Source: a virus | IMG/VR virus record: IMGVR_UViG_3300042502_001732 | Location: 64,001-128,000 of that record | Strand: one strand, 5' to 3' | Length of the DNA: 64,000 nucleotides | In this document: positions 1-64,000 of the stretch, in pieces | Position numbering within the stretch: the stretch's first letter is position 1 | How the letters are laid out: the number at the start of each line of letters is the position of its first letter | The notes under the pieces: model-generated | Databases searched by the model: none | What the model saw: only the letters and a program-made list of their open reading frames with translations | Told to the model about the DNA's origin: nothing | Position numbers and translations under genes: made by a program

Positions 1-2
1 TT

Positions 3-254
3 TATTCATATGCAGATAGAAGATGGAGCAATGGTAATCTTTATAAAAAATTGAATTTTAAATTAGATAAAGCAACTATTCCTAATTACTGGTATGTGAA
101 AGATTTCAAAAACAGACTACATAGATTAAAATTTCAAAAAAATAATTTAAAACATTTTTTAAATTATGATGAACAAAAAACTGAAGAAATGATAATGAAA
201 GAGTCTAAATTTTATAAAATATGGGATTGTGGATCTTTATTATTCATCTTATAA
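3..254 (+). CDS. C-terminal part of a Hef-like homing-endonuclease-associated protein (5' truncated by window)
   Basis: Frame open from base 3: YADRRWSNGNLYKKLNF...PNYWY...RLHRLKF...YKIWDCG, a C-terminal motif set typical of Hef-like proteins in T4-like phages. Confidence 0.6.
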   Translation, partial: YSYADRRWSNGNLYKKLNFKLDKATIPNYWYVKDFKNRLHRLKFQKNNLKHFLNYDEQKTEEMIMKESKFYKIWDCGSLLFIL

Positions 255-288
255 TATAAAAATTAAAAACAAATAACTAAATAATATT

Positions 289-666
289 ATGGCTAGTTAT
301 ACATTCGACACGCAAATTTTATCAGCATCACAAGTGGGTATTGGAAATCCAATAGCTCCCGCCGATTCCTTTCCATTAACAGCGGTTGGTGTTGGAATCC
401 TTGCTCTTTCTTCTACTCACCAAGGGCTCGCTTTTAACTCTCTTCCATTAAGTGCTCAAGTTGTTAGAACTACTGTCAGAGGCAGCGTTTTCAATATAAA
501 CAGCGCTTATCATAATAAGCCCATGGCTTTGATTGAATTTGATAATACTTATACCGTATTCACTTTCAATTCATCAGCTCCAACATCGCAAGTTCTTTTA
601 CTTTCTGGAACCAGAGATGTATCAACACCAGAGCATAGAAGAAAGTGGGTTTTGGGATATTATTAA
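289..666 (+). CDS. hypothetical late (virion?) protein
   Basis: 125 aa ORF; TAAATA late-type box just upstream of ATG; followed by a terminator. Confidence 0.6.
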   Translation: MASYTFDTQILSASQVGIGNPIAPADSFPLTAVGVGILALSSTHQGLAFNSLPLSAQVVRTTVRGSVFNINSAYHNKPMALIEFDNTYTVFTFNSSAPTSQVLLLSGTRDVSTPEHRRKWVLGYY

Positions 667-693
667 TACAATAAACATTCAAATTTAAATATT

Positions 694-722
694 AAACGCC
701 AGATTAATTTCTGGTGTTTTTT
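694..722 (+). terminator. intrinsic terminator
   Basis: AAACGCCAGA-TTAATT-TCTGGTGTTT hairpin plus T-run. Confidence 0.7.
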
Positions 723-745
723 ATTATATAGTTAAATAATAATAC

Positions 746-1465
746 ATGTTTATCGGAGGTTCAGGAAGCGGTAATGAATTTAGTAAAAACGATCAAGGTT
801 TTTATAGAGGAATTGTTGTTAAAAACAACGATCCCCTTCGTTTAAATAGAATTAAAATTTACATTTCCGAATTATCAAACCAGCCTTTCGAAGAGTGGTT
901 TGATTCATATGATGAAATTGAAGTAAAAACACCTGGTGAAAATAATACAGATGACAAATGGTCAGATGTTAATATTTTTGAAGAAATATCAAAAAACATT
1001 CCATGGGCTGAACCTTGTTATCCAATTATAGGAGAAAGTGGAAACAGTAGATATTATAAAGATGGTAAAATAGTAACCATATCTGATTGTAATTATCTTG
1101 AAGGATTTGAAGTTATAAATGATGAGCCTCCATCTTTAGAAAAAGGATCATTTGCGCCATCATTTATATATGAAAATGGCGGTACATATATTGGAGATGC
1201 TTTTTCTAATCCAACTGCTAATTTTTCAGCACAATGCAATCCTTATAGTTTTTTATATAAACCATCATCACACACAAACAAAGCAAAGGGCGTTTTTGGT
1301 ATTCCAGAAGTAGGTTCTAAAGTTTGGGTATTCCATTGGCAAGGAGATTTCAATTTCCCTGTTTATTTTGGAACTATGAAAGATTATAGAGAACTCACAT
1401 TAATCAATGATACTGATAATACAACAAAAATGAGCCCATCATATCCTGTTGATTTTGAAAATTAA
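746..1465 (+). CDS. baseplate hub gp5-like N-terminal OB-fold protein
   Basis: YRGIVVKNNDPLRLNRIKI...PWAEP...GIPEVGSKVWVF...DFNFPVYFG are gp5/VgrG OB-fold motifs. Confidence 0.8.
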   Translation: MFIGGSGSGNEFSKNDQGFYRGIVVKNNDPLRLNRIKIYISELSNQPFEEWFDSYDEIEVKTPGENNTDDKWSDVNIFEEISKNIPWAEPCYPIIGESGNSRYYKDGKIVTISDCNYLEGFEVINDEPPSLEKGSFAPSFIYENGGTYIGDAFSNPTANFSAQCNPYSFLYKPSSHTNKAKGVFGIPEVGSKVWVFHWQGDFNFPVYFGTMKDYRELTLINDTDNTTKMSPSYPVDFEN

Positions 1466-1481
1466 ACCTTAAATAATTCAA

Positions 1482-3077
1482 GTGTCTTTAAGATATAAAA
1501 ATAGAACAATTATAAATCAAAGGGGGGGTTCGATAGATATTGATAACTCTACCGAAAAAGAAAAAATACAAATCTCTCATAGAAGCGGAAGTAATTTAAA
1601 TTTTACAAATATAGTTACAAGCGAATTAGCTTCTAATAATAAACAATTAATTGTAATAAACGATAATTATAAAACTGTAGGTGGTACAGATTCAGAATAT
1701 GTAGTAAAAGACAAAATAGAAAGAGTTGGAGAAAATTCATATTCATTTAAAGGAACTTATGGAGATTCAGAAATAGACGCATTTAAACAATGGAAAGCTG
1801 CATATAAAACAATAGCAAATGCTAATTCCAGATTTAAAATTAATAGAGGCGGCGCAAGCTTTCCAAACGGTCCAACTACACCAACAAGTGGAACTAGATC
1901 TTCAAATCCAACATTAAATCAAACTATCGTTCCAGTTGAAAATAATTTCGGAGGATACATTAAAACACCTATTAGAAATGCATCAACAGATGAAGTTGTT
2001 GATTATGTTCCTATGCCATATAGGGACACAGAACCAGCAACTCCGAAAGATGTAACCACATCTGATGTCGATTTGGCTGCGGGTGTTAATGGATCTGCTG
2101 CTCCTGGTGTTTTAGAATTTGGATCTTCTAATTCAGCAGCTACCGAAGACGGATCTTGGACACCCAACACGCAGTCTACTAATATTGGAAACTCTATAAA
2201 AAATTTACAAGATAGTGCTTTAAACGCTATAGAAGCACAAATGGGAAATGGTGGTGATGATATTTCATTCGTTAAAAGAAATAAATCAGATACCGTTGGT
2301 GCTATTTTCAATGATTATCCATCTATAAGAATAGATACCAAAGGAAGAAGTCAACCAATAGAAGTTGTAGTATCAGCATCAGGCGCTTTCAAAAATCACG
2401 ATTATGTACCAATTGTTGAAGATATTGATAATTCTTCAACATTTCCGTGTGGAAATGAAAATAAAACAGTGGGAAATAAATATAATTTAAATGTAGGATC
2501 GGGAGGAATTAATTTAAAATCCACGGGCTCTATTGAATTAGGAGGTAGTAATTTAAAAATGGGATTCCAAAAAGTTAATATAAGTGCTCTTCATGGTATA
2601 CACTTACATTCAGAAAGCGTTGTTGAATTAGTATCATTAAAATCTATATCTTTAAGAACAAACAGACAGGTTTATATAGAAAGTTCATTAGGTGTTAAAA
2701 ATAATACAATAATTGGTGGAGGTCTTTATACAGAAGGTGAAGTTTATCTACATCATATAACTGCACCAATCGAAATTCAACAAACTTTAGATACTACATT
2801 GTACGGTAGATTCAATTGCACAGCCCCAAGAACACTTCCAATCGGTGAAGTATTTGATCCAGAATGGGGATGGTTAACTGTTTATGCATTGGCTGATGAT
2901 AATTTGATTATAAATTATCCACACAGTCATCATTTCCCAAATCTTCCTTTGAGATTAACAAGTTCAAATTCAGATGTTCGTAAATTTGCAGCTAATGAGA
3001 GAATAAACACACACGGTGCTTTTTCTACAGCATTAGCTCAAAAACACGAAAGAAGAAGGGCTGAAGTTGCTCCTTAA
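1482..3077 (+). CDS. baseplate central spike, gp5 C-terminal beta-helix-like protein
   Basis: GGSIDIDNSTEKEKIQISHRSGS start, beta-helix-like VG repeats, HSHH tip motif; directly follows the OB-fold gene. Confidence 0.7.
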   Translation: MSLRYKNRTIINQRGGSIDIDNSTEKEKIQISHRSGSNLNFTNIVTSELASNNKQLIVINDNYKTVGGTDSEYVVKDKIERVGENSYSFKGTYGDSEIDAFKQWKAAYKTIANANSRFKINRGGASFPNGPTTPTSGTRSSNPTLNQTIVPVENNFGGYIKTPIRNASTDEVVDYVPMPYRDTEPATPKDVTTSDVDLAAGVNGSAAPGVLEFGSSNSAATEDGSWTPNTQSTNIGNSIKNLQDSALNAIEAQMGNGGDDISFVKRNKSDTVGAIFNDYPSIRIDTKGRSQPIEVVVSASGAFKNHDYVPIVEDIDNSSTFPCGNENKTVGNKYNLNVGSGGINLKSTGSIELGGSNLKMGFQKVNISALHGIHLHSESVVELVSLKSISLRTNRQVYIESSLGVKNNTIIGGGLYTEGEVYLHHITAPIEIQQTLDTTLYGRFNCTAPRTLPIGEVFDPEWGWLTVYALADDNLIINYPHSHHFPNLPLRLTSSNSDVRKFAANERINTHGAFSTALAQKHERRRAEVAP

Positions 3078-3722
3078 TCAAACAATCTCATCGATTATTC
3101 CAAATTCTAAACATTCATCAGCGGTTAGCCAAATATCTTTCTTCAAAAGATCATCCAATTTTTTCATTGGAATTTTAGTAGTTTCTTTATAAAAAGACTT
3201 GATAAGTTTCATTAATGTTGTGGAGTTATAAAATTCATCCTCCATTTCACTAAATTTTCCATACATTCCACCACTTAATTGATGAATTAAAAGATGTGCA
3301 TGTTTTCCCATAAATCTTTTATTACCAATTGCTGAAATTAAAGTACCAGCACTTGCTACTGAACCATCAACATGCGTATATACTTTAGATTTCATTTTTC
3401 TAATTATATCAACAGTTGAAAATGCTGGGAAGATTTCTCCACCGTATGTGCATAAATGCAAGTGGCAAACTGGATCAAAACAATCACCCAATGCATTTTT
3501 GGTATTTTGTAATTTAACATCTATTTCCAGCAAAAGCTTATTCAATTCCAAAATTGAATTGGCATCTATATCAGAATAGAATAATATTTTATTTTCTAAA
3601 ACTTTAATATTAGACTGAACTGACCATCCTTCATTTGCAGATGGTGTTTGAAGGTTTAAAAATATTGGTTGATTTTGAGGAGCTTCCTCCTCTTTGTTTG
3701 CTTTATATACCCAGTTTTTCAT
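3078..3722 (-). CDS. clpP: ClpP-like ATP-dependent protease proteolytic subunit
   Basis: TYGG, VASAGTLI (catalytic Ser), IHQLSG (His), KDIWLTADECLEFGIIDEI. Confidence 0.85.
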   Translation of the reverse strand: MKNWVYKANKEEEAPQNQPIFLNLQTPSANEGWSVQSNIKVLENKILFYSDIDANSILELNKLLLEIDVKLQNTKNALGDCFDPVCHLHLCTYGGEIFPAFSTVDIIRKMKSKVYTHVDGSVASAGTLISAIGNKRFMGKHAHLLIHQLSGGMYGKFSEMEDEFYNSTTLMKLIKSFYKETTKIPMKKLDDLLKKDIWLTADECLEFGIIDEIV

Positions 3723-3738
3723 ATGTTTAATTTGTTTA

Positions 3739-5388
3739 TTATGATTCACAAGTGGAACAAGTTAAAATTGATCTTGCTAATTCTTGAGACGGATTTGAAC
3801 TTCTTTGATAATATAATCCTTTTATACCTTGCTCCCATGCAAAAATCATAAGCTCGTTGACTTCTTTGGGTTTTGCGTTAGGAGGTATCATCAAGTTAAG
3901 AGATTGACCTTGATCAATAAATTTTTGTCTTTGTGCAGCTTGTATGATAATTTCCTTTTGAGAAATTTCACCAAACGTTTTAAAAACATCTTTTTCTTCT
4001 TGAGAAAGAAAATCTAAATGTTGAACTGATCCACCTTTGATAAGAATAGATTTCCAAGTTTCTTGATCGTTCTTTTCTTTACTCTTTAAAAGATTTTCCA
4101 AATGTGGATTTTTAAAAGTAAATTTACCTTTAGCAAGATCTTTAACAAAATAATTACTATTCAATGGTTCTATTGATGGAGAAGATTGACCTAAAATAAA
4201 CGAACTGCTTGTAGTTGGTGCAACTGCTAGTGTTGTTGTATTTCTTCTATTGTATCCTTCTAAAATAGGAGCCTCGCCAAAAATTCCAGCAAGCTCTTCA
4301 GAAGCTTTATCAGAATGCTTACGAATATGTTTCCAAATTTCCATATTCAATATTTTTGCATCCATTGATTCAAATGCCATCATTTTGGATTGTAATAAAG
4401 AATGCCATCCAAGAACTCCAACACCAAGCGCTCTTTGATTAATTGCGAATCGTCTAGGAGCTTCCATGAATTTAATACCATCTGTTTTTTCAATAAATTC
4501 TGTCATTACAGCATCCAAGAAATAAACCAAAACTTCAACAGCATCAGTATCTTTCCATTCTTCCCATCTTTCAAGATTTAGTGAAGATAAATCACAAACG
4601 AAAGATTCATCTTCAGAGTTAGAAAGCATTATTTCATTACAAAGATTAGAATTATTAATTTTTAATCCTTTATCTTTATAAACTTGTGGAGCTTGGTTAT
4701 TAGCATTATCAGAAAAGAAAATATAAGGATATCCAGATTCAAATCTCTTTTTAATTACCTGTCCCCATATTTTACGAGCCTGTTTATCTCCATCGATCAT
4801 TTTTTTCATCCATTCATCTGAAACACAAACGCCGACAGACATTTCTTGAATTTCATGACCTTCTCCTCTAATCTTTAAAAATTCTTCAATATCTGGATGA
4901 TCAACAGGAAGATAAGCAGCAAATGAACCACGTCGAACATTACCCTGCGACACAACGTTCATAAGCTTATCATAAAGCTCCATAAAATGAATAGAACCAG
5001 TAGAACTACCACCTGATGATATCGCGGCTCCACGACCTCTCAAGGCTCCAAAATAAGCACTTGTCCCGCCACCACCTTTGGTCATTTGACCGACTTCGGC
5101 AACTTTTTCTAAAATAGAAACCATGGTGTCTCCTATATAACTTCCAAAACATGAAATAGGCAATCCTCGTTCGCGTCCAAAATTACTCCAAATTGGACTT
5201 GATAAAGAATAATATCCTTTAGACATATAATCATAGAATTTATCTGAAAATCCTTCTATACCTAATAGGCTTTGCGCTCTATCAGCTATATCTTGAATTC
5301 TTTGTTCTGGTGTTTCGCCTTCTATTAAATATCCTCTTTCGAGAAATTTCCTTGAGTCTTTATTGAGCCAATATATATTCTGTGTCAT
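3739..5388 (-). CDS. nrdA: ribonucleotide reductase class Ia alpha subunit (short form, no ATP cone)
   Basis: PISCF, SNLCNEI, APTTSSS, C-terminal LYY and CSTCES. Confidence 0.95.
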   Translation of the reverse strand: MTQNIYWLNKDSRKFLERGYLIEGETPEQRIQDIADRAQSLLGIEGFSDKFYDYMSKGYYSLSSPIWSNFGRERGLPISCFGSYIGDTMVSILEKVAEVGQMTKGGGGTSAYFGALRGRGAAISSGGSSTGSIHFMELYDKLMNVVSQGNVRRGSFAAYLPVDHPDIEEFLKIRGEGHEIQEMSVGVCVSDEWMKKMIDGDKQARKIWGQVIKKRFESGYPYIFFSDNANNQAPQVYKDKGLKINNSNLCNEIMLSNSEDESFVCDLSSLNLERWEEWKDTDAVEVLVYFLDAVMTEFIEKTDGIKFMEAPRRFAINQRALGVGVLGWHSLLQSKMMAFESMDAKILNMEIWKHIRKHSDKASEELAGIFGEAPILEGYNRRNTTTLAVAPTTSSSFILGQSSPSIEPLNSNYFVKDLAKGKFTFKNPHLENLLKSKEKNDQETWKSILIKGGSVQHLDFLSQEEKDVFKTFGEISQKEIIIQAAQRQKFIDQGQSLNLMIPPNAKPKEVNELMIFAWEQGIKGLYYQRSSNPSQELARSILTCSTCES

Positions 5389-5391
5389 AAA

Positions 5392-6411
5392 TTAAAATAA
5401 GTCGTCTTCTGAAAATGATTGATTTTTCTTTGAATATTCTGTTGGTCTAGAATGGAAAAAATCAGTCATGTTATTGCCAAGTAATTCTTCATCAAACCAA
5501 GTGGTAGAAGATACTAATTCTTCATCGATTTCAAACACTTTTGAAAATCCTATTTGACTTAATGATTCGTTGATTCGGTTTTTGATGAATTCTTTAAGAA
5601 TATTAGCAGACAATCCTGGTTCGTCAATACCATTAACCATCCAATCTACAATTTTAGCTTCGGATTTGAATGCTTCTTGAGCTTCCATTAAAATTCTTTC
5701 TTCTAATTCTTGATCAAACAATTCAGGCAATTCCTCACGAATAGTGTTAATAATTTGTATACCAACCAAAGCATGAATATTTTCTTCATTACGAGTATAC
5801 TTAACTTGTTGATCTGTATCTTTCAACACGTTTTTAAATCTTGCAAACCAATTGATAACATAGAATTGTGAAAATAAAGAAACATTTTCAACGAACAGTG
5901 TGAATAAAATCAATGCGTATAAATATTGTTTCTTTGAATCTTTATAAAATTTATGAGTATATTTTTTTAAATATTTCACTCTGCCTTGAATCCACTCAAG
6001 TTTAAGATTTTCTTCAAAAATATCCTCTAATTCTAAAACGCTCAACAAACGCTCATATGCACTGTTGTGAATAACTTCCACATTAGCCATAACATATCCA
6101 AGATCTTGAAGAGATGGATGTGGGAGATTATCTCCCAATTTGGCCCAAAATGTTTTAACAGCAACTTCGATTTGTCCAATTGCAGAAAGAGTTCTTATGA
6201 TGATTTCTCTTTCTTGCTCTGTCAATTCTACTTTAAACTGTTGTACATCAGATTTAAAATTAAACTCTTTATCAGTCCAAAAGCCATTTTGCATTGCTTC
6301 AATAAATTGTTCTGTCCACGGATATCTGTTTGGTTTTCTGCTTATTTGCTCTTGGAATATGTTCATTTTTGTTTCCTCTAAATTCGTTTTCAATAATGTA
6401 TCGTCATTCAT
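5392..6411 (-). CDS. nrdB: ribonucleotide reductase class I beta subunit (start uncertain: 6366, 6411 or 6468)
   Basis: EVIHNSAY, ENVSLFSQF, NEENIH di-iron ligands; DFFHSRPTEY C-terminus. Confidence 0.95.
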   Translation of the reverse strand: MNDDTLLKTNLEETKMNIFQEQISRKPNRYPWTEQFIEAMQNGFWTDKEFNFKSDVQQFKVELTEQEREIIIRTLSAIGQIEVAVKTFWAKLGDNLPHPSLQDLGYVMANVEVIHNSAYERLLSVLELEDIFEENLKLEWIQGRVKYLKKYTHKFYKDSKKQYLYALILFTLFVENVSLFSQFYVINWFARFKNVLKDTDQQVKYTRNEENIHALVGIQIINTIREELPELFDQELEERILMEAQEAFKSEAKIVDWMVNGIDEPGLSANILKEFIKNRINESLSQIGFSKVFEIDEELVSSTTWFDEELLGNNMTDFFHSRPTEYSKKNQSFSEDDLF

Positions 6412-6510
6412 AAAATTGTCAATTAAGCTTTTTGTTTGATTATTTAGTTGGCTATTTTTGTCTTTCAAAAAACATTTTTTATCATTCCGTTTAATTAAAT
6501 AAAGATAATC

Positions 6511-6843
6511 ATGAGTGATAAATGGATTGAAGAATTAAGCTTACTTTATGAATCAGATCCCAGACAAATAACACCACATAGAGCATCTGGAATGGGTCCA
6601 GAAGCATACGATCCTAGAAACTCATGGAGTGGTAAAGTTGGAATTTCTGATGGCACAGCAAGCACTAGAGCGGCTGCTACGCCATATCAACAATCTTTTA
6701 TTGGAGAGATGGAAGAAGATGAAAATAAAATAATGTCTGCTATACAAAAAATAGAAGACCAATTTAATTCTAATTCTGATAAAGACAAAAGCGTTAGATA
6801 TGCATTGGGTCTTCTTAAAAAAGAATTAAAGCGCAAGCTTTAA
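6511..6843 (+). CDS. hypothetical protein, probable internal head protein
   Basis: TAAATA box upstream; N-terminus MSDKWIEELSLLYES matches the shared LxxLYE leader. Confidence 0.55.
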   Translation: MSDKWIEELSLLYESDPRQITPHRASGMGPEAYDPRNSWSGKVGISDGTASTRAAATPYQQSFIGEMEEDENKIMSAIQKIEDQFNSNSDKDKSVRYALGLLKKELKRKL

Positions 6844-6848
6844 TAAAT

Positions 6849-8612
6849 TTATCTACTTACTTCTTCCCAATCCATAGAAGCAAACATACCAGAACCATTA
6901 GTGGTATCTGATGCAGCAACCAAAGTTAATTCAAAAGGAGTTTTTGTTAAATTGTTTCGTTCTAATTGAAACTTAAACAAAGCTTCTTTAAGAATATCCA
7001 AATTCGGAGAACCTTGATTAGAAGAATTTAAGAAGCCACTTGCTAAAATTCTTCCCCCCGCATAGCTTGTTCCTGTAATGTTGTATTGAACGGCACTATC
7101 AACTCCAGCATCAACCCAACTTCCCCCTGTTGTGACTCCGCTTGCTCTTACCTGCCAGTTATAGTTTATGCCATTTCCATCCCCAAGAATTGATAAAGCC
7201 GTTAAAATAATAATTGCATCAAGTCTGTCTGGAGTTGTTTTTAATCGAATTGAAATAATTGGATAAAACGTACCAGCTACTGCAAACGTTCTTGGTGCAG
7301 TTATTGGGATAGATGCTGCTTGTTGTAATCCTCTTAATTCATAGCCACCTTCGGATATAACCGTACTACATACTTGCTTCAATTTACTAGGACCTGATGT
7401 AGCTGCTTTATTTTCTATTTCGTATCTTAAAGGTAATGACGCGGTGGTAATATATGTAGAGTCAATTAAGTTAGCGTGATGAAAGTAATGACATGGTACA
7501 AACTGACCATTAATAACAAACCCAGTTCTGACAGTACCTAACCCCAGCCATTCTATATCCATGAATAGGATTTGTGCTTTTGTAATATCAAGCGTGATTC
7601 CTGATGGTCCTGAACCATCAAGCTTATCAACATTCCATCCTGATTGTGGTGTTCTTGTTGAAGTAACAGTACCAGTTACAAGGCTGCGTTCAACCATATA
7701 CAATGAACTATCATCTAGTTCTAAATATATACCGTTTTCAGCTCCATAATAACCAACACGCTGTCTTAGGTTGGTAGTAGAAGGACTAAAAGTAAAGGTA
7801 CTCATTATCTGTAACGATTTACCTGGTTGATAAGCAAACACTTTTGTTGTCTCTCTATATACTTTAGAGCCACTTAATGCATCTACCTTTAACTCTACCA
7901 GTCCTTGATTTTGATTAAACTGAGCAGATGCAGAGGTTGTAGTTGTACCACCTGTGAGAGTAGACCAAAGATTGTTATCGGCATATCTATGGGATGAATC
8001 AAATAAAGTTAATGGAGAAGATATTCTTGTACGACCAAACGCATCAGACGCTAAGTTGTAATTTCCAGAATAGTTAATTAAAGGCGTAACGCTTATAGCA
8101 GTAACTGGATTTGTAATTGTAACTGCTGTAACTGGATTAACTAAAGAAAAAGAACTAACTGGATTGTTAATTGTAACTGCTGTAACTGGATTAACTAGAG
8201 AGAACGAACTAACTGTATTAAGAACCGTAACAGCAGTTATAGGATTACTAACAGTAATAGTACCGCTTATAGGAGTAATGCCTGTTGTTATAACTCGCAC
8301 TGCACCTACTTCAGATCCATCTACAGTAGCTGTACGGACTATTTGCGCATATACATCTGTTCCTGTGGTATGATCAACGATACCAACATTGCCAATATCA
8401 ACATTACTAGCTGATAAAATTAAATTGATATCTGACGCATTAACCAGGTGGGTTAATACTGCGTATTTAGGATATATTGTATTGTTATAACCATCACCGT
8501 AAGTGCCATTTGCAGAAGTTATTGCGGGAAATCTAGAATCACCTACAATTTCTACATATTTACCATAGTCTGCAGTTGCCTTATTGATTACAACATTGCT
8601 ATTAATAGCCAT
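6849..8612 (-). CDS. virion structural / tail-fibre-like protein
   Basis: Thr/Ser/Gly-rich; NPVTAVT/SSFSLV repeats; DAFGRTRIS...YQPGKS...EWLGLG beta-sandwich C-terminus; ATAAATA upstream of ATG at 8612. Confidence 0.65.
   Translation of the reverse strand: MAINSNVVINKATADYGKYVEIVGDSRFPAITSANGTYGDGYNNTIYPKYAVLTHLVNASDINLILSASNVDIGNVGIVDHTTGTDVYAQIVRTATVDGSEVGAVRVITTGITPISGTITVSNPITAVTVLNTVSSFSLVNPVTAVTINNPVSSFSLVNPVTAVTITNPVTAISVTPLINYSGNYNLASDAFGRTRISSPLTLFDSSHRYADNNLWSTLTGGTTTTSASAQFNQNQGLVELKVDALSGSKVYRETTKVFAYQPGKSLQIMSTFTFSPSTTNLRQRVGYYGAENGIYLELDDSSLYMVERSLVTGTVTSTRTPQSGWNVDKLDGSGPSGITLDITKAQILFMDIEWLGLGTVRTGFVINGQFVPCHYFHHANLIDSTYITTASLPLRYEIENKAATSGPSKLKQVCSTVISEGGYELRGLQQAASIPITAPRTFAVAGTFYPIISIRLKTTPDRLDAIIILTALSILGDGNGINYNWQVRASGVTTGGSWVDAGVDSAVQYNITGTSYAGGRILASGFLNSSNQGSPNLDILKEALFKFQLERNNLTKTPFELTLVAASDTTNGSGMFASMDWEEVSR
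8090..8250 (-). repeat. intragenic tandem repeat encoding (NPVTAVT / VSSFSLV)n stalk
   Basis: Repeated GTAACTGCTGTAACTGGATT units. Confidence 0.7.
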
Positions 8613-8748
8613 ATTTATATTTATCAAAAAGTCGTACATCTTACATAATATTGACAAAAATAACAACGGTGTTTAAATATGTGCGACTTTCTGAAAAGAA
8701 ATCACAAGAAAAAGAGGAGCCTTGCTCCCCTCAACATTATAAAAAATT

Positions 8749-9162
8749 ATGAAAAACTTATTATTAATACTATCGTGTAGTATTTTGTTAATAAACAATT
8801 CTGCAAATGCATACACTGAAATTAAAAAATCAAATAATGAAAATTATTTCATGGCTAGAATAACCTTTTACACAGACTGTCCAAGATATGGTAAAAAAAC
8901 AGCCAGTGGAAAAATTGCGAAAGAAGGATATACTGTAGCAGCAGAGAAAAAAATACCATTCGGAACGCTTTATAATATTCCAAGTTTGAAAAATATAATA
9001 AAAACTGATGGGATATTTCAAGTTCAAGATCGAGGATCAGCAGTAGATAAAAGAACCGCTAGTAAAAATAAATATCCAGTTATTGATGTATACGTTTCTT
9101 CACATGAAAAAATAAATATTTTGAAAAAAATAAAAAATAACATAGTTAAAGTTTATTATTAA
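8749..9162 (+). CDS. secreted 3D-domain (MltA-like) lytic transglycosylase
   Basis: Signal peptide; TASG, IPFGT, VQDRGSAV, IDVY motifs. Confidence 0.8.
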   Translation: MKNLLLILSCSILLINNSANAYTEIKKSNNENYFMARITFYTDCPRYGKKTASGKIAKEGYTVAAEKKIPFGTLYNIPSLKNIIKTDGIFQVQDRGSAVDKRTASKNKYPVIDVYVSSHEKINILKKIKNNIVKVYY

Positions 9163-9698
9163 TGAAAATTTTAAATAAAACAAAAACCTACCTTATAGGT
9201 CCAATGCAATATGGTGATGGTAGATCATGGAGAGAAGAGATATCTGAATTTTTAAAAACTATCGGAGTTATTGTGTTTGATCCATATAAAAAACCATTTA
9301 TAAATGCACCATCTGAAGATGAAGATACCCATGCAAAAATGTACAAACTTATGAATATAGGCGAATATGATGAAGTTGCTGAACATTTTAAAGCTGTTCG
9401 TTCTTTTGATTTGTCTATGGTAGATAGAGCTGATTTTATCATATGTTATTTAAATCCTAAAGTTCCGACTTATGGAACTGTAGAAGAATTGGTAACAGCA
9501 GTTAGAATGAAACGTCCAGTTTTTGTTGTGATAGAAGGTGGTAAAAAAAATACACCACTGTGGGTTATGGGAATGCTGCCACACAAATATATATACGATT
9601 CATTTGATGAAATAAAACAAGTATTGACAAATATAAATGACGGACTAAAGTCAATAGACAGTGATCGTTGGAGATTATTTGAACAAGAATTAAGATGA
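9162..9698 (+). CDS. nucleoside 2-deoxyribosyltransferase-like protein
   Basis: YLIGPM...WR...FDP...DLSMVDRAD...GTVEEL. Confidence 0.8.
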   Translation: MKILNKTKTYLIGPMQYGDGRSWREEISEFLKTIGVIVFDPYKKPFINAPSEDEDTHAKMYKLMNIGEYDEVAEHFKAVRSFDLSMVDRADFIICYLNPKVPTYGTVEELVTAVRMKRPVFVVIEGGKKNTPLWVMGMLPHKYIYDSFDEIKQVLTNINDGLKSIDSDRWRLFEQELR

Positions 9699-9919
9699 AA
9701 GTGGAAGGTTTAATATCATTAAAACTTACAGACGCTTCTAAGCTAGAAGTGTTTTATCAATTTTTATTTGATAAATTCAATTTTAATAAAAATTATATAA
9801 TTAAGCAAAATAAAATATATCAAATTGAAGAACACAGAGATGAATATTATGATATCTATATTAGAGACGCTGACGAATTAGATTATCACATATATGAAAT
9901 AATAAAAAAAATAAAATGA
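9695..9919 (+). CDS. hypothetical protein
   Basis: ATGA-coupled to the previous gene. Confidence 0.5.
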   Translation: MKVEGLISLKLTDASKLEVFYQFLFDKFNFNKNYIIKQNKIYQIEEHRDEYYDIYIRDADELDYHIYEIIKKIK

Positions 9920-9948
9920 CATTTATTTAAAAAAAATAAATATACTCA

Positions 9949-10788
9949 ATGTCAATAGATGTCGGTTTCACTTTTACGTGTAGGTTAAATGGAAGATTAG
10001 GAAATCAAATGTTTATGATAGCGCATGCATATTCACAGGCGCTAGACCATAATTCCAAATTTATTTCTGCAAAATATGATGTCCCAGCATCTGATTATTT
10101 TGATAATATTTATAGAAATATAGATTTTTCTATAAATTATATTGATGATTTAAAAGAAGATGAGTCCTATGTTAATATAGGAACTACCTTTCATTATACC
10201 CCAATCAAAGTCCCTAAAAATAAAAATATAATTTTTCATGGATATTGTCAAAGTGAAAAATTCTTTATATCTAATAGTTTAAAAATAAAAGAATTATTTT
10301 CAGCAAATGAAGAATTTATAACAGAATATTTTAATAAATATCCATTTTTAAAAGATAACAACACTATTGTTATAAATGTGAGACGAGGAGATTACTTACA
10401 TTATCCAAATCACCATCCAGTTATTTCAAAAGAATATATATACAAATCGTTAGAATATATACCAGATTATAAAAAAAATCCAATTATTATTATAAGTGAT
10501 GATATTGAATGGTGTCAAGAAAACATCAATATTGATAATGCGATATTTATTACTGATATATTACCATGGCAAGCATTGTGGTTAATATCTCTTTGTAAAT
10601 ATTTTATAATTTCAAATAGTAGTTTTTCTTGGTGGGGTGCATTTTTGGGTGAAAAAGAAAACAGTATCGTGGTGTGTCCAGATATTTGGTTCGGTCCAGA
10701 AATAACAGTCAACACTTCTGACATATATAGAAACAATTGGATAAAAATTCCAACTTATCACCAAAATGGTGTATTATATCCGAAATAA
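9949..10788 (+). CDS. alpha-1,2-fucosyltransferase (GT11)
   Basis: GRLGNQMF, GYCQSEKFF, VRRGDY, SDDIEWC, NSSFSWWGAFL. Confidence 0.9.
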   Translation: MSIDVGFTFTCRLNGRLGNQMFMIAHAYSQALDHNSKFISAKYDVPASDYFDNIYRNIDFSINYIDDLKEDESYVNIGTTFHYTPIKVPKNKNIIFHGYCQSEKFFISNSLKIKELFSANEEFITEYFNKYPFLKDNNTIVINVRRGDYLHYPNHHPVISKEYIYKSLEYIPDYKKNPIIIISDDIEWCQENINIDNAIFITDILPWQALWLISLCKYFIISNSSFSWWGAFLGEKENSIVVCPDIWFGPEITVNTSDIYRNNWIKIPTYHQNGVLYPK

Positions 10789-10796
10789 AAAATAAA

Positions 10797-11567
10797 ATGA
10801 AAACATTAGTAGTTTGTCCAACTTATGGGAGAGTTCCATATTTAAATCGTATGGTAGCTAGTTTTTTATCACAAACATATGATGATAAACATTTAGTAAT
10901 TATAAATGATGATAAAAATGTAGAAATATGCTGTGATAACAATCAAGTCACTTGTATAAATTTAAATAAAAAAATTCTACTTCCACAAAAAAGAAACATC
11001 GGCATTATGCTAGGATATTACGATCTTATCATGCAATATGACGATGATGATATTTTTTTACCAAACAGAATATCAAATCATGTTCAAAAACACATTGAAA
11101 ATCCAGATATTTGGTATTATTGGAATATGTCATCATATATTATATATGGAGATAAATTTGAAATCGCTGGATGTTCTCCCAATCACAGTTCTTTTTTAAG
11201 AAAGGCGTGGTTTTCTGTTGGTGGATATGCCAACAATGAAAATATCGGAGATGATATGGAATTTTTTTACAAAATACCAAACAATTTTAAAAAGGAAGAA
11301 AATGATCCAACATTAGCTGATTATGTTTACAACTTCGGCGGAGTTAACTATCACGCATCTTATGAAAAAGATATTAGAATAGATGAAATTGCATATAATC
11401 AATTATCTAATATGAATTTAATAGGTAAAAAATATTGGATAGAACCAGATTATGAAGAATATAACAAATTCTTGATATTAGAAAATTTATATAAACAGAA
11501 AAAAGAATCTTTAATTATTAAACATATAGATCAAGGAAAAATCGGTATAGATCATTTAATGATATGA
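10797..11567 (+). CDS. glycosyltransferase family 2
   Basis: CPTYGR, INDD, KRNIG, YDDDDIFLPNRI, GDDMEF. Confidence 0.85.
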   Translation: MKTLVVCPTYGRVPYLNRMVASFLSQTYDDKHLVIINDDKNVEICCDNNQVTCINLNKKILLPQKRNIGIMLGYYDLIMQYDDDDIFLPNRISNHVQKHIENPDIWYYWNMSSYIIYGDKFEIAGCSPNHSSFLRKAWFSVGGYANNENIGDDMEFFYKIPNNFKKEENDPTLADYVYNFGGVNYHASYEKDIRIDEIAYNQLSNMNLIGKKYWIEPDYEEYNKFLILENLYKQKKESLIIKHIDQGKIGIDHLMI

Positions 11568-11800
11568 TAAAACAATTGATTTTCTAATTTTTTAAAACGA
11601 GCATCTGAATGCCACACCTCATCTGTTTGAGGTGTATAAATACCATCTTTTGTTATGATAGATTTACCTTTTTCCAGAGAGAGAATAGAAGGTTGATAAA
11701 TGTTGTATATAGGCTCTTTCTTGAATGAGCCTATCTCGCAAGATGTCAGCCCTATCATTACTATCATTAGTTTTAGAAGATCGCAACTTTTCAATTTCAT
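11552..11800 (-). CDS. lipoprotein, o-spanin-like
   Basis: LTSC lipobox; overlaps the 3' half of 11664-11924 in another frame; homologous to 48101-48340. Confidence 0.6.
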   Translation of the reverse strand: MKLKSCDLLKLMIVMIGLTSCEIGSFKKEPIYNIYQPSILSLEKGKSIITKDGIYTPQTDEVWHSDARFKKLENQLFYHIIK

Positions 11801-11924
11801 TGATAATTTGTTCTTGGTTGATTCTAGATTTTTGAATCATATCATAATAAAATGCTCTATTCTTTAACTCCAAAAAAGCAGTTAAAGCAGATAGAGCATT
11901 TTTAATTAATCCTATAATATCCAT
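11664..11924 (-). CDS. i-spanin-like protein
   Basis: N-terminal hydrophobic helix plus coiled coil; nested with the lipoprotein; homologous to 48234-48434. Confidence 0.5.
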   Translation of the reverse strand: MDIIGLIKNALSALTAFLELKNRAFYYDMIQKSRINQEQIINEIEKLRSSKTNDSNDRADILRDRLIQERAYIQHLSTFYSLSGKR

Positions 11925-12112
11925 TATTCGCCTTTATCTTTTGCTTTGCCGATATTAATGGCAGCAAAATCGATAAGAGCGTACAATTTAGCAAGGAATG
12001 TACCTGGAGCTGGTGTTGGTGTAGCTGCAGCAATAGCTGATGCTAACGCTACAACTGCTGTGATTATATTCAATATATCATTACCAGTGACGAGTTCTAA
12101 TATTGTATTCAT
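11924..12112 (-). CDS. small membrane protein (holin-like, ASAIAAATPTP family)
   Basis: Hydrophobic helices; near-identical core to 48435-48623. Confidence 0.55.
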   Translation of the reverse strand: MNTILELVTGNDILNIITAVVALASAIAAATPTPAPGTFLAKLYALIDFAAINIGKAKDKGE

Positions 12113-12149
12113 ACACTAGTATTTAGTTCACTGCCTAATAAATATTATT

Positions 12150-12785
12150 ATGGAGTTTCCAGGTAAAAAACAAAAAGTAATGAATGTTCAGAAGGCTTTA
12201 GGACTATCAACTGATGGTATTGATGGTCCTAGAACATGGGATGCTATTGAAGAAACTGTTGTAAAGGACAAGCCTCAAACAGTTCCTACTACTCCTACAG
12301 GCAATACATTAGCTGAAAAGTTAGTAGCTCTAGCAAAGAAAGAAGTAGGTGTGGAAGAAGTTAACGGGACCAACTGCGGTCCTAGAGTTAACGAATATAA
12401 ATCAGCAACTTGGTTAGATTCAACGAAATCATGGCCTTGGTGCGCTGCTTTCATTTGCTGGTTGTTTAGAGAAGCAATGAAAGATGGTAAGTATAGCTTC
12501 GAAAGACCCAAGACAGCAGGTGCTTATGATTTTGAAAATTGGTGCAGAGAGCAAGATACACATGTTCTTTTAAAGAAACCTCATAATGGCGATATTAAGC
12601 CTGGAGATATTGTTATCTTTAACTTTTCTCACATTGGATTAGCAATTGGAAATCCAGATTCTGCTGGTTATGTTAAAACAATCGAAGGAAACACTGATGG
12701 CTTTGGATCTCGTGAAGGCGGAGCGGTGTTAGAAAAAAGACGTAAATTGTCATCTATACGTAGTAGAATTAGAGTTGTAATTTAA
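12150..12785 (+). CDS. endolysin: PG-binding domain plus CHAP amidase
   Basis: VQKALGLSTDGIDGPRT; PWCAAF, SHIG, TIEGNT. Confidence 0.9.
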   Translation: MEFPGKKQKVMNVQKALGLSTDGIDGPRTWDAIEETVVKDKPQTVPTTPTGNTLAEKLVALAKKEVGVEEVNGTNCGPRVNEYKSATWLDSTKSWPWCAAFICWLFREAMKDGKYSFERPKTAGAYDFENWCREQDTHVLLKKPHNGDIKPGDIVIFNFSHIGLAIGNPDSAGYVKTIEGNTDGFGSREGGAVLEKRRKLSSIRSRIRVVI

Positions 12786-12810
12786 TATCAAATAATTAAA
12801 TAAAAATACT

Positions 12811-13008
12811 ATGATCAAAAGAATAAGCGATAACTCTGTTAAACTTTGCTGCAATAATAATGGTTGCCCAACCGTAACTGATATTGGTGAAGGATTAATT
12901 GAAATTACAGACGATAACGGCAATAAAATCGTTGTCAAGAAAGAAGAAGCGAGTTTAATTTCTGACGGTGTTAAAACACTCGATAAAGAAAATCTCATTC
13001 TTGGATGA
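12811..13008 (+). CDS. small Cys-containing hypothetical protein
   Basis: CCNNNGCP; TAAATA upstream. Confidence 0.55.
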   Translation: MIKRISDNSVKLCCNNNGCPTVTDIGEGLIEITDDNGNKIVVKKEEASLISDGVKTLDKENLILG

Positions 13009-13271
13009 ATTTAATTTATCACACTTTCGTATTATTAGGAATATGCTTCATATTAAAATATGGAGCTATTCTTAATTTTATAAGAAATCCTTTGAAAAAA
13101 ATATCTTTTTTTAAAGAACTTTTTAATTGCTGTTTGTGTATGGGATTTTGGATTGGTTTATTTTATTCAACAATTTCCCAAATGCCTTGGACTTTATGTT
13201 TTTATTCTGCCGCTGTTTGCTGGATCGCGGATTATATTATACAAATAATTCAGAAATATTTGTATAATTAA
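13005..13271 (+). CDS. DUF1360-like membrane protein
   Basis: ELFNCCLCMGFW motif and TM helices. Confidence 0.6.
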   Translation: MNLIYHTFVLLGICFILKYGAILNFIRNPLKKISFFKELFNCCLCMGFWIGLFYSTISQMPWTLCFYSAAVCWIADYIIQIIQKYLYN

Positions 13272-13882
13272 CGTTTAACTATTGTGTTTTTAATATTGTT
13301 AACCAATAATTCAAATCCTGTTATTTGATTTTTATCAAATTTTCCAGCTTTAGTTCCGATACTTATATAAAAATATTGTTTATCTACCACGCCTATATTG
13401 TACATTATATTTTGTGTAACTCCTAGATGTTCAAAATGATGTTTTAATTGACACTCATTCATTTCTGAAACATCACTAATACAATAACCAGCTCTTATAA
13501 CTTCTAATAAATTTTTAATATAATCTGAATCTATTGAAATATTTTCATATGTTGGTATTTCGTTCAAATTATTTCTATTCCAATCTTTATATATAGCTGA
13601 TGTATAAAATGATTTTCCAACTTGGGGAATCCCCCCTCCATTATGAGCTGCAAAAATAATAGCATGGTCTGCTCCAGCCTTTATTATTTCATATAAGTAT
13701 TCTTGTATATCTATACTATCTTGTAAAAATTCTAACATTTTTAAATTAGAAAAAGGTCTTCTTTCTACAAAAAATTTAATCATAGATGTTGTTGCTTTTA
13801 TTAAAGTAACTAAAGCACCAGAACTGATCAGAGCCATTAATATTAAAAATCCTCCGCTCTGTGTATCAAAAAATTCATTCAT
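13268..13882 (-). CDS. single-TM plus GAF-like domain protein, T4 holin T-like
   Basis: N-terminal TM, then ADHAIIFAAHNGG GAF-like fold; near the endolysin. Confidence 0.55.
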   Translation of the reverse strand: MNEFFDTQSGGFLILMALISSGALVTLIKATTSMIKFFVERRPFSNLKMLEFLQDSIDIQEYLYEIIKAGADHAIIFAAHNGGGIPQVGKSFYTSAIYKDWNRNNLNEIPTYENISIDSDYIKNLLEVIRAGYCISDVSEMNECQLKHHFEHLGVTQNIMYNIGVVDKQYFYISIGTKAGKFDKNQITGFELLVNNIKNTIVKR

Positions 13883-13947
13883 GTTTATTATATTATTTAT
13901 AAAAGAAAATTAATTTTTTAAAAAAATTATGAAAGATAAATAATAAA

Positions 13948-14328
13948 GTGAATAGCAAATATATAGAATTAATTGATAGCGTGTATTCCTCTATTTTAGA
14001 GGAAAAAAACGATAATTCATCTATCGATGAATTTATCAAAATACGATCAAACGGAGCTAAAAAAATTGAAAAACAAGCCAAAGAAAAAGGCGGAGCTTCG
14101 ATATTAACAGCGATTCATTTTAAAGCAAAAGAAATTCCATATGAACATTGCTTAGAAAATTCAGAAGATATAAAATCTATAGAAAAAAAAGCAGATCTTG
14201 TTTTTAATAAACTTAAAAATTGGAAAAATTTATCACAAAGACAATTTCAAGCTTTGATGGGTGAACTTGAAGCTTATGGTGAAATTTATATAAAAATTAA
14301 AAAGCCAAACAGTATAAATTTAAATTAA
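13948..14328 (+). CDS. hypothetical protein, probable internal head protein
   Basis: TAAATA upstream; N-terminus ...LIDSVYSSILEE. Confidence 0.5.
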   Translation: MNSKYIELIDSVYSSILEEKNDNSSIDEFIKIRSNGAKKIEKQAKEKGGASILTAIHFKAKEIPYEHCLENSEDIKSIEKKADLVFNKLKNWKNLSQRQFQALMGELEAYGEIYIKIKKPNSINLN

Positions 14329-14682
14329 TTATTTTTGTTGTAATCTATACAACAAATGATTGAATTCTGCTTCGATTTCATCTTTGATATTTTTTAAATC
14401 ATCAAATCCTTCAGAGATGGATGATAAATATGAAACGATCTCAGTTTTTAATGATGTGTACGAAGATATCAAATCTCCTTTATATGATTCCACTTTAATT
14501 GTATAATTTGTATTATTATTGGGAATTGTCGTTCTTCCGTAATAAACTTCTACAAACTTATCAAATAATTCATCCAACGTTTCGTATGCAGTTGATAACG
14601 CTTTATGTTCAGCATAACTCTTAGTTTGCCAATGATCAACCTTTAGTTGATTTAAAACCGTGAAAACTGCAATCAAATTCAT
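14329..14682 (-). CDS. ferritin/Dps-like protein (DUF5856-type)
   Basis: HWQTKSYAEHKAL...DKFVEVYYG...NIKDEI...LYRL. Confidence 0.75.
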   Translation of the reverse strand: MNLIAVFTVLNQLKVDHWQTKSYAEHKALSTAYETLDELFDKFVEVYYGRTTIPNNNTNYTIKVESYKGDLISSYTSLKTEIVSYLSSISEGFDDLKNIKDEIEAEFNHLLYRLQQK

Positions 14683-14686
14683 ATGT

Positions 14687-14965
14687 TTATTTATGAGGTT
14701 TTTTAGCTTTTTCAACTTTATCCAATAATTTGTAATAATCTATTCTCTCAAAAAGATGATGAGATGCTATAGTTCTTGCTTGCTTTTCGTCTAACGGATT
14801 TTCTGGATCTTCCTCATGTTCCATTTCTATTTTCATTCCATCATTCAATGCGGTTTCTACATCTTCTTTAGAAACGCCATGCTTTTTCATTATTTCTTCA
14901 ACAGTTTTTGGCGGCTTCATTCCTTCATAAATTAAACCGATATTGATTGAATCTTTATTAAGCAT
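14687..14965 (-). CDS. DUF5661-like protein
   Basis: GMKIEMEH...ARTIASHHLFE..DYYKLL. Confidence 0.65.
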   Translation of the reverse strand: MLNKDSINIGLIYEGMKPPKTVEEIMKKHGVSKEDVETALNDGMKIEMEHEEDPENPLDEKQARTIASHHLFERIDYYKLLDKVEKAKKPHK

Positions 14966-14997
14966 TTATATATTTAATAAAAATGATAAATATAAAT

Positions 14998-16239
14998 ATG
15001 AGCTTTTACGAATTTTACAATTCCATCATAAATGAAAATTTAGTTCTCAAAAAAAGACCAATACAATTAGATGATGGTTCAACTGTATACGAATTTATAG
15101 TTGATAGTGATATTGAAAATCCCAGAGATAAAAGCAACGAAACATATAAAAATAAAGATAACATAAAAAAAGCTGGGTTCGTGTGGAATAAAAATATTGG
15201 AAAGTGGACAAGTTCTGAAAAATTTTCTTTAGAAAATTTACAACAAGGAATTGCAAAATATAAAAGAGCCATTTTATCAATAAACAAAGATTTTAATGCC
15301 GTCGGATTTGATGATTATGCTGACGACCTTGAAGAATTTTTAGATCTTGGAATAACTGATAAACTTAAAGAATTCTTCACAGAATTAAAAGAAAAAATTA
15401 AAAATGCAAAAGATTCCCCAGAAGTTAAAGCGTTTTTTGAATTTAGAAAAAATTTCACCAATAGAAGTTTTAATAATCAAATGCTTATATTCATGCAGAA
15501 TAGAAAAGCAACTCATGTAGAAGGCAAAAAAACATGGGAAACGAAATTTGGAAGAAGACTCAAACTTGGAGCAAAATCAATTAAAATTTTTGTTCCTATC
15601 ATATCTAAAGATAAAAAGAATGAAGATGCTCCACAAGCTGATATGAAAGTTGATGAAACTCAACAATTAAAAGGATTTACAATTGGCAATGTATATGATA
15701 TATCAGATACTGTACCAATAGAAGGCAAGGAACATATGTATGTACAAGAACCAAAATGGTACGATGATGCAACCCCAGATGAAAAAACTAGATATCTTTA
15801 TGATGCTCTTGTTAAATTTGCCGAAGAACATAATGTTCAAGTATCTATAAGTGATGAGGGATTAGGCGGAGCTAGAGGAGTCAGCAGAGCAGGATCAATA
15901 CAATTGATGCAAGAAAACATATCAACAATGATTCATGAATTAACTCATGAAATTTTACACCCCGCTGATAAAAGAAAAGAATTATCAAGTGAAATAAAAG
16001 AATTACAAGCGGAAGGTGTAACATATCTAGTATTGAAACATTATGGTCTTCCTACATCACACGCTGAAATATATCTAGCTCTTTGGGAAAAAGATCCAGA
16101 AAATGTAAAACAAAATGAAGAAATAATAAGAGACACTGCTAAAATGTTTATTGAATATATTGACAATGCTACTATGAATTCTTCAGAAGAATCTCCCGTT
16201 CAGGAATCTTATATAAACAGCTTGAAAGCAATGTGGTAA
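14998..16239 (+). CDS. ArdC-like ssDNA-binding plus zincin metalloprotease protein with head-targeting N-terminus
   Basis: RSFNNQMLI..Q...AT.V.G.KTW...GR.LK.G.K.I.IFVP (ArdC-N); IHELTH...ELQAEGVTY (HExxH). Confidence 0.8.
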   Translation: MSFYEFYNSIINENLVLKKRPIQLDDGSTVYEFIVDSDIENPRDKSNETYKNKDNIKKAGFVWNKNIGKWTSSEKFSLENLQQGIAKYKRAILSINKDFNAVGFDDYADDLEEFLDLGITDKLKEFFTELKEKIKNAKDSPEVKAFFEFRKNFTNRSFNNQMLIFMQNRKATHVEGKKTWETKFGRRLKLGAKSIKIFVPIISKDKKNEDAPQADMKVDETQQLKGFTIGNVYDISDTVPIEGKEHMYVQEPKWYDDATPDEKTRYLYDALVKFAEEHNVQVSISDEGLGGARGVSRAGSIQLMQENISTMIHELTHEILHPADKRKELSSEIKELQAEGVTYLVLKHYGLPTSHAEIYLALWEKDPENVKQNEEIIRDTAKMFIEYIDNATMNSSEESPVQESYINSLKAMW

Positions 16240-16240
16240 T

Positions 16241-17077
16241 ATGAAAAGCTTTGAAAATTTTTACGAAAACTATACAAACGAGTCCGAATTAAATGAAGGA
16301 TTCAAAGAGAATTTAATAAATTCATTACTGGCATTGTTTAGTATGGGAGCCGCTGTTTATGAAGGAAATTATGTTCTTAATTTCTTAAACAATCAACCAG
16401 CCCCAATGGAACAAAAAATCGATGCTTTAAATCAAGTAAAAGACCAAACAGACAATATAAAGATTAAAAAAGCCGTTGATGATGCCATTCAAAAAATAAA
16501 TCAACCAGCTCAAAAAGTAAAAGAAAACATCACTGGGGAAAAATCTAAAATATTAGATCTCGCTGTAAAACTTACATTGCCAAGTGAAATATTAGGAACC
16601 AATATATATGATAAAGTGAACGATAGTTTTATGAGACCATATCTTGATGACAAAGGATATTGGACGATTGGGGTTGGTCATTTATTAGGTAGCGAAGCTA
16701 AGAAAAATTTTTGGATACAAAATAGAGCAAAGCAAGGAAAATCAGCCACTTTATCAAGACCAGAGGCGCTGGCTCAATTTAAACAAGATCTTGAAAAACA
16801 TCATAATCTAGCACAAAAGAAATTCCAAAAGGAATGGCATAAATTTCCAAATGAACTCAAAGCGGTGTTAGTAGACATATCATTCAGAGGAGATCTTGAG
16901 AAAAAAGGATTAGGTGATTTCGCATTCGTTGAACTTTTAAAACAAGGAAAATATAAACAAGCAGCGAAAGAATATTTGGATCACACTGAATATAAATCAA
17001 GAATGAAAAAGGATAAACCAGACGGTGTTGTGAAAAGAATGAACAGAAACGCTGCTATTATATCAAAAACGACATAA
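16241..17077 (+). CDS. lysozyme (T4-lysozyme/GH24-like) with head-targeting N-terminus
   Basis: PYLDDKGYWTIGVGHL; N-terminus MKSFENFYE...LNEG. Confidence 0.75.
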   Translation: MKSFENFYENYTNESELNEGFKENLINSLLALFSMGAAVYEGNYVLNFLNNQPAPMEQKIDALNQVKDQTDNIKIKKAVDDAIQKINQPAQKVKENITGEKSKILDLAVKLTLPSEILGTNIYDKVNDSFMRPYLDDKGYWTIGVGHLLGSEAKKNFWIQNRAKQGKSATLSRPEALAQFKQDLEKHHNLAQKKFQKEWHKFPNELKAVLVDISFRGDLEKKGLGDFAFVELLKQGKYKQAAKEYLDHTEYKSRMKKDKPDGVVKRMNRNAAIISKTT

Positions 17078-17124
17078 CATTAATTCTATTGACAATGTAT
17101 TTTCATGTGGTAAGTATTATACAT

Positions 17125-17862
17125 ATGAAAACAAAAAACATATTGTTGGCAGTCGCAGCATTTGCTGCATTCACAAGCGTACAAGCTGGTACAGTTGAAC
17201 CTGTAACTGTTACAGCTGAAGAGTCCTCGACACCATCCATTGTTGTTGAAACTGGATATTCTTCTGAAAGCGTGTGGCGCGGTGCTGACCTTGGCAGAGA
17301 CGAAGCAAGTGCTGTTGTAACTACAACCACAGAATTACCAATTGGTGTTGGTCTTGATCTGGTCGCTGGTTATAGCAACGCTGACACTGAAGTAAAAGAC
17401 GAAGAAACCGATCTTTCTGCAGTTTTCTCAAAAGAGATTGCTGATTATCTTGTTTCTTTGAGTTATACTTGGTATTCGCAAGACTTTGCCAAAGATGGTA
17501 GTGGACAAGCGCAAGAAGCTGGTCTTTCGGTTTCGCGTGAAGTTGGACCTGTTGATGTTACATTCACTCAATACCTTGCGATCAAGGGTGATAATAACTC
17601 ATACAGCGAACTAGCAGCAACATACAGTGACGATTTCGGTCTTCCTGTTGTGTTGGATTTCCGTTCTGAACTCGGCTATCTTGCTCAAGAAGGAAAATGC
17701 ACTCATTTTGAAACTAGAATTTCAACCGATATTCCAGTTTTGCAAGAAGTAACAGCAGTTCCGTTTGTTGCATATTCTCTTGGTCTTGATGACTCTGTAG
17801 GTGCGCATTCAGACATGCATAATGTTTTCTTCGGTGGGATCGAGTTTAAGCGCTCGTTCTGA
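17125..17862 (+). CDS. outer-membrane beta-barrel (TorF/Gcw_chp-like porin)
   Basis: Signal peptide ending VQA-GT, YSSESVWRG, amphipathic beta strands, C-terminal Phe (GGIEFKRSF). Confidence 0.75.
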   Translation: MKTKNILLAVAAFAAFTSVQAGTVEPVTVTAEESSTPSIVVETGYSSESVWRGADLGRDEASAVVTTTTELPIGVGLDLVAGYSNADTEVKDEETDLSAVFSKEIADYLVSLSYTWYSQDFAKDGSGQAQEAGLSVSREVGPVDVTFTQYLAIKGDNNSYSELAATYSDDFGLPVVLDFRSELGYLAQEGKCTHFETRISTDIPVLQEVTAVPFVAYSLGLDDSVGAHSDMHNVFFGGIEFKRSF

Positions 17863-17895
17863 TTTAGATATTCAAAAACCAAAATAAAAACCAAT

Positions 17896-17928
17896 ACCGT
17901 CTTGTGAGAAATCGCAAGGCGGTTTTTT
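17896..17928 (+). terminator. intrinsic terminator
   Basis: ACCGTCTTGTGA-GAAA-TCGCAAGGCGGT plus T-run. Confidence 0.85.
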
Positions 17929-17963
17929 AATGTAAAAATTTTATTATATATTAAATATTAAAT

Positions 17964-20027
17964 ATGCGCAAAGATTTTTCAGAATTGTCATTTTTATATG
18001 AAAATGTTCTTATAAATGAAATATCTCAAAAATATGTGGATGTTATAAAAAAAGCTGCCAATGACCATGTGTTACCATTTGAAAATGTTTTTAACAATAA
18101 GTTGAGGATTATACTTCCCATCAAGGGAACTGAAACATACAATGCTATTTTAAATGATATTTCAAAAATAAAAGATTTTGATCGTTTCGATCCAGAAAAA
18201 AAAGAGGTCGTTAGAAAAATAAAACTCGATCCAAAATATGGCGGGGGAGAGAAAGAACAAAAAATAAACTTGGGAAGAGCGATCAATTCTTTAAAAATTG
18301 ATCCAGAAACAAAAAAGAAATATTTAAATTGGTTTGCCAATTACGAATCCAACATACCAGAAATGAATGATCTTAAAAGATTTTCTGTGGTTGTTTCAAG
18401 AAGTCCAATTGATGTGTTGAGAATGTCTGATATCAGCGATATAGAATCATGTCATAGTCAAGGCGGTGCGTATTTTCAATGTGCGATTCAAGAAGCTATA
18501 ACAGGCGGGGCTGTGGCTTATGTTGTACACACCAGAGATCTTAAAAAATTATCAGACGATGAGTTTCAAAATGAAGAAATATTCGAAGACAAAGAAAGAA
18601 ACGTCAAAGGAATCGGCGTATGGTCTAGATTAAGAATAAGAAGATACGAAATAGAAGAAAACAACAATGATATCGGGATTCCAGAAGTCAGAATCTATGG
18701 TCGAAAAATACCAGGATTTTATGACACTGTGAAAAACTTTTTAACAAAATCTCAACAATACAGCGTTGATAATCTTTATAAATTATATAAAAATAAACAA
18801 CTTAAAAAAACTGGTGGCTCTTATTCAGATTCCAGCGATAGTCAATTATTCAATAGAATGTACGACACTGATGTTTTTTATGGAAGCATTCGTCACGAAG
18901 ACAATGATGAAAATGCGGGTAGAGAAGCGCAATTCGAAGAAGAATTAGCAGGATTTCAAAACCGTTTCGAGTTTGAACATTGTAATGCGGGTTATAGTAT
19001 TGATGGAGATGATGATTATGTTTATTATACAGCGTGGGGAGCAATCAATATAGATCTTGGAGAATATCAAGTGATTGATGATTTTGTAGAATTTGACAGC
19101 GAGTATGAGATAAGCCAATTAAAAAAATACAACAAAGATTCTCAACACCAATGGGAAAGATCACTGCCATATAATTTTAAAAACAGAAACCAAGAATCCT
19201 CAATAAACACTTATAAAAATTTCCTAACAGATTTTGAACAATACGATAGCACATCTTTCGTAGAAGACTCGTTGGCTTCGATAAGCATAAAAAGAAATTA
19301 CAATGAAAAAACGGGAAATTGGGAAAAAAATCATTCATCAATGTCGCTGGGAATATTATTCAACAACGAAGAAAGCACAGACGACACTGACGAGTATCTC
19401 TCTTTCTTGAGAGAGGTTGACAACATAGATGGAAACTACGAATCAATCAAAAAAGCATTATTAAAAGCTTTATTGAAAAACGGTTTGATAAAATCAGGAC
19501 CAGATATGGAAAAATATACCACCATATCAAAAGAAAAAGAATTTGTAGAAGATATAAAGAACTTTGAATTTGATACGTCAGAAGACGCATTAACAACTGA
19601 TATATTTTTGGGAAGATACACAGAGCTATCAAAAGATGTTGCTTACGCAAACATCAGCATGATATTTGGAGAAGCACTTGAAAAATATCTAGACACGTAT
19701 TACAAATCACCGCAAATCAATACACAGCAAACCACATTTGATAAGTTTTTTGAAAACCACTACAACGAAACGCTTGTTAATAAGTATGGAATAGAAAATA
19801 TCAAATGCAGATACACCACCCAAGCATTCAACACCGAATTATACAACATGAGTTTGGAAATAAAATTCGAAGCATTGAACAGCAAAACCGCGCCAATTAT
19901 CAAATTCCTAAATGATCACTATGATGATATAACCAACATAGCCAAAATGTTTTTCTTAAAACTCGCCAAAATAGAAAACCAGGACACCAAAAGATTACAA
20001 CAGGTGTATGGTAAGTTATTACAATAA
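17964..20027 (+). CDS. large hypothetical protein, probable internal head protein
   Basis: TAAATA upstream; N-terminus MRKDFSELSFLYENVLINE; SR.PIDVLRMSD...SCH motif. Confidence 0.7.
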   Translation: MRKDFSELSFLYENVLINEISQKYVDVIKKAANDHVLPFENVFNNKLRIILPIKGTETYNAILNDISKIKDFDRFDPEKKEVVRKIKLDPKYGGGEKEQKINLGRAINSLKIDPETKKKYLNWFANYESNIPEMNDLKRFSVVVSRSPIDVLRMSDISDIESCHSQGGAYFQCAIQEAITGGAVAYVVHTRDLKKLSDDEFQNEEIFEDKERNVKGIGVWSRLRIRRYEIEENNNDIGIPEVRIYGRKIPGFYDTVKNFLTKSQQYSVDNLYKLYKNKQLKKTGGSYSDSSDSQLFNRMYDTDVFYGSIRHEDNDENAGREAQFEEELAGFQNRFEFEHCNAGYSIDGDDDYVYYTAWGAINIDLGEYQVIDDFVEFDSEYEISQLKKYNKDSQHQWERSLPYNFKNRNQESSINTYKNFLTDFEQYDSTSFVEDSLASISIKRNYNEKTGNWEKNHSSMSLGILFNNEESTDDTDEYLSFLREVDNIDGNYESIKKALLKALLKNGLIKSGPDMEKYTTISKEKEFVEDIKNFEFDTSEDALTTDIFLGRYTELSKDVAYANISMIFGEALEKYLDTYYKSPQINTQQTTFDKFFENHYNETLVNKYGIENIKCRYTTQAFNTELYNMSLEIKFEALNSKTAPIIKFLNDHYDDITNIAKMFFLKLAKIENQDTKRLQQVYGKLLQ

Positions 20028-20438
20028 TCAACCTTCCATAACTTCATCTAAATCATAAAAGCTATTTATAAAATTGATATTGGCTTTTTGGATTGGTGTG
20101 AATCTGTGTGTAACTTCTTTTTCGTAAAATGTTTTGTTCTGCGAAAAAACAATTCGAACCCATCCCAAAGAAAAAAGAGTATCGTATACTCCTTTTTTGG
20201 AAGAAGTCCCAATACTATCTAAAATTTGTTTTCCAACGATTTCATGTTGTCCAACACCACCACGCACCACTGCAAAATTACCATGGCGATCCATCCAAAA
20301 CCCATAAGGTTTGTTCATAGGCAAACGAACAATGCTGTTGTGTATTTTCAAGGTGTCTTGATCATCAAAAGCTTTTGTTTTACTTGCTTCTTCAATCATT
20401 TCAAGATAAATACTGTTTATATCTAAACGATAATTCAT
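20028..20438 (-). CDS. hypothetical protein (PYGFW...H...GWVRI family)
   Basis: N-terminus ..INSIYLEMIEE. Confidence 0.6.
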   Translation of the reverse strand: MNYRLDINSIYLEMIEEASKTKAFDDQDTLKIHNSIVRLPMNKPYGFWMDRHGNFAVVRGGVGQHEIVGKQILDSIGTSSKKGVYDTLFSLGWVRIVFSQNKTFYEKEVTHRFTPIQKANINFINSFYDLDEVMEG

Positions 20439-20446
20439 AATTTTAT

Positions 20447-20920
20447 TTAATATAATTCGTTTTGTATAGAAGATAAGTATTCTCCATCCAGAGTTTGGAT
20501 TATTTTGGATTGCACAACAACACCAGGATTGATGATAATCACCGAAAGGTTTTCGTTTCTAATGTCTCCTTCGCCTGTGTTCTTGTAAAACGCTACATCA
20601 TAATCACCCAAACCTTCAACATAATCATAACCGTGATCAGAGCCATCGTCTGGCAACAACTTTGGATACACATCACCCGTTCTAATAATTAGCTCATAAA
20701 GATAATATGTGTCATACTTTCCTTCGTCATTGATCATATAATCAGCGCGAATCAACGCTTGTTGACGAGTACCACAATGAGATCCCGAAACGTAATCTCG
20801 CTTATCACCACGAGCAGAACTACGAAAAACTTTTAAATATTCCACACCTTCAACGTCTTTAAACTTTGTATTTGCCGTTAATTCTTGAGTGTTATAGAAA
20901 GATTCCAAAAAGCTTTTCAT
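20447..20920 (-). CDS. hypothetical protein, possible ADP-ribosyltransferase-like fold
   Basis: TAAATA upstream of ATG 20920; VFR...H.GT..QA...Y.N..E pattern; fold call is tentative. Confidence 0.5.
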   Translation of the reverse strand: MKSFLESFYNTQELTANTKFKDVEGVEYLKVFRSSARGDKRDYVSGSHCGTRQQALIRADYMINDEGKYDTYYLYELIIRTGDVYPKLLPDDGSDHGYDYVEGLGDYDVAFYKNTGEGDIRNENLSVIIINPGVVVQSKIIQTLDGEYLSSIQNELY

Positions 20921-20952
20921 AGGATTATTTAATTGACTAAATATTTTAGATA

Positions 20953-21348
20953 ATGAAAAACAGAGATCAACTATTATTGACAAATATATATACAAGTTCT
21001 GTTTTGTCAGAAAGTATAACAGCAGCTGTTAAAAAAATTTCAATTGAAAACCTTTTACCAGATAAAGATAACATGGAAGTGGCTGTTGATTCTCTAAGAA
21101 AAGGCATGCGCAGTTCTGATAATAATCCTATATCGGTTTATAAAAATAAAAATAAATATATAGTAGCAGACGGACATCATCGCTTGTTGCAATCCATAAT
21201 CAACGGCGATGAATCCATCAACGCAAAAATCCTTCACTCAGACACACCAGTATCCACAACAGGAACAATCAAATTAGACTTATTCGACGGCGATTACTAT
21301 GGACTGGATTCATCTCTAGAAAACGGATGGTTAATAAAAAGACTATGA
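20953..21348 (+). CDS. ParB/Srx-like domain protein
   Basis: PISV...YIVADGHHRL; N-terminus MKNRDQLLLTNIY...LSE. Confidence 0.75.
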   Translation: MKNRDQLLLTNIYTSSVLSESITAAVKKISIENLLPDKDNMEVAVDSLRKGMRSSDNNPISVYKNKNKYIVADGHHRLLQSIINGDESINAKILHSDTPVSTTGTIKLDLFDGDYYGLDSSLENGWLIKRL

Positions 21349-22199
21349 AAAACGAAGACAGATATTTTTTAGAAGAACTCTATACAGAAATGGCATTGTC
21401 CAATCTACAAACGATTGGCAAATGGCAAGACGATAAAAATAGACACGGATATGACAAAGCATCAGTAGGAATACTATCATCTCCCGCAGGATTAAAAAAA
21501 TTAGAAGACACATTCAACAAAATAGGAGGATGGGACTTTAATCTATATTTCGTAAAATTACCAAACGCATGGAAACAAAGCGAAATGGGACTGGTTGATA
21601 TCAACAACCTACCACAATTAATCAAAGTCGAAGCGGGAAAAGATTTCCCCATGCCAACAGACAGCGAAATAACAATCATATTCACAAACAACGCAGCGGC
21701 AGAAAAAGTACCATTAACACCATGGACAATAGCACACAGAATAGGACATTCTTTCGCAGCAACATTCAGAAGAGGAAACGATAAATCTATACAACACTAT
21801 GATAACGAAATATCAAATATATTAAAAAAATTATTAATGTGTTATAATATAAAACCAGAAGGAAATCTGTTATACTCCCAAGCTTATTATATAAGAGATC
21901 TATTTCAAAAAATAGGAAAGTTCCGTAGTGCTAGAATGGGTAAATTAAATCGCCCAGCAGAATTCTATCACGAAGCGTTCTCGTATTGGTTATTACACGA
22001 TGGAGAACTAAACTTCAATGATCCCCCACAATCACTGATAGACAGCAACAAACAAGCATGGGGAACACCAGTGGGTATGAATTATAGATTACAAGATGCA
22101 GAAACAGCAGAAGACTTATTATATCAATTAAAATATGAATTAGAAGAGAAATTCAATTATATGATAGGAAGACACATCGGCACAACGTCGATTATGTGA
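21345..22199 (+). CDS. hypothetical protein with degenerate zincin motif
   Basis: AHRIGH in place of HExxH, downstream EFYHEAF; N-terminus MKNEDRYFLEELYTE. Confidence 0.65.
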   Translation: MKNEDRYFLEELYTEMALSNLQTIGKWQDDKNRHGYDKASVGILSSPAGLKKLEDTFNKIGGWDFNLYFVKLPNAWKQSEMGLVDINNLPQLIKVEAGKDFPMPTDSEITIIFTNNAAAEKVPLTPWTIAHRIGHSFAATFRRGNDKSIQHYDNEISNILKKLLMCYNIKPEGNLLYSQAYYIRDLFQKIGKFRSARMGKLNRPAEFYHEAFSYWLLHDGELNFNDPPQSLIDSNKQAWGTPVGMNYRLQDAETAEDLLYQLKYELEEKFNYMIGRHIGTTSIM

Positions 22200-22203
22200 T
22201 CGG

Positions 22204-22405
22204 GCCTTATACAAAAAACCTATAAAAATATAAAAAAAAATATTTTAATAAAAATTGGCCTTATATAAAAACCTACAAAAAATACAAAAAATATTTTATA
22301 TAGTAAAAAAGCCTTATAGTAAAACTTACAAAAAATACAAAAAATATTTTAATAGTAAAAAAGCCTTATATAAAAAACTTACAAAAAATACAAAAAATAT
22401 TTTTC
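22204..22405. repeat. four tandem ~53-bp A-tract repeats (origin- or terminus-like)
   Basis: GCCTTATA...AAAACYTAYAAAAATAYAAAAAATATTTT starting at 22204, 22258, 22311, 22363. Confidence 0.85.
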
Positions 22406-22421
22406 CATGGCCCCCCCTTTC

Positions 22422-22470
22422 AAAAAAAACCTACCAGCGTGTAGAAGCAAATTCTAACACGCTGGTAGGT
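22422..22470 (-). terminator. long-stem terminator closing the leftward early gene block
   Basis: 14-bp perfect arms ACCTACCAGCGTGT / ACACGCTGGTAGGT followed by U8 on the minus strand. Confidence 0.8.
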
Positions 22471-22501
22471 ATGGTTGTATGTTATTCTAGTTTCTTACTA
22501 C

Positions 22502-22729
22502 TCAGTAGTCAGCTAACTCACCGAATTCCTCTTCGACGAACTCTCGTGCGAACTCTCTGGCAGCGTCAGTGACTTCAGCAGCTAGGTCATAGCCGTTGTC
22601 GATCATCTCTTCGATCTCGTCGATGTAGTCGCAAAGTGATGCCGTGTCTGGCAGGTCTGATAGACTCATCATGGTGATGGCTTCGACTTCACGATTGATA
22701 ATGTTGATTGCTTTTTGTCTGTTTGTCAT
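22502..22729 (-). CDS. small acidic early protein
   Basis: About 20 D/E in 75 aa; own motif-1 promoter. Confidence 0.7.
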   Translation of the reverse strand: MTNRQKAINIINREVEAITMMSLSDLPDTASLCDYIDEIEEMIDNGYDLAAEVTDAAREFAREFVEEEFGELADY

Positions 22730-22812
22730 GGCAAGGTTATGATAATCTAGTTTTTAACTGGTGATTGGCAAGCAGGAGACGATCAATCTCCCACTTGCCT
22801 TTACCATGCTAC

Positions 22813-22890
22813 CTATTGAAACATTTGAATGACTACAACCATCCAGATGGCAAGGTTGAGTCCAATGACGATACCGAGTAATTCTTTCAT
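22813..22890 (-). CDS. 25-aa hydrophobic peptide MKELLGIVIGLNLAIWMVVVIQMFQ
   Basis: Hand-translated; below ORF-track cutoff; flanked by hairpins. Confidence 0.45.
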   Translation of the reverse strand: MKELLGIVIGLNLAIWMVVVIQMFQ

Positions 22891-22904
22891 GATGTTAAGA
22901 TATG

Positions 22905-22977
22905 TTGTCGCCCCCTCAACTTTCTACTGCGTTGCTACGGGATCTTGTGAGTAGGGGAAACCACCCCAGGGCGACAA
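22905..22977 (-). ncRNA. structured RNA element / leader
   Basis: TTGTCGCCC/GGGCGACAA closing stem enclosing GGGG/CCCC and CTACT/AGTAG hairpins; begins right after a motif-1 -10 box. Confidence 0.5.
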
Positions 22978-22997
22978 AAGGATTATGTTCTAGTTTT

Positions 22998-23198
22998 TTA
23001 CTGGTGGCCAGAGTAGTTTACTGGTTCGTCAGAGTCAACCTTGACGCACCAGCACTTCTTGGCTGTTTTCTTCTGGTAGTCAGTCCATGGCTTTGGGCCA
23101 AAGGCAGCTTCCCAAGCTGCCTTTTCTGTTGGGCCATCGCCCAGATTGCAATGTCGAAGGCAATTGATGCCCGATTGTCCTTTGATGATGTATTTCAT
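22998..23198 (-). CDS. small early protein
   Basis: Motif-1 promoter; TAA stop lies inside the next motif. Confidence 0.65.
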   Translation of the reverse strand: MKYIIKGQSGINCLRHCNLGDGPTEKAAWEAAFGPKPWTDYQKKTAKKCWCVKVDSDEPVNYSGHQ

Positions 23199-23223
23199 GG
23201 CGAAACTATTATGATCTAGTTTT

Positions 23224-23445
23224 TTACTGGTTGACTTTAGCTTCCCAGTTGAAAATGTCGGCTTGACTGATCTTGATGCCGTGCTTGTAAAACAAGTGGG
23301 ACAACGCGAGTCGGCTCATGCCTTTCTTGCGGCACACTCTGATTGCCTTTCGATAAGGCTCACAGCGCTTCACAAAGGGAGCGGTGCGGCGTGGCATCGG
23401 AGTGTTGATGATTTGATTTGAGATGTGTGCGGATGATAGTTTCAT
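23224..23445 (-). CDS. small basic HTH-like protein
   Basis: GMSRLALSHLF...ISQADIFNWE resembles an XRE helix-turn-helix. Confidence 0.5.
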   Translation of the reverse strand: MKLSSAHISNQIINTPMPRRTAPFVKRCEPYRKAIRVCRKKGMSRLALSHLFYKHGIKISQADIFNWEAKVNQ

Positions 23446-23484
23446 AGTAGTGGTGTGGTATTGGAATGATATTCTAGTTTTTTA

Positions 23485-23694
23485 TTAGTTAAATCGGCAA
23501 ACCTCTTCAAAAATTCCTTCGTTGTTTTGGACATAAAAGGAACAATCGAGCATTTCCATTTCGTCGTCCACTTCGTCTTCCATTGGAGGGCCAAACTCAA
23601 TCACATCGCAAATTGGAGTGAAGTGAAGCTCCTTGTGCTTGTCGATGTAGCAAAGGAACAAATTGTCTACTGTGTAATCTTCTAGTGTATTCAT
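23485..23694 (-). CDS. small acidic early protein
   Basis: Start MNTLEDY after motif 1; stop inside the next motif. Confidence 0.65.
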   Translation of the reverse strand: MNTLEDYTVDNLFLCYIDKHKELHFTPICDVIEFGPPMEDEVDDEMEMLDCSFYVQNNEGIFEEVCRFN

Positions 23695-23719
23695 GGTATT
23701 GGAATGATATTCTAGTTTT

Positions 23720-23923
23720 TTAATACTCCCATTCTGGCTCGTATCCATCAGCGAAACGATCTTCGTATGCCGCATCGAGCCATGCGTCTTCGTTGCCCTC
23801 GTTGGTGAGGTCATAGGGAAGCAGGTCGTCTTGCAGATTGTAATGGGGATCATACAATGCTTCATCGCCGTATTCTTCAACAAAGACATTGTATGGGATG
23901 GTATCGGGTTCAATAGTATTCAT
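23720..23923 (-). CDS. extremely acidic small protein (DNA-mimic candidate)
   Basis: 20 D/E versus 1 R and 0 K in 67 aa; Tyr-rich. Confidence 0.7.
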   Translation of the reverse strand: MNTIEPDTIPYNVFVEEYGDEALYDPHYNLQDDLLPYDLTNEGNEDAWLDAAYEDRFADGYEPEWEY

Positions 23924-23956
23924 GGTAGTGTTAGGATAATTTAGTTTCTTACTGGT

Positions 23957-24092
23957 GATCCTTTAGGCGGATCAATCCATCGCTTTTCTGGCAAGCCGAT
24001 TGCCACGCACCGCCACGCTCTCCGTTGCGGCTTTTCTCTTGTGCCTATTTGATCGGTCGGCTTCCGTGTTCCTACTATGCGGGAACCTAACG
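23957..24092 (-). ncRNA. putative structured small RNA cassette
   Basis: Lies between two motif-1 copies with no usable minus-strand ORF from the promoter; nested stems GTTCC/GGAAC, AAGCCGA/TCGGCTT, GCAC/GTGC, GCCGC/GTGGC, GATCC/GGATC. Confidence 0.5.
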
Positions 24093-24122
24093 CAAATTCA
24101 TCATAACCTAGTTTTTAACTGG

Positions 24123-24242
24123 TCAGATTTCGATGATGTCATCGTCATCGGCATAGGGATAAATCCCAGTATCGGGATCGTAAAGATCACCGAAAACGAT
24201 TTGCAATTCCAAGGTATCAAGTAGGGCGAGTAGGTCAATCAT
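24123..24242 (-). CDS. 39-aa acidic peptide MIDLLALLDTLELQIVFGDLYDPDTGIYPYADDDDIIEI
   Basis: Fills one motif-1 cassette exactly. Confidence 0.6.
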   Translation of the reverse strand: MIDLLALLDTLELQIVFGDLYDPDTGIYPYADDDDIIEI

Positions 24243-24286
24243 GGCAGGGTCATCATAACCTAGTTTTTAACTAGTGGATTTGAGAT

Positions 24287-24321
24287 AAAAAAAGGGGAGA
24301 GTGAAAAATCACTCTCCCCTT
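24287..24321 (-). terminator. intrinsic terminator
   Basis: AGGGGAGAGTGA/TCACTCTCCCCT stem plus U-run on the minus strand. Confidence 0.8.
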
Positions 24322-24329
24322 GTGGATTG

Positions 24330-24605
24330 TTATGCGTTGGCTTTTGCCGCTTCCATTTCCGCGATCATCGCCTTGAGGCGTTCGATCTTGGCCGCAGTTT
24401 TGGTTTCAGCGCGTCCGTTGTGGATTGCCTTGGACTCGACCTCAAAAAGGTCAACGCCATCGGGAGTGAAGCGGTGGGACATTGCCACTTCGACAATGAC
24501 GCGCAATGCTTCGCCGTCATTCTTCAACTCAAATTCCTCTTTCAAGGATTGGATGAAGTCTTTGTCGCGGAGGGTGGGAACGATAGGATGCTGTTTATTT
24601 TTCAT
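24330..24605 (-). CDS. small protein, ribbon-helix-helix-like N-terminus plus coiled coil
   Basis: Motif-1 promoter; ..FIQSLKEEFELKNDGEALRVIVE. Confidence 0.6.
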   Translation of the reverse strand: MKNKQHPIVPTLRDKDFIQSLKEEFELKNDGEALRVIVEVAMSHRFTPDGVDLFEVESKAIHNGRAETKTAAKIERLKAMIAEMEAAKANA

Positions 24606-24722
24606 AGCAAGGTCAGTGTATTCTAGTTTCTAACTGGTCTCAACCTTTCAGGCAGGTATCATTCCATCAATCTTCTTGGCGATTGATTGCCGTTTGGTGC
24701 TGGCATCATCATAACCTAGTTT

Positions 24723-24800
24723 CTAATTAGTCATTGCAAATTCATCAATGAATGTTTCGAGAATGTCACTAGGTGCTTCAATGCTTATTGCGATAATCAT
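24723..24800 (-). CDS. 25-aa peptide MIIAISIEAPSDILETFIDEFAMTN
   Basis: Fills one cassette; stop inside the motif. Confidence 0.45.
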   Translation of the reverse strand: MIIAISIEAPSDILETFIDEFAMTN

Positions 24801-24900
24801 GCGGTTAAATTTTATTTTAGTTTTTTATTAGTCTGGTGTATTTTTTAACTTATTATGAATAGATTGTTATGGTTAAGATTCCAGATTGGAATAAAAAGAT

Positions 24901-24943
24901 TCCGCTGGAGGATAATAATAACACAAAATTATCCTCCAGCGGA
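24901..24943. other. 16-bp perfect inverted repeat
   Basis: TCCGCTGGAGGATAAT / ATTATCCTCCAGCGGA. Confidence 0.8.
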
Positions 24944-24991
24944 TTTTACCACGATACTACACCTATAAAAAATTATATGATTTTAGGGAAA

Positions 24992-25216
24992 TTAGTCACA
25001 AAACAATCCCTTGCGTATCTTTCTTTTGCGATTCTTTGAAGGGGTATTTGCACAAGGCTTGAGCAAGCGCATAGGATTTTTGGATTTGACTGCTGTTAAA
25101 ATCCCGTGGATGAAGTATCCAAGGATTAGAATTGTTGTGAATCCAATTGAAAACCACACATAAAATGTGATGAATGTTTCGATTGTGAAGAATGATGTTG
25201 TTAGATATTCAATCAT
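24992..25216 (-). CDS. small membrane protein with basic tail
   Basis: TM helix; consensus sigma70 promoter directly upstream. Confidence 0.6.
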   Translation of the reverse strand: MIEYLTTSFFTIETFITFYVWFSIGFTTILILGYFIHGILTAVKSKNPMRLLKPCANTPSKNRKRKIRKGLFCD

Positions 25217-25222
25217 AATTTG

Positions 25223-25250
25223 ATTATATAATAAAGTTATTGATTGTCAA
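25223..25250 (-). promoter_or_regulatory. sigma70-type promoter giving a leaderless mRNA
   Basis: TTGACA-16 nt-TATAAT-6 nt-ATG. Confidence 0.75.
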
Positions 25251-25614
25251 GAGAGTTGCATTGGTAGCCAAGGAATTAGTTATATGAAACGAACGCAAGA
25301 GATTTTCCTTGGCTACCTTTGCAAAATTATCGTATACCAGCAAGCGCATCAGCCACTATGCGTTTTATCAGACTTAATAATGTATGTAGAACTCACAAAG
25401 TTGTGATGACAAACTGATTATATTATCATCGCAACTTTATAAACATCATTTTATCATTTACCAGATGAGATTACTTCGTGTGTTTTGGGATTGATCATTC
25501 TCACCAGATAGTCAATGATGAATTGAGTTGAGTCTTCTCCTATTGGATGGCTACCTAGTTGGTTGCCCATGCGATAAGTTAGATAGTTTTCGTGGATGGT
25601 AAAGACTAGATGGT

Positions 25615-25920
25615 TCATTGTTTGGAATGTTTGATGTGAAAAGCCACAAAGTCTTCTGCGAGATTATCAATTAGTTCTTCAACAAAAGCACTGGCATCAT
25701 CCATTGGGTGAAGTTCAAACTTTGAAACCGCATCCCAAACTTCGATTTGCTTTTGATCTTCCTGCTGTTCTGATGTGCTGTATTCATCAGCGAGCAAAGC
25801 GAGAGAGAGTCTTTCAGCACTCCAATCTTTGGGCCATTTGGAAAGGAAATGACCTGCGGCGATTAGGTATGCTTCGGCGTGGAGGGGATTGTTAGTGTCG
25901 AGGAGGATGTAGTCTTGCAT
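25615..25920 (-). CDS. hypothetical acidic early protein
   Basis: 101 aa ORF in a tightly packed leftward run. Confidence 0.65.
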   Translation of the reverse strand: MQDYILLDTNNPLHAEAYLIAAGHFLSKWPKDWSAERLSLALLADEYSTSEQQEDQKQIEVWDAVSKFELHPMDDASAFVEELIDNLAEDFVAFHIKHSKQ

Positions 25921-25929
25921 GGCGTGAGG

Positions 25930-26148
25930 TTAGTTGTTTTGGGATTGCTTGTCAACAAGTTCTTTCGCGATTTCTTCTTTGAGGTCTTCCAGTAGATCAA
26001 TGAAGTCAGAGAGTTCATCGTCCATAAGAAACATAGGAAGAATGCGGTCAATGATTGGTTCAGCAGGAAGCTCCCTTGTCAATTCGTAGTAACGCTTGAG
26101 TTTACAAGTATCGTGTGCGAACTCACCGATTTGTTTGATTGGTTGCAT
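25930..26148 (-). CDS. hypothetical early protein
   Basis: 72 aa, MQPI start. Confidence 0.6.
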   Translation of the reverse strand: MQPIKQIGEFAHDTCKLKRYYELTRELPAEPIIDRILPMFLMDDELSDFIDLLEDLKEEIAKELVDKQSQNN

Positions 26149-26150
26149 GG

Positions 26151-26312
26151 TTATTGTTCGATGAGGTTATTTTGTTTACAAAACTCGGCAATTACACCAT
26201 TCATCTCCGTAAGAAAGTCGGAGATCATGAGTTCCTTGTCGAATGAGACTTCGTTGCCTTCGATGCAATATAAAAGGTCAACTTGGATTGTGGGTGGATT
26301 GATTGGTTGCAT
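26151..26312 (-). CDS. 53-aa acidic protein (MQPINPPTIQ...)
   Basis: Hand-translated; fills the gap exactly. Confidence 0.55.
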   Translation of the reverse strand: MQPINPPTIQVDLLYCIEGNEVSFDKELMISDFLTEMNGVIAEFCKQNNLIEQ

Positions 26313-26317
26313 GGTGA

Positions 26318-26482
26318 TTAGTCGTCAGCGTGGTGAGTTTCCATTAGTTCAGCAAGATAGCCGCGAATTTCATCAGCGGTTTCGCTTTCTCCTCCAGAGT
26401 ATTCGTTAACAAGATCGAGAGCTTGATTGGCGATTTCCTCAAGGGCTTCAATTGTGTTTAGTAGTTTTTCGATTGTGGTCAT
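26318..26482 (-). CDS. 54-aa acidic helical protein (MTTIEKLLNTIE...)
   Basis: Hand-translated; motif-1 promoter. Confidence 0.6.
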   Translation of the reverse strand: MTTIEKLLNTIEALEEIANQALDLVNEYSGGESETADEIRGYLAELMETHHADD

Positions 26483-26520
26483 GTCAATAGTATAGTTTAG
26501 TTTCTTATTAGTGAAAGTGT

Positions 26521-26618
26521 GCTCCCCGCTAGGAGTCGAACCTAGGCTTCCAAGCTATCAGCAAAGCTATCCATGGTTTGCTTTGCTTTAGTGTTTGGTG
26601 TGCCAGCGCATCGGGGAG
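26521..26618 (-). ncRNA. tRNA-like RNA with abnormal D and anticodon arms
   Basis: Acceptor CTCCCCG/CGGGGAG; T-arm CTAGG-TTCGACT-CCTAG; long AGCAAAGC/GCTTTGCT arm; motif-1 promoter immediately upstream. Confidence 0.7.
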
Positions 26619-26645
26619 GTGAGCTTATTGTAAGTTAGTTTTTTA

Positions 26646-27128
26646 TTAGACGCTGGCAGGAATTTCTTCGTCCTCGTCGTATTCGACAAAGTTAAAGTTT
26701 TCTTTTGCAAACTCCGTGACATCAGCATCATCGACTTGGTTGTCGTCAATTTGACCTTCGGAGATGATAGCAGTCCCAGCAAACCAGCAACCGCTCTCAA
26801 AGTAGTCCAGCGTGAATTGATCGTTTGGAAACATTTCAGACAAAGCGGCAATGGCTTGAAGTGGTGGACTCCAAGCAGTCATAAAGGTTGCTTGAAAGTC
26901 TGCGATCTCGGAGATGAGTTGGTCAGCAACTTCACGCTGCTCTTCTTCGCTCAAGTCCCATTTGGTTCCCCAGTTTTCAAGTCTCCAATCATACCATCCA
27001 TTGCCCTCAAGCAATTCGGGTGGCGTGGGTTTGATCTTCTCAAAAGAAAGACCATTTTCTTTTAGATAGCTTTCCAATTCTGGACTGCAATCCATGATCG
27101 ACAATTTGTTTTCGCACCAGTTAGGCAT
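26646..27128 (-). CDS. YubB/DUF1281 ferredoxin-like domain protein
   Basis: MPNWCEN...WYDWRLENWGTKWD...F.TAWSPP. Confidence 0.8.
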   Translation of the reverse strand: MPNWCENKLSIMDCSPELESYLKENGLSFEKIKPTPPELLEGNGWYDWRLENWGTKWDLSEEEQREVADQLISEIADFQATFMTAWSPPLQAIAALSEMFPNDQFTLDYFESGCWFAGTAIISEGQIDDNQVDDADVTEFAKENFNFVEYDEDEEIPASV

Positions 27129-27153
27129 AGTAGTAGTATAGTTTAGTTTCTTA

Positions 27154-27402
27154 TTAGTTGATCTTCATCAAAGAAAGAAGTTTCAATGTGATTGGCTTTT
27201 CAGCAACATGGAAGAAGAAACCATATTCCAAAACCTCAATGTCGCCATCGACTTCGGCAAGAGAAATATAGTCATCGCCGTGATTATCAGCAACGAATGG
27301 GCCTTCGTCATCATAGCCGATAAAGTAAAGCGTATCGTTTAGATCGACAGCATAAGCGTCACCAAGTTCTTCGTGTAGTTGTTCAAGTGTGGTTGTTTGC
27401 AT
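27154..27402 (-). CDS. small acidic early protein
   Basis: Exactly fills a motif-1 cassette. Confidence 0.65.
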   Translation of the reverse strand: MQTTTLEQLHEELGDAYAVDLNDTLYFIGYDDEGPFVADNHGDDYISLAEVDGDIEVLEYGFFFHVAEKPITLKLLSLMKIN

Positions 27403-27419
27403 GTTGTTAGTAGTATAGT

Positions 27420-27515
27420 TTAGTTTCTTATTAGTGTATGGGAGTATCTCAAGTCTTCTTCGCTGTTGAAGGTGATGAAGTATTCAATTTCGGTCATATT
27501 AGGGTAGTTTGACAT
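27420..27515 (-). pseudogene. truncated copy of 33441-33641
   Basis: MTEIEYFITFNSEED matches MTEMEYFITFNSEED, then runs into motif 1. Confidence 0.55.
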
Positions 27516-27762
27516 GGTATTAGTGGTGGTATTTGTATTAGAGGAGATTGTGATCAATGTAGTCTTGAATGGATGGAATGCTTTCCATGTATTGCTGCAG
27601 ATCAGCAATAATATCATCTAGATTCTCGCGGTTGTGAGTGTGGGGGCAACCAAGGTTGTTGTTGACAAGCTTGAGGATTTGCTCTGCGATTTCTTCGTGG
27701 GTTGGGTAGTGTTTCATATTGTTGCTTATATGGCTTTAGTGTAGGTTAGGAGTTGGGGTTAG

Positions 27763-27951
27763 TCAAATTTTTTCTGCATCCAAGTCGATGCCGTCATAGT
27801 CAACCCAGAAAGATCCTTCGATGTAGGAGCTTTCTTTGGGCAAAGGTCTTTCATCTTGTTCCGCGAGTTCAATCGCATCTTGCAATGATTCAGCTTCAAT
27901 TTCCATGTATCCGTAAGATTCCCAGACACAGGGGATTTTGTATGTTTTCAT
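27763..27951 (-). CDS. small acidic protein (V/IEAES..DAIE.A family)
   Basis: Motif-1 promoter. Confidence 0.65.
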   Translation of the reverse strand: MKTYKIPCVWESYGYMEIEAESLQDAIELAEQDERPLPKESSYIEGSFWVDYDGIDLDAEKI

Positions 27952-28148
27952 GTTGTTAGTAGTATAGTTTAGTTTCTTATTAGTCTACGAGAAACCTGCG
28001 CTTCCATTGTGATTCTTGCACTTGTTTATCAAGCCAAGATTGTTGTTGAAAGATGCGGATTCCATACACAGGTTTTTGTTTTGTAAAAAACAATGATATG
28101 ATTTGGTCGAGTAGCTTCATGTTGTTATGATAGTTTAGTTTTTTATTA

Positions 28149-28499
28149 TTACCTTGCATTTAGAGCATACACAAGTCGGTTGTTAATAATGACACCATCG
28201 GCTTTGTCAATATACTTTGTTCCATCAAAGAATCTTTCTTTTAGATATGGATTGTATCCTACGATTTGGTATTGATGTTGAGTGGGATCAAGTTCATTGG
28301 TAGGTTCTCCAATAATAAATGCGTGGACATTTTTCCTCTTTTGTTGCAACACTCTTTGTCTTCCTGCTTCACTCACCTTGAATGAAACATTCTTGAGATG
28401 TATTGCATCAACATGACGCATGACTTTCCACACGCCATTGACTTTCTCTTGAACACTCAAGCGTTTTTTATGTAGATTGTAGTAGACGCGAACATTCAT
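28149..28499 (-). CDS. conserved phage hypothetical protein
   Basis: VYYNLHK...FKVSEAGRQRVL..KRKNVHAF. Confidence 0.75.
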   Translation of the reverse strand: MNVRVYYNLHKKRLSVQEKVNGVWKVMRHVDAIHLKNVSFKVSEAGRQRVLQQKRKNVHAFIIGEPTNELDPTQHQYQIVGYNPYLKERFFDGTKYIDKADGVIINNRLVYALNAR

Positions 28500-28503
28500 A
28501 AGT

Positions 28504-28686
28504 TTATTGAGCTAGTTTTTGAAGGGCTTCAAGACAATCAAGGCGGGTCTTTTTTCCCGTGATTGCTTTGGCAGTTTTGAATACGAGATTGCGACTATGC
28601 CGCATTCCCATGATTTCAAGTTTCAATCCGCTGATAAGGACACGCAAGCGGTATCCATCAATTTGTTCTTTAGTAGTTAGTATCAT
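28504..28686 (-). CDS. hypothetical protein
   Basis: Motif-1 promoter; LKLEIMGM. Confidence 0.6.
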   Translation of the reverse strand: MILTTKEQIDGYRLRVLISGLKLEIMGMRHSRNLVFKTAKAITGKKTRLDCLEALQKLAQ

Positions 28687-28766
28687 AGCGACCTCAGTAT
28701 ATTCTAGTTTTTTATTATTAAAATAAGGGCAGTTTTATGTCATACCCAGGACATTGCTACTACTAC

Positions 28767-29270
28767 TTATGAAAGTTCCTCATAATCCTCTGTGCCAAGG
28801 ATATTGTTAGATTTTACGGTGAAACATTCGGGGCGATTTTCTTCTGGATTCAGTAGCTTTTTGCGCTCGCTTTCAGTAAGAAACTCAGCGAATGTTCCTT
28901 TATCGACCACTTGCCCATCGACATAATAAGTCGAAGATGGAAAGTGATTGTTGCCAGTTGAAGGATAAAGCCTGATATATTCAGCATCTTTATGCTCAAT
29001 AACATAGGGAAATTGTTTCCAATTACCCCATGGCAGACTTTGCACTTCCCCACGCTCGCCATTTTCAATGGCATCTTTGACGCTGGAAAGGTTAGCAAAG
29101 TTCACGCCAGCACGAACAACAGCACTTGTCACTTTTTCAAGAATGACATTCTTATGAGCGGCGGCGGGTTTGGGATTGCTTTTCCAATAGGCTTTTACAA
29201 AAGAACCTTTCGTGTTGAGGATCTTATTGATAACTTCAGTTGCGGTTAGTGATGCAGTATGTGTATTCAT
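28767..29270 (-). CDS. hypothetical early protein
   Basis: 167 aa; motif-1 promoter. Confidence 0.7.
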   Translation of the reverse strand: MNTHTASLTATEVINKILNTKGSFVKAYWKSNPKPAAAHKNVILEKVTSAVVRAGVNFANLSSVKDAIENGERGEVQSLPWGNWKQFPYVIEHKDAEYIRLYPSTGNNHFPSSTYYVDGQVVDKGTFAEFLTESERKKLLNPEENRPECFTVKSNNILGTEDYEELS

Positions 29271-29375
29271 AGCGACCTTAATATAATCTAGTTTCTTATT
29301 AGTGACAGTGTATTGGGGTTTGGTAACGAAACAGATTTCATTACCAAAACCAATATATTCTAGTTTTTTATTAGT

Positions 29376-30893
29376 TTATTCAGCTTCTTTATTGCCACGA
29401 GTCGGGCAATCGGTGATATGAACAAGTTTGTTCTTTGCTCGCGTGATGGCAACATATGAGAGATTCTTTTCTTGTTCTTTCATCCAATCCAAAACCGCAT
29501 ACTTACTTGGTTGAAATTGACTCATACCAAGGATATAACAGTTGTCAAATTCCAATCCTTTTGACTTGTGAATGCTTGACAGTGTGACTACATTCGGCTT
29601 TTTATAGTCGTCATTATCACTGAACATATCACTGATAAGTTTTTGAAGAGATGCAACATCATGCTTGCCGAGGGTTTGGCATCGCTCAATGAGAATCATC
29701 ATTGTATCAAATTTGTCTTCAAGCAGTGCAAGTTTTGCTTTACTAGCCTTTTCGCTTTCACGATCAAAATGCTTTTGAAGTCGAAGTGTAAACGTTGCCA
29801 AGTCTTTTACTTTCCACTTGCGAGTGAGTGTAATAAGGTTTTGACCAATGTCTTTTCCTTCGATTCTACAACCAATGCCTTCACGAATAAGCGCAAACGC
29901 AAGAGCAACAAGCGGGGAATTATTGCGACATATGATACCATCATTTTTATTAAGGTTTAATGACGGTGTAGATTTTACAAATTCATCATACTTAATTGAA
30001 GATATTTCCCCGTCGTTGTTATTTTCAAATGCTTCAATGTCTGCTACATATTCTTTAGCAGCGGTGATAATATTCTTTCCGCAGCGATAGCAAACACTCA
30101 GCGGAAGTTCAACAGCGTCAAACATAGTTTTGATGAGTTCCATGCTATTGTTTTCAGCACCAGTAAACCCATAGATAGCTTGATTTGGATCACCAATAGC
30201 AATCAATCTACCACCTGGCTTAAGCATTTTCTTGAGCAAAAGCTTTCTACAAACATTGGTATCTTGTGCTTCATCAACAATAATCCAATCATATTGTATC
30301 ATATCAACATCAAAAAGCAATGGGAAATAAAGCATATCACTGAAATCAATGCTTTTGACATCACGGTTATTAAGATCCAGTACCTTTTGGCATACATCAA
30401 TAATCGTTTCCAAGCTCACATCAGCATCAATATCAATATCATTATGCTGAATAATATTGACCCAAGCATTGATATCATCAACAGTGTTGCAACCAGAAAC
30501 ACCAAAACCGTATTCTTTTGCAAAGCGAACCATATCCATGATTGCTTTACGACACTTCATAAGTTCCCCTTCTTGAGTGAAATACTCAACAAAGTTATAA
30601 ACCTTGGAGTTATTAACACTCATTTTGCCTTTTGCTTTGGCAAGACTTTTCAATGATTCACTATGAAAAGTAGCAGCACTTGCATTGGGATAACCCATAG
30701 TAACAAGACGATTTTGCAATTCAGTTGCAATTTTCTTGTTGAAAGCAAGCATCAAAACATCACCGCTCATACGATCAACAGCATTGATAGCAGTAGTAGT
30801 TTTACCACTTCCCGCTTTAGCATTGACAATCGCATTGCCAGTTCCTTCAGATACCCATTTATATATATTTTCTTGATAAGTAGATGCAAACAT
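29376..30893 (-). CDS. UvrD/Rep-like SF1 helicase
   Basis: AKAGSGKTT, VDEAQD, GDPNQAIYGF, CYRC, IHKSKGLEF, YVAITRAK. Confidence 0.92.
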   Translation of the reverse strand: MFASTYQENIYKWVSEGTGNAIVNAKAGSGKTTTAINAVDRMSGDVLMLAFNKKIATELQNRLVTMGYPNASAATFHSESLKSLAKAKGKMSVNNSKVYNFVEYFTQEGELMKCRKAIMDMVRFAKEYGFGVSGCNTVDDINAWVNIIQHNDIDIDADVSLETIIDVCQKVLDLNNRDVKSIDFSDMLYFPLLFDVDMIQYDWIIVDEAQDTNVCRKLLLKKMLKPGGRLIAIGDPNQAIYGFTGAENNSMELIKTMFDAVELPLSVCYRCGKNIITAAKEYVADIEAFENNNDGEISSIKYDEFVKSTPSLNLNKNDGIICRNNSPLVALAFALIREGIGCRIEGKDIGQNLITLTRKWKVKDLATFTLRLQKHFDRESEKASKAKLALLEDKFDTMMILIERCQTLGKHDVASLQKLISDMFSDNDDYKKPNVVTLSSIHKSKGLEFDNCYILGMSQFQPSKYAVLDWMKEQEKNLSYVAITRAKNKLVHITDCPTRGNKEAE

Positions 30894-30961
30894 GTGACAG
30901 CAGTATATTCTAGTTTTTTAGTAGTCTTTTTTCTACAATTCTAGTTTTTTAGTAGTGGATA

Positions 30962-31660
30962 TTACTCTGGATTCACAACAAATCCCGTATCATCTTTCTT
31001 GGCTTTGCCTTTATCAACAAGACCAACAACACAATTACTAGGATCAAGAAAGCGAAGATCATTGGTATCACCATCAACAACAACCTTATTCTTGTAAGTA
31101 GCAGGAAGTTTTTTGCGAAAAACAACAGCAACATTGCCACCCATACTCATAATAAGATCAGTATGAGATTCATTGCTTTCACTACGAGAGAAAGTAAGAT
31201 GATAATTCTTTGGAAAATTACCATTAACAAACTCAATCATACGCTTTACATTCTTGGTATAATCATAAAATACAACATCGGGAAAGTGTTGCATCATATT
31301 CTTGCCTTGAAACAAGACATTTTCCCAAGGAATATCACTTGTAAGATTGAATCTAAAGCAAGGAATCATATCATTCTTCTTTGCTTTTTTAACAGCACTT
31401 TGAATTTCTTTATACAATTTAAGCAAGAAATCTTGTTTATCATTAAAGAAATACTTGGTTTTATTGATACGAGATTGTTGAACATTTGAATAAACACCCA
31501 TGCCAGCGGTATTAAGACAAGCAGCCGCACAACCTATTGATGCAAATTGACAAGTGTTATAACCAGACAATTTAGCAGGAGCTAAATGAATACCATTTGA
31601 ATAATAACCAAATGATTCACCTTTTTTGATTTTTGTATTTGCAGTAGTGAGTAGTTTCAT
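30962..31660 (-). CDS. GP88-like phage protein (radical-SAM-related fold)
   Basis: LAPA...CQFASIGCAAACL, RFNLTSDI, FYDYTK, DGDTNDLRFLD. Confidence 0.8.
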   Translation of the reverse strand: MKLLTTANTKIKKGESFGYYSNGIHLAPAKLSGYNTCQFASIGCAAACLNTAGMGVYSNVQQSRINKTKYFFNDKQDFLLKLYKEIQSAVKKAKKNDMIPCFRFNLTSDIPWENVLFQGKNMMQHFPDVVFYDYTKNVKRMIEFVNGNFPKNYHLTFSRSESNESHTDLIMSMGGNVAVVFRKKLPATYKNKVVVDGDTNDLRFLDPSNCVVGLVDKGKAKKDDTGFVVNPE

Positions 31661-32455
31661 AGCGACAACAATATAATCTAGTTTTTTATTAGTTTCGATT
31701 CAATCGTGATGATGAATATCAATAAAACAATATGATGATTTATTGATATTGATTTCAATCATGCGAAATCATTATGATCTAGTTTCTTATTAGTTTTTAT
31801 ATCTTTTTCTATATTGATATATAAACTTATATCTTCAACTATGATAATCTAGTTTTTTATTAGTCTTTTTATCCTTTCTACTATCTGTTTATCTTTGTTT
31901 TATTTTTTTAATTATTATTGTCTTTATCATTGATAAAATTTGCTATATCATTATTAGTTACGCTACGCGACATGTTTTATTCCGTAACTCATTGATAATC
32001 AATGATTTTGTTTTTTTGGATACAGATCGTTGGATATATATTATATTGTGTTTATCTGGCGTATTTTGTTGATATATATCGTGTGTGTATCTGTGTGTGC
32101 TTGTGTGTATCTATGTGTATTTTGATACATTTTATGCGTATTTTGATATTGTTTTAGTATATTTTGGTGTATTTATACGCTATTTTTGTTTGTTTTTGAT
32201 CCTCATTTCCTTTATGAGTTGATCGTATTCCCCGCTTCTGTATTGTTTTAAGATGATATCCACTGCAATGCAACAGGCTTTAAAATTATTTTTTTGGGTA
32301 TTGTTTGATTGTTTCATGTGTGTGTTGTTGTTATTGTGTGTATGCTTATTCACTAGCCATTATGCGTTTTATCAAATTTACATGTTTATATCAGATAAAC
32401 AAAGTTGTGATATTTACAAAGTTATAATGGTGACATTATTGTATTGATACCAATG

Positions 32456-32641
32456 TCAATGAACTGATATGTTATTGTCTATTTTTATTTTAGAATTTGG
32501 AAAAGTCCAACACTCTTTTGTATCGTTTATAAAACAAACCCAGTGTAAGTCATGTTCTTGGGAATAATCAATTACCAGATGTGCATATCCTTTTCCTTTG
32601 GGTGTTGTTACTGGTATTGTTGGGTTTAATTGTAATATCAT
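32456..32641 (-). CDS. conserved small phage protein
   Basis: MILQLNPTIPVTTPKG...IDYSQEHDL.W. Confidence 0.65.
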   Translation of the reverse strand: MILQLNPTIPVTTPKGKGYAHLVIDYSQEHDLHWVCFINDTKECWTFPNSKIKIDNNISVH

Positions 32642-32656
32642 AAGTTACATTTGTTT

Positions 32657-32920
32657 TTATAATTTATATTTGAATGTCTTACCATCTATGATATTGTCTT
32701 GTACCAATATATCAAGTGCCAAGGATTTATCTAGGATTTCGTAGGGATTATCTTTTGATTCCAACAACATATTGTTTCCTATCTTGTCGTTGATTACAGG
32801 ATGGATTGTTATGTTTTGTATGTTTATTGTTTTGTCTTGCAGTAATGTGAACGTTATGTGTGCTAGATGAACATCTGCGTCTTCTTCGCTGGTTATCAAT
32901 GATCGATGAATGTACTGCAT
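32657..32920 (-). CDS. hypothetical protein
   Basis: 87 aa ORF. Confidence 0.5.
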   Translation of the reverse strand: MQYIHRSLITSEEDADVHLAHITFTLLQDKTINIQNITIHPVINDKIGNNMLLESKDNPYEILDKSLALDILVQDNIIDGKTFKYKL

Positions 32921-32948
32921 ATTTGATGTTTTGTTGTATCAAAGTTTG

Positions 32949-33197
32949 TTACTTTTTAATCTCTAGGATTTCCACCTTCACGATCTTGCGTGAGATTTCG
33001 TTGTGGAATACATAATCAGATCCCACATAATAATCATCTACAATCTGTTGGATTGATTTATCTACCAGCATTACTAAAAGAACATTAAAGCCAGTAGTGA
33101 AGCGATCACCGTCTTCAATTGTGATATTCAGTGTAACTGTGATATATTCGCGTCTACTACAATCTTCATAAAAAACGCTTGAGTGTTCGTTGGTCAT
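32949..33197 (-). CDS. hypothetical protein, near-identical to 49826-50035
   Basis: Shared LNITIE.GDRFTTGFNVLLVML...VEILEIKK. Confidence 0.65.
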   Translation of the reverse strand: MTNEHSSVFYEDCSRREYITVTLNITIEDGDRFTTGFNVLLVMLVDKSIQQIVDDYYVGSDYVFHNEISRKIVKVEILEIKK

Positions 33198-33220
33198 ATT
33201 GTTATTGTATCAGAGTTTTA

Positions 33221-33418
33221 TTACCAGTGGGTGTATTCTTTGATGATACCCTCTTCATTCAGATAGCGAGCACACACATAAGTCTGAACGCAACTATCAT
33301 CACATGTCTCGAAAACATGAAACTTATCTTGCAACTCATACACAGCTTCGAGATACAATCTGCATGCTTCTTTTGCAGAGTCTAAGTTAGGATGAACATC
33401 ATTAGGTGGCATAGTCAT
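33221..33418 (-). CDS. hypothetical protein
   Basis: Fills a motif-2 cassette. Confidence 0.55.
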   Translation of the reverse strand: MTMPPNDVHPNLDSAKEACRLYLEAVYELQDKFHVFETCDDSCVQTYVCARYLNEEGIIKEYTHW

Positions 33419-33440
33419 ACTCTTATTGTATTAGTGTTCC

Positions 33441-33641
33441 TTAGTCCAATTCGTAGGTATCAACCTCGATGCCGATCTTACTTAGCTCGTGTACAGCGTG
33501 ATTGCGATACCATTCTTGATTCCAAAGCATCTCAAGACCTCCTTTTTTGAAGTCGTCTGGAAGAAGAAGGGATGTCATCTCACTAGCTTTGATAAAGTCT
33601 TCTTCGCTGTTGAAGGTGATGAAGTATTCCATTTCGGTCAT
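33441..33641 (-). CDS. hypothetical protein
   Basis: Fills a motif-2 cassette. Confidence 0.6.
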   Translation of the reverse strand: MTEMEYFITFNSEEDFIKASEMTSLLLPDDFKKGGLEMLWNQEWYRNHAVHELSKIGIEVDTYELD

Positions 33642-33653
33642 ATTATTATTGTA

Positions 33654-33788
33654 TCAGTGTTCCTTGTTTATTTCCTTCTTACCATCCTTACGCACACGCT
33701 TATTCTGTATGCGTTTATAGTATTTGCGTAGATGCTTCCACCATTGAACGGTCTTGACACCGCCTTTACTCTTTGATGAACTACTCAT
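33654..33788 (-). CDS. 44-aa highly basic peptide (copy 1)
   Basis: MSSSSKSKGGVKTVQWWKHLRKYYKRIQNKRVRKDGKKEINKEH; conserved copies at 50047 and 51333. Confidence 0.65.
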   Translation of the reverse strand: MSSSSKSKGGVKTVQWWKHLRKYYKRIQNKRVRKDGKKEINKEH

Positions 33789-33804
33789 TTGTTTATTGAT
33801 AAAA

Positions 33805-34413
33805 TTAACTGACGGTTTGTTGTTCTAGTTGTTTGAGTTTGTTTTTCAAGCTGTTTAATTTGTTTTCAATCGAGCTGTTTTTATTTTCAACGAGTCGTAT
33901 CATTGATCTACAGCATTTACAAAACTGATAGTATGATGGTTTTGGATTGTTGCCTTGATATTTCAAGGAGTTTTGAATACGATTATGACTGGTGGTTTTG
34001 ACGCGAATAATCCTTGAACAATCGCATGTGTATTCGTATGTGTTTTGTCGTTTGGTTTTGGTAACACTGGTGTCATAGCTGTGGCAACGAATCGGTTCAG
34101 CATTGAAAACCTTTATCATAACATATTTCCATTCTTTGCCATGACTCTTTACAAAACTACCAAACACCATTCTCTGAATATAATGAGCCATTTCATGAAC
34201 AACAATCTCATGAAAGGTTTGTTTGTTATGCTCTGCCAAGTCAAGTTGGAACATCAATTCTCTGATTGATTGATTAAAAGACACAAGACAAGTTCCTGCT
34301 GTTGTGCCGTTTCTTTTAAAGATGATGTTGGTGGGTCTTGGAAAAACCCTGTTAAAGAATTTTTCAGCAATGAGGAAACATTCTTCAACCTTTTGTAGTA
34401 TGGTGTCTTGCAT
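33805..34413 (-). CDS. SprT-like zinc metalloprotease
   Basis: TTAG, VHEMAH, HGKEWK, RCHSY, YTCDC. Confidence 0.9.
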   Translation of the reverse strand: MQDTILQKVEECFLIAEKFFNRVFPRPTNIIFKRNGTTAGTCLVSFNQSIRELMFQLDLAEHNKQTFHEIVVHEMAHYIQRMVFGSFVKSHGKEWKYVMIKVFNAEPIRCHSYDTSVTKTKRQNTYEYTCDCSRIIRVKTTSHNRIQNSLKYQGNNPKPSYYQFCKCCRSMIRLVENKNSSIENKLNSLKNKLKQLEQQTVS

Positions 34414-34517
34414 GACAACAGTATATTTTAGTTTTTTATTAGTTTCTTGAAATCCATCAAACGATGAAATGAATCTACAATCCTTTTATAAAAAAAACAA
34501 TTTGACTAAATAATACT

Positions 34518-34823
34518 ATGACTACAAAAGATCAATATAATTTAGCTAACTTGTATAAGGAATCATACGAAAATGATGACATTTCATTTGATGCTGATTT
34601 ATCCGATGTTAATTTAACTTACAATGATGAAGAATCTGCACTTATTGAAAAATATGGCAAATTGGGAGAAAAGCTTGTAAATTACTTTCATGCACTTGAA
34701 AATGCACTTAAAAATCCCATGACTAATTTTGCAACTATTCAACACTTAACGGATAAAATCAATTCCATGCAACATGGTATGCGTATGGTAGATAGTAGAA
34801 ACAAAGTTGATAGACATTCATAA
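34518..34823 (+). CDS. late protein, probable internal head protein
   Basis: CTAAATA upstream; MTTKDQYNLANLYKESYE leader. Confidence 0.6.
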   Translation: MTTKDQYNLANLYKESYENDDISFDADLSDVNLTYNDEESALIEKYGKLGEKLVNYFHALENALKNPMTNFATIQHLTDKINSMQHGMRMVDSRNKVDRHS

Positions 34824-34833
34824 ATTTTTAAAG

Positions 34834-35049
34834 TTATCCAATTAAGATTGCTTTACAATCGCTTTCTTCCTCCTCTTCAACAATCTCATGGTTGCCATAA
34901 TACCATTCACTATTTACTCCTAGCTTTATAGACTCTTCTCTACATACAGAACACGCATTTACTCCTCCTTCATATCCATTAACAACAACCATTGTTTCTG
35001 GATCGTATTCTTGAAGTTTTTCAATTAATTGTTTGACTTTCATCTTCAA
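34834..35049 (-). CDS. hypothetical protein (MKVKQLIEKL family)
   Basis: Common phage N-terminal motif. Confidence 0.6.
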   Translation of the reverse strand: MKMKVKQLIEKLQEYDPETMVVVNGYEGGVNACSVCREESIKLGVNSEWYYGNHEIVEEEEESDCKAILIG

Positions 35050-35252
35050 TTAAAAAAGAAAGGAAACGATTGTTTGACTAGGGAAAGAGTCAATTCTTCA
35101 CAGATCAACCATTTGATAAGAACGATTGGGTAAAAGATGGCATCAATGATTCCCCAGAATAGACTATTGTTGTTTAGGTTATATCCCAGTACACCAACGA
35201 TGTAAGCCAAGACATAACTATAATTAGAACGGTAATGATAAGTTTTGTTCAT
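35046..35252 (-). CDS. small membrane protein
   Basis: Hydrophobic; ATGA-coupled. Confidence 0.55.
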   Translation of the reverse strand: MNKTYHYRSNYSYVLAYIVGVLGYNLNNNSLFWGIIDAIFYPIVLIKWLICEELTLSLVKQSFPFFFN

Positions 35253-35350
35253 ATTAAAAAAGATTAATAATTGCTTTAATGATGGTTACGAAAACCATTG
35301 TTAAGCACACTCCCATAAAGAGTGTGCAAAGAATTAGGATTGGTGTTGAA

Positions 35351-35614
35351 TCAAAGTTTTTCATTTAAAAATGTTTCTATTTCTTCGAAAAATTCACCAT
35401 CCCATTCACGATTTTTATTGATGGTTTCAAATTCATCTGTTAAGTCTTCAGCAAGTTCATAAAGACCACCGTGTCCTTTTTCTTTAATAGTCTTTTCCAA
35501 CAATTCACTGTGGTCTATTTCATGCGTATGCATCGCATGTGCAACAGTGATTGCCGCAACTACTTCATAATGAGTCTCTTGCCAAGATGCAAATCCGTTT
35601 GGGAAATTTTTCAT
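35351..35614 (-). CDS. conserved phage hypothetical protein
   Basis: FPNGFASWQETHYEV...GGLYELA..LTDEFE. Confidence 0.7.
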   Translation of the reverse strand: MKNFPNGFASWQETHYEVVAAITVAHAMHTHEIDHSELLEKTIKEKGHGGLYELAEDLTDEFETINKNREWDGEFFEEIETFLNEKL

Positions 35615-35710
35615 AAATGTAATTTAGATGAGATGATTGTATTTTAGTTTTTTATTAGAATTTTTTTATAAAAGATTATGAATCTATTCATAATATGGAT
35701 AAATAATAAT

Positions 35711-36070
35711 ATGAAATGTTTAATTTGTGAGAAATCATTAGAGGGAAGACAGAAAAAATTTTGTAGTAGTAAATGTAAAAGTATGTTAGCTAATAATAAA
35801 TTGCAAAATTATCAAGCACAGCAAACAAGGGGCAAGATAAGAAAAAAAAAGTTAATCGAAATGAAAGGAGGCTGTTGTGAAAAATGCGGTTATAATAAAA
35901 GTTTAGCAGCATTGTCTTTTCATCATTTGAATCCAAATCTTAAAAAATTTCATTTAGATATTAGAAATCTTTCCAATAGGAAGTGGGAAATGATTATTGA
36001 AGAATTTAATGAATGTGAATTGTTGTGTTTTAATTGTCATATGGAATTACATCATGGTTGCGAATGGTAG
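35711..36070 (+). CDS. free-standing HNH homing endonuclease
   Basis: CxxC...FCSSKC, GGCCEKCGY, FHHLNP, LLCFNCHMELH; ATAAATA late box upstream. Confidence 0.85.
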   Translation: MKCLICEKSLEGRQKKFCSSKCKSMLANNKLQNYQAQQTRGKIRKKKLIEMKGGCCEKCGYNKSLAALSFHHLNPNLKKFHLDIRNLSNRKWEMIIEEFNECELLCFNCHMELHHGCEW

Positions 36071-36347
36071 GGGTGGAGGGATTCGAACCCCCACTCAATC
36101 GATTATGCTTACCACTATAGTTTTCACTACCCTTTCGGTTTGTGGTCTGGACTATCCCTTAATCTTCAGCATTACCTGTTAAGACTGAACTATTATAGTC
36201 TCTGCACGTCTCTCTTTCGAGATTTCGCTCAAGATTGGCATCAGCATTACCTGTTAAGCGTTCCTTGAATTTAAGTTCTGCTAACTTATTATTTCTAACA
36301 AGAAGACCCGTTAAAGTCGACTGCTTTGACCATTAAGCTACACCCCT
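36065..36347 (-). tRNA. tRNA with CAU anticodon (probably Ile2/lysidine type), split by a group I intron; exons 36347-36315 and 36107-36065
   Basis: Spliced: AGGGGTG...GTCGA-CTCATAA-TCGAT...GGGGGTTCGAATCCCTC-CACCCCT-ACCA; the A1-U72 pair argues against an initiator tRNA. Confidence 0.85.
36108..36314 (-). mobile_element. group I intron (207 nt, no ORF)
   Basis: Inserted after U33 and ends in G; P AAATTCAAGGAA, Q AATCTTGAGC, R GCAGAGACTA, S AAGGGATAGTCC. Confidence 0.9.
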
Positions 36348-36400
36348 TTATATAAAATTGAACAGCCTTTTATTGACTTGCTTAGGTCAGATTGCCGATA

Positions 36401-36574
36401 TTATCGGAGTCTGTATTGATTTGTTTCGATGTTGACATCGACAAGATTGCGCTTTTCAAGAGCAAGAATAATGCGCTTGGCGTTCTTATCAAAAGAATGC
36501 CATCCATCAATCTTACTGATGAATGCAAACGCTTCTCTTTGATGTTTGCCCATCTTTTTAATGTTTGTTTCCAT
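36401..36574 (-). CDS. 57-aa basic protein (METNIKKMGKHQRE...)
   Basis: Hand-translated; TTGACA...TATCTT promoter near 36627-36655. Confidence 0.5.
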   Translation of the reverse strand: METNIKKMGKHQREAFAFISKIDGWHSFDKNAKRIILALEKRNLVDVNIETNQYRLR

Positions 36575-36691
36575 ATTATTGCGTTTTTTGCTGTTATCGG
36601 TGAATCATCATCACCGCCGACTAATTTAAGATACCAACAATTTTCACTTTGTCAACATCTTGTCCCATAAGATAATCTAGTTTTTTATTAA

Positions 36692-36880
36692 TTATTCTGA
36701 AAACATGCTGTTGTCGTTTTCGTATTCATCGGAAGAAAAAGTCTTTCTTAAAACTATTTCTGTAATATATTTGTCACACAGATGATTGATATAATCATCA
36801 AATTCTTTATCATTCAGAAAACCAACAGCCACATGCCCATTGGCAAGCATAACTTTTTCTATTGGTTTTTTATTATACAT
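36692..36880 (-). CDS. hypothetical protein
   Basis: Leftward small-gene run. Confidence 0.5.
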   Translation of the reverse strand: MYNKKPIEKVMLANGHVAVGFLNDKEFDDYINHLCDKYITEIVLRKTFSSDEYENDNSMFSE

Positions 36881-36895
36881 TATATAAACTTTTTA

Positions 36896-37123
36896 TCAAG
36901 CGAATTCTACTTCGATTTCGTGTCCTGTTTCTGATTTGGTTTGTCCATCTAGAACAAGATAGATTGCGGCGTGGTATTTATCTTCATCAATATCATAGAA
37001 AAAGTTTAAATCAACAAATTCATTTATTACATGCCACTCATCTTCTTCATGAGCGCGTTTAATTGTATACTGACCTTCTTGTGTGTCAAGAATAAGTTCT
37101 TGTTCTTTGACAATAAGTTTCAT
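36896..37123 (-). CDS. hypothetical acidic protein
   Basis: Leftward small-gene run. Confidence 0.55.
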   Translation of the reverse strand: MKLIVKEQELILDTQEGQYTIKRAHEEDEWHVINEFVDLNFFYDIDEDKYHAAIYLVLDGQTKSETGHEIEVEFA

Positions 37124-37144
37124 TTGTTTCTTTATTAGATGTGT

Positions 37145-37345
37145 TTAAGAACTTTTCCTACCATTCGAATAGCAACGATGAATTTTACCATCATCACCCG
37201 TTTTAAATAAAATCCATTCTCCTTTATTATGTTTTTGTTTAAGATAGTCTTTAACCCATTTAGGAAAATCTGTAAAACTATCAGCAGTCTTTATTTTATG
37301 TTCAAATGGAGTAGCGATAATACAAACATACCTAGCGGGTTTCAT
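37145..37345 (-). CDS. hypothetical protein
   Basis: ATGA-coupled. Confidence 0.5.
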   Translation of the reverse strand: MKPARYVCIIATPFEHKIKTADSFTDFPKWVKDYLKQKHNKGEWILFKTGDDGKIHRCYSNGRKSS

Positions 37346-37605
37346 TTGTTTCTGTATTTACGGAGAAGTTGCTCGTCTGTCATGCGGGTAGTCAAGAATG
37401 TCTGGTGGAAAGTGACAGGGATGTTGCCATACTCACCATCATCATGGATAAGAGTGTCGCCATTGTAGATATCAAAATCTGCACCCCAATAACTTTCATT
37501 AATAACTACTGGTGGGAATCTCTCACCATCAATATTTGAGGTGATATTATGCTCAATGACTACTCGTCTTTTAGGATTAAAAAGATTAAAAATATTAAAA
37601 AACAT
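37342..37605 (-). CDS. hypothetical protein
   Basis: Probable start MFFNIFN. Confidence 0.5.
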   Translation of the reverse strand: MFFNIFNLFNPKRRVVIEHNITSNIDGERFPPVVINESYWGADFDIYNGDTLIHDDGEYGNIPVTFHQTFLTTRMTDEQLLRKYRNK

Positions 37606-37803
37606 ATTATTAGTATTGGTTGTTGTGTTTATCCATGATAGCGTTGAACCTCTCTTGAAATATATTTGAGGAATCATCAAATAGACTAATATCGGGTTTG
37701 AGTGAATTGATTGTTACTTGAGTGAGTTCTGAAAGATCCCGAATAGTTGCGAGCAATTGCTCAATTGTTTGTTCCACAGTATCCATATTATTTATTATTA
37801 GAT

Positions 37804-37878
37804 TGGTAGGCCGTGATGGAATCGAACCATCGACTAAAAATTAGAAATTTCTTGTTATATCCCCTTAACTAACGGCCC
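37804..37878 (-). tRNA. tRNA-Arg(UCU)
   Basis: GGGCCGT/ACGGCCT acceptor, AGAAA-TTTCTAA-TTTTT anticodon arm, GATGG-TTCGATT-CCATC, encoded CCA. Confidence 0.9.
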
Positions 37879-37885
37879 AAAATTA

Positions 37886-38104
37886 TTAGAAGTTTTTAAA
37901 GTCGTGATCTGGGAAAATCTCTTTGATTTGTTCATGAAGGAGGCGTTGAAACTGTAGGAACTTATCTGTCAACTCCCAAAGATTATCCTTGCCAAGTTTT
38001 TCATAAGCAATATTAACTTCATTGATTAGTTCATGACCACAGGAATCAAGAACAGATTCCATGTCTTCAAAGTTTGGTGCAAGTATTTTCATATATTCTT
38101 TCAC
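37886..38104 (-). CDS. hypothetical protein
   Basis: Motif-1 promoter. Confidence 0.55.
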   Translation of the reverse strand: MKEYMKILAPNFEDMESVLDSCGHELINEVNIAYEKLGKDNLWELTDKFLQFQRLLHEQIKEIFPDHDFKNF

Positions 38105-38134
38105 TTGTGTTAGTTTATTTTAGTTTCTTATTAA

Positions 38135-38614
38135 TCACCAAGATGAAGTATAAAACAATCGTTCTTTATCCCAGTTGGTGTTGTCAATAAGATTAGAAAT
38201 TTCATCAATTGCTTTTTCAATACGTTCCCAATAGTATTCATCAACATCAGTTGATCCAAAAAAGAAACCAGAAACTGGCATCATTTCAGAAGGATCATTT
38301 TCTGATTTTGTATTCAGTAATGTTTCCAGCAAATCAATTAAAACATCTTTGTCTAGTTCATAATGTGCGCAGTTGTCGATTCCTACTTGAACATGTGTGA
38401 CAAACCAATTATGAAGCGCATTAAATTTGCGCCAATAGGCCACCTGATGAAAGATAGTATAATAGTCTTTAAAAGTATCTGGATATGGTTGATCTAATGG
38501 CAAAAACTCTACGATTTTTGGATCGTTTGGATTGGGTTCCCTGTCGAGTTCGTGCAATTCGTCGATGGTGTGTTTGGTCTTTTTGACCTTAAAGATATAC
38601 ATGTCTAGTCCCAT
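38135..38614 (-). CDS. conserved phage protein (MGLDMY...YWRK.N family)
   Basis: MGLDMY, AYWRKFNALHNWF, GFFFGS, YTSSW. Confidence 0.8.
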   Translation of the reverse strand: MGLDMYIFKVKKTKHTIDELHELDREPNPNDPKIVEFLPLDQPYPDTFKDYYTIFHQVAYWRKFNALHNWFVTHVQVGIDNCAHYELDKDVLIDLLETLLNTKSENDPSEMMPVSGFFFGSTDVDEYYWERIEKAIDEISNLIDNTNWDKERLFYTSSW

Positions 38615-38639
38615 GGCTTTATTCTATTTTAGTTTTTTA

Positions 38640-38834
38640 TTAGTATCGAAATTCAGTTTCATCAACTGCATCTTTCATTAGTTGTCGAAACAACACACGC
38701 CAAGACCTTTCGTTTAGAATTTCCATTCTTTGTTTATTGATTATTACTTTGCTTTCTTCAAGTTGATCTTTATAAGAAGCTACTTTCTTTTCGAGATATT
38801 TGATTCTGTTTTCAGTTTTTTTAGTATCACTCAT
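38640..38834 (-). CDS. coiled-coil protein, paralog of 39219-39428
   Basis: Shared I.KQ...I..E..WR..F..LMKD.V. Confidence 0.6.
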   Translation of the reverse strand: MSDTKKTENRIKYLEKKVASYKDQLEESKVIINKQRMEILNERSWRVLFRQLMKDAVDETEFRY

Positions 38835-39027
38835 AAGAAAATGTTTTTACTACTCTGTTTGGATTTTTCATAAGTTTCATAACCATATCTTCTGCGGCTT
38901 CCGCTGTCGCCCAAATTCCATAATCAAAATCTGTAATCCAAAAACAAAGAAACTTAAATTGAATTGCATAGTATATTCTAGCAGTTCGATTGTCTATGCG
39001 TTCTACAATTCTATATTGTTCACTCAT
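38827..39027 (-). CDS. YRIVERID family protein, copy 1
   Basis: Near-identical to 39541-39741 and 52575-52775. Confidence 0.7.
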   Translation of the reverse strand: MSEQYRIVERIDNRTARIYYAIQFKFLCFWITDFDYGIWATAEAAEDMVMKLMKNPNRVVKTFSYE

Positions 39028-39043
39028 TGTTTTCTAGAGTTCC

Positions 39044-39229
39044 TTACTTCAGCTGTATTGTACTTTCCACAAGTTCTGTCACATACAGAGATGGATTCTT
39101 GCCTGTTTCTAGTTTCGTTTCATACCAATCTTCAGCAACTTCTCGATCATCAAATTCTTGTTCTTTTCGCTCTGAATCAAAAGTCCAAGTGAGAATATAC
39201 TTTACAACTCTATTGTTTTTAACTTTCGT
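39044..39229 (-). CDS. hypothetical protein, paralog of 52385-52582
   Basis: KY.(L/V).W...F.D...A.D.Y..KL..G..P. Confidence 0.55.
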   Translation of the reverse strand, partial: TKVKNNRVVKYILTWTFDSERKEQEFDDREVAEDWYETKLETGKNPSLYVTELVESTIQLK

Positions 39230-39428
39230 CATAATTTGCTTCAAGAGTATCAGTATGAACTACATCCTTCATTAGTTTTTGAAAGTTTCTTCGCCATTCT
39301 TGTTCATAATACAGAATGCGTTTTTGCTTATGTATTTCAGCATTAGCAACCAGTAAATCATCTTTCAAATCGTCTATCTTTTTTTGAAGACGTTTAATTT
39401 TTGCTTCGTATTTTTTATCGTCGTTCAT
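39219..39428 (-). CDS. coiled-coil protein, paralog of 38640-38834
   Basis: See 38640-38834. Confidence 0.6.
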   Translation of the reverse strand: MNDDKKYEAKIKRLQKKIDDLKDDLLVANAEIHKQKRILYYEQEWRRNFQKLMKDVVHTDTLEANYDES

Positions 39429-39540
39429 ACCTAATTATATCAGTGTTCCTTAATACCAAAAGTCTTCATCACTAGCCTTATAAATGATGTAGCATACTGC
39501 AAACATTGCGAGTGAGCCTAAAATTATTGCTATCCACATA

Positions 39541-39741
39541 TCACTCATAAGAAAATGTTTTTACTACTCTGTTTGGATTTTTCATCAGTTTTATAACCAT
39601 ATCTTCTGCAGCTTCCGCTGTCGCCCAAATTCCATAATGATACTCTGTAAACCAAAAACAAAAAAACTTAAATTGAATTGCATAGTATATTCTAGCAGTT
39701 CGATTGTCTATGCGTTCTACAATTCTATATTGTTTACTCAT
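39541..39741 (-). CDS. YRIVERID family protein, copy 2
   Basis: Direct repeat of 38827-39027. Confidence 0.7.
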   Translation of the reverse strand: MSKQYRIVERIDNRTARIYYAIQFKFFCFWFTEYHYGIWATAEAAEDMVIKLMKNPNRVVKTFSYE

Positions 39742-40144
39742 TATTTTCTCCTTCCACGGCGGCGAGAGCGTCGCAGGCTAATAAGTCAGCTTCAGTACTC
39801 ACACGACCATCTAGCCTGTAATCTGCCATTACAATCCGTAAAGCCTCCGCCAGCCTGTCGCGTTGCTCTGTCACGGCTTCGTGCTTGAGCGCCCACCCTT
39901 GAGCGGATGCGGTTGTTGTGCCGTGAGTGCATACGGAGGATGTCCGAGCTTCGTTGCGCTCTTCCAATAGCAACTTCATATTTGGGTGGGACAGATCGAG
40001 CATGGACTGCTTCAAGGCATCAAGCTCCTCTGCCAGCCTGTCGCGCTCCCTTTCGAGTTGGCGGGCAAATTCAAGTGGAATATTGTCGTGCATATCCCAC
40101 GGATGGTTTTTGTATGCATAGTCTGTCTCTGGTGTATCACTCAT
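39734..40144 (-). CDS. MSDTPETD-family coiled-coil protein
   Basis: LERERD; shares LDLSHPNM.LLLEERNE with 51889-52392. Confidence 0.65.
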   Translation of the reverse strand: MSDTPETDYAYKNHPWDMHDNIPLEFARQLERERDRLAEELDALKQSMLDLSHPNMKLLLEERNEARTSSVCTHGTTTASAQGWALKHEAVTEQRDRLAEALRIVMADYRLDGRVSTEADLLACDALAAVEGENNE

Positions 40145-40292
40145 ATTATTATTCTATTATTATTCCTTAATACTAAAGATCGTCATCACTAGCTTTATAG
40201 ATGATATAGCATACTGCAAATGTTGCCAGAGATGCTAAAACTATTATTGCTATCCACATAATGATTATAGCCATACTCATAATTTTAGTTTA

Positions 40293-40553
40293 TTAAATTT
40301 CTATATGAGGAGGTTGTTCATTTGTCCACACTACTTCATCTCTCATTTGCTTAGGCTGTAGCAATTTATCAACGACTGCCATAGCTTCTTCTTTAGAGCT
40401 AAACCAGCTCTTATAATTAGCAACACCATCGACGCCTAAAATAAAGGAGTTGTTAAGTATGTCAAGCCAGAAGCATAAAACCTTTCGCTCTACATGATAG
40501 GTCTCTTTGCTATCAAATCTTAATCTTCTTTTAATAATTCGATATGTTGCCAT
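40293..40553 (-). CDS. YRI...LCFW family protein
   Basis: Distant paralog of the YRIVERID family and of 51062-51328. Confidence 0.6.
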   Translation of the reverse strand: MATYRIIKRRLRFDSKETYHVERKVLCFWLDILNNSFILGVDGVANYKSWFSSKEEAMAVVDKLLQPKQMRDEVVWTNEQPPHIEI

Positions 40554-40557
40554 AATT

Positions 40558-40947
40558 TTAGTCTTCGTCGCTATAAGCCTCAGCTAGTTTCTTAGCCGCA
40601 ATTTCATATACCTCAAAGAAAGTATCGCGATCTTCTTTGGAGAGATCAAGCAAACGCTCACCAATAGTTGAAAGCTCAGTACAATCCTCTTTAGGATTCC
40701 ACTCTATTTGAGCAATTGAATTGCATACTTCTTCAATAGTAAAACAAGATTTGCCTATAGTACAGTTATCCTTTCTTATAACACCGTTACCACAATCTTC
40801 CCAGCCATCATTAAGATACTCTTCTAGCTTACCATAATACCTACACGGATAGTATTGCACTATATCGAGTATATGATGCGCATTAGCAGGAGGCTTACCA
40901 ATATAAGCAGGGCTCTTTGCTCCAAAGTTGTTAATTCTAATCTTCAT
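40558..40947 (-). CDS. hypothetical protein
   Basis: Probable start MKIRINN. Confidence 0.6.
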   Translation of the reverse strand: MKIRINNFGAKSPAYIGKPPANAHHILDIVQYYPCRYYGKLEEYLNDGWEDCGNGVIRKDNCTIGKSCFTIEEVCNSIAQIEWNPKEDCTELSTIGERLLDLSKEDRDTFFEVYEIAAKKLAEAYSDED

Positions 40948-41311
40948 AGTTTTGTTCAGGTATGTTATTGTTGAAGAGTTCACGCCAACGATTCACCGCA
41001 GCCTTTTCAGCAGTAAACAAATAATCGCGATCATTCATATAATCAAAGTTATCCGTAAAATAGCCAAGTGCGTGATAGAGCGCATGTCCAGCATCAGTTA
41101 ACTTTTGATTGAGTTCTCCTACAGGCTCGCATGCATAACACGCTCCTTGAAAGCCATTGCGAAGTTTATAATTTTCTTCCTTGAGAGAATCAATCTCTTG
41201 TTGTAATTCAGCAAATCTGCAGTCAAGCACTTCACGCAATGAGTCTAGTCTATTCATGTTATGCTCCTGGTTTTGATCCAACTGCGATCTGAGATTTGAA
41301 AGATTCTCCAC
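40937..41311 (-). CDS. hypothetical coiled-coil protein
   Basis: CYACEPVGELN motif; start uncertain. Confidence 0.55.
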   Translation of the reverse strand: MENLSNLRSQLDQNQEHNMNRLDSLREVLDCRFAELQQEIDSLKEENYKLRNGFQGACYACEPVGELNQKLTDAGHALYHALGYFTDNFDYMNDRDYLFTAEKAAVNRWRELFNNNIPEQNYED

Positions 41312-41432
41312 AAAATTCGAAACTCATCACATCTCCGAATGGTCCTTCTTCGATGCCAGAAAATTTCACCTCGTCGGTTGAAATCCAACCCCATTGCCCA
41401 GCGCAAACCCAAGTTTTTTGTTTCATATTCAT

Positions 41433-41762
41433 TTATTCGATGACATCATTTACAGTTTCAACCTTTTCCCATCCAACCATCTTGCATTTATAGAGGGTGT
41501 CATTGATGCCAACTACGTCTCCGCGAGAGAGCGCATACAGTTTTGCATCAGCAAATGTCTGACGCACAAACATCTGCTCAGCGTCAAGAAAACTTTCTGG
41601 AGCATTGGTCGCTTCGAACAGCCATTCCAGCATGTCATCGGCTCGCATGCAGCGAAATGTGATGTGTCGTTGGCGATCGTCAGCGTCATCGACAAATCGG
41701 TTATTGAGGCTACGATAGAGTGAAACTGTGGCTACGGCAGAGGTAATATCAGTGGTGGTCAT
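41433..41762 (-). CDS. early protein with YodL-like C-terminus
   Basis: ALSRGDVV...Y.C..VGW; starts at the motif-3 ATG. Confidence 0.6.
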   Translation of the reverse strand: MTTTDITSAVATVSLYRSLNNRFVDDADDRQRHITFRCMRADDMLEWLFEATNAPESFLDAEQMFVRQTFADAKLYALSRGDVVGINDTLYKCKMVGWEKVETVNDVIE

Positions 41763-41866
41763 ATTGTTGCTTACAGGATTATTATACACTAAAACCCGCA
41801 AAAAGTACACAACTTTTTTCAAAAAAGTGAAAAAACTTCACTTTTTTCGACCTCCAGGGTCACATT

Positions 41867-42979
41867 TTAGTCAATTCCGGGTCCAGGTCTCAATCTGGTG
41901 ACGTATGGAAAGCGTGGGATGCCATCTGGAGTCAGGTTGAAATAGGTGCATGTAGCATAGGTTCCACGAAGAGACTCAGCATCCTTTAAGAGCTCTTTCA
42001 AAAATGAGTGTGTACCTTTGATGTTGCTTCGGAATGTTTTGCCGTCTGGTCTTTGCAAGACCGCATAACCAGCCATGCCGCTTTTGTTACCGTTGCCTTC
42101 GCAAATTTCAACAATAAGATACTCACCATCCTGAAACTCTTTGCGCTTGAGCAGCGAGTCACTACGCTTACACTCGTATGGCGCGTCAACTCGTACCATC
42201 TGACCTTCATAGCCATCTTGCAAATAGTTTTCATATGTCGCATCAAGTGAAATCTCGTCACACACCATAGTGGTAGGTACATTCACAATAATGTTTGGAT
42301 TTAACTTGAATGCGTTTGCATAGTAAGCAGCCTGAGAAGAACGTGTCGAAAACTTTTTACTTGGGTCAACCGTATCATACCACCAAAATTGGATCTTATT
42401 GGCACACTCCTGTAGGTCTGCAGCGGATGGTTTGGTTTTTTTCACAAGACTACAAATACTATTAAAGTCATCCTTATATTTGTGAGTATAAAGCTCGCCA
42501 TCAAGCACAAGATCTGGATGTGCCTTAAAAAGAGGAGCCAACTCCTGCAAGATATGCGGAATTGTGACCCAGGCCTTGCCATTTCGCGTAGTTGCCCTCT
42601 TTGCTGTGATGACTGCTCGTAAACCATCAAGCTTTGGTTGACTATAGACTGGATAGACGACACGACTTTTGCGATCTTCCCATTTTTTAGCAAGCATTGG
42701 CTCAATATAGAGACTGCGATCAATGTCAGCAATTGACTCAAAACAACCACTTTCCTTTTTCTTTTTCCAGAGTGCTTGTGCCTCGAAAAGTGCTTGAGCT
42801 GAAATGTCGCGCTCATTTGCTCGGCCGACATTGGTGGCTTCACATGTGGTCCACAACGTGGTCACAATCTTGCCTCCGACCTTGCCATGATGGGTACGAC
42901 ACCGTCCATCTTCGATTTCAATCGTCCATTCTTGAATGCTCCCAGTCGATGTACGACTGTATAGTGTAGGTAATTTCAT
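41867..42979 (-). CDS. lig: ATP-dependent DNA ligase
   Basis: QPKLDGLR (KxDG), LDGELY, EGQMVR, LLKRK, PRFP. Confidence 0.93.
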   Translation of the reverse strand: MKLPTLYSRTSTGSIQEWTIEIEDGRCRTHHGKVGGKIVTTLWTTCEATNVGRANERDISAQALFEAQALWKKKKESGCFESIADIDRSLYIEPMLAKKWEDRKSRVVYPVYSQPKLDGLRAVITAKRATTRNGKAWVTIPHILQELAPLFKAHPDLVLDGELYTHKYKDDFNSICSLVKKTKPSAADLQECANKIQFWWYDTVDPSKKFSTRSSQAAYYANAFKLNPNIIVNVPTTMVCDEISLDATYENYLQDGYEGQMVRVDAPYECKRSDSLLKRKEFQDGEYLIVEICEGNGNKSGMAGYAVLQRPDGKTFRSNIKGTHSFLKELLKDAESLRGTYATCTYFNLTPDGIPRFPYVTRLRPGPGID

Positions 42980-42997
42980 ACGATATAAAGTTGAAGT

Positions 42998-43234
42998 TTA
43001 GCGCATGCCACGAACATAGTCCTTTTCACGAAGTTTGTGATAGGTGCGTTCAAGAGTCTTCATTCCAGTATGGGTGCATACAATCCAACCGTCTGGTTGA
43101 CGAGTAAACGTCCATGCTGCTCCAATGCCAAATCGTCCTCGTTTTGTATAGATACCAAGGGCTTCGGCTGGGGTGCGAGCAAGTATTGTTGCTTCTCCAC
43201 CAGTTTTCGTCTTTACAATGTATTCTTTGTCCAT
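42998..43234 (-). CDS. hypothetical protein
   Basis: Probable start MDKEY. Confidence 0.5.
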   Translation of the reverse strand: MDKEYIVKTKTGGEATILARTPAEALGIYTKRGRFGIGAAWTFTRQPDGWIVCTHTGMKTLERTYHKLREKDYVRGMR

Positions 43235-43253
43235 ATTTTTGTGTGTTGAGAGA

Positions 43254-43745
43254 TTAGAGAGCATAGACTCGGCTGTGTTTGCTCTTGCAGATGACCTCGC
43301 CTGTAAATTGACCTTCTAGATAACGGGCTCGTAGTGTGCCAGCAGCGGTGTCTTGGACTCGCTGCATAAGTAGAGCGCCTTCATAGTTAGAACTTTTGAA
43401 TAGTCCACCAACTGGAATCGCGCTCAAAAACCAACGTAACTTTCGTGGTGTCGCCTTGGTTGGTTTGAAGAGGTGATGAAAGCGAACCGAAGTGGGGGAC
43501 CAGCCAGAATGTTTGAGAACTTCAAGCACAATGAGTGGTTCGTACCATTGCTCTTGAATTATGTCAGTGACACGATAGAGTGTGATGTCATCTGCAACGT
43601 TGCTGTCTTTGATGATGTCTCCAATGCGAACGTCTTGCTCAGAGATATGAGCTTCATAATCAGCGAGGGCAAGTTCTGCAGCCTCTGCTAATGTGGCGGA
43701 GTATTCTTCGGGACTGACTTCTGAGGCGTAGTAGGTGGTGGTCAT
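43254..43745 (-). CDS. hypothetical early protein
   Basis: Starts at the motif-3 ATG (MTTTYY). Confidence 0.6.
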   Translation of the reverse strand: MTTTYYASEVSPEEYSATLAEAAELALADYEAHISEQDVRIGDIIKDSNVADDITLYRVTDIIQEQWYEPLIVLEVLKHSGWSPTSVRFHHLFKPTKATPRKLRWFLSAIPVGGLFKSSNYEGALLMQRVQDTAAGTLRARYLEGQFTGEVICKSKHSRVYAL

Positions 43746-43874
43746 ATTGTTGCTTACATGGTTATTATAGCATAAACCACGACAAAAGTACACAACTTTT
43801 TTCAAAAAAGTGAAAAAAGGTCCCGGGCAGTGTCCCCGTATAGAGAAAATGACCTCCTGGAGGCCTAAAAAAGC

Positions 43875-44477
43875 TCACAATTGAGGGATATCTGTACGGA
43901 GATATCGAAAAAGCTCTAGGGTTTGACGAATATCATAGGCAGCATCATGCGCGGCAGACTCATCCCATCCTAATTCAGCACATTGACACAGGGTTCCAAG
44001 TTTGAAATTTGGGAGAGCGCCTCGTACCCTCATTGTCATCCATGCGGCGGCTTGCATCACACAGATTGGTGGGTTCCAAAACCAACTGCCAAAAAACTGA
44101 TCTCCATTTTTCTCAAAAAACCTACGAATAAAATCAATATCAAAAGCAGCGTTATATGCAACAAAGTGAAGCTTGTCCTTTTTATCAAACTTATCACAAT
44201 GACGTCCTAACATTTCAACTAGTTGCGAATATGCCTCTCGAGCAGAAAGAGGCAAATCACTTAAACTTTGGAGAGTCATTCCTGTTTTTGTGAGTGCTTC
44301 GTCCTGAACGCATTCTAGAGACAGTGGACGAAATCTCAAATCGCATTCTTCAAGAACGTTAAGATTTGTGTCAGTGATTATTCCACTAATTTGAAATATT
44401 TCATTCCGGTCACGATCAAGACCAGTTGTCTCTACGTCAAGAAAAAAATGTTTGTATCCTGTGTATTGTGTGCTCAT
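43875..44477 (-). CDS. DnaQ-like DEDDh 3'-5' exonuclease
   Basis: LDVETTG, AYNAAFD, AHDAAYD. Confidence 0.9.
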   Translation of the reverse strand: MSTQYTGYKHFFLDVETTGLDRDRNEIFQISGIITDTNLNVLEECDLRFRPLSLECVQDEALTKTGMTLQSLSDLPLSAREAYSQLVEMLGRHCDKFDKKDKLHFVAYNAAFDIDFIRRFFEKNGDQFFGSWFWNPPICVMQAAAWMTMRVRGALPNFKLGTLCQCAELGWDESAAHDAAYDIRQTLELFRYLRTDIPQL

Positions 44478-45007
44478 GATTGTTTATAATGATATAGTTT
44501 ATGAGAAAGTTGAATGTTTGATAGTAAGAGGTGAGCCTCTGGAGTTGCTGGCCGGCCTATATGAGTTGAAAATATATTATGCACCACATTTGCGACAGAG
44601 ATGTCGTCATCTGTATCTAAAGAAGACGCATGTGTTTCAAACTGGAAAGCCGATCGATATCCAGTTTCTGTTTTAGGATTTTGCGCGGCATACATCCAAG
44701 TTTGAGACTCTGGGTCCGAACAAACATATTCCCATAATTTTCCATAGTTGCACCATATTGCACTGATAATATATTCACGCACATTTATAGCGGTGTTGTT
44801 ATAGTTTTTATACAGCGAGCACAACAATATTCCAGAACTTATAATCTCGTGAGTGTGGTTACATAGACCTCCAACATATGAGTATGGAGAGTCTGGTTCC
44901 AGACTCAAAGGACATGTCAAAAAGGTTGGTGAGTCAAGTACCGGGAGACAATAATCCACAGTATTTGAGTCCTCACACAGCTTTTTAAGTTCATCTAGTG
45001 TTAACAT
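44474..45007 (-). CDS. degenerate HD-domain (YhaM-like) protein
   Basis: YVGGLCNHT...WCNYGK in place of LHDxGK; PATPEA. Confidence 0.55.
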   Translation of the reverse strand: MLTLDELKKLCEDSNTVDYCLPVLDSPTFLTCPLSLEPDSPYSYVGGLCNHTHEIISSGILLCSLYKNYNNTAINVREYIISAIWCNYGKLWEYVCSDPESQTWMYAAQNPKTETGYRSAFQFETHASSLDTDDDISVANVVHNIFSTHIGRPATPEAHLLLSNIQLSHKLYHYKQS

Positions 45008-45013
45008 ATTTTT

Positions 45014-45277
45014 TTAAAATTCAGCCGCATATGGCATGCCATCACCACCTCTAAACACATAACCATTTACATATTGAGGATCAGGATCAAACCCATGTGC
45101 AACCGGAGTAATTGTTGGCCGGCGATATGAGCGATAACAATTGTATGGTCGGTACGTAGATAATGAGTGTGAACCAGAATATCTATAGTAACCAACCGAT
45201 GAATAGCCGGTTGGAGTATATTCGACAACACAACTCGTTAAACAAATTGATAGCAGTGCAACTATTAAACGTTTCAT
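45014..45277 (-). CDS. small lipoprotein
   Basis: MKRLIVALLSICLTSC lipobox. Confidence 0.6.
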   Translation of the reverse strand: MKRLIVALLSICLTSCVVEYTPTGYSSVGYYRYSGSHSLSTYRPYNCYRSYRRPTITPVAHGFDPDPQYVNGYVFRGGDGMPYAAEF

Positions 45278-45436
45278 ATTAAAGGCTTTCATCAACATTT
45301 ACAAACCCTTCATCAATCAAGTAAGAAACTATAGTTTGTAGTGTCACCAAATCTGGAAGTGGATCCAATGTAAAACAGCCATTGACATAATAGACATCAT
45401 GACCGCGAAGGTGAGCAATAAAATTTGATTTGTCAT

Positions 45437-45685
45437 TCATGCAGTCAAAAAGATATACAGTGTCATAAGAATCAAAATGATCATAGTAATGCCCTGTAAA
45501 GCTTTAGGCGACAACATTTCGACTATGCATAATGCTGCAAAAATTTTTAGATTATGAAAATCTTTATTAAAAATTTTAGTAATTGCCCAATCCGTCCACA
45601 GCACTTGTAGATATATTCCAAATGCTACAATTGCAAAAAAAGCAACTATGAATGCAAACGCCAGCGGCTTAGATATAACTTTCAT
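45437..45685 (-). CDS. small membrane protein
   Basis: Multiple hydrophobic helices. Confidence 0.55.
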   Translation of the reverse strand: MKVISKPLAFAFIVAFFAIVAFGIYLQVLWTDWAITKIFNKDFHNLKIFAALCIVEMLSPKALQGITMIILILMTLYIFLTA

Positions 45686-45690
45686 ATGAC

Positions 45691-45885
45691 TTAAGACTGA
45701 GCACTAGCCAATTCCTTCAACTCATTTTCTAAAACATCAACTACTCTCTCGAGCGTGAGGTTTTCAGTTTGAAGGTCAAGTGCTTCGGCATAGCGGCCAT
45801 CGGGCAAAATCTCAGCAATATCCTGTAGATTAGAGGCAATATCAGCATTAAACTGAGCGATTAGTTTCTGTAGTGTATTTTTCAT
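45691..45885 (-). CDS. hypothetical protein
   Basis: 64 aa, helical. Confidence 0.5.
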   Translation of the reverse strand: MKNTLQKLIAQFNADIASNLQDIAEILPDGRYAEALDLQTENLTLERVVDVLENELKELASAQS

Positions 45886-46031
45886 AGATTAGTCTTCAAG
45901 TGTAAATGCAACCAAGCACAGCATTGCGGCAAAAATAGGGGAGCCCCCAATGAGTGCAAATAATGCACCAATATAGAGCAATTTACGATGATTGCTGTTT
46001 GACATATTTTCTATACGTTCTAGTAGTGTTT

Positions 46032-46241
46032 TCATGCAGGTGTTTTCTTATTACGTTTTTTAGCCTCAATGCTGGCAATCTCTTCCTCCAAGGACCGTAT
46101 GATGCCGTCATAGCTATGAATAACGGCACCGACATTATAACCGGCTCGTTTAATAAAAAACCCGCCAGAACCGTCTACCAGGGCTTCACGACTTTTGAGG
46201 TGAAGCTCAAGGTCAGTCTTTAGTGTTTCGAGGTGTGTCAT
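46032..46241 (-). CDS. hypothetical early protein
   Basis: Starts at the motif-3 ATG (MTHLE). Confidence 0.55.
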   Translation of the reverse strand: MTHLETLKTDLELHLKSREALVDGSGGFFIKRAGYNVGAVIHSYDGIIRSLEEEIASIEAKKRNKKTPA

Positions 46242-46506
46242 ATTGTTGCTTACATGACTATTATACCACAAAACTCACGATTTGTACACAACCTTTTTCA
46301 CAAAAGTGCATAAAATTCTCGACAAAATAAGAAAAATGTCTAATCTGGCATTAACTCAACACTATTTATCCGTTCCGGAACCTTCGGGCATAGTTTGGAT
46401 AGGTCCTTATTTATGCTTGTCTTTTTTGGGGTTTTCTATGTACCATAGATTTATCTATATAGAAAACCATAGAAAACCCCCAAAAAAGTGAAAAAAGTTT
46501 ATTTTT

Positions 46507-47268
46507 TTATGCTTCAAGCACCTGTACAATATAGCGTAATATCTTGCTGCGTACAATTTCACTATCTCCAAACTTAAAGGTGTGTATGTTATTTTCTACA
46601 GCAGATGTATTGTTAAATCGAGAATAAACATCTGGATAGCCTGAAAGTTTACCAATATCTGACTGCTTAAGATCTCCGCAGATTACATATTTTGTATTTT
46701 TACCAAAACGGGTAAGTATCGTTACAAGCTCTGAACGTGTTAGGTTTTGTGCCTCGTCGACAATCACAACACTATCATTGAATGTAAGGCCGCGTACAAA
46801 ATTTACTGGAGTGGCACTCACAACATTTGCATTGCGAAGTTGCAGACAAGTACTCTCGTCTGTAATCTCGCGTATTTTTTCTAGACATGGCATTGCATAT
46901 GGTAAAAACTTATCGTCAACCTCACCAGGCAATGCACCAATGCTACGAGACGCGCTTTCAATTACGCTGCGTATATAGTTTATATGCTTAATCTTTTTGT
47001 CCTTAAAGAGTTCCAAGGCGGCAAGTACAGCAATATAACTTTTAGCGCTTCCTGCAGGACCGTCAACAAATGCCATATTTGTATCGTCTGCCTTTATACA
47101 GTCATAAAATGCCTTGTGCGCCTCATTAAAGTGAAACGGCTTTTTGACTTTAAAATTAAAGCAGAAATTTAAAGCAATCGAGGACTCAATGTTAGTTGAG
47201 TCCTCGGCGAAAAGATCAGGTTTTGAAGCAGTAGCTTTTTTCTTTTTTTCTCGTTTGGCAGTGGCCAT
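46507..47268 (-). CDS. phoH: PhoH-family ATPase
   Basis: GPAGSAKS, GALPG, FVRGLTF, VDEAQN, TRFG, GDLKQSD, IVRS. Confidence 0.92.
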   Translation of the reverse strand: MATAKREKKKKATASKPDLFAEDSTNIESSIALNFCFNFKVKKPFHFNEAHKAFYDCIKADDTNMAFVDGPAGSAKSYIAVLAALELFKDKKIKHINYIRSVIESASRSIGALPGEVDDKFLPYAMPCLEKIREITDESTCLQLRNANVVSATPVNFVRGLTFNDSVVIVDEAQNLTRSELVTILTRFGKNTKYVICGDLKQSDIGKLSGYPDVYSRFNNTSAVENNIHTFKFGDSEIVRSKILRYIVQVLEA

Positions 47269-47330
47269 AATTTTATTTGTGTGTTGTTATTGTTGGTGTT
47301 ACCATGGTATAATACATCACTCCATTAAAA

Positions 47331-48095
47331 TTAAGATTTTTTAGGTACGTCTGTGTCTAATTCGCTGCTGAGTGCAAGTGTGGTTGCGCGTTGTGAGTCA
47401 TAACGTGCGCTTTCGATCCATGTTCCATTAAAGGTTGTCATTCCATTTTTAACCTTTAATAACTTTGTTGCTGTTTTAGCATCATAGCCTTTGTGCTGCA
47501 CCACATAGTCAATGAGTGGTACTTCTGTTCCAGCTATAGCAAATATTGGAGCAGGAGTAACTGTTTTAACTTCACTACCTTGTACAAGTGAGATGAACCA
47601 ATCCTTTTTAACCTTTTTGCCAGGACAGGTTTTACTTGTCTTTGGGTCATCGCGATGAAACTTTAATGTGTTTTCATTAACTGGCATGTCTAGCCAATTG
47701 AAGAGCGCCTTTGTAATTGCAGCTGTATTTTTTATGCATGCTAATCCACGACCAGTTAGTGGATCTTCACTGTCATAGTCTCCAAGTATTTCGATGCCTA
47801 TAGAGTTACGATTAAATGAAACTGCATGTATGCCAGGAACATTCAGTGGGGTCATGCCAAAGATTTGATCCTCGTCAACAAAAAGATGCGGTCCACGATT
47901 CCAACCGAGTGATTGGTAATATGCCTTTATGTTTAAGATATGTTGAGCGAGCAGACCACTCTTGCGCTGCGCCAATGAAGGTGCACCTGTGTGGTGTATA
48001 GTAACGCTCTTTACATATGCAGGCTTTTTAAGCGTGCTTAGATATTCTTTAAATGACTCTACTGTCCAAACTTTACCAACGTTTGCGTATGACAT
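47331..48095 (-). CDS. N-acetylmuramoyl-L-alanine amidase endolysin
   Basis: IHHT, GIHA..FN..SIGIE, FHRD, KTCPG. Confidence 0.88.
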   Translation of the reverse strand: MSYANVGKVWTVESFKEYLSTLKKPAYVKSVTIHHTGAPSLAQRKSGLLAQHILNIKAYYQSLGWNRGPHLFVDEDQIFGMTPLNVPGIHAVSFNRNSIGIEILGDYDSEDPLTGRGLACIKNTAAITKALFNWLDMPVNENTLKFHRDDPKTSKTCPGKKVKKDWFISLVQGSEVKTVTPAPIFAIAGTEVPLIDYVVQHKGYDAKTATKLLKVKNGMTTFNGTWIESARYDSQRATTLALSSELDTDVPKKS

Positions 48096-48100
48096 AACTT

Positions 48101-48340
48101 TTATTTATTAGAATTTCCTATAATTATTGCTCTGCGATAGCTATAGTCGCTATGAAATTTTTGACCACGCCCAATGAGTGTTCCTTCAGCAAAGGTGTAT
48201 TGTTTTCCTTCAATGAGGGTAACTGTCACCGGATCATAGAGCGCCGAGGCGTTCAAGCTTTCGTTTTTTTCTCGTTGCGAGTCGTTCAATCCGCAACTTT
48301 GCAGCAGGATCACCAGTGGCAGCAAGCTTATCAATTTCAT
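48101..48340 (-). CDS. lipoprotein, o-spanin-like
   Basis: LQSC lipobox; overlaps 48234-48434. Confidence 0.6.
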   Translation of the reverse strand: MKLISLLPLVILLQSCGLNDSQREKNESLNASALYDPVTVTLIEGKQYTFAEGTLIGRGQKFHSDYSYRRAIIIGNSNK

Positions 48341-48434
48341 CTTCGATTCGATCTATTTCAGACTCTCGTTGCCATGCCACCCATGATGCATAGGCATTGC
48401 ATGCAGCGGCAATGGCAATGAGCAGTGTGTTCAT
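48234..48434 (-). CDS. i-spanin-like protein
   Basis: Hydrophobic N-terminus plus coiled coil. Confidence 0.5.
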   Translation of the reverse strand: MNTLLIAIAAACNAYASWVAWQRESEIDRIEDEIDKLAATGDPAAKLRIERLATRKKRKLERLGAL

Positions 48435-48623
48435 TTATTCACCTTTATCTTTAGCCTTGCCAAAGTTTAATGCAAGAAAGTCAATGACTGCATAGAGCTT
48501 TGCAATGGCTGTTCCAGGAGCAGGCGTGGGAGTTGCTGCAGCGATTGCACTAGCAAGAGCAATAACAGCGGTTGCGATTCCAAACCAGCTTTGTGTCTGT
48601 ACGAAGTTTATGAGTAGTTCCAT
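48435..48623 (-). CDS. small membrane protein (holin-like), paralog of 11924-12112
   Basis: ALASAIAAATPTPAPGT..AKLYA.IDF.A.N.GKAKDKGE; TATAAATA late promoter near 48674. Confidence 0.6.
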   Translation of the reverse strand: MELLINFVQTQSWFGIATAVIALASAIAAATPTPAPGTAIAKLYAVIDFLALNFGKAKDKGE

Positions 48624-48681
48624 ATGCTTTAGTATTTGTTATTAGGCATAATATAGAGTCATTCACTAGTTGTATTTATAC

Positions 48682-48710
48682 AAAAAGGCATATCAAAAAA
48701 TGATATGCCT
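48682..48710 (-). terminator. intrinsic terminator
   Basis: AGGCATATCA/TGATATGCCT plus U-run. Confidence 0.7.
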
Positions 48711-48740
48711 CTCTGATTTTATGTATGCTTAAACAGGTGT

Positions 48741-48941
48741 TTAAAACCCGTTTAGTTTATCATATTCGCTTTTTAGATATTTTTTTACTGTATATTTTAG
48801 ATGCAACCCTGAATTTTTCAGAGTCTTTTGTTTTATATATTCTTTTATTGCCGCGTTGTCACTTTGAAAAAAGCATGCGCTTGACCCATCAGACCACTTC
48901 ATAATTATTACGATAGTGTCTTCTCGAGTCCCCTCTTTCAT
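48741..48941 (-). CDS. hypothetical protein
   Basis: ATGA-coupled. Confidence 0.5.
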   Translation of the reverse strand: MKEGTREDTIVIIMKWSDGSSACFFQSDNAAIKEYIKQKTLKNSGLHLKYTVKKYLKSEYDKLNGF

Positions 48942-49192
48942 GCCCCATTGTATATTTTAGAGATGATGCCCTCAAAAGCTTTTACCTTGTCTAGCCGATT
49001 TGGCCAGTAAATATAATCCTTTTCTGGGTTTTTCTTTAGATTTGAGACAAGAGGCAAGATAGATTTATAGAGTGAATCAAGACGAGTCTGAAGTTCAATC
49101 ACTTCATCTTCCTTTGCATTTGCTGCACGAACTACCTCTAGTTCATCTTCTGCAACAGCAGTAAACCCAAAATCAAATACTTCGTCTGACAT
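48938..49192 (-). CDS. conserved T4-like phage protein
   Basis: FDFGFTAV...NLKKNPEKDYIYWPNR. Confidence 0.75.
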   Translation of the reverse strand: MSDEVFDFGFTAVAEDELEVVRAANAKEDEVIELQTRLDSLYKSILPLVSNLKKNPEKDYIYWPNRLDKVKAFEGIISKIYNGA

Positions 49193-49193
49193 A

Positions 49194-49523
49194 TCAAACC
49201 TTGGTTTGCGGTTTCTTACGAATTGCTGTCTTTTTATTTGCTCCCTTGACTGGTTGCTTTTTTGTCGCTGCTTTTTTAGCAGCATCTGCAGCAGCTTGCT
49301 TTATAGTTGGCTGTTTTTTTGCAGGATTTTTATATACCGCTTTCTTTTTTGGTGCAGTTTGGTTTTTTACAACGGGCACTTCTACTGGTGTTGGCATTTT
49401 AAGCGGCTTCAGTTTACGCATCGCAATATACTCAGAGAAGAGTCGGCATGCAACGTAAAACAGGCTGCAAATCGCGCCAAGACTAAGGGTATATGCTAAT
49501 ATTGTAGTTATTGTTGTCATCAT
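49194..49523 (-). CDS. TM-anchored Lys/Ala-rich (histone H1-like tail) protein
   Basis: TM helix then AKKAATKK-type repeats. Confidence 0.6.
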   Translation of the reverse strand: MMTTITTILAYTLSLGAICSLFYVACRLFSEYIAMRKLKPLKMPTPVEVPVVKNQTAPKKKAVYKNPAKKQPTIKQAAADAAKKAATKKQPVKGANKKTAIRKKPQTKV

Positions 49524-49577
49524 ATATTTTGTATTTATCGTGGTTCTATAGTCATTTATAGATTTTTTATAGTAATT

Positions 49578-49814
49578 TTACGTTAGTTGTCCTCCAACCC
49601 ATTCTTTGCTCCATACTGATATAGAGTCGGGTGTATAACAACCTTCTGGGATTGATGATGCCGCTTTGTTGTATTTTCCTGCTAACACATCACACAGGTG
49701 ATTCCATTCTTCTGCATCAAAAACCATCTCTTTGCCTTCTTTATAGATACAAATTTTTTCTGGCTTATAAGAGCCGTCCCATTCTCTTAAAAGATTTGCT
49801 AGTACACTAATCAT
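49578..49814 (-). CDS. hypothetical protein
   Basis: 78 aa ORF. Confidence 0.5.
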   Translation of the reverse strand: MISVLANLLREWDGSYKPEKICIYKEGKEMVFDAEEWNHLCDVLAGKYNKAASSIPEGCYTPDSISVWSKEWVGGQLT

Positions 49815-49825
49815 ATTTGAGTTTC

Positions 49826-50035
49826 TTATTTCTTAATCTCTAGGATTTCCACCTTCACAATCTTTCGTGAAATCTCATTATGGAACGTATAGTCAGATCC
49901 AACATAGTAATCATCTACAATCTCTTGGATTGATCTATCTATCAGCATTACTAAAAGAACATTAAAGCCAGTAGTGAAGCGGTCGCCGCCTTCAATTGTG
50001 ATATTCAGTGTAGCTGTGATGTATTCGTTGGTCAT
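49826..50035 (-). CDS. hypothetical protein, near-identical to 32949-33197
   Basis: Motif-2 promoter. Confidence 0.65.
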   Translation of the reverse strand: MTNEYITATLNITIEGGDRFTTGFNVLLVMLIDRSIQEIVDDYYVGSDYTFHNEISRKIVKVEILEIKK

Positions 50036-50046
50036 ACCTTATTGTA

Positions 50047-50181
50047 TCAGAGTTCCTTCCGTATTTCCTTCTTACCATCCTTACGTACACGCTTATTTTG
50101 CACACGGCTCCAGTACTTGCGTAGATGCTTCCACCATTGAACGGTCTTGACACCGCCTTTACTCTTTGCTGAACTGCTCAT
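50047..50181 (-). CDS. 44-aa basic peptide (copy 2)
   Basis: MSSSAKSKGGVKTVQWWKHLRKYWSRVQNKRVRKDGKKEIRKEL. Confidence 0.65.
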   Translation of the reverse strand: MSSSAKSKGGVKTVQWWKHLRKYWSRVQNKRVRKDGKKEIRKEL

Positions 50182-50352
50182 ACTATCGGAGTTCCTTACG
50201 AACTATTTTCATTTGCTCATCATAAGCACCTGCGCGTCTCTCTTCCAGGACCTTATCAACAATATCACAACATTTTTCGAAGAGCTTGAAGCTCTCTTCA
50301 AACAGCTTTTGTTTGTCTTCTTTCATAGATTTATCGAGTGTAATGGTTAGAT

Positions 50353-50655
50353 TTATTTAAGAACTGCATCGATTTTAGACAACATGCTCGCCGGAACTTT
50401 CCATCGACCGCCACTAGTTTGAACCGTGACAAACTTAACGGCAATCTTGACAACATGTCCAGTGGTCGCACCTCCACTTCGTGGGTTTGTAAATTGAACA
50501 TTGTCGCCGATATGAAGAGAAGCTTTGGTCTTTTGAGCAAGGCGAGTGCGGGCAAAGGTGATGGCTTGGATTATGCTATTGAGATCATCATTTGCAAAGC
50601 CTCCAGAGATGATGGCTGTATTGATGTCTTGTACGCTGAGCGATGCTGTTTTCAT
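50353..50655 (-). CDS. conserved phage SH3-like protein
   Basis: IGDNVQF...G.VVKI..K...V.....WKVPASML. Confidence 0.7.
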   Translation of the reverse strand: MKTASLSVQDINTAIISGGFANDDLNSIIQAITFARTRLAQKTKASLHIGDNVQFTNPRSGGATTGHVVKIAVKFVTVQTSGGRWKVPASMLSKIDAVLK

Positions 50656-50690
50656 AGGTGGTGTGGTTTGTTGCTTACGTGGTTAGTTTC

Positions 50691-50942
50691 TTAGTCGATC
50701 GAGTCGTTCAACTCTTTGATGAGTTGAGCACGAGTGGTGATTTCGTCTTCGCGAGGGTCAAGTCTGAGCCAGTTGCCAAATTTGTCTTCAGCGATGAGGG
50801 TGATTTTGTTGACTTTGGTGACTGTCATGGATTTGCGCTTGCATTCAGAGGTACGACCGTCGAACATCGAATATTGGAGGACGATTTCGTCTCCTACCTT
50901 GTAGGTTGCTTCTTGTTGCGGTGCTGTTTTAATCAGTTTCAT
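50691..50942 (-). CDS. SH3-like early protein
   Basis: YKVGDE...VTKVNKIT; motif-3 promoter. Confidence 0.6.
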   Translation of the reverse strand: MKLIKTAPQQEATYKVGDEIVLQYSMFDGRTSECKRKSMTVTKVNKITLIAEDKFGNWLRLDPREDEITTRAQLIKELNDSID

Positions 50943-51061
50943 TTGGTATCGAATTGTTGCTTACATGGTTATTATAGCATAAACCGCGACAAAAGTACAC
51001 AACTTTTTTCATAAAAGTGAAAAAAGGTCCCGGACGGTGTCCCCGTATAGAGAAAATGACC

Positions 51062-51328
51062 TCAGCAAGGCCATTCTGGGCGTGGTTTTGGCCACACAAC
51101 CTCTAATCCGCGACACTTGAGAGCCTCAATCTCTTCGATCTTCGTGTATACCTCGAGTGCCTCTTCAAACGTGTCCCATCTTTTACCGCTTCTGTAAAAA
51201 CTCGAGTCGACGTCAAATGGGTCAATGTCATTCCACATCCATAACGACTTGCGTTGAATATAGTATTTTTCATGTGACAGTTTTGTGTTTCTGTCGCGAT
51301 AGTCTCTTACGATTCTGTATTTTGGCAT
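51062..51328 (-). CDS. YRIV...LWMW family protein
   Basis: Paralog of 40293-40553. Confidence 0.6.
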   Translation of the reverse strand: MPKYRIVRDYRDRNTKLSHEKYYIQRKSLWMWNDIDPFDVDSSFYRSGKRWDTFEEALEVYTKIEEIEALKCRGLEVVWPKPRPEWPC

Positions 51329-51332
51329 AAGT

Positions 51333-51461
51333 TTATTCTTGTGTTTGTTTTTTCCCATCAGCGCGTACACGCTTGTTTTAAACGCGCTTCCAATATTTTC
51401 GAAGATGTTTCCACCATTGAACGGTTGGCACGCTACCTTTACTTTTTGCTGAGCTGCTCAT
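51333..51461 (-). pseudogene. basic peptide copy 3 with in-frame TAA
   Basis: Gln codon replaced by TAA after ..YWKRV; frame otherwise intact. Confidence 0.6.
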
Positions 51462-51539
51462 GATTTTTACTAGGGTTGATCGTTTTTACTGTGCAGTGAA
51501 AGTTTGTTATGCAGTAAACAGTTAAGGTCACTGCTTAGC

Positions 51540-51896
51540 TCATTGATAGGGCGGCAGTTCCCACTTTTGCGGCACAAATGTCTTGCATGAAAAGTTATCG
51601 GTGCAAACGGTTAATGTATCATCATACTCTTTGAGTTTTTCCTTTAGTATCATAACCTCTGCTTCAAGACGATTAGCATCAAGTCGATAGCGCTCAGTAG
51701 TTTCTTTTGCTTGCTTTAGTTTCCATCGCACACTGATAATATCATTGACTGCATTGGTCGCTTCTGCGATTGCATTGTCGCGCTCGCGTTCTAGTTTGCA
51801 TGCATGTTCTGACATCTCTTCCCATGCTTCATGATATGGGGTGTCTGACATAATTTGCGCATCCCATAGGGCGTCTGTTTCTAGTGTTTCACTCAT
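51540..51896 (-). CDS. MSDTP-family coiled-coil protein
   Basis: MSETLETD...KLERERD. Confidence 0.6.
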   Translation of the reverse strand: MSETLETDALWDAQIMSDTPYHEAWEEMSEHACKLERERDNAIAEATNAVNDIISVRWKLKQAKETTERYRLDANRLEAEVMILKEKLKEYDDTLTVCTDNFSCKTFVPQKWELPPYQ

Positions 51897-52392
51897 GATC
51901 GCCTCCTTTTGTATCGGCAGTTTGCCTTTTCTGATAGCGATTAAAGAACGGTTTGAAACTGTTTGCATAATTGATAAGGTCTTTCAAACCCTTCGCCAGC
52001 TTATCACGTTCACTCTCTGCTTTCTTTAGATCTTTCTTTGCTTTCTTTAGATCCTTATCAATCAACTTCGCGCCAATTACTGCGGCATTGTAAAGTTTAA
52101 CTGCTTCATTATAACGTTCAAATGCTGCATCCCGTTGATTGCATACCTCATTGCGTTCTTCTAACAGCAATTGCATATTGGGATGAGACAAATCCAGAAT
52201 TGATTCTTTAAGCGTATCAAGTTGCTCCTGCATACGATGCTCTCGTAGCACAGCAGTTTCATAGTTGTTGACTGCTTCATCGCGTTGCTGTTCTAGCTTA
52301 CGAGCAACTGTTGCTGGCACAAAATAGTCACCTTCATCTGGATTGAATCCTAGAAAGATTTGATTTGCATCTGTGTCCGGTGTATTACTCAT
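51889..52392 (-). CDS. MSDTP-family coiled-coil protein
   Basis: MSNTPDTD...ARKLEQQRD. Confidence 0.65.
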   Translation of the reverse strand: MSNTPDTDANQIFLGFNPDEGDYFVPATVARKLEQQRDEAVNNYETAVLREHRMQEQLDTLKESILDLSHPNMQLLLEERNEVCNQRDAAFERYNEAVKLYNAAVIGAKLIDKDLKKAKKDLKKAESERDKLAKGLKDLINYANSFKPFFNRYQKRQTADTKGGDHE

Positions 52393-52582
52393 GATCTATT
52401 TTATTGACTGCGCATTGTAGTATCGTTGTAACGGTTACATGCTGTTTAATCTGTGGTTTTGTTCCCATTTTTAGTTTCTCAACGTAAAAATCTAAAGCAA
52501 TGTCCTGATCAAAAAAGATTGCATTTTTAAACACTTTATTTTTGTTTAGCCAAAGCACTTCGTATTTTATATCTTCACTCAT
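52385..52582 (-). CDS. hypothetical protein, paralog of 39044-39229
   Basis: See 39044-39229. Confidence 0.55.
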   Translation of the reverse strand: MSEDIKYEVLWLNKNKVFKNAIFFDQDIALDFYVEKLKMGTKPQIKQHVTVTTILQCAVNKIDHE

Positions 52583-52775
52583 AAGAAAATGTTTTTACTA
52601 TTCTGTTTGGGTTTTTCATCAGTTTTATAACCATATCTTCTGCGGCTTCTGCTGTTGCCCAAATTCCATAACTAAAATCTGTGATCCAAAACCAAAGAAA
52701 CTTCTCTTGAATTGCATAGTATGTTCTAGCAGTTGGAACGTCTATACGTTCTACTATTCTATATAGTTCTTTCAT
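52575..52775 (-). CDS. YRIVERID family protein, copy 3
   Basis: YGIWATAEAAEDMV.KLMKNPNR.VKTFSYE shared with copies 1 and 2. Confidence 0.7.
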   Translation of the reverse strand: MKELYRIVERIDVPTARTYYAIQEKFLWFWITDFSYGIWATAEAAEDMVIKLMKNPNRIVKTFSYE

Positions 52776-52779
52776 AAGT

Positions 52780-53028
52780 TTATTCTACTACAGTTTCGGT
52801 CCACGTTCTGTATTGACGTTGCAGTCCTCGCTTCTTGTATTCTCTTTCGATGGTGTCATCGATATACGCGCTGCCATCTGCACCGATTACTTCGGCACCG
52901 CATGAACAGCAACGAAGAATAGGAATGTCTTTAATGGTAATGCTACCAAGAACATGTTCATCATAAGTTTCGGTGACGAACACCCGCTGCAGTGTGCCAT
53001 TGCATTCCCAACATTTTTCATTTTTCAT
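52780..53028 (-). CDS. YgiT/MqsA-type zinc-finger protein
   Basis: CWECNG...IPILRCCSCG. Confidence 0.7.
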   Translation of the reverse strand: MKNEKCWECNGTLQRVFVTETYDEHVLGSITIKDIPILRCCSCGAEVIGADGSAYIDDTIEREYKKRGLQRQYRTWTETVVE

Positions 53029-53050
53029 CTAATAAAGGTCTCCTTCAAAT

Positions 53051-54004
53051 TTATGCCTCCCAACTTGTAACGAGCATTGATTCTACGCTCGGGATATCAA
53101 GTAAGTTTCTTCCACCGGAGTAAGAAACCGCACTTTGAAGGTCCTGTTCTATCTCGAGCAATTTTTCTGCATAGGTCATTGTGTCAAGATCTAGTGCACG
53201 CTTAACTCCTTCAACGTTTCGATATTCACCCTTGTTGTATTGAGAAGCACTTCCAAAATAAACTTTTTGACCGTCAATCATTTCAGCCGGTGAATCAATA
53301 CATCGACTAAATAGACCACCAACCATAACCATCTCTGCTCCGGCGTGAATTGATTTTACAATGTCGGCATGCTCACGAACTCCGCCATCTGCAATTATTG
53401 GTGGATCATCGAGTTCTCGCACACGATCAATGAGTGTGATACAACTATACATTGGAAAAGTAAAGCCAGTTTTGTTTTTTGTGCTGCACACACCTCCACC
53501 GCCAATACCAACTTTTACAGCATCTGCCCCCCATTCAACAAGCCTGCGATAGCCTTCGGGAGTGCAGACATTGCCGGCAATAATTTTTGTATCAAGAGAC
53601 AGCGAAGAAATATGACTCAACATCTCTTTCATAAGAATGCTATCACCATGAGCAATGTCGATTGTGACATAGTCTAACTTTAAATCTTCTGCTGCGATCT
53701 GCTCAAGTAGATATTTGTCAACTTCTTGCACACCTACGCTGATGCTGACTGTTTTCCAACCTTGGGCAGCGCGAACAAATTCAAGGTTATCGACACCGAA
53801 ACGATGCATGACATAGAAATAGCCATGCTCACTCAGCCATTTTGCATGTGATTCGTTTATGACACATACCATATTCGAAGGCACAACTGGCAATTTAAAT
53901 TGTGATCCTAAAAATACTGTAGAAACTTCAGCTCTTTGACGAGTCTTTAGGCTACTATAGCGAGGCAGCAAACATATGTCTTTATATTGATATGCAGTTT
54001 TCAT
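53051..54004 (-). CDS. guaC: GMP reductase
   Basis: DIAHG, AGNV, VKVGIGGGGVCST, IIADGG, FGSAS, VEG. Confidence 0.9.
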   Translation of the reverse strand: MKTAYQYKDICLLPRYSSLKTRQRAEVSTVFLGSQFKLPVVPSNMVCVINESHAKWLSEHGYFYVMHRFGVDNLEFVRAAQGWKTVSISVGVQEVDKYLLEQIAAEDLKLDYVTIDIAHGDSILMKEMLSHISSLSLDTKIIAGNVCTPEGYRRLVEWGADAVKVGIGGGGVCSTKNKTGFTFPMYSCITLIDRVRELDDPPIIADGGVREHADIVKSIHAGAEMVMVGGLFSRCIDSPAEMIDGQKVYFGSASQYNKGEYRNVEGVKRALDLDTMTYAEKLLEIEQDLQSAVSYSGGRNLLDIPSVESMLVTSWEA

Positions 54005-54082
54005 TTGTCGTATTTTTCAAAAATTATAAGTGTGCCAATTGCAAGTGAAGTCATGAGAATACAATAGAGTACTATGGTTAAA

Positions 54083-54271
54083 TCATTCATAGTCATATCC
54101 TATTTTATGAGTCTCGATCCAGCGATAATTTCTTTTATCACCTACACGCTCAATAGTCATATGACCATTTTCATATGCTTCACGATGTGTTTCATTAACA
54201 CCCATCCAAAAACCAGCAATCATACACAAAGCAGTATGAATGACCAATAAAATTACAATAACAATATTCAT
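54083..54271 (-). CDS. small membrane-anchored protein
   Basis: N-terminal TM helix. Confidence 0.5.
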   Translation of the reverse strand: MNIVIVILLVIHTALCMIAGFWMGVNETHREAYENGHMTIERVGDKRNYRWIETHKIGYDYE

Positions 54272-54274
54272 AAT

Positions 54275-54568
54275 TTAAGAATTCATCACCTTCAATAAAT
54301 CTCTTCTATTTTCAATATAAAATTGTTCATCGGCAATTTTTACTAGCATACCTTTTTCTCCCATATCATTGTCATAGATGTACCACATAATCCAACTATA
54401 TGGATCAATAATATCTACTGTATCTTCAAATGCTTTCCAAACTGTATTGTAGATTGGACCATCTGGGTCTAAACACCCGACTTCGACTGCAGAGTCGATC
54501 ACGCGCTTCAATGCAATATATGAATCTAAAATTTTATTTAGTTCTTCAATAGTCAGTTGTTTATTCAT
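54275..54568 (-). CDS. hypothetical protein
   Basis: WIMWYIYDNDMG; ATGA-coupled. Confidence 0.6.
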   Translation of the reverse strand: MNKQLTIEELNKILDSYIALKRVIDSAVEVGCLDPDGPIYNTVWKAFEDTVDIIDPYSWIMWYIYDNDMGEKGMLVKIADEQFYIENRRDLLKVMNS

Positions 54569-55236
54569 CTTATTTCTCCGATTTCTAGTTCGTCTAATAT
54601 TGTACTCACACATCCATCAAAGTCAACTGAAGAAGAGGTATGAAAATGACCAGCGTAATGGCGACTCGCACCACAAAGTTTTAAAAGTATATCATGATCT
54701 TTGCGTTCTTGTACACACTCATCCCAAAGAGTAGAGTCACGATCACACCAACCTGAGATTCCAGACTTATCACACGGTCCATTCCATGTTGGAGCACTGT
54801 GCGTAATGAGTACATCACATCGCTTTATCTTAGAAACATCCAAGACAAACTTTTCATCTGCCCAGTATGAAATGCCCTGTGCTCTCATACGTCGATCGAC
54901 ACTGACAGCGCCACCAACAAACAAAAATTCTTTATCATCTAGAGTCATTGATGTATAATCTGGAAGCAACTTGAAATTACTCATGCTTATCTTTCCATCA
55001 AAATATGCTGGGTCATCATGATTGCCGCGAATGCCTAAAAAATCGATGTTTCGACTTTTGAAAAAGGTGTTGATATATTCAAACTGACGATCCTGTTGCT
55101 TCTCGAGTTTAAAACCGACTCCAAGGTCACCAACACCGATCAAGACAAAATCACGAATATCGCCAGCTTTTATCTTAAGAAAAAGCGCATCCCACTTGCC
55201 ATGAATGTCTCCTACTACAAAGATTGGCTTGTTCAT
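54565..55236 (-). CDS. calcineurin-like metallophosphoesterase
   Basis: GDIHG, GDLG, RGNHD, ITHSAP, GHFH. Confidence 0.9.
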   Translation of the reverse strand: MNKPIFVVGDIHGKWDALFLKIKAGDIRDFVLIGVGDLGVGFKLEKQQDRQFEYINTFFKSRNIDFLGIRGNHDDPAYFDGKISMSNFKLLPDYTSMTLDDKEFLFVGGAVSVDRRMRAQGISYWADEKFVLDVSKIKRCDVLITHSAPTWNGPCDKSGISGWCDRDSTLWDECVQERKDHDILLKLCGASRHYAGHFHTSSSVDFDGCVSTILDELEIGEIR

Positions 55237-55245
55237 AATTATTAT

Positions 55246-55395
55246 TTACTCTACTCTATTAGCTATTGACGCACTCCAATCCAAAATGAACTGAGCATCT
55301 TCTTCACTCAATACCACCTCTCTGCCATCCGTGAGATTAGCAATTGGAGTATTGCCATCATACCAAAATCCTTGTACTGTATTAATATCAATCAT
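55246..55395 (-). CDS. small early protein
   Basis: Starts at the partial motif-3 leader ATG. Confidence 0.5.
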   Translation of the reverse strand: MIDINTVQGFWYDGNTPIANLTDGREVVLSEEDAQFILDWSASIANRVE

Positions 55396-55417
55396 ATTGT
55401 TGCTTACGTGGTTATTA

Positions 55418-55666
55418 TTAGGCATATTGAAGCAGCGCTTCTGGCGAGTTTGCATACTCTTCAAGAATTTCATAAAGTTCCTGTAGAGCTTCTTGATGAG
55501 AGTAGTATTCCTCAATGCTTATTTCCCATTTGTCGCGAAGAAGTCTAGTATTGGTAAACGTTCCAGTGATAAACTTATCTCCTTCTTTTACTACTTCGGT
55601 GGTGAAATACTCACCATTTGACATCTTGATCTCTACTGTTCCGTAATGTTTGTCGTCGTTGGTCAT
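55418..55666 (-). CDS. small acidic early protein
   Basis: Motif-3 promoter. Confidence 0.6.
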   Translation of the reverse strand: MTNDDKHYGTVEIKMSNGEYFTTEVVKEGDKFITGTFTNTRLLRDKWEISIEEYYSHQEALQELYEILEEYANSPEALLQYA

Positions 55667-55787
55667 TCTGGTATCGAATTGTTGCTTACATGGTTATTAT
55701 AGCATAAACCGCGGCAAAAGTACACAACTTTTTTCATAAAAGTGAAAAAAGTCCCCAAAGTTAAGCCCCGTATAGAGAAACAGACCT

Positions 55788-56705
55788 TTAGGAGGCAAAA
55801 AAGGTGCTCAGAATATGAGCAATTGCATTGTCTTTTGCCTTGAGTTCGACTTCCCAGGTGACGTCACGATTTGCAGAGACTACATGTGGGAGATGGGTTG
55901 CATAGTCAGTATGACTACGAGTGCTGCCAATACCTTCGCTCCAATGAAACACAGGAGTATATTTTCCCCAACTTTGGCGAAATCGAGAGATGCTTTGAGA
56001 CGAGTCGCATGACGGGTTGCACGTGTCATGAAGATTGTCATAGACGAGTGGAAGATGCCCTGCAAAATGTGTGTAGAGATTCTCGCAATTCCAGTATGCC
56101 TTGTCTTCGTTTTCTAACACAAGTCGATGACGAACGCCACGACTACAACGGGCGAGATTTGCACAAAAGCGAGACACATACTCGCCAATAGTTTCACGCT
56201 TAAAGTCAGGGCTCTTGTTGAGATGCAGACACATTGGAGAACTATAGTTTGCTTTACATCCCATCATATCAAGCACATATGACTGATGGTCAAGTTCGCG
56301 AATAGTCTTGTCTACAACATCAGGGTTATAACTTGATAGGACATTAAACTGATCGGGATGTGAGCTGCATGTGATGTCATGCTGCCGAGCAAATTCACCA
56401 GCCTTCGCAAGGTTGCTTGCGATATCATCAAACCCATGCAGGTCGTCGTAGCGCAACTCGAGCGTATGATCAGTAAGCAACGGGAAAATTGAACTCGACA
56501 CACGATAGTGACGAGCACCTGAGTCGATGCATGCCTGGAGTGTACGCAAGATGTGCTGCGAATTATGAAGTATACGCTCGGATAGTACTTGCAACCCACG
56601 CTCACGACCAAGAGTTACAAACTGCTTGCGAGTCATCGTCTTTGCTGAGATCTTTTGGTATGTCAGTCTTTCACTTATGCAAACTAGTCCCAGTCGTGGT
56701 GTCAT
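55788..56705 (-). CDS. uvsE: UV-damage endonuclease
   Basis: YRVSS.IFP, HPDQF, LENED, D.LHD.CN, VELKAKD; GTTTAC...TATAAT promoter at 56711-56740. Confidence 0.9.
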   Translation of the reverse strand: MTPRLGLVCISERLTYQKISAKTMTRKQFVTLGRERGLQVLSERILHNSQHILRTLQACIDSGARHYRVSSSIFPLLTDHTLELRYDDLHGFDDIASNLAKAGEFARQHDITCSSHPDQFNVLSSYNPDVVDKTIRELDHQSYVLDMMGCKANYSSPMCLHLNKSPDFKRETIGEYVSRFCANLARCSRGVRHRLVLENEDKAYWNCENLYTHFAGHLPLVYDNLHDTCNPSCDSSQSISRFRQSWGKYTPVFHWSEGIGSTRSHTDYATHLPHVVSANRDVTWEVELKAKDNAIAHILSTFFAS

Positions 56706-56747
56706 GATGTATTATACCCTAAAAGCGTCAATTTGTAAACAAAAAAA

Positions 56748-57074
56748 TGGTGGATGTGTGGAGGATCGAACTCCAGTCCATGACTTCTCGGCAATATACT
56801 TCTACAATTTATTGATTGATGTTAGGACAATCACAACCTAGATTGTTGTCGAGCAATCCCGCATCAATATTCGAATCGATGAGTCTATTATATTTTCGAT
56901 ATACAACTATCCGACCCTACTCTGTACCAACGCATGTTATCGGAGTTGATGCGTTGGTGCGGTTATGCCGCGAGAGCTAGTGTATCTTTTTCGTTTTTCT
57001 CTTGCACTTAGAGTCGTGCAGACTGTGCATTGCATATATTGCTTCAAATGTCATGTCGAAACCATGTCACACCC
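56748..57074 (-). ncRNA. ssrA: tmRNA
   Basis: 5' GGGTGTGACATGGTTTCGAC; 3' GGACTGGAGTTCGATCCTCCACACATCCACCA; G3-U70 pair; tag frame ends DTLALAA-TAA. Confidence 0.92.
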
Positions 57075-57076
57075 GT

Positions 57077-57266
57077 TTAAGTTATTATTTTATTTATCTC
57101 ATTATGTATATTATCATCTAGACCTCCCCATGACCAATATTGTTTACAAACAGTTGGTACATCACTAGGATACATCCAAGTAAACGCATCTTGCATGAAA
57201 TTTACGTGCCAATTGACCAAGTGTATTAAATTCACTAATACGAACAAGTCTCAATCTTGGCATCAT
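57077..57266 (-). pseudogene. frameshifted chimera of the uvsE 5' end and the 3' end of a 57954-58637 homologue
   Basis: MMPRLRLVRISE fused to SEFNTLGQ...[frameshift]...CKQYWSWGGL. Confidence 0.7.
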
Positions 57267-57303
57267 GATGTATTATACACCAAATCTACTTATTTGTACA
57301 CAA

Positions 57304-57957
57304 CTATTGTGATCGTACTAAATTCAACAATTGTGTTTTATTATGCAACCCTACTGTAAAATTTGCATGAAATGCTAAGGCATCACTATCTAAAACAAAA
57401 TGCGGAGAATCTGGACTCCAAAGGCCGAGTTCTAGATTGCCATATGTCGTAAATTTGAGACTAAGTGGAATATATTTTAAACCTGAATGCGGTAACATCT
57501 CATTTATTACAGTTTGGTCACATTCCTTTGCTGCATAATATTCTTTATTACAAATGAGAGCTTCTTTTACATTATTAAAAAAGTTAATAGTTTCAGGACA
57601 TACCCGACATACAAAAAGTCCGGCACATAATGCGTTTTTGCTATCTTGTTGAAATGCAATATGAGAGTCTCCAAGTTCTTCTAACATTGTAGTTACTATG
57701 TTGCCTCTTACGCATATATCACTATCTAGATATATGAGTGCATCACCATATTGCAAAGCCTCAAGTTCAGTGATAATATGGTGTGTTTTATTATAACATG
57801 CATTAAAAAATGCCTCACTTTGAAAGTCTCCTTCGCAACTATTATCAAGATATGCAATCTTACATTCATGTTTGCAATGTAACAAAATTTCATTATAAAG
57901 CTTTTCAGTAAAGTTTTGATGACGAGCCGAACAAACTGTTAAAAGCAAAACTTTCAT
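57304..57957 (-). CDS. nucleotide-diphospho-sugar transferase (GT77-like)
   Basis: YLDSDI, FQQD, LCAGLF, DQ, FHANF. Confidence 0.75.
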   Translation of the reverse strand: MKVLLLTVCSARHQNFTEKLYNEILLHCKHECKIAYLDNSCEGDFQSEAFFNACYNKTHHIITELEALQYGDALIYLDSDICVRGNIVTTMLEELGDSHIAFQQDSKNALCAGLFVCRVCPETINFFNNVKEALICNKEYYAAKECDQTVINEMLPHSGLKYIPLSLKFTTYGNLELGLWSPDSPHFVLDSDALAFHANFTVGLHNKTQLLNLVRSQ

Positions 57958-58637
57958 GCCAGTAATGTTTCAATGTCTTTGATTATATCATCTTGCAATC
58001 CTCCCCATGACCAATATTGCTTACAATATTCTGGAACTTCGCTTGGGTGACACCATGAAAATGCTTCAGGATAAACTTTATGCGCCCATTGACCAAGAGT
58101 ATTAAACTCACTAAATTCATTACGCTGTTGTTGGCATATCCATTGTTCAAGGCTGCAACTATGTTTTTTCATTATCCATGCTCTAAACTCGTTATATATC
58201 CATCGTGGATATATAATTGGATGTCTTCTCATATATTCATAACTATCATACCAACCAAGAGTCTTTTCAGAGATCGCATTCCATGGACTATTAGAACATT
58301 CTTCGCGAAGCATAATAGGTTTGTTATCTTTAAAAAAACAAGTTGGTGAAAAATCTTTATAAAAAATACAGTCACTATCAACATGAAGAATATAGTCAGA
58401 TAAACACCACGTGTCTGCATGTAATTTAGTAATCTGTTGCGCAAGATAGCCATCACATTGATCAACTGTGCCATGTACATTCTCTGCTGTAAGGTGAGCG
58501 AGCAGTTGAACATCAGATTCTGGGACTACAAGATGAAGAGTTTCAAACTCTTTACCATATTTATGTATACTTTTTAAAGAATGCCACAACCATTTAAAGT
58601 CATTGCGATACGAACGTATGAGTATATCAGTTTTCAT
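57954..58637 (-). CDS. GT-A fold glycosyltransferase-like protein (DUF6492-type)
   Basis: GYLAQQITKL, HVDSD, FSEFNTLG. Confidence 0.65.
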   Translation of the reverse strand: MKTDILIRSYRNDFKWLWHSLKSIHKYGKEFETLHLVVPESDVQLLAHLTAENVHGTVDQCDGYLAQQITKLHADTWCLSDYILHVDSDCIFYKDFSPTCFFKDNKPIMLREECSNSPWNAISEKTLGWYDSYEYMRRHPIIYPRWIYNEFRAWIMKKHSCSLEQWICQQQRNEFSEFNTLGQWAHKVYPEAFSWCHPSEVPEYCKQYWSWGGLQDDIIKDIETLLA

Positions 58638-59290
58638 TGCGGTATGCAAAGTATGTCATATTGTTCACCAACTTCAGGGAATGGTATTATGTCATAACCA
58701 AATTGAGACAGAAAGTTTTCAATATCATGCGCAGTTTTGCCATTTTGCGCAAGGGCACCGACATTAATTTCAATCCAAAAAACTGGACGATATTTTGAAA
58801 TTGTTTCTTTTGCTCCTTCTAAAGCATTGAGTTCATAACCCTCAATATCAAGCTTAAAAAAATCAAGAGCAGACAGGTTTAGTGAGTCTAGTGTTATAGT
58901 TTTTATGCAAAATGAACCATCACCAGACTGTTGTGATATTCGGCCAGCTCCAGCATTATTATCTACTGAATAGTTTACTTCTTCGTCACAGTTTGATAGT
59001 CCACAATTAAATAAATTTGCTGAACCGCAATTATATTGTAAACATTCAAAGGCTGCAGGATTTGGTTCAAATGCATAAACGTCTCCATTTTTACCAACTG
59101 CATCACAATATGCAAGTGTGTGGTCGCCTATAAATGCACCAGCATCAACAACTGTATAACCAGGTTGTATATATTCTAAAATGATTGGCAACGCGTAGCG
59201 ATCATGATCGAGGCGGCCACTTTCTTCAACCCAACGTGATATATGAGTATCATTCTCTAAAATCGCAATGTTTTCACGCGTTATTTTCAT
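58634..59290 (-). CDS. FkbM-family methyltransferase
   Basis: VDAGAFIG, AFEPNP, KLDIEGYE..ALEGA. Confidence 0.9.
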   Translation of the reverse strand: MKITRENIAILENDTHISRWVEESGRLDHDRYALPIILEYIQPGYTVVDAGAFIGDHTLAYCDAVGKNGDVYAFEPNPAAFECLQYNCGSANLFNCGLSNCDEEVNYSVDNNAGAGRISQQSGDGSFCIKTITLDSLNLSALDFFKLDIEGYELNALEGAKETISKYRPVFWIEINVGALAQNGKTAHDIENFLSQFGYDIIPFPEVGEQYDILCIPQ

Positions 59291-59316
59291 ATATTTTATT
59301 TATAATAAATAATAAC

Positions 59317-60129
59317 ATGCTCATACACACATACTTTGCAAAAGAAAGGGGGATGGGATTGGGTGATTTTATACGAGGGTCAATCGCGGCAAATCAACTA
59401 TGCGTGGAATATAGTATACCATTTGAAATTGATTTTAGGCAGCACCCAATTGGTCAATATTTACAAAATCAATGTTCGGTTACACCTCCAAATACAAATA
59501 AAATTTTAGATTTACAAGACATTCAAAATGCCACTCTACGGGCACTACAAACCAATCTTAAAAATCAAATAAATCTAAAAAATTTACGGCGGGATAATTT
59601 ACATATTTACACAAATGTATGGCCAGTATTTAAACTACCAAGGCGAATAGTAGAGTCTGTTAGAAAATATTTGCAACCAACTGAAGAGTGTGAACGCGCA
59701 ATAGTTGCTGCATTAGATTCGTTGACAGATTATGAAGTTATTCATGTTCGCGTCGGTGACATACTTTCATTTGGCACTCAAATAGGAGACACTGTTGACT
59801 ATACAATGGAACAACTTATTGATAGGTTATCTGTTGTAAAAACTATACAAGATTCTACTACACGTCCATGCATAATAATGTCAGACTCGGCTGAATGTAA
59901 GCGCATCTTAGCAGAAAAATATGGTTTGAGATGCACTTCTACGGTTCCAAGTCATATGGCACTTGAAAATGATTCTGCGCTTGACACACTAGTAGATTTT
60001 TTTATCCTATCACGAGCACGACATATACATCAGTTTAGTGTGCATCATTGGGGCTCAGGATTTAGTGACTCAGTACACTGGCTCTATCGAGTGCCAATTA
60101 CAAAACATAAGCTATCTCCCACAAACTAA
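59317..60129 (+). CDS. NodZ/GT23-like fucosyltransferase
   Basis: GLGDFIRG, IHVRVGD, MSDS, DFFILS, SGFS; ATAAATA upstream. Confidence 0.7.
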   Translation: MLIHTYFAKERGMGLGDFIRGSIAANQLCVEYSIPFEIDFRQHPIGQYLQNQCSVTPPNTNKILDLQDIQNATLRALQTNLKNQINLKNLRRDNLHIYTNVWPVFKLPRRIVESVRKYLQPTEECERAIVAALDSLTDYEVIHVRVGDILSFGTQIGDTVDYTMEQLIDRLSVVKTIQDSTTRPCIIMSDSAECKRILAEKYGLRCTSTVPSHMALENDSALDTLVDFFILSRARHIHQFSVHHWGSGFSDSVHWLYRVPITKHKLSPTN

Positions 60130-60366
60130 TTTAGCAAGCACTGCAGAAAAGCGATAATCATCAACTGTCGCATCACGCACTTCACTCGTAGTGTCCCAAC
60201 TATGAGTTGTGTGGTATGTTTCTGTCTTTAATACTTTATTGTTTGCAGTGTCAATATAGTAGTTTGATTGCCAGTCATATACTTCTCGCAGTTTATTAAG
60301 AGTAATTTGAAGAATTGTGCAATCATCGAGTTCAAACTGAGCACCATTTTTATCCTTGATTTTCAT
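60112..60366 (-). CDS. hypothetical early protein
   Basis: ATTTAC...TATAAT promoter followed by ATG. Confidence 0.55.
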   Translation of the reverse strand: MKIKDKNGAQFELDDCTILQITLNKLREVYDWQSNYYIDTANNKVLKTETYHTTHSWDTTSEVRDATVDDYRFSAVLAKLVCGR

Positions 60367-60448
60367 GTTGTTATTATAACAATCTTTTTTAATTTGTAAA
60401 TATAAAAGTAGCCAGCGCAATACAACACTGGCTACTCGCTATTAACCT

Positions 60449-60667
60449 TTATGCTCCGTGCACAAATGCATAGAGTTCTTCTGCTCTTTCGATAACCTTA
60501 GATACAGCTGGTAGTGTGACATCTACAGTAGACAAGTCTGATGTTTCCTGTCCGTCCTGATAAATCGTCTCTTTTTGACAATTTAATGCCTCATGATATT
60601 GCGTCATAATATCGCCATGAGCGAGTTGCAATACCTCTAGTCGTATTTCGTATGCGTTTTTATTCAT
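60449..60667 (-). CDS. conserved small T4-like phage protein
   Basis: NAYEIRLEVLQLA...AEELYAFV; terminator hairpin at 60404-60435. Confidence 0.7.
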   Translation of the reverse strand: MNKNAYEIRLEVLQLAHGDIMTQYHEALNCQKETIYQDGQETSDLSTVDVTLPAVSKVIERAEELYAFVHGA

Positions 60668-60736
60668 TTTATTGTGTGTGTTTGTGTGTGTTAAGTATAG
60701 AAGACAACCGCGTCCTCTATAGAGTTATATATACGA

Positions 60737-60770
60737 GAAAAGCCACTCAGAGTGACCCGAGTGGCTTTTC
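60737..60770. terminator. bidirectional terminator
   Basis: GAAAAGCCACTC/GAGTGGCTTTTC. Confidence 0.8.
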
Positions 60771-60791
60771 TATATTATTTTTTAATTAGTA

Positions 60792-62855
60792 TTAGTGTAT
60801 CAATGCAAGATGTGTGACTTTGTCGTATAGATGGGGCACAACATACCATTGCTCTGCATCAGATATATCTTTTGGAGATTCGAGTGCACCAATCTCAAGA
60901 AGATCTGTTCCCCATGCAACTGATACTGCTTTCCACTCGCTGCCTAATTTCATGTGTGACATAAGTTTGCTGCTAGAGATTCGATCAAAATCAGTCTTTG
61001 CAAGCAGTTTATATGGGTCGAGTTGATAGAGTTCGCGGTCTTGAATAAAGAAGATATATTTTCCTTTTACTGGAGTAATTTTAGCGGCTTCTTCGAGAGA
61101 CTCGCCTTCTACTTCTATGTTTTCCAGGCGAACTGGACGCTTTGCATAGGCATCAGCTGCTGTAGAAATATGATCTGCTACAGTTTTCCATGCATTTGCA
61201 TTTGACTTTCCATCTTTTCCTGCTTGTGACATATTAGCGATGCCTTGCGCGTTGTCTGCGAGTGCCTGTAAGAAAACTAGATAGTCTTTAGGGCTTAGCA
61301 TATCAATTGATGTTATAAGCTTTTGTACAGCTGGTGTTGGAACAGCTTCTTCGAGTGTCTCTTCCTCCTTAACAAGATTTTTATAGACTCCACCTGGACC
61401 AGACAATTTGCTGCCGGCTGGACGATATTTACCAAGTTTATACTTTTTATTATAGTCATCGCGACTCATAGTTCCAGCATTTACTCGGGCCATGTCAACT
61501 TGCTTGCGGCGCTTGAGTGCCGCATCTGCTGCTTCATCCATCTTTTCATCGGGGCAATCAGACTCTTCTTTGTATGTGCCGACATGAGGAAGTTTTGGCT
61601 CTTTGATGCCCTTTGACTTTTGCTTGAGATATTCTTCAGCGTGATCCTTTGCCTCTTGAGGTGCATTGTATCTAACCGCACTTTGGTATATAACTCTTTT
61701 AGTTTTCTTATCAATAATTGTCGGACGATATCCGCCAAACTGACTCTTTTCTGAAGTTGGGAGATAGTCACCAAGCCAGTTGATTGCTTCATCAATTGTT
61801 TTTTCTTCAATGCTCTCTTCTTCTTTATAGACTGGATTGCTTTTCTGAGATTTGTTGAGGTCTGGATAATACTTGCGCACTGCTTCAATTGCTTTTTTAG
61901 CAATTTCTTTTGTCTTTTTAGCACCATTTGGTTGCATAATTTCAAACCACATATCTTCAACATAGTCATAAATCTTTGGAAAACGATCAAAGATGTCTTC
62001 ATGACTTAAACGAATAGACACACTTGTGACGTCCCAAAGTTTTGAATCTGGGGCGTCGACTATGCTTTGTAATTCGTCGATGAGGTCGGCTGGCTTGCGT
62101 AATGGCTTGTATGCTTCAGCAACGTCCTTTTCTTCAAGTTCAGTCTCTTCCTTTAGTTTGATTGTTTTAAGAAGTAAAAATTCTGAGCTGCCCATCTTGC
62201 GTTGATTAAACGCAATTGTTGTCTTTGGAAGATCTTTTGCCTTGAATGTAATGCTGTTAGTCCCAATTTCTAACACCTTGCCAAAGTTTGTAGTGTCGCC
62301 AACCTTTAGGGTGTCGACGATTGACTTGACGTCTTCGACTCCTTCTTCAAGAGTATCAGCGCTTTCACGAATGGTATTGTTATAGATGTCATTTATCAAT
62401 GCATACTCATCATCGCTTAATAATGTTTTGAGACGTGCACTATAAGCTCTAACTAGCTTTTTACGCTCTTCGTTATTCTTTTTAGCTTCTTCTGTAGATT
62501 TTGATGAATAAGGAAAAGATTTAATTTGTGAAATAAGCTCTTTTGATTTGCTGTCCTTTAAGATTTTATCAAGTGTGCTCTTTAAGAATTGTGCAGACTC
62601 CTTTGCGTCTCTTTCGTCTGCTTTATCTGAAAGATATCTTTTTATTGCGCCACCAAATATAGCAGCTACACCAATTCCTCCTCCAATTACTAATGCTGCT
62701 ACAATATCAATAATGTCTTTTACATACATTGATTGGATAAGGTTCCAATCAATTGCTTCGTCAAGAGTATCAGACTCTTGCAGTTGAGTTTTGCCAGTTA
62801 GAATTGCTGTAGCTGCAGCATACATCGGGTCTTGGTGATAGTGGAAGTTATTCAT
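60792..62855 (-). CDS. internal head polyprotein with repeated LEEA/IDEA-type linkers
   Basis: TATAAATA late promoter; seven acidic linkers; leader shared with 62874-63317. Confidence 0.7.
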   Translation of the reverse strand: MNNFHYHQDPMYAAATAILTGKTQLQESDTLDEAIDWNLIQSMYVKDIIDIVAALVIGGGIGVAAIFGGAIKRYLSDKADERDAKESAQFLKSTLDKILKDSKSKELISQIKSFPYSSKSTEEAKKNNEERKKLVRAYSARLKTLLSDDEYALINDIYNNTIRESADTLEEGVEDVKSIVDTLKVGDTTNFGKVLEIGTNSITFKAKDLPKTTIAFNQRKMGSSEFLLLKTIKLKEETELEEKDVAEAYKPLRKPADLIDELQSIVDAPDSKLWDVTSVSIRLSHEDIFDRFPKIYDYVEDMWFEIMQPNGAKKTKEIAKKAIEAVRKYYPDLNKSQKSNPVYKEEESIEEKTIDEAINWLGDYLPTSEKSQFGGYRPTIIDKKTKRVIYQSAVRYNAPQEAKDHAEEYLKQKSKGIKEPKLPHVGTYKEESDCPDEKMDEAADAALKRRKQVDMARVNAGTMSRDDYNKKYKLGKYRPAGSKLSGPGGVYKNLVKEEETLEEAVPTPAVQKLITSIDMLSPKDYLVFLQALADNAQGIANMSQAGKDGKSNANAWKTVADHISTAADAYAKRPVRLENIEVEGESLEEAAKITPVKGKYIFFIQDRELYQLDPYKLLAKTDFDRISSSKLMSHMKLGSEWKAVSVAWGTDLLEIGALESPKDISDAEQWYVVPHLYDKVTHLALIH

Positions 62856-62873
62856 GTGTTAATTTATTTATAT

Positions 62874-63317
62874 TTAGTTTAGTTCGTTAATTTCTAATTT
62901 TTGATCGAAGGTTTTGAAATAGTATTTGCTGTCGCTGTGTTGCTTTGCAATCTCATAGACCTTTTCAGCAGACGTCTTTGGATTTGCGATGTGTGTTACG
63001 TCTTGACTATAGACATTAAAATAACTTTCGCCATCTTCTTTTTCGATTGTATAGAATGTGGTCTTGGTAATCCACCCTTTGTTCGACTGCTTGAAAATCA
63101 TAATAGCAATTGTGTCAGCGTCTTCTTGAGCTGCAGAAAATCCACCATTTTTACCAAATACATGATTGTTTTTTGACTTTATCATTGCAGCACCCTTAGA
63201 AGCTTTAAGTTCTTTAAGGGCAGACGCATGCGATGCATCTTCTGTTAATGATTCTCTGCCGAGTATCTTTGCTGCAGCGGCATACAACGGGTCTTGGTTG
63301 TAATGAAAATTATTCAT
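62874..63317 (-). CDS. probable internal head protein
   Basis: MNNFHYNQDPLYAAAAKILG...LTE leader. Confidence 0.65.
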   Translation of the reverse strand: MNNFHYNQDPLYAAAAKILGRESLTEDASHASALKELKASKGAAMIKSKNNHVFGKNGGFSAAQEDADTIAIMIFKQSNKGWITKTTFYTIEKEDGESYFNVYSQDVTHIANPKTSAEKVYEIAKQHSDSKYYFKTFDQKLEINELN

Positions 63318-63326
63318 ATGTCTTAT

Positions 63327-63824
63327 TTATTCTGCTTCCTTTGTGCTCTCAATATAGTCACGAGCACTGACAACATATTCTTCTGCCTTTACAAGATTTG
63401 CTTGAACGTGCTCTGGTAAATTTTCGTCGTCGCTTAGCATGTCATGCAATCCTTTTGCGTTGCGAATGATTGTGCGAAGTGCGGTCTTTGCCATGCTGCC
63501 TTCAGCGTCATACTCGCCTGCGTCTTGTTCGGCAGCTTCCTTTACGTTTCCATACTGATATGAAACAGGAACACTTTCTCCATCTTTAAAAGTTTTTGCA
63601 GAAGACTTTATGGAATTTAATGCAGTTATAAGTGAGTTGATCTTCTTTGGATCAAAGTCATCGCCACGTTTTATTGAATCAACAAATTGTTGAAATGATT
63701 TGCCTAGCGTGTATAATTCATTGTTGATGACATGTCCAGGCAAACGCATAAAAGACTCTTGTAAGTCTTCGGGCTTGCCTTGAAGGATTCTTGTTGCTGC
63801 TTCTATAAGCGGGTTTTTATGCAT
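63327..63824 (-). CDS. probable internal head protein
   Basis: NPLIEAATRILQG..LQE leader; EYDAEGSMAK...NLPEHVQ domain common in large T4-like phages. Confidence 0.7.
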   Translation of the reverse strand: MHKNPLIEAATRILQGKPEDLQESFMRLPGHVINNELYTLGKSFQQFVDSIKRGDDFDPKKINSLITALNSIKSSAKTFKDGESVPVSYQYGNVKEAAEQDAGEYDAEGSMAKTALRTIIRNAKGLHDMLSDDENLPEHVQANLVKAEEYVVSARDYIESTKEAE

Positions 63825-64000
63825 ATCTTTCGTTTCTATTTTTCCAAATTTGTGCTGCCTTGTAGATTAATGCAGAGATGTTGCTTGATTCTTTATAACC
63901 AGAACTTTCTCCTCCGTCAAAATATCCATCAAGCGCAAATAAGAAATCTTCCATTTCATCTTCATCCAGATTGCGCACTGCTCCCATTGCCTTTTTAGCA

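Follow-up and report, generated by a model that had tools for sequence, protein, structure and literature searches.

A 64,000-nt window, the whole stretch of DNA analysed (positions 64,001–128,000 of IMGVR_UViG_3300042502_001732; full contig 143,932 bp, 69% complete), was found to carry 31 copies of a short repeat between 22478 and 38645, all on the minus strand (Table 1). Judged by its anatomy, the array is a leaderless, −35-less variant of the promoter-early (PeSL) and promoter-middle stem-loop (PmSL) cassettes, and not an integron. We consider it likely that the repeat is the 'house' promoter of a sublineage for its accessory genes, with leaderless starts, and that its repetition permits cassette shuffling.

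The 143,932-bp contig was scanned with a PWM built from the copies. Beyond the array a single extra copy was found, at genome position 3334 on the minus strand, and the plus strand of the whole contig held none. A pattern search allowing up to 2 mismatches returned 27 matches, all minus, against 0.22 expected. The motif consists of a 17-nt box, ACTAATAARAAACTARA, followed by a TAnnnT hexamer (T in 28/31 copies, A in 30/31, three weak positions, T in 30/31); in the profile of the 31 copies, neither the −35 position nor a TG extension held conserved information. Among the 31 copies, 19 have an ATG 6, 8 or 9 nt past the hexamer, without a Shine–Dalgarno (SD) site, a spacing shown by 9.8% of the TAnnnT hexamers of the same region (binomial p = 2.9e-12). 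The sequence-only reading had described a minus-strand array of about 31 copies with this hexamer and with neither −35 nor SD, all of which held; its ATG distance of 7–12 nt was slightly off. Its view of the element as a promoter agrees with this −35-less anatomy, which appears placed for leaderless starts.

In 20/31 copies the motif marks the end of an open frame 35 or more codons long, and it contains or adjoins the upstream stop at 22998, 23224, 23485, 23720, 24723, 26646, 27154 and 38640, as had been noted. Since TAA TAA occurs in one frame of the box and TAR in a second, the box also closes upstream reading frames. Adjacent copies are more alike than in shuffled order (permutation p < 1e-4), private variants being common to neighbours, and the three sets of private flanks described earlier are present. 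Also borne out were the near-periodic spacing at 22.5–24 kb, where cassettes are 226–260 bp long, and the range of cargo: small ORFs, a tRNA-like fold, a bare hairpin, a promoter with a terminator only, and promoters in tandem whose cargo is 5 nt or 44 nt long. Annotated cargo comprises a helicase, a SprT-like protease, GP88 and an L5 gp82-like protein, the others being ORFans. Some cargo genes are without any recognisable promoter, so that 'one promoter per gene' is not absolute. G+C is ~40% in the array, higher than in the core (~30%). A nearby hairpin was seen at only 2–3 of the 31 copies (24292–24321, 22425–22472 and a small one at 29305–29345), and terminators occur in few cassettes. The motif lacks an inverted-repeat core, and its exact repeat, at just 17–26 bp, is short for homologous recombination.

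Table 1. Features of the promoter-cassette array and other promoters in the window. G001, G003 and G004 are related genomes; ATG +n gives the distance in nt from hexamer to ATG.
Feature	Position	Strand	Content	Basis
Whole array	22478..38645	−	31 co-oriented promoter-cargo cassettes, hyperplastic region of T4-like phage	PWM scan of contig, cassette table
Copy 1	38620..38645	−	box + TAGAAT, ATG +6; 159-aa ORF 38135–38614	PWM; cassette 99% identical in G001
Copy 2	38111..38136	−	68-aa ORF, tRNA-Arg(TCT) 37804–37878, more small ORFs	PWM, cassette table
Copy 3	36668..36693	−		PWM
Copy 4	35635..35660	−	87-aa ORF 35351–35614, 21-nt leader	PWM, cassette table
Copy 5	34419..34444	−	ATG +6; SprT-like protease 33805–34413, then motif-less small-gene run	PWM; G001 homology restarts at motif
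Copy 6	31840..31865	−	44-nt cargo (tandem promoter)	PWM, cassette map
Copy 7	31770..31795	−	75-nt cargo (20-aa ORF); unrelated 224-nt cargo in G001	junctions, cassette map
Copy 8	31669..31694	−	ATG +9; GP88-family gene 30962–31660	PWM, cassette table
Copy 9	30932..30957	−	degenerate hexamer, 5-nt cargo; tandem pair kept in G001 and G004	PWM, cassette map
Copy 10	30901..30926	−	ATG +8; helicase 29376–30893	PWM, cassette table
Copy 11	29351..29376	−	only a 10-bp hairpin (29305–29345); three cassettes here in G004	cassette map, folding
Copy 12	29279..29304	−	ATG +9; 167-aa ORF 28767–29270	PWM, cassette table
Copy 13	28695..28720	−	ATG +9; 60-aa ORF, then L5 gp82-like ORF 28149–28499	PWM; lake variants diverge at 28716
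Copy 14	28126..28151	−	ATG +6	PWM, cassette table
Copy 15	27960..27985	−	ATG +9	PWM, cassette table
Copy 16	27411..27436	−	ATG +9; 82-aa ORF	PWM, cassette table
Copy 17	27134..27159	−	ATG +6; 160-aa ORF with DUF1281_C domain	PWM, cassette table
Copy 18	26626..26651	−	tRNA-like RNA (26514–26620, canonical T-arm in fold), no ORF	PWM, folding
Copy 19	26488..26513	−	ATG +6; 54-aa ORF; 1.5 kb of small ORFs follow, among them two leaderless promoters of canonical sigma-70 type	PWM, cassette table
Copy 20	24808..24833	−	25-aa ORF	PWM, cassette table
Copy 21	24707..24732	−	67-nt non-coding cargo	PWM, cassette table
Copy 22	24614..24639	−	ATG +9; 91-aa ORF, then terminator hairpin 24292–24321	PWM, cassette table
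Copy 23	24251..24276	−	ATG +9; 39-aa ORF	PWM, cassette table
Copy 24	24099..24124	−	141-nt non-coding cargo; homologous cassette in G003	cassette table, cassette map
Copy 25	23932..23957	−	ATG +9; 67-aa ORF; unmatched in G003	cassette table, cassette map
Copy 26	23703..23728	−	ATG +9; 69-aa ORF; unmatched in G003	cassette table, cassette map
Copy 27	23465..23490	−	73-aa ORF; cassette at other place in G003 order	cassette table, cassette map
Copy 28	23207..23232	−	ATG +9; 66-aa ORF	cassette table, cassette map
Copy 29	22981..23006	−	~90-nt leader (predicted fold not stabler than that of shuffled sequence, z = −1.1) before 25-aa hydrophobic ORF; halves in separate G003 cassettes	cassette map, folding
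Copy 30	22738..22763	−	ATG +9; 75-aa ORF	PWM, cassette table
Copy 31	22478..22503	−	last of array; downstream only a strong terminator hairpin	PWM, folding
Terminator hairpin	22425..22472	−	closes array, z = −9.1	folding
Canonical promoter	25223..25250	−	TTGACA-16-TATAAT, 6 nt before ATG of 74-aa ORF (24992–25216); second class inside array	
Second repeated leaderless promoter	33647..33663	−	GGAACACTGATACAAT type, extended −10, one of ~4 copies	

Four related contigs carry 15–23 motif copies each, with the same 6–9-nt ATG spacing, and between relatives the array is the variable region. Cassette order and content are not fixed among them: in the cassette map cargo homology was delimited by cassettes, with replacement, insertion, loss or gain, reordering, and one vs three cassettes at a site. 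Compared with G001 (98–99% identity), homology ends within the element just past the 17-nt box of copy 7 and restarts at copy 8, with unrelated cargo between; it restarts also at copies 5 and 9, and several G001 junctions lie away from motifs. Promoter spans, which make up 7.3% of the array, held 11 of the 44 alignment ends (p = 2.6e-4). Among lake contigs from 2016–2024, variants diverge at the motif edges 28716, 38644, 38135, 34419/34422 and 35635; lake samples spanning eight years share an identical dominant genotype, hence turnover is not rapid. Crossover positions vary: some are at the 5′ edge, others within the hexamer or past the ATG. The earlier proposal of the motif as crossover point stands in so far as the gene units that vary from one relative to another have their borders at the motif, with breakpoints enriched there, but indels were also found at motif-free gene borders (33.8–32.6 kb), and gain or loss can thus proceed without the motif. 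Because the array is so compact that its intergenic space consists almost entirely of the motif, selection for intact genes alone would put surviving breakpoints there. A further trait of PeSL cassettes is the mini-circle, which arises when neighbouring elements recombine. Motif-to-motif 'joints' in assembled lake contigs have sides of 20–23 nt and are probably repeat artefacts.

The genome is that of a deep-branching T4-like myovirus of lake metagenomes. Its portal and DNA polymerase are 27–31% identical to those of T4-like phages, and a gp55-type late sigma (phrog_234, E = 2e-25) lies beside an SbcD/gp47-like gene; host RNA polymerase is used throughout infection by T4-like phages with gp55. 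No match to MotA_activ, MotCF or AsiA (PF09114, PF09158, PF09010), tyrosine integrase (PF00589) or resolvase (PF00239), and no WhiB or extra sigma, was found in the 144-kb contig (69% complete). A search for T7-type RNA polymerase, which also gave no match, shows little, as its control matched nothing in any genome.

SD-like sites precede just 3 of 86 long ORFs genome-wide. Late genes have TATAAATA/TAAATA upstream at the same distance to the ATG as the array hexamer, and TTGACA is found at −35 from the ATG in canonical sigma-70 promoters; with both at equal start-codon distance, the phage looks broadly leaderless. Exact-pattern copies of the GGAACACTGATACAAT type also begin at 33440, 39449 and 50056, and looser ones precede the ATGs at 33197 and 32920. 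More than 30 distant relatives carry TTGACA/TTGCCA-N17-TAnnnT-N7-9-ATG ahead of their GP88 orthologue, so the 17-nt box would replace the −35 only in this sublineage. In another lineage, L133, the canonical −35 is retained and the spacer is also uniform.

From this layout we infer promoter activity, start sites and the crossover mechanism as follows. The TAnnnT −10 hexamer would probably be read by a host sigma-70-type RNA polymerase, the 17-nt box lying directly upstream at about −30 to −14, where relatives have spacer and −35. The hexamer being 6–9 nt before the ATG, the transcription start would coincide with the start codon or lie no more than 3 nt from it, so that the mRNA would be leaderless, each message probably starting at its own ATG. 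Such starts would suit a phage with almost no SD sites and would explain the own promoter at most small genes. About 35 nt would combine stop, promoter and start, and some 30 same-orientation repeats would offer short homology to the phage recombination/replication machinery; units could be deleted, inserted, replaced or moved with expression intact, as proposed for PeSL/PmSL.

That a phage-encoded factor recognises the box, substituting for −35 recognition, is a tentative proposal, to which we give not quite an even chance. Rather unlikely is an early promoter served by host RNA polymerase alone, in which the box would not be a factor site. Its uniformity would then come from concerted evolution, the copies recombining repeatedly with one another, and from the mild influence that an A-rich spacer has on how strong the promoter is. 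T4-like phages do use host polymerase, no activator was found in the contig, local copying would be expected to give neighbours their private variants, L133 combines a canonical −35 with a uniform spacer, and GP88 orthologues elsewhere stand under plain sigma-70 promoters. Yet genomes with cargo only 70–84% identical share an unaltered box core, TAARAAACTAR, which argues for selection on the sequence itself; promoters without −35 and TG extension are normally weak; and the array also holds canonical TTGACA promoters, a sign of two classes under separate control.

A repeat acting at the RNA level, as translation enhancer for SD-less initiation or as RNase processing site where long transcripts are cut just before each ATG, is improbable. 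It would account for an A-rich element that lies no more than 40 nt ahead of start codons although the phage lacks SD sites, and with few cassette terminators read-through transcripts must exist; however, the invariant T, A and T of TAnnnT at a fixed distance are a DNA promoter signature, other genes and orthologues have known promoter types (TATAAATA; TTGACA-N17-TAnnnT) at that very position, and several copies precede non-coding cargo or nothing. The integron-like array favoured by the sequence-only reading was not upheld. A site-specific system of this kind, in which a dedicated recombinase from the missing third of the genome would insert or excise cassettes at the motif, is very improbable: breakpoints at motif edges, reordered cassettes and the incomplete contig speak for it, but 144 kb yielded no tyrosine integrase or resolvase, the motif has neither an inverted-repeat core nor an attC-like structure, every cassette has its own promoter, the crossover positions vary, and motif-free indels occur beside the array.

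The preferred house-promoter array resembles integron arrays in its tandem, co-oriented, repeat-bounded single-gene units. Integrons have an IntI integrase, imperfect-palindrome attC sites and one common promoter for promoterless cassettes, all of which are absent from the lake-phage array (contig 69% complete). Integron identity was rejected on the missing PF00589/PF00239 matches in this 69% complete contig and on the own promoter per cassette, the opposite of integron cassettes. Leaderless architecture with TAnnnT 6–8 nt before the start codon occurs in Actinobacteria, Deinococcus-Thermus and Thermus phage phiYS40; the array shares the −10 hexamer at a fixed short ATG distance and the lack of SD, whereas the lake phage fuses the hexamer to a phage-specific 17-nt box repeated as an array. 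Like the PmSL elements of Vibrio phage nt-1 and the MotA/AsiA middle promoters of T4, it has a −10 hexamer with an upstream box replacing the −35, in shuffling cassettes (PMC4122927). Unlike them, it lacks the Mot box (TGCTT, centred near −30), its own box lying at about −30 to −14, and MotA_activ, MotCF and AsiA were not found in the contig (69% complete). PeSL cassettes of the T4-type phages RB49/phi1, PST/T4 and nt-1/KVP40 comprise an AT-rich region, a strong sigma-70-like promoter with −35 and −10, a Shine–Dalgarno site and an adjacent stem-loop as terminator of upstream transcription (Arbiol et al. 2010, PMC2839356; Comeau et al. 2014, PMC4122927). In contrast, the lake-phage element is shorter, without −35 or SD and with a hairpin near only 2–3/31 copies; its conserved part is the 17-nt box in spacer position, its ATG follows the hexamer by 6–9 nt, and it carries the upstream stop codon. 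The comparison with PeSL made from sequence alone was nonetheless apt, because the phage is T4-like: a dedicated recombinase is known for neither system, both place repeated promoters in T4-like hyperplastic regions, each before a small, mostly ORFan gene, and in both the elements coincide with insertions, deletions, replacements and displacements between close relatives.

A pattern marked in the sequence-only reading, a 17-nt box followed by a TAnnnT hexamer, was matched 27 times at ≤2 mismatches, always on the minus strand, against 0.22 matches expected from shuffles. The weight-matrix scan of the whole contig which that reading had proposed gave 31 sites at window 22503-38645 (copies 1-31, numbered from the 38645 end) and one at genome position 3334, with no plus-strand match anywhere in the 143,932 bp; the best scores in shuffled genomes reached at most about half of those observed. 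In the information profile of the 31 copies, a variable 5' part (ACTAAT, ACCAGT, AGTAGT, ATTAAT) leads into the core TAARAAACTAR, which hardly varies; after 1-2 free bases comes a six-base block with T (28/31) and A (30/31) at its first two positions and T (30/31) at its last, the three bases between them being under weak constraint. Neither conservation at the -35 position nor a TG extension was seen. Such a TAnnnT-type block is what marks a sigma-70-family -10 hexamer. The first ATG followed the hexamer at 6, 8 or 9 nt in 19 of the 31 copies, compared with 9.8% of control TAnnnT hexamers from the same region (p = 2.9e-12). ORFs beginning at these ATGs had 20-505 codons and many ended within or just ahead of the next element; in 20/31 copies, a frame open for 35 codons or more ended at the element. 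With TAA TAA in one of its frames and TAA/TAG in another, the box terminates most reading frames that run into it. The near-periodic spacing described earlier for 22.5-24 kb was recovered as cassette lengths (element plus cargo) of 226-260 bp, all three sets of private flanks were present, and neighbouring copies were significantly more similar to each other than in shuffled order.

The unusual cargo reported beforehand, i.e. a tRNA-like fold, a bare hairpin and tandem promoters with almost no cargo, proved real, the latter as two promoter pairs separated by 5 and 44 nt (see table). The tRNA-like RNA has an oversized middle region and was called by neither ARAGORN nor Rfam, and at E ≤ 1 tRNA-Arg was the sole Rfam match in the array. 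Annotated cargo comprised a helicase, a SprT-like protease, GP88, an L5 gp82-like protein and a DUF1281_C protein, the remainder being ORFans; because the function of most cargo thus lacks annotation, its reading as host-takeover or anti-defence genes is unsupported. Two opposite-strand ORFs inside the array, at window 35678-36070 (+) and 34518-34823 (+), each have a late-type TAAATA box ahead of the ATG; the former gave a weak HNH endonuclease match (E = 5e-4, narrowly missing the Pfam cut-off), and the segment carrying the latter differs between the window and the related contig G001. The G+C content of the distal array half (window 22000-30000) is ~40-42%, compared with ~30% in the structural region, in keeping with an outside origin of the cargo.

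Features of the array and examples of start sites in the contig
Feature	Position	Strand	Remarks
Predicted leaderless-type starts, examples	genome 143144-, 136563-, 138273-, 126855-, 39856+, 43608+, 62704+	as marked	
Second repeat family GGAACACTGATACAAT, extended -10 type	window 33647-33663, 33424-33440, 39433-39449, 50040-50056	-	5-6 nt before small-gene ATGs
tRNA-like RNA	window 26514-26620	-	7-bp acceptor stem, canonical GGTTCGA-type T-arm; own motif promoter
Bare hairpin	window 29305-29345		lone cargo of its element
Very stable terminator	window 22425-22472		z = -9.1; all that follows the array's last promoter
GP88-family cargo gene	window 30962-31660		

The IMG/VR contig, of which the window spans bases 64001-128000 and which is 69% complete by CheckV, encodes a DNA polymerase and a portal protein with 27-31% identity to T4-like phages, one virion protein with a 66% match to T4-like cyanophages, and a gp55-type late sigma factor adjoining an SbcD/gp47-like gene. 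No close cultured relative was found, as the array had no megablast match among 50,697 phage records; lake-water metagenomes from 2016-2024 contain the array nearly word for word, and a search of sequencing runs found it in no RNA dataset. A Shine-Dalgarno-like site was present in just 3 of 86 long ORFs. The T4 late box TATAAATA/TAAATA lies 5-7 nt upstream of the ATG in many structural genes, TTGACA lies exactly 35 nt upstream of the ATG in several genes, two canonical promoters inside the array read TTGACA-17-TAACCT-6-ATG and TTGACA-16-TATAAT-6-ATG, and the second repeat family of the table accompanies small genes. Four promoter types were thus found at one fixed start-codon distance, and from this shared distance, the strongest argument that the sequence offers, we infer that the hexamer serves as a true -10 element and that transcripts would start at the ATG. 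The phage looks broadly leaderless. Indels relative to G001 were also seen in the stretch bearing the second repeat family. Regarding the host, the GP88 protein had no match among prokaryote genomes sampled at one per species. The L5 gp88/gp82 families and the leaderless design prompted the idea of an actinobacterial host, which was not adopted, there being no WhiB gene (family search of the contig, no match) or other support.

A T4-like phage with gp55 relies on host polymerase, and on the most economical reading the -10 hexamer would be read by a host sigma factor, with the 17-nt box substituting for the -35. Between genomes whose cargo has just 70-84% identity the box core is identical, and this constancy, together with the coexistence of canonical -35 promoters in the same array, suggests that something specific recognises the box. 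That this would be a dedicated phage factor is close to evenly balanced, slightly on the doubtful side; use of the element by host polymerase alone, which would need no additional protein, is unlikely, and the two canonical promoters of the array and the unchanged core are the observations to be set against it. Of the factors for which a search had been suggested, a sigma factor was found only as the gp55-type late sigma, and MotA_activ, MotCF, AsiA, Phage_integrase and Resolvase gave no match in the 69%-complete contig. Besides gp55, no DNA-binding or sigma-like candidate was detected with Pfam and PHROGs among ~40 cargo and neighbour proteins. A T7-like single-subunit polymerase promoter, an idea derived from the 24-nt length, was rejected in view of the gp55 system, the TAnnnT profile and the equivalent placement of sigma-70 promoters; the contig also gave no match to T7-type RNA_pol, a result of little weight since the control was blank everywhere. 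More tentatively, the box may be bound by a putative phage factor of a kind not yet described and with no relation to MotA/AsiA, which would replace -35 recognition by the host sigma and define a lineage-specific transcription class. Were this the case, box and factor would co-evolve, explaining the quite different repeats of sister lineages at the same genes, and the 35-nt stop-promoter-start junction would allow any gene that is captured to be expressed at once in a leaderless phage lacking Shine-Dalgarno sites.

With the GP88-family cargo gene as query, 41 related viral loci were retrieved. Relatives bearing the box were three close loci and one contig found by pattern, with 15-23 same-strand copies each at the same ATG spacing; searching IMG/VR for the exact pattern yielded for the most part single matches due to chance, the loci L021 and L088 being the only related ones. 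Distant relatives (48-64% identity) are without the element, and their GP88 is preceded by TTGACA or TTGCCA, 17 nt, TAnnnT and 7-9 nt. Every distant lineage has repeated intergenic elements of its own: locus L133 carries a repeated canonical-type TTGCwA -35 whose spacer, TACCAGAAAT, is uniform, ahead of leaderless ATGs, and loci L118, L138 and L142 carry paired ~27-bp palindromes (GTAAGT..GTTGA / TCAAC..ACTTAC) on either side of a GC-rich hairpin, a unit that the homologous region contains 7-14 times (e.g. L118:3419-3500). Because the distant GP88 promoters are canonical at a similar ATG distance, the predicted leaderless design is a clade-wide trait, and the 17-nt box in place of the -35 is limited to the window's sublineage.

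Shared blocks of G001 and the window have 98-99% identity. Similarity ends within copy 7 (31770-31795) just past the box and restarts exactly at copy 8 (31669-31694), with unrelated cargo of 75 nt in the window and 224 nt in G001 in between; it likewise restarts exactly at copies 5 (34419-34444) and 9 (30932-30957), and one gene carries the element in G001 and just a degraded half-element in the window. In cassette maps, a single window cassette corresponded to three in the related contig G004, G001 had an additional element-bearing unit, and in a third relative, G003, cassettes 25 and 26 were unmatched, cassette 27 stood elsewhere in the order and cassette 29 was divided between two units, while six G003 cassettes were unmatched in the window. 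Minor variants in contigs from four lake samples parted from the reference precisely at the edges of elements (28716, 38644, 38135, 34419/34422, 35635); the dominant lake genotype was constant across eight years. The expectation that breakpoints among relatives fall in the motif held in part: 11 of 44 in-array alignment ends lay in elements, which make up 7.3% of the sequence (p = 2.6e-4), and motif-free indels occurred too. As gene-sized indels are also located at element-free borders (33.8-32.6 kb), exchange seems to favour the element without depending on it. Breakpoints in elements would be expected from selection for intact genes as well, elements being almost the sole intergenic DNA of the compact array. 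Such exchange is best accounted for along the lines of the PeSL (promoter-early stem-loop) model (PMC2839356), with co-oriented repeats recombining through short homology or by template switching.

Motif-to-motif joints (34441/38612, 34444/35635, 35657/38111) in contigs of four lake runs were rejected as recombinants and read as contig ends inside the repeat, because one side measured just 20-23 nt. Other minor lake variants (~25-30% of summed contig depth, two runs) apparently fuse 33752 to 38827, the joint's shorter side being just 32 nt, and would omit window 33753-38826, i.e. 5 kb with five motif cassettes. tRNA-Arg(TCT) is present in both the window (37804-37878) and G001 (25754-25828; L158:5754-5828), where the 98% homology ends ~25 nt into the tRNA and is followed in G001 by a 1.1-kb insertion carrying its own motif copy. 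Relatives have 4-7 tRNAs scattered among the cassettes, and the related contig G002 also has a tmRNA.

These observations suggest that whole phage lineages may run leaderless mRNA from every promoter class. The same gene stands under a canonical promoter in some relatives and under the box in others, offering a direct experimental handle on a possible new sigma-appropriation or activator system, and in metagenome annotation the motif flags true start codons of very small genes often missed by gene callers. The integron-like array proposed in the sequence-only reading fails as an analogy on every defining feature, with neither integrase nor resolvase found in the contig. T4 middle promoters and the PmSL (promoter-middle stem-loop) elements of phage nt-1 are parallel in architecture to box plus hexamer, whereas the Mot box is absent from the elements, and MotA and AsiA from the contig as far as it is complete. 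With PeSL cassettes the element shares the location in a T4-type hyperplastic region and the association with indels, but not the -35 box, the stem-loop or the Shine-Dalgarno site. The PeSL idea, in which regulatory repeats act as the joints at which gene modules are exchanged, extends to a deep, uncultured T4-like branch of lake phages, in a much more compact design in which one ~35-nt element would end the previous gene, start transcription and set the translation start.

Follow-up and report, generated by a model that had tools for sequence, protein, structure and literature searches.

A 98-nt gene of an uncultured T4-like phage encodes a member of a real but narrow and previously undescribed family of tRNA-like RNAs, in which covariation clearly points to a fold under selection and to an RNA that is not a decayed tRNA. 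The gene occupies positions 26521 to 26618, minus strand, of the window, that is, the whole 64,000-nucleotide stretch of DNA that was analyzed, which represents bases 64001 to 128000 of a 143.9-kb IMG/VR record (completeness estimate, 69%). Genes identified in the phage genome include those for a capsid protein of the T4 Gp23 type (284 bits), for 21 true tRNAs (CCA encoded in 21/21), and for one tmRNA. The RNA gene lies in a 163-nt gap between minus-strand open reading frames (ORFs) at 26646 to 27128 and 26318 to 26482, as a member of an array of small, acidic, early-type genes. Neighboring genes for DNA polymerase B and for ClpP-like, PD-(D/E)XK, phosphoesterase, and DUF1281_C proteins gave no functional link, and no partner protein kept adjacent to the RNA across the family was found. 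When synteny was followed via the neighboring helicase, two related contigs stopped short of the RNA locus. A shared small upstream "ORF" was rejected, since it equals the conserved promoter region, which is readable in several frames. The 144 kb of the record yielded no gene for SmpB, a CCA-adding enzyme, TROVE, Abi_2, or either of two RNA ligase families; these absences constitute weak evidence because the record is only about 69% complete.

The RNA (R1 score, 111 bits; alignment column i equals coordinate 26619 − i) begins with the acceptor-stem strand CUCCCCG (26612 to 26618, minus strand, as are all features of the gene), which pairs with CGGGGAG at 26522 to 26528; this 3′ strand and the unpaired C73 together span 26521 to 26528 and are followed by ACAC. 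A 13-nt D region without a conserved stem (26599 to 26611) leads into a long arm in place of the anticodon arm (26550 to 26598), which consists of the closing stem CCAA/UUGG, the conserved internal loops ACA-CUA-A facing GA-UAG-C, the 8-bp helix AGCAAAGC/GCUUUGCU, and the 12-nt terminal loop AAA-CCAUGG-AUA (26568 to 26579), in which the palindrome CCAUGG (26571 to 26576) is exactly centered. The 4-nt linker AAGC at the variable-loop position (26546 to 26549; GAGA in other lineages of the alignments) precedes the T arm CUAGG-UUCGACU-CCUAG (26529 to 26545), which carries the canonical G53, U54, U55, C56, A58, and C61. Among the unpaired positions, A8, G10, U14-G15-G16, and C19 of the D region, the 5′ internal-loop ACA, and the opposing A61 are invariant throughout the alignments, and the CUA/UAG pairs next to the internal loop never vary. 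A sequence-only reading of this DNA, in which an intact CTCCCCG/CGGGGAG acceptor stem and a canonical T arm, an unpaired D region with TGG, an elongated helix (CCAA/TTGG, internal loop, 8-bp helix, and 12-nt loop) replacing the anticodon arm, and the lack of an encoded CCA had been described, thus agrees with this anatomy.

Folded as a single sequence, the minus strand has a minimum free energy (MFE) of −35.5 kcal/mol (z = −3.0; equaled by 2 of 200 shuffles), whereas the plus strand folds less distinctly (z = −1.9), with a diffuse ensemble. The MFE structure of the window copy adds a 3-bp D hairpin (UGC/GCA) that is kept in no homolog, so that "unpaired" is the correct description of the D region for the family. 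A pseudoknot between the D region and the loop (UAUU with AAUA) was dropped, since some lineages lack the pairing, and the absence of tandem G·A pairs led to the rejection of a kink turn in the internal loop.

Homologs were sought with sequence patterns in IMG/VR and JGI metagenomes, and the matches were verified against a purpose-built covariance model (R1). The family comprises nine distinct short sequences (96 to 98 nt) and a 159-nt long form, on about 20 uncultured phage contigs, one of which (L025) carries the positional ortholog of the window copy with identical flanks. The long form is a paralog from the same genome, located at 140183 to 140341 of the record (minus strand), and the tRNA cluster follows about 2.6 kb downstream of it. 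R1 scores were 104 to 115 bits for members and 57.5 bits for the long paralog, and true tRNAs reached at most 28 bits. No homolog was found by megablast and blastn among 50,697 GenBank phages, in which the only matches were T-arm words within true tRNAs, and the family pattern had no match in 185,579 prokaryote species (one genome each). In IMG/VR, the exact 25-nt 3′ pattern had no match, and a relaxed pattern returned 19 new loci, none of which (0/19) was a member by R1.

In the alignment of the nine sequences, 95.5% of cells pair, and 0 of 500 shuffles reached the observed score, a statistic that overstates independence, because the approximately 20 contigs come from closely related phages representing few independent lineages. 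Double compensatory changes were present in 14 of 27 helix pairs (17 of 30 with the three loop positions included) and were spread over the acceptor (5/7), the closing stem (2/4), the distal helix (6/11), and the T stem (1/5). The T stem was 100% paired, and the long-arm pairs (21–24/66–69 and 28–39/52–64) were 96 to 97% paired, with 8 of them covarying. Sliding the 3′ partner by 1 to 3 columns lowered pairing to 31 to 46% of cells, and RNAalifold, unaided, predicted the same structure. Intact pairing had been taken in the sequence-only reading as a sign of selection rather than decay, with homolog collection and a covariation analysis named as the way to check it; the double changes across nine distinct homologs bear this out. 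The first, 7-sequence alignment contained five G-U/U-G cells versus one A-C cell, the kind that would read as G-U on the opposite strand, and this G-U bias, the T-loop sequence, and the orientation of the promoter agree in showing the minus strand to be the predicted coding strand.

The phage promoter motif CTAATAAAAAACTAAC with its −10 box TACAAT is located at 26627 to 26652 on the minus strand (−10 box at 26632 to 26627), and the stop codon of the upstream gene falls inside it. With the box 8 nt before C1, a leader of about 2 nt is predicted, as had been anticipated from a motif-1 start site close to the 5′ stem. Within the window, the motif AAACTA-N3-TAnnnT occurs in 30 minus-strand copies versus 2 plus-strand copies, mostly 6 to 12 nt before an ATG; the thirty copies, of the form CTAATAA(A/G)AAACTA-N3-TAnnnT, span 22493 to 38635 (minus strand) and usually stand 6 to 12 nt 5′ of the ATG. 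Such an array implies that the early mRNAs would be leaderless or nearly so and that the promoter would be recognized without a −35 box. The next promoter motif begins 9 nt past position 73 of the window copy and, with one copy 8 nt before the RNA and the next 9 nt after it, the RNA makes up the entire cargo of one promoter unit. Neither a sigma-70 −35/−10 pair nor an intrinsic terminator was found in 26200 to 26900.

The ends of the RNA differ among lineages. In two contigs (L010 and L019), the RNA sits 6 nt behind an ORF without a promoter, and its 5′ end would therefore need an endonuclease such as RNase P. In two others (L011 and L015), a TACAAT box is found 6 nt upstream of G1, which mismatches A72, a layout as expected if transcription were to start at position 1; a G·A mismatch of the 1-72 pair is present in three lineages. 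Most lineages carry C/A-R-CCA after the stem, which sets CCA off from the stem by one base more than a tRNA does; in the window copy a C is lost (C-ACAC versus C-A-CCA in relatives). An 8-bp or shifted acceptor register that would bring CCA to the tRNA position was rejected, since the extra pair never forms.

These arrangements bear on whether the fold might serve in cis, as an RNase P or 3′-processing signal that cuts early polycistrons or stabilizes mRNA ends, much as mitochondrial and plant t-elements do, the excised RNA being without a function in trans. Such punctuation would suit the several members that lie directly behind ORFs without a promoter of their own, and the lack of a terminator after the window copy means that transcripts must continue into the next gene. 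However, with a dedicated promoter 8 nt upstream and the promoter of the next gene 9 nt downstream, no cut is needed at the window locus, and a cis signal leaves unexplained the internal loop ACA-CUA/GA-UAG, the covarying 8-bp helix, and the centered palindrome. We consider both the cis role and the likening to t-elements unlikely, and we favor an RNA that would act as a molecule in its own right.

The terminal loop has a property that was missed in the sequence-only reading: in every lineage, its core is self-complementary and exactly centered. The loops are AAA-CCAUGG-AUA (window copy), GAA-UCAUGA-AUA, GAAG-CGCG-AAUA, GAAG-UGCA-AAUA, and G-AGCUAGCU-A, and the predicted terminal loop of the long paralog, which derives from a single-sequence MFE fold, is A-GUUAAC-G. 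A centered palindrome of 4 to 8 nt was thus present in 6/6 distinct family loops and was matched by 0 of 200,000 joint shuffles (of related lineages); the chance of a centered palindrome of at least 4 nt is 3 to 9% per loop. Loop columns 44 and 47 were C-G in four and U-A in three sequences, and columns 45 and 46 were G-C in four and A-U in three; they were never unpaired. Neighboring bases such as those of columns 45 and 46 are unable to pair in a single molecule.

Compensatory change inside a hairpin can be mimicked by quasi-palindrome correction, and the region might accordingly represent a DNA quasi-palindrome (a recombination or protein site) produced by template switching, or else a degenerate or hairpin-disrupted tRNA, given that this phage has broken and odd tRNA genes elsewhere. 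Yet covariation is found also in the acceptor, the strands of which are about 90 nt apart, and in the closing stem; the G-U pairs favor one strand; and the half-site sequences are not conserved as they would be in a protein operator. The conserved, non-complementary purines (GAA...AUA) that flank the core and separate it from the stem also argue against hairpin correction by template switching, which would be contiguous. Both the DNA-level and the decay explanations are in our judgment quite improbable.

At the RNA level, the simplest reading is a probable self-pairing loop, and the data suggest that the RNA would form homodimers joined by kissing loops. A self-complementary core that is kept through compensatory change, the hallmark looked for in a kissing loop, was found here. 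Loop-loop duplex energies ranged from −4 to −14 kcal/mol. For the window copy, RNAcofold favored the homodimer over two monomers by 14.2 kcal/mol, compared to 7.6 ± 0.6 kcal/mol in loop-shuffled controls, of which 0 of 200 were as good. A core of just 4 nt, as in two lineages (UGCA, −4.1 kcal/mol), would make for a weak kissing complex, and the palindromes of the two paralogs of one genome do not cross-pair.

The neighborhood of the long paralog contains an orphan abiF-motif RNA (RF03085) at 140704 to 140740 of the record, minus strand (L033:2022-2058, minus strand), which scored 47.1 bits over the full model (gathering score, 37) and is followed by a U-run. It lies 363 nt upstream of the paralog on the same strand, and the 363-nt spacing between the two RNAs recurs in L041, L054, and L067; copies of the abiF-motif RNA are located at L041:4001-4037, L054:6627-6663, L067:12873-12909, and L044:5807-5843. 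An Abi_2 gene was not found in the 144 kb of the approximately 69% complete record. The abiF-motif RNA is an antitoxin that binds and neutralizes the AbiF toxin (PMC12373285), and an orphan copy in a lytic-type phage is plausible as a candidate antitoxin mimic or decoy directed against host AbiF. Its proximity raises the prior that the tRNA-like RNA serves in antidefense too but proves nothing.

Two conserved elements, a TATAAT promoter and a hairpin, lie between the abiF-motif RNA and the paralog, as does a hydrophobic ORF of 28 codons. At L033:1780-1900 (minus strand), the TATAAT promoter, with an A/T-rich upstream tract, is followed by the 28-codon hydrophobic ORF, which has MKETLGIF at its start. 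Other lineages have different small ORFs under this promoter, in every case upstream of the tRNA-like RNA. A conserved element of about 65 nt (GAGCUUCGGGCACUCG...AAAACUGCUC) is located at L033:1660-1775 (minus strand) and also beside members in L007 to L011, L041, and L044. It shares the trailer CACCACUUUCAAAAAACAAUUU with the tRNA-like RNA, so that a direct repeat flanks the RNA. As a single sequence, the element folds unremarkably (z = −0.3).

Its setting in a phage, its resemblance to a tRNA, and the orphan abiF antitoxin-type RNA beside the paralog link the tRNA-like RNA to a conflict with HEPN RNases and might suit a decoy that soaks up PrrC-, RloC-, or HEPN-type cutters of tRNA anticodon loops; a decoy for anticodon nucleases had been proposed from the sequence alone. 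The loop does not bear out this proposal: it is 10 to 12 nt long, variable, and constrained only to self-complementarity, and no lineage has a 7-nt loop with U33 and an anticodon-like triplet. The arm is moreover about three times as long as an anticodon stem. In the 144 kb, no T4-type RNA ligase repair gene was found, though the PF09511 control search was empty in all genomes. A decoy for anticodon nucleases is, in our estimation, highly improbable.

We give as little credence to a truncated tmRNA-like domain that would bind SmpB or be alanylated and so modulate trans-translation alongside the phage tmRNA. Its attraction is the layout, since the tRNA-like domain of tmRNA likewise combines a 7-bp acceptor and a T arm with a 13-nt D loop that has GG but no stem, with a helix, and with a 4-nt linker, and the tmRNA of this phage (56748 to 57074) matches the RNA in this respect. 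The domain differs, however, in having G3·U70, GAC/GAC junction motifs, and an mRNA-like part, none of which is present here: pair 3-70 (alignment 3-95) is C-G in 9/9 sequences, so that the alanine identity pair of tmRNA is absent, and the GAC/GAC motifs at both helix-2 junctions of the phage's own tmRNA are replaced by CCCG and GAGA. There was no RF00023 match at E ≤ 10, no SmpB gene in 144 kb, and no coding region with resume and stop codons, and 98 nt is too short for a tag frame. The phage tmRNA itself, a one-piece form on the minus strand of the window, scored 84.2 bits with Rfam, carries G3·U70 and an encoded CCA, and was not reported by ARAGORN.

Compared with a tRNA, the RNA has the 7-bp acceptor and the 5-bp T stem with a GTTCRANYC loop; it has neither a D stem nor an anticodon arm with 5 bp and a loop of 7 nt, and in place of the latter stands an arm of 4 + 3 + 8 bp with a 10- to 12-nt loop, and it lacks CCA directly after position 73 (C-ACAC in the window copy). 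ARAGORN called no tRNA in its default mode, in intron mode, or at an 80% threshold, and no match to the Rfam models for tRNA (RF00005) and tmRNA (RF00023) was obtained even at E ≤ 10, an outcome in line with the sequence-only reading, in which a pseudogene or no isotype had been expected; neither a tRNA isotype nor an intron-containing tRNA was called. A functional decoding tRNA of unusual shape, for instance, one with an intron, is the least probable of the explanations considered, since despite the perfect acceptor and T arm and the CAU in the loop of two lineages, neither ARAGORN (introns, low threshold) nor the Rfam tRNA model calls one, a D stem is missing, the length of the arm greatly exceeds what ribosomal geometry allows, conservation does not extend to the loop triplets, and there is no bacterial-type intron.

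The tRNA genes of these phages include further departures from the canonical form. A third noncanonical tRNA-like gene is found at 133897 to 133997 of this genome (minus strand), outside the window and inside the tRNA cluster; it has a C1-G72 acceptor, normal D and T arms, and a branched middle of about 50 nt. Unlike all neighboring tRNAs it lacks CCA, it is not matched by R1, and ARAGORN calls it only with introns or at a low threshold and with conflicting isotypes. A 96-nt tRNA-Ile(UAU) (137482 to 137577, minus strand) and an 87-nt tRNA-Thr(UGU) (135787 to 135873, minus strand) have long extra arms that are unusual for their isotypes. Group I introns (RF00028, 61 to 73 bits) are present inside the tRNA clusters of related phages (L054:10333-10521, L067:9767-9955, and L067:4513-4707).

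From the anatomy of the RNA and its neighborhood, we infer a decoy function. The RNA mimics only the top half of a tRNA: its acceptor would stack on the T arm, and the T loop would meet the UGG of the unpaired D region in an elbow. The anticodon arm is replaced by a presumably rigid arm of about 18 pair-layers that has a conserved asymmetric internal loop and ends in the purine-flanked, self-complementary loop. Maturation would be carried out by host tRNA enzymes; in copies that trail an ORF, RNase P would have to generate the 5′ end, and the 3′ end would have to be trimmed, whether or not CCA is then added. Two molecules could then join via the loop palindrome, as at the HIV-1 dimerization site, to form a rod in which each of the two heads is a tRNA top half. 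Early in infection, the RNA would act in trans by occupying a host factor that reads the acceptor end or elbow of tRNA, most plausibly a tRNA-directed defense or processing enzyme, and this would involve neither anticodon mimicry nor decoding. Taken jointly, the small, stable tRNA-top-half mimic gene, its maturation by host enzymes, the loop dimer, and the early decoy in trans form a reading whose chances we judge to be evenly balanced. It is a more doubtful proposition that the two-headed particle titrates or bridges a reader of the acceptor end or elbow (e.g., a toxin that modifies tRNA 3′ ends) and makes up, with the abiF-motif RNA, an RNA-only antidefense islet of T4-like phages; this we regard as unlikely. 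If the abiF link is functional, it points to RNA decoys as a class of phage counterdefense.

Y-like RNA (YrlA), which had also been suggested, ends in a Ro-binding stem on the anticodon side and is linked to a Ro/TROVE gene. The suggestion fails here, because the ends of the RNA form an acceptor stem and a search of the 144 kb of the record revealed no Ro/TROVE gene. The sole Rfam match to the RNA was mascRNA/MEN-beta (RF01684), which likewise keeps the acceptor and T arm and has no functional anticodon; the match is weak and partial (15.5 bits versus a gathering score of 42.5), only the 3′ part aligns, and mascRNA is a eukaryotic family.

As for the predicted dimer, the HIV-1 dimerization initiation site SL1 has a self-complementary loop core, unpaired flanking purines, and a stem with an internal loop. 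As in SL1, the palindromes here differ between lineages, and GCGC- and UGCA-type cores also occur; the two differ in that SL1 belongs to an unrelated molecule and setting, and the loop here is 10 to 12 nt with a core of 4 nt in two lineages. GOLLD, ROOL, and manA families sit near tRNA genes. Like the RNA described here, for which the dimer is a prediction, they are structured, phage-borne RNAs, and they form homo-oligomers; they differ in having no sequence or structure relation to it, in not being tRNA mimics, and in having assemblies that were solved experimentally. RNA dimers have been reviewed (PMC7357161), and self-assembly of phage-associated noncoding RNAs has been described for GOLLD and ROOL (PMC12286853) and for the manA motif (bioRxiv 10.64898/2026.07.01.735769). 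If the dimer is real, it would add a small, simple case to these self-assembling RNAs.

The closest likeness is to the tRNA-like stable RNAs of T4, which have been known for some fifty years. T4 species 1 RNA is cut by RNase P from the tRNA-cluster transcript and is stable in vivo. In the fold of this RNA (rnaC, NC_000866 70908-71046), a 7-position acceptor-like stem stands beside a canonical T arm (GGGUUCGAAUCCC), and the D and anticodon arms give way to long hairpins, as in the plan found here; both come from T4-type phages, and both rnaC and the paralog adjoin a tRNA cluster. It differs in having two hairpins, two U·U acceptor mismatches, no centered loop palindrome, and late expression, compared to the one arm, the UGG D region, and the own early-type promoter of the window copy. 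R1 found nothing in the T4 tRNA region at E ≤ 10, and BLAST of rnaC and rnaD against this genome returned only words of 11 to 14 nt from the generic T loop. The analogy to T4 species I/II RNAs drawn earlier thus holds for the acceptor-plus-T-arm plan shared with species 1 and not for homology, whether to rnaC or to rnaD. As late as 2022, rnaC was described as an RNA of unknown function (PMC9697503). T4 species 1 RNA is the nearest known analog of the RNA described here, analogous and not homologous, and the tRNA-like RNAs of T4-type phages thereby gain a second, unrelated family, with covariation, a defined promoter, two paralogs, and loops that probably self-pair.

Follow-up and report, generated by a model that had tools for sequence, protein, structure and literature searches.

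The window analyzed here is a 64,000-nt stretch (positions 64,001 to 128,000) of the IMG/VR record IMGVR_UViG_3300042502_001732, a 144-kb, ~69%-complete genome of a distantly T4-like phage from lake water. On its minus strand lies a tRNA(CAU) gene in three pieces, in which two exons are separated by a group I intron. Converging on this gene from the plus strand is a gene for a free-standing HNH endonuclease. The features of the locus are:

36347-36065, minus strand: tRNA(CAU) gene, three pieces (sequence; ARAGORN with introns allowed)
36315..36347, minus strand: 5' exon, 33 nt, tRNA positions 1-33 (sequence; ARAGORN with introns allowed)
36108..36314, minus strand: ORF-less group I intron, 207 nt, IC3-like architecture (Rfam RF00028; covariation)
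36065..36107, minus strand: 3' exon, 43 nt (sequence; ARAGORN; alignment with other tRNA(CAU) genes)
35711..36070, plus strand: free-standing HNH endonuclease gene, 119 aa from ATG 35711 (phrog_2255, Pfam HNH)
36065..36070, no strand assigned: 6-nt overlap of the last codon and stop of the HNH gene (TGG TAG) with the tRNA 3' end (sequence)

Anatomy and identity of the split tRNA gene

The 5' exon comprises the acceptor and D arm sequences and the 5' half of the anticodon stem, followed by C32 and, at its very end, U33. The 3' exon opens with CAUAA, which supplies the anticodon CAU with A37 and A38, runs through the 3' half of the anticodon stem, the T arm and the 3' strand of the acceptor, and closes with ACCA, comprising A73 and an encoded CCA. 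Rejoining the exons yields the loop C-U-C-A-U-A-A, with the intron inserted after loop position 2 (U33).

Run plainly on the window, ARAGORN did not detect the split tRNA(CAU). With introns allowed, it returned identical outer ends and an identical 207-nt insert, the latter shifted by 3 nt and with 'tta' as the anticodon. The corresponding reading as 'tRNA-Stop (tta)', a suppressor tRNA(UUA) interrupted at 37/38, was rejected: it provides neither a U before the intron nor a terminal G, and it is contradicted by the 93% identical L163-type gene, in which ARAGORN calls cat with an intron of length 207 at 34. U33 | C34 is the sole placement that gives a U before the 5' splice site, a terminal intron G and a 7-nt anticodon loop. 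Because a C stands after U33 in the 93% identical relatives, where (as in L163) a shift of the boundary is impossible, the ambiguity of the splice boundary is removed. The junctions at 36315 and 36107 reported in the initial annotation are right, since U33 | C34 alone fits both the group I rules and the ARAGORN calls for the relatives.

Judged by its A1-U72 pair and the lack of a GGG/CCC anticodon stem, the split tRNA(CAU) is not an initiator; the genome's initiator tRNA, with C1 opposite A72, lies elsewhere. The split tRNA carries G3-C70. G3 and C70 are negative discriminators for Met and fMet and thereby indicators of tRNA-Ile(CAT) (Silva 2006, PMC1635315), and by this rule the split tRNA is probably of the elongator type and Ile2-like, i.e. 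of the AUA-reading isoleucine type, as had been suggested from its appearance. A search for TilS across the 144 kb of the ~69%-complete record was negative, which says nothing on the isotype. The same genome contains a second elongator-type tRNA(CAU) of similar type, which is intronless and is identical to the window's spliced sequence over 13 nt around the insertion site. Given this second copy, selection on the intron-bearing one may be weak.

Fold and class of the group I intron

The elements of the intron were positioned as follows:

36309-36305, minus strand: IGS (intron helix coordinates)
36302-36296/36291-36285, minus strand: P2, with a GAAA loop
36278-36274/36191-36187, minus strand: P3
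36268-36263/36234-36229, minus strand: P4
36259-36258/36239-36238, minus strand: P5
36228-36226/36208-36206, minus strand: P6
36200-36196/36154-36150, minus strand: P7
36186-36182/36165-36161, minus strand: P8
36146-36142/36115-36111, minus strand: P9, two GAAA-capped hairpins
36108, minus strand: terminal G of the intron (intron end ...GGUAAG)

P1 is formed by GACU at the end of the exon pairing with GGUC of the intron (36309-36305, seven bases in), with U33 opposite a G. The Rfam family Intron_gpI (RF00028) matches 36329-36126 over the whole model (positions 1-253) with 47.6 bits and an E-value of 5e-11 on a 601-nt stretch, or 2.8e-12 for the genome. This score lies 2.4 bits below the curated cut-off of 50, and a default Rfam scan of the window reported no intron. 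The homologous introns at loci L017 and L078 score 63.6 and 76.6 bits against the same model, respectively.

We aligned 15 related introns to a P2-P9 structure that includes the P3/P7 pseudoknot and comprises 48 pairs in 11 helices. In this set 97.4% of the cells are paired, compensatory changes occur at 31 of the 48 pairs, and the covariation score of 0.602 compares with 0.197 for shuffles and 0.05-0.13 when the partners are slid by 1-3 columns. The nested helices were recovered independently by RNAalifold. When the window's intron is compared with the L163-type intron alone, pair-keeping changes are found in each of P2, P4, P5, P6, and P9a. There is no P5abc, P2 and the two P9 hairpins are GAAA-capped, and the J6/7-P7 region fits the consensus. 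Together the full-length Rfam match, the covariation, P1 and the terminal G identify the insert as a group I intron with a conserved fold. It sits between U33 and CAU as initially annotated, and at 207 nt it is far too short for an endonuclease ORF. A single-sequence MFE fold (z -2.2) did not reproduce the group I fold and was left out of the evidence.

Among the assembled contigs of a single RNA run no splice joint was seen; one RNA contig spans 36318-36573 and ends 3 nt before the 5' splice site. It had also been suggested that the intron hides the anticodon loop until splicing. This holds as a trivial consequence of the split gene, but as a function it is not borne out.

The architecture is consistent with the bacterial tRNA (IC3) intron type, to which the four classical tRNA intron classes belong (Williams 2020, bioRxiv 10.1101/2020.01.27.920355). 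In the nomenclature of that preprint, the sequence assigns the window's intron to class 'Ile2.2Ug' or 'Met.2Ug', both of which are so far listed only in its bacterial seed alignment. The class 'fMet.2Ug' is the classical cyanobacterial tRNA-fMet intron, some copies of which encode I-Ssp6803I (Williams 2020), and U33/34 is indeed the insertion site of these cyanobacterial introns, as the initial annotation had it. The window's intron resembles the bacterial position-2 tRNA introns in its place at U33 | C34 of a CAU loop, its U at -1, its terminal G, its small size and its IC3 architecture. It differs from the cyanobacterial tRNA-fMet intron in residing in a phage, in an elongator Ile2-like tRNA, and in having no ORF and a free-standing HNH partner; the enzyme encoded by the fMet intron is a PD-(D/E)XK nuclease. 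The Azoarcus intron, at about 205 nt, is similar in size, interrupts the same kind of tRNA, carries GAAA tetraloops on P2 and P9 and likewise has no P5abc extension. However, it is bacterial, has no associated endonuclease and is inserted at 36/37, after the anticodon, whereas the window's intron is inserted at 33/34.

These observations bear on whether the locus could be a decaying spare copy, that is, a non-functional duplicate in a hypervariable region that is redundant to the tRNA(CAU) of the main cluster and does not splice. Such a reading is in keeping with the second elongator-type tRNA(CAU) of the genome, and the 28-38 kb region of the window, which holds the cassette, has no counterpart in close relatives. 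Because this region is missing from them, no empty site can be defined; no tRNA remnants or scars were found around the window's cassette. We nevertheless consider decay very improbable, as the split tRNA forms a complete cloverleaf with the conserved nucleotides, all core helices of the intron are intact, its differences from the closest relative are compensatory, and the identical locus occurs in lake metagenome DNA contigs from 2016 to 2024.

The HNH gene and its family

An alternative in-frame ATG upstream of the HNH gene, at 35678, would extend the protein from 119 to 130 aa. The ORF matches phrog_2255 'HNH endonuclease' with an E-value of 2.9e-20, and scores 20.5 bits against Pfam HNH, for which the cut-off is 21.4. 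The columns that are invariant among nine relatives are C3, C6, C18, C22, C56, C59, H71, H72, C102, C106, N108, C109, H110, and H114, and the zinc cysteines and the His-His...Asn...His motif are all kept in the window's protein. With its catalytic and zinc residues intact, the protein looks like an intact free-standing endonuclease, in line with what had been noted from the sequence at the outset. It is encoded by a single copy in the genome. Like its nearest relatives it is a short form without the first zinc-finger module of the family, and its activity or specificity may be reduced. The convergent overlap with the ACCA end of the tRNA that had been described was also found: the 6 nt TGG TAG are the complement of the tRNA's CUACCA (C71-U72-A73-C-C-A). 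The enzyme may have its target elsewhere than in the tRNA.

A profile search of IMG/VR with the HNH protein confirmed 455 relatives, and the best 80 loci of the 455 were examined. In 77 of these 80 loci there are tRNAs at a distance of up to 2.5 kb, most often with one tRNA gene on either side of the HNH gene. The closest relatives among the best 80 of 455 are those at L009 (66% identity), L010, L011 and L019 (58%), and L012 (53%). These genes, together with the more distant L039 (44%), are convergent to an intronless tRNA(CAU). The convergent gap beside tRNA(CAU) ranges from -18 to +4 nt (L009, L010, L012, L016, and L039), and the abutting antisense layout is also seen at tRNA-Arg(UCU) introns (L088, L116, and L147). 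At L007, L013, L015, L020 and L041 the tRNA(CAU) lies just upstream of the HNH gene, and more distant members of the family adjoin tRNA-Asn(GUU). The neighboring tRNA(CAU) genes mostly have G3 or A3 paired with C70 or T70.

In a quick tree of the HNH proteins, the window's protein groups with those of L009 and L010 (support 92), and the enclosing clade (SH-aLRT 95) is rich in tRNA(CAU) neighbors; the intron-linked HNHs are not monophyletic. The HNH family lives between phage tRNA genes, with a sub-clade tied to tRNA(CAU). Its occurrence is patchy, as the gene accompanies some tRNA(CAU) genes and is missing beside the corresponding tRNA type in close relatives, which fits a mobile gene. A search for an HNH-less allele of the tRNA(CAU) at L009 recovered the same contig alone.

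Related introns and the genomic context

A 23-nt motif from P7-P9 was used to find related introns in viral contigs. The motif occurs in 74 contigs, at least 67 of which have a split tRNA around it. The interrupted genes are mostly tRNA-Leu(UAA), in which the intron lies at U34 | A35, and also include Asn(GUU), Arg(UCU), Ile(UAU), and CAU. A second pattern search located six contigs (L163, L164, L168, L169, L171, and L172) with a 207-nt intron that is 93% identical to that of the window. These six share the same anticodon-stem exon flanks and have different acceptor and T stems; between the window and L163/L164/L168 the 93% identity covers the intron and about 12-28 nt of flanking exon. Such a mosaic resembles the outcome of an intron transfer accompanied by short co-conversion tracts. 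In the L163-type contigs the intron-bearing tRNA(CAU) sits in the main tRNA cluster with no HNH gene within 1.5 kb, and at least two of the six contigs (G001 and G002, holding L163 and L169) are close relatives of the phage, with 96-99% amino acid identity in DNA ligase. These comparisons indicate that the intron travels, or is maintained, independently of this HNH as well.

The main tRNA cluster of the genome, which lies outside the window, contains GIY-YIG, NUMOD3 and second HNH genes. There, a GIY-YIG/NUMOD3 endonuclease gene and a new tRNA(CAU) without an intron occupy the interior of what was ancestrally an intron-bearing tRNA(CAU), of which 27 nt at the start and 10 nt at the end remain on either side. 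The tRNA-Leu(UAA) intron of the relatives is cleanly absent here, with flanks that are 96-97% identical. Considering that an intron-bearing tRNA(CAU) was overwritten by a GIY-YIG cassette and that the Leu(UAA) intron is cleanly absent, the tRNA(CAU) genes of this phage group, as read from these alignments, are a hot spot of endonuclease-driven replacement. A megablast of 15 kb against cultured-phage records gave no match, and distant blastn returned only fragments, namely the cores of Vibrio phage and crAss-like DnaB introns and a megaphage HNH homolog.

The intron and the HNH gene are paired but loosely linked

An intron-bearing tRNA(CAU) together with this HNH occurs in three lineages, represented by the window, L016/L170, and L017. 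At L016 and L170 the HNH gene (53% and 49% identity) converges on a tRNA(CAU) that is interrupted at the window's insertion site by an intron of 201 nt. The intron at that site in L017 is 751 nt long, and its P1 loop contains the whole HNH gene in antisense orientation, with the end of the ORF entering the 5' exon. At L078, a tRNA-Asn intron lies directly upstream of the HNH gene.

We determined how often the two elements adjoin in a census of distinct tRNAs at 84 loci picked without regard to HNH, scoring HNH genes within 150 nt. Of the distinct tRNAs, 11 of the 58 with an intron and 7 of the 200 plain ones have the HNH as a neighbor (odds ratio 6.5, p 3e-4, ignoring relatedness). The co-occurrence in related phages that the initial annotation proposed as a check is thus seen as an enrichment, but 47 of the 58 intron tRNAs (81%) have no such HNH nearby. 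Most of the HNH-adjacent tRNA(CAU) genes are intronless. Part of the co-occurrence could stem from both elements piling up in tRNA clusters. The pairing of intron and HNH is real but loosely linked, and the two are separate mobile elements; the linkage is loose because most intron tRNAs lack the HNH and the intron also appears to move or persist without it.

Taken to its limit, the shared preference for tRNA clusters would make the two elements chance neighbors, with the HNH directed at a target elsewhere, such as tRNA 3' ends recognized in the relaxed manner of SegB. T4 SegB cuts tRNA genes at their 3' ends and drives the inheritance of the tRNA region (PMC2330249). As in the window, the SegB gene is an endonuclease gene wedged between phage tRNA genes; SegB differs in being a GIY-YIG rather than an HNH enzyme and in belonging to a system with no intron. 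The relaxed specificity of SegB for tRNA 3' ends, the abundance of endonuclease genes in the tRNA clusters of this phage group (GIY-YIG, NUMOD3 and a second HNH in this genome) and the 81% of distinct intron tRNAs without this HNH are all compatible with mere coincidence. Coincidence does not readily account for the 6.5-fold enrichment that intron tRNAs show over plain tRNAs of the same loci, the recurrence of the abutting antisense layout across tRNA types, or the HNH gene inside the intron at L017, and we regard it as rather improbable.

A tighter relationship would be strict collaborative homing, in which the HNH recognizes and cuts the anticodon loop where a tRNA(CAU) gene has no intron, the intron protects its own genome by splitting this site, and repair copies both elements together. 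Collaborative or trans homing pairs include the cyanophage psbA intron and F-CphI, the DNA polymerase intron of T3/T7-like phages and its neighboring HNH, and T4 mobE and the I-TevIII intron (PMC3984707, PMC6083498, PMC2790892). The defining layout, an ORF-less intron beside a free-standing endonuclease gene (PMC3984707), is present in the window, and, as in the known pairs, an ORF-less (or defunct-ORF) group I intron adjoins such a gene in a phage. The relatives of the window also form the predicted series, the HNH gene being located next to a gene without an intron, next to an intron and within one. The pair is found in three lineages, the HNH is enriched beside intron tRNAs, and at L017 the HNH gene lies at the 5' end of the intron, that is, at the insertion site, which fits both cutting nearby and the predicted end state. 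In the known pairs, however, the host genes are protein-coding and the target of the enzyme was shown to be the intron insertion site, whereas here the host is a tRNA, the HNH gene is antisense to it, and the closest HNHs do without an intron.

It is on the protective role of the intron that strict homing meets its main difficulty. The HNH relatives at L009 (66%), L010 (58%) and L012 (53%) adjoin intronless tRNA(CAU) genes, so immunity at those loci comes from something else. Because these closest relatives do so, the intron is not generally needed to protect an HNH-bearing genome. In close relatives the 93% identical intron has no HNH as a neighbor, and in the window's own genome there is still a tRNA(CAU) without an intron that equals the spliced sequence over the 13 nt about the insertion site. 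The initial proposal that the intron confers immunity against the HNH is not supported in the form given; L017 is suggestive of it, but strict homing appears unlikely to us.

Considering the evidence for pairing together with that for independence, we propose that two separate selfish elements occupy one phage tRNA gene, and that the HNH spreads with the intron as its passenger; on balance we favor this reading, with some reservation. The intron would have to leave the tRNA by GTP-dependent self-splicing before the tRNA can work and, if the tRNA is Ile2, modification of C34 by the host TilS would follow. In a mixed infection, the HNH would cut or nick the tRNA(CAU) region of a related phage without the HNH gene, and repair from the HNH-bearing genome would copy the HNH gene along with the adjacent tRNA. 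The intron would then spread as a passenger, which is trans homing in a loose sense. For tRNA inheritance driven by the HNH in this way, T4 SegB provides the precedent.

Discussion

A 2014 review of bacterial group I introns placed all phage introns known at that time in protein-coding genes, although phage tRNA genes are numerous (PMC3984707). The 2019 Lak-phage paper stated that phage tRNA introns had not been reported before and left its own introns unclassified (PMC6784885). In the literature that we searched, we found no description of group I introns in phage tRNA genes, nor of an intron and HNH pairing in such genes. The window provides a structurally sound, tRNA-type group I intron in a phage tRNA; dozens of viral contigs contain close relatives of it, which interrupt five types of tRNA. 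Plain ARAGORN and a default Rfam scan both fail to report it; genes of this kind escape standard annotation, and counts of phage tRNAs are therefore too low. Phages may also transfer such introns between bacterial and viral tRNA genes.

The pairing with an HNH family of tRNA clusters offers a natural series in which to follow the merging of free-standing endonucleases with ORF-less introns. A bolder reading is that the series shows a mobile intron coming into being, with each of its stages still represented among related lake phages; the HNH would cut the anticodon loop, and tRNA introns would act as shields in an endonuclease arms race. We put this forward tentatively, as a possibility that is less likely than not. 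The stages would run from an HNH gene beside an intronless tRNA(CAU), through one beside an ORF-less intron, as in the window, to one lying antisense in the P1 loop. The idea of an arms race was prompted by the GIY-YIG cassette that displaced the interior of an intron-bearing tRNA(CAU) in the same genome.

A cassette scar and an intron polymorphism in the main tRNA cluster

The main tRNA cluster of this phage lies beyond the window, in a stretch of the same genome designated L183, and contains the following features:

L183:2908-3610 (genome 130908-131610, outside the window), GIY-YIG/NUMOD3 endonuclease gene and complete intronless tRNA(CAU)
L183:3983-4612, 210-aa ORF between tRNA genes with a weak NUMOD3 match, likely endonuclease
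L183:7862-8563, 234-aa HNH protein of another type, between tRNA genes, likely endonuclease
L183:9482-9577 (genome 137482-137577), 96-nt tRNA of class II shape (anticodon UAU, long variable arm)

At the first of these loci an older tRNA(CAU) gene survives only as its initial 27 nt and terminal 10 nt, which flank the endonuclease gene and the intronless tRNA. The counterpart of the older gene in close relatives (contig L168) is whole and carries an intron. The locus is the scar of a cassette replacement within a tRNA gene, driven by an endonuclease. The 210- and 234-aa ORFs are likely to represent two further endonuclease genes amid the tRNA genes of this cluster. Many of the related viral contigs carry "tat" tRNAs, 88-95 nt long, that resemble the 96-nt UAU one.

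In the relative, tRNA-Leu(UAA) carries a group I intron of 203 nt (L168:5394-5597). It is cleanly missing at genome position 131855 (L183:3855), and the flanks of the site are 96-97% identical. The two contigs display a clean presence/absence polymorphism of this intron.

Intron variants at other viral loci

Two further loci with HNH homologues, L017 and L078, each carry an intron-bearing tRNA:

L017:893-1719, tRNA(CAU) with a 751-nt group I intron and a full HNH gene in the P1 loop, antisense strand
L078:2113-2414, split tRNA

The final ~7 codons of the L017 HNH ORF run antisense to the tRNA(CAU) 5' exon. ARAGORN called the L078 tRNA as Thr(tgt). Its P1 pairing (GCUGU with GCAGC), the discriminator G73 and the acceptor stem (UCC...) indicate a tRNA-Asn(GUU), with the intron after U35.

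The window's intron and its surroundings

The P5 and P8 hairpins of the window's intron share one identical 18-nt sequence (36258-36241 and 36183-36166), similar to the 11-nt GAAA-tetraloop receptor. These receptor-like sequences could provide twin docking sites for loops L9 and L2.

From 28000 to 38135 the window contains small minus-strand ORFs and has no equivalent in relatives that share 95-99% identity in the adjoining genes; synteny restarts at 38135, and again from 40558. Features in this region and elsewhere in the window include:

33805-34413, minus strand, SprT-like metalloprotease-domain protein (Pfam E 4.8e-13)
37804-37878, tRNA-Arg(UCU), within the region
56748-57074, minus strand, phage-encoded tmRNA (RF00023, 84 bits, full length)

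Among public runs, metagenomes of lakes and freshwater dated 2016-2024 contained an identical copy of the locus at 35300-36700. The P7-P9 module of the tRNA(CAU) intron also draws numerous further contigs whose exon ends are of the tRNA-Leu type; the family to which this intron belongs is thus abundant in those lakes.
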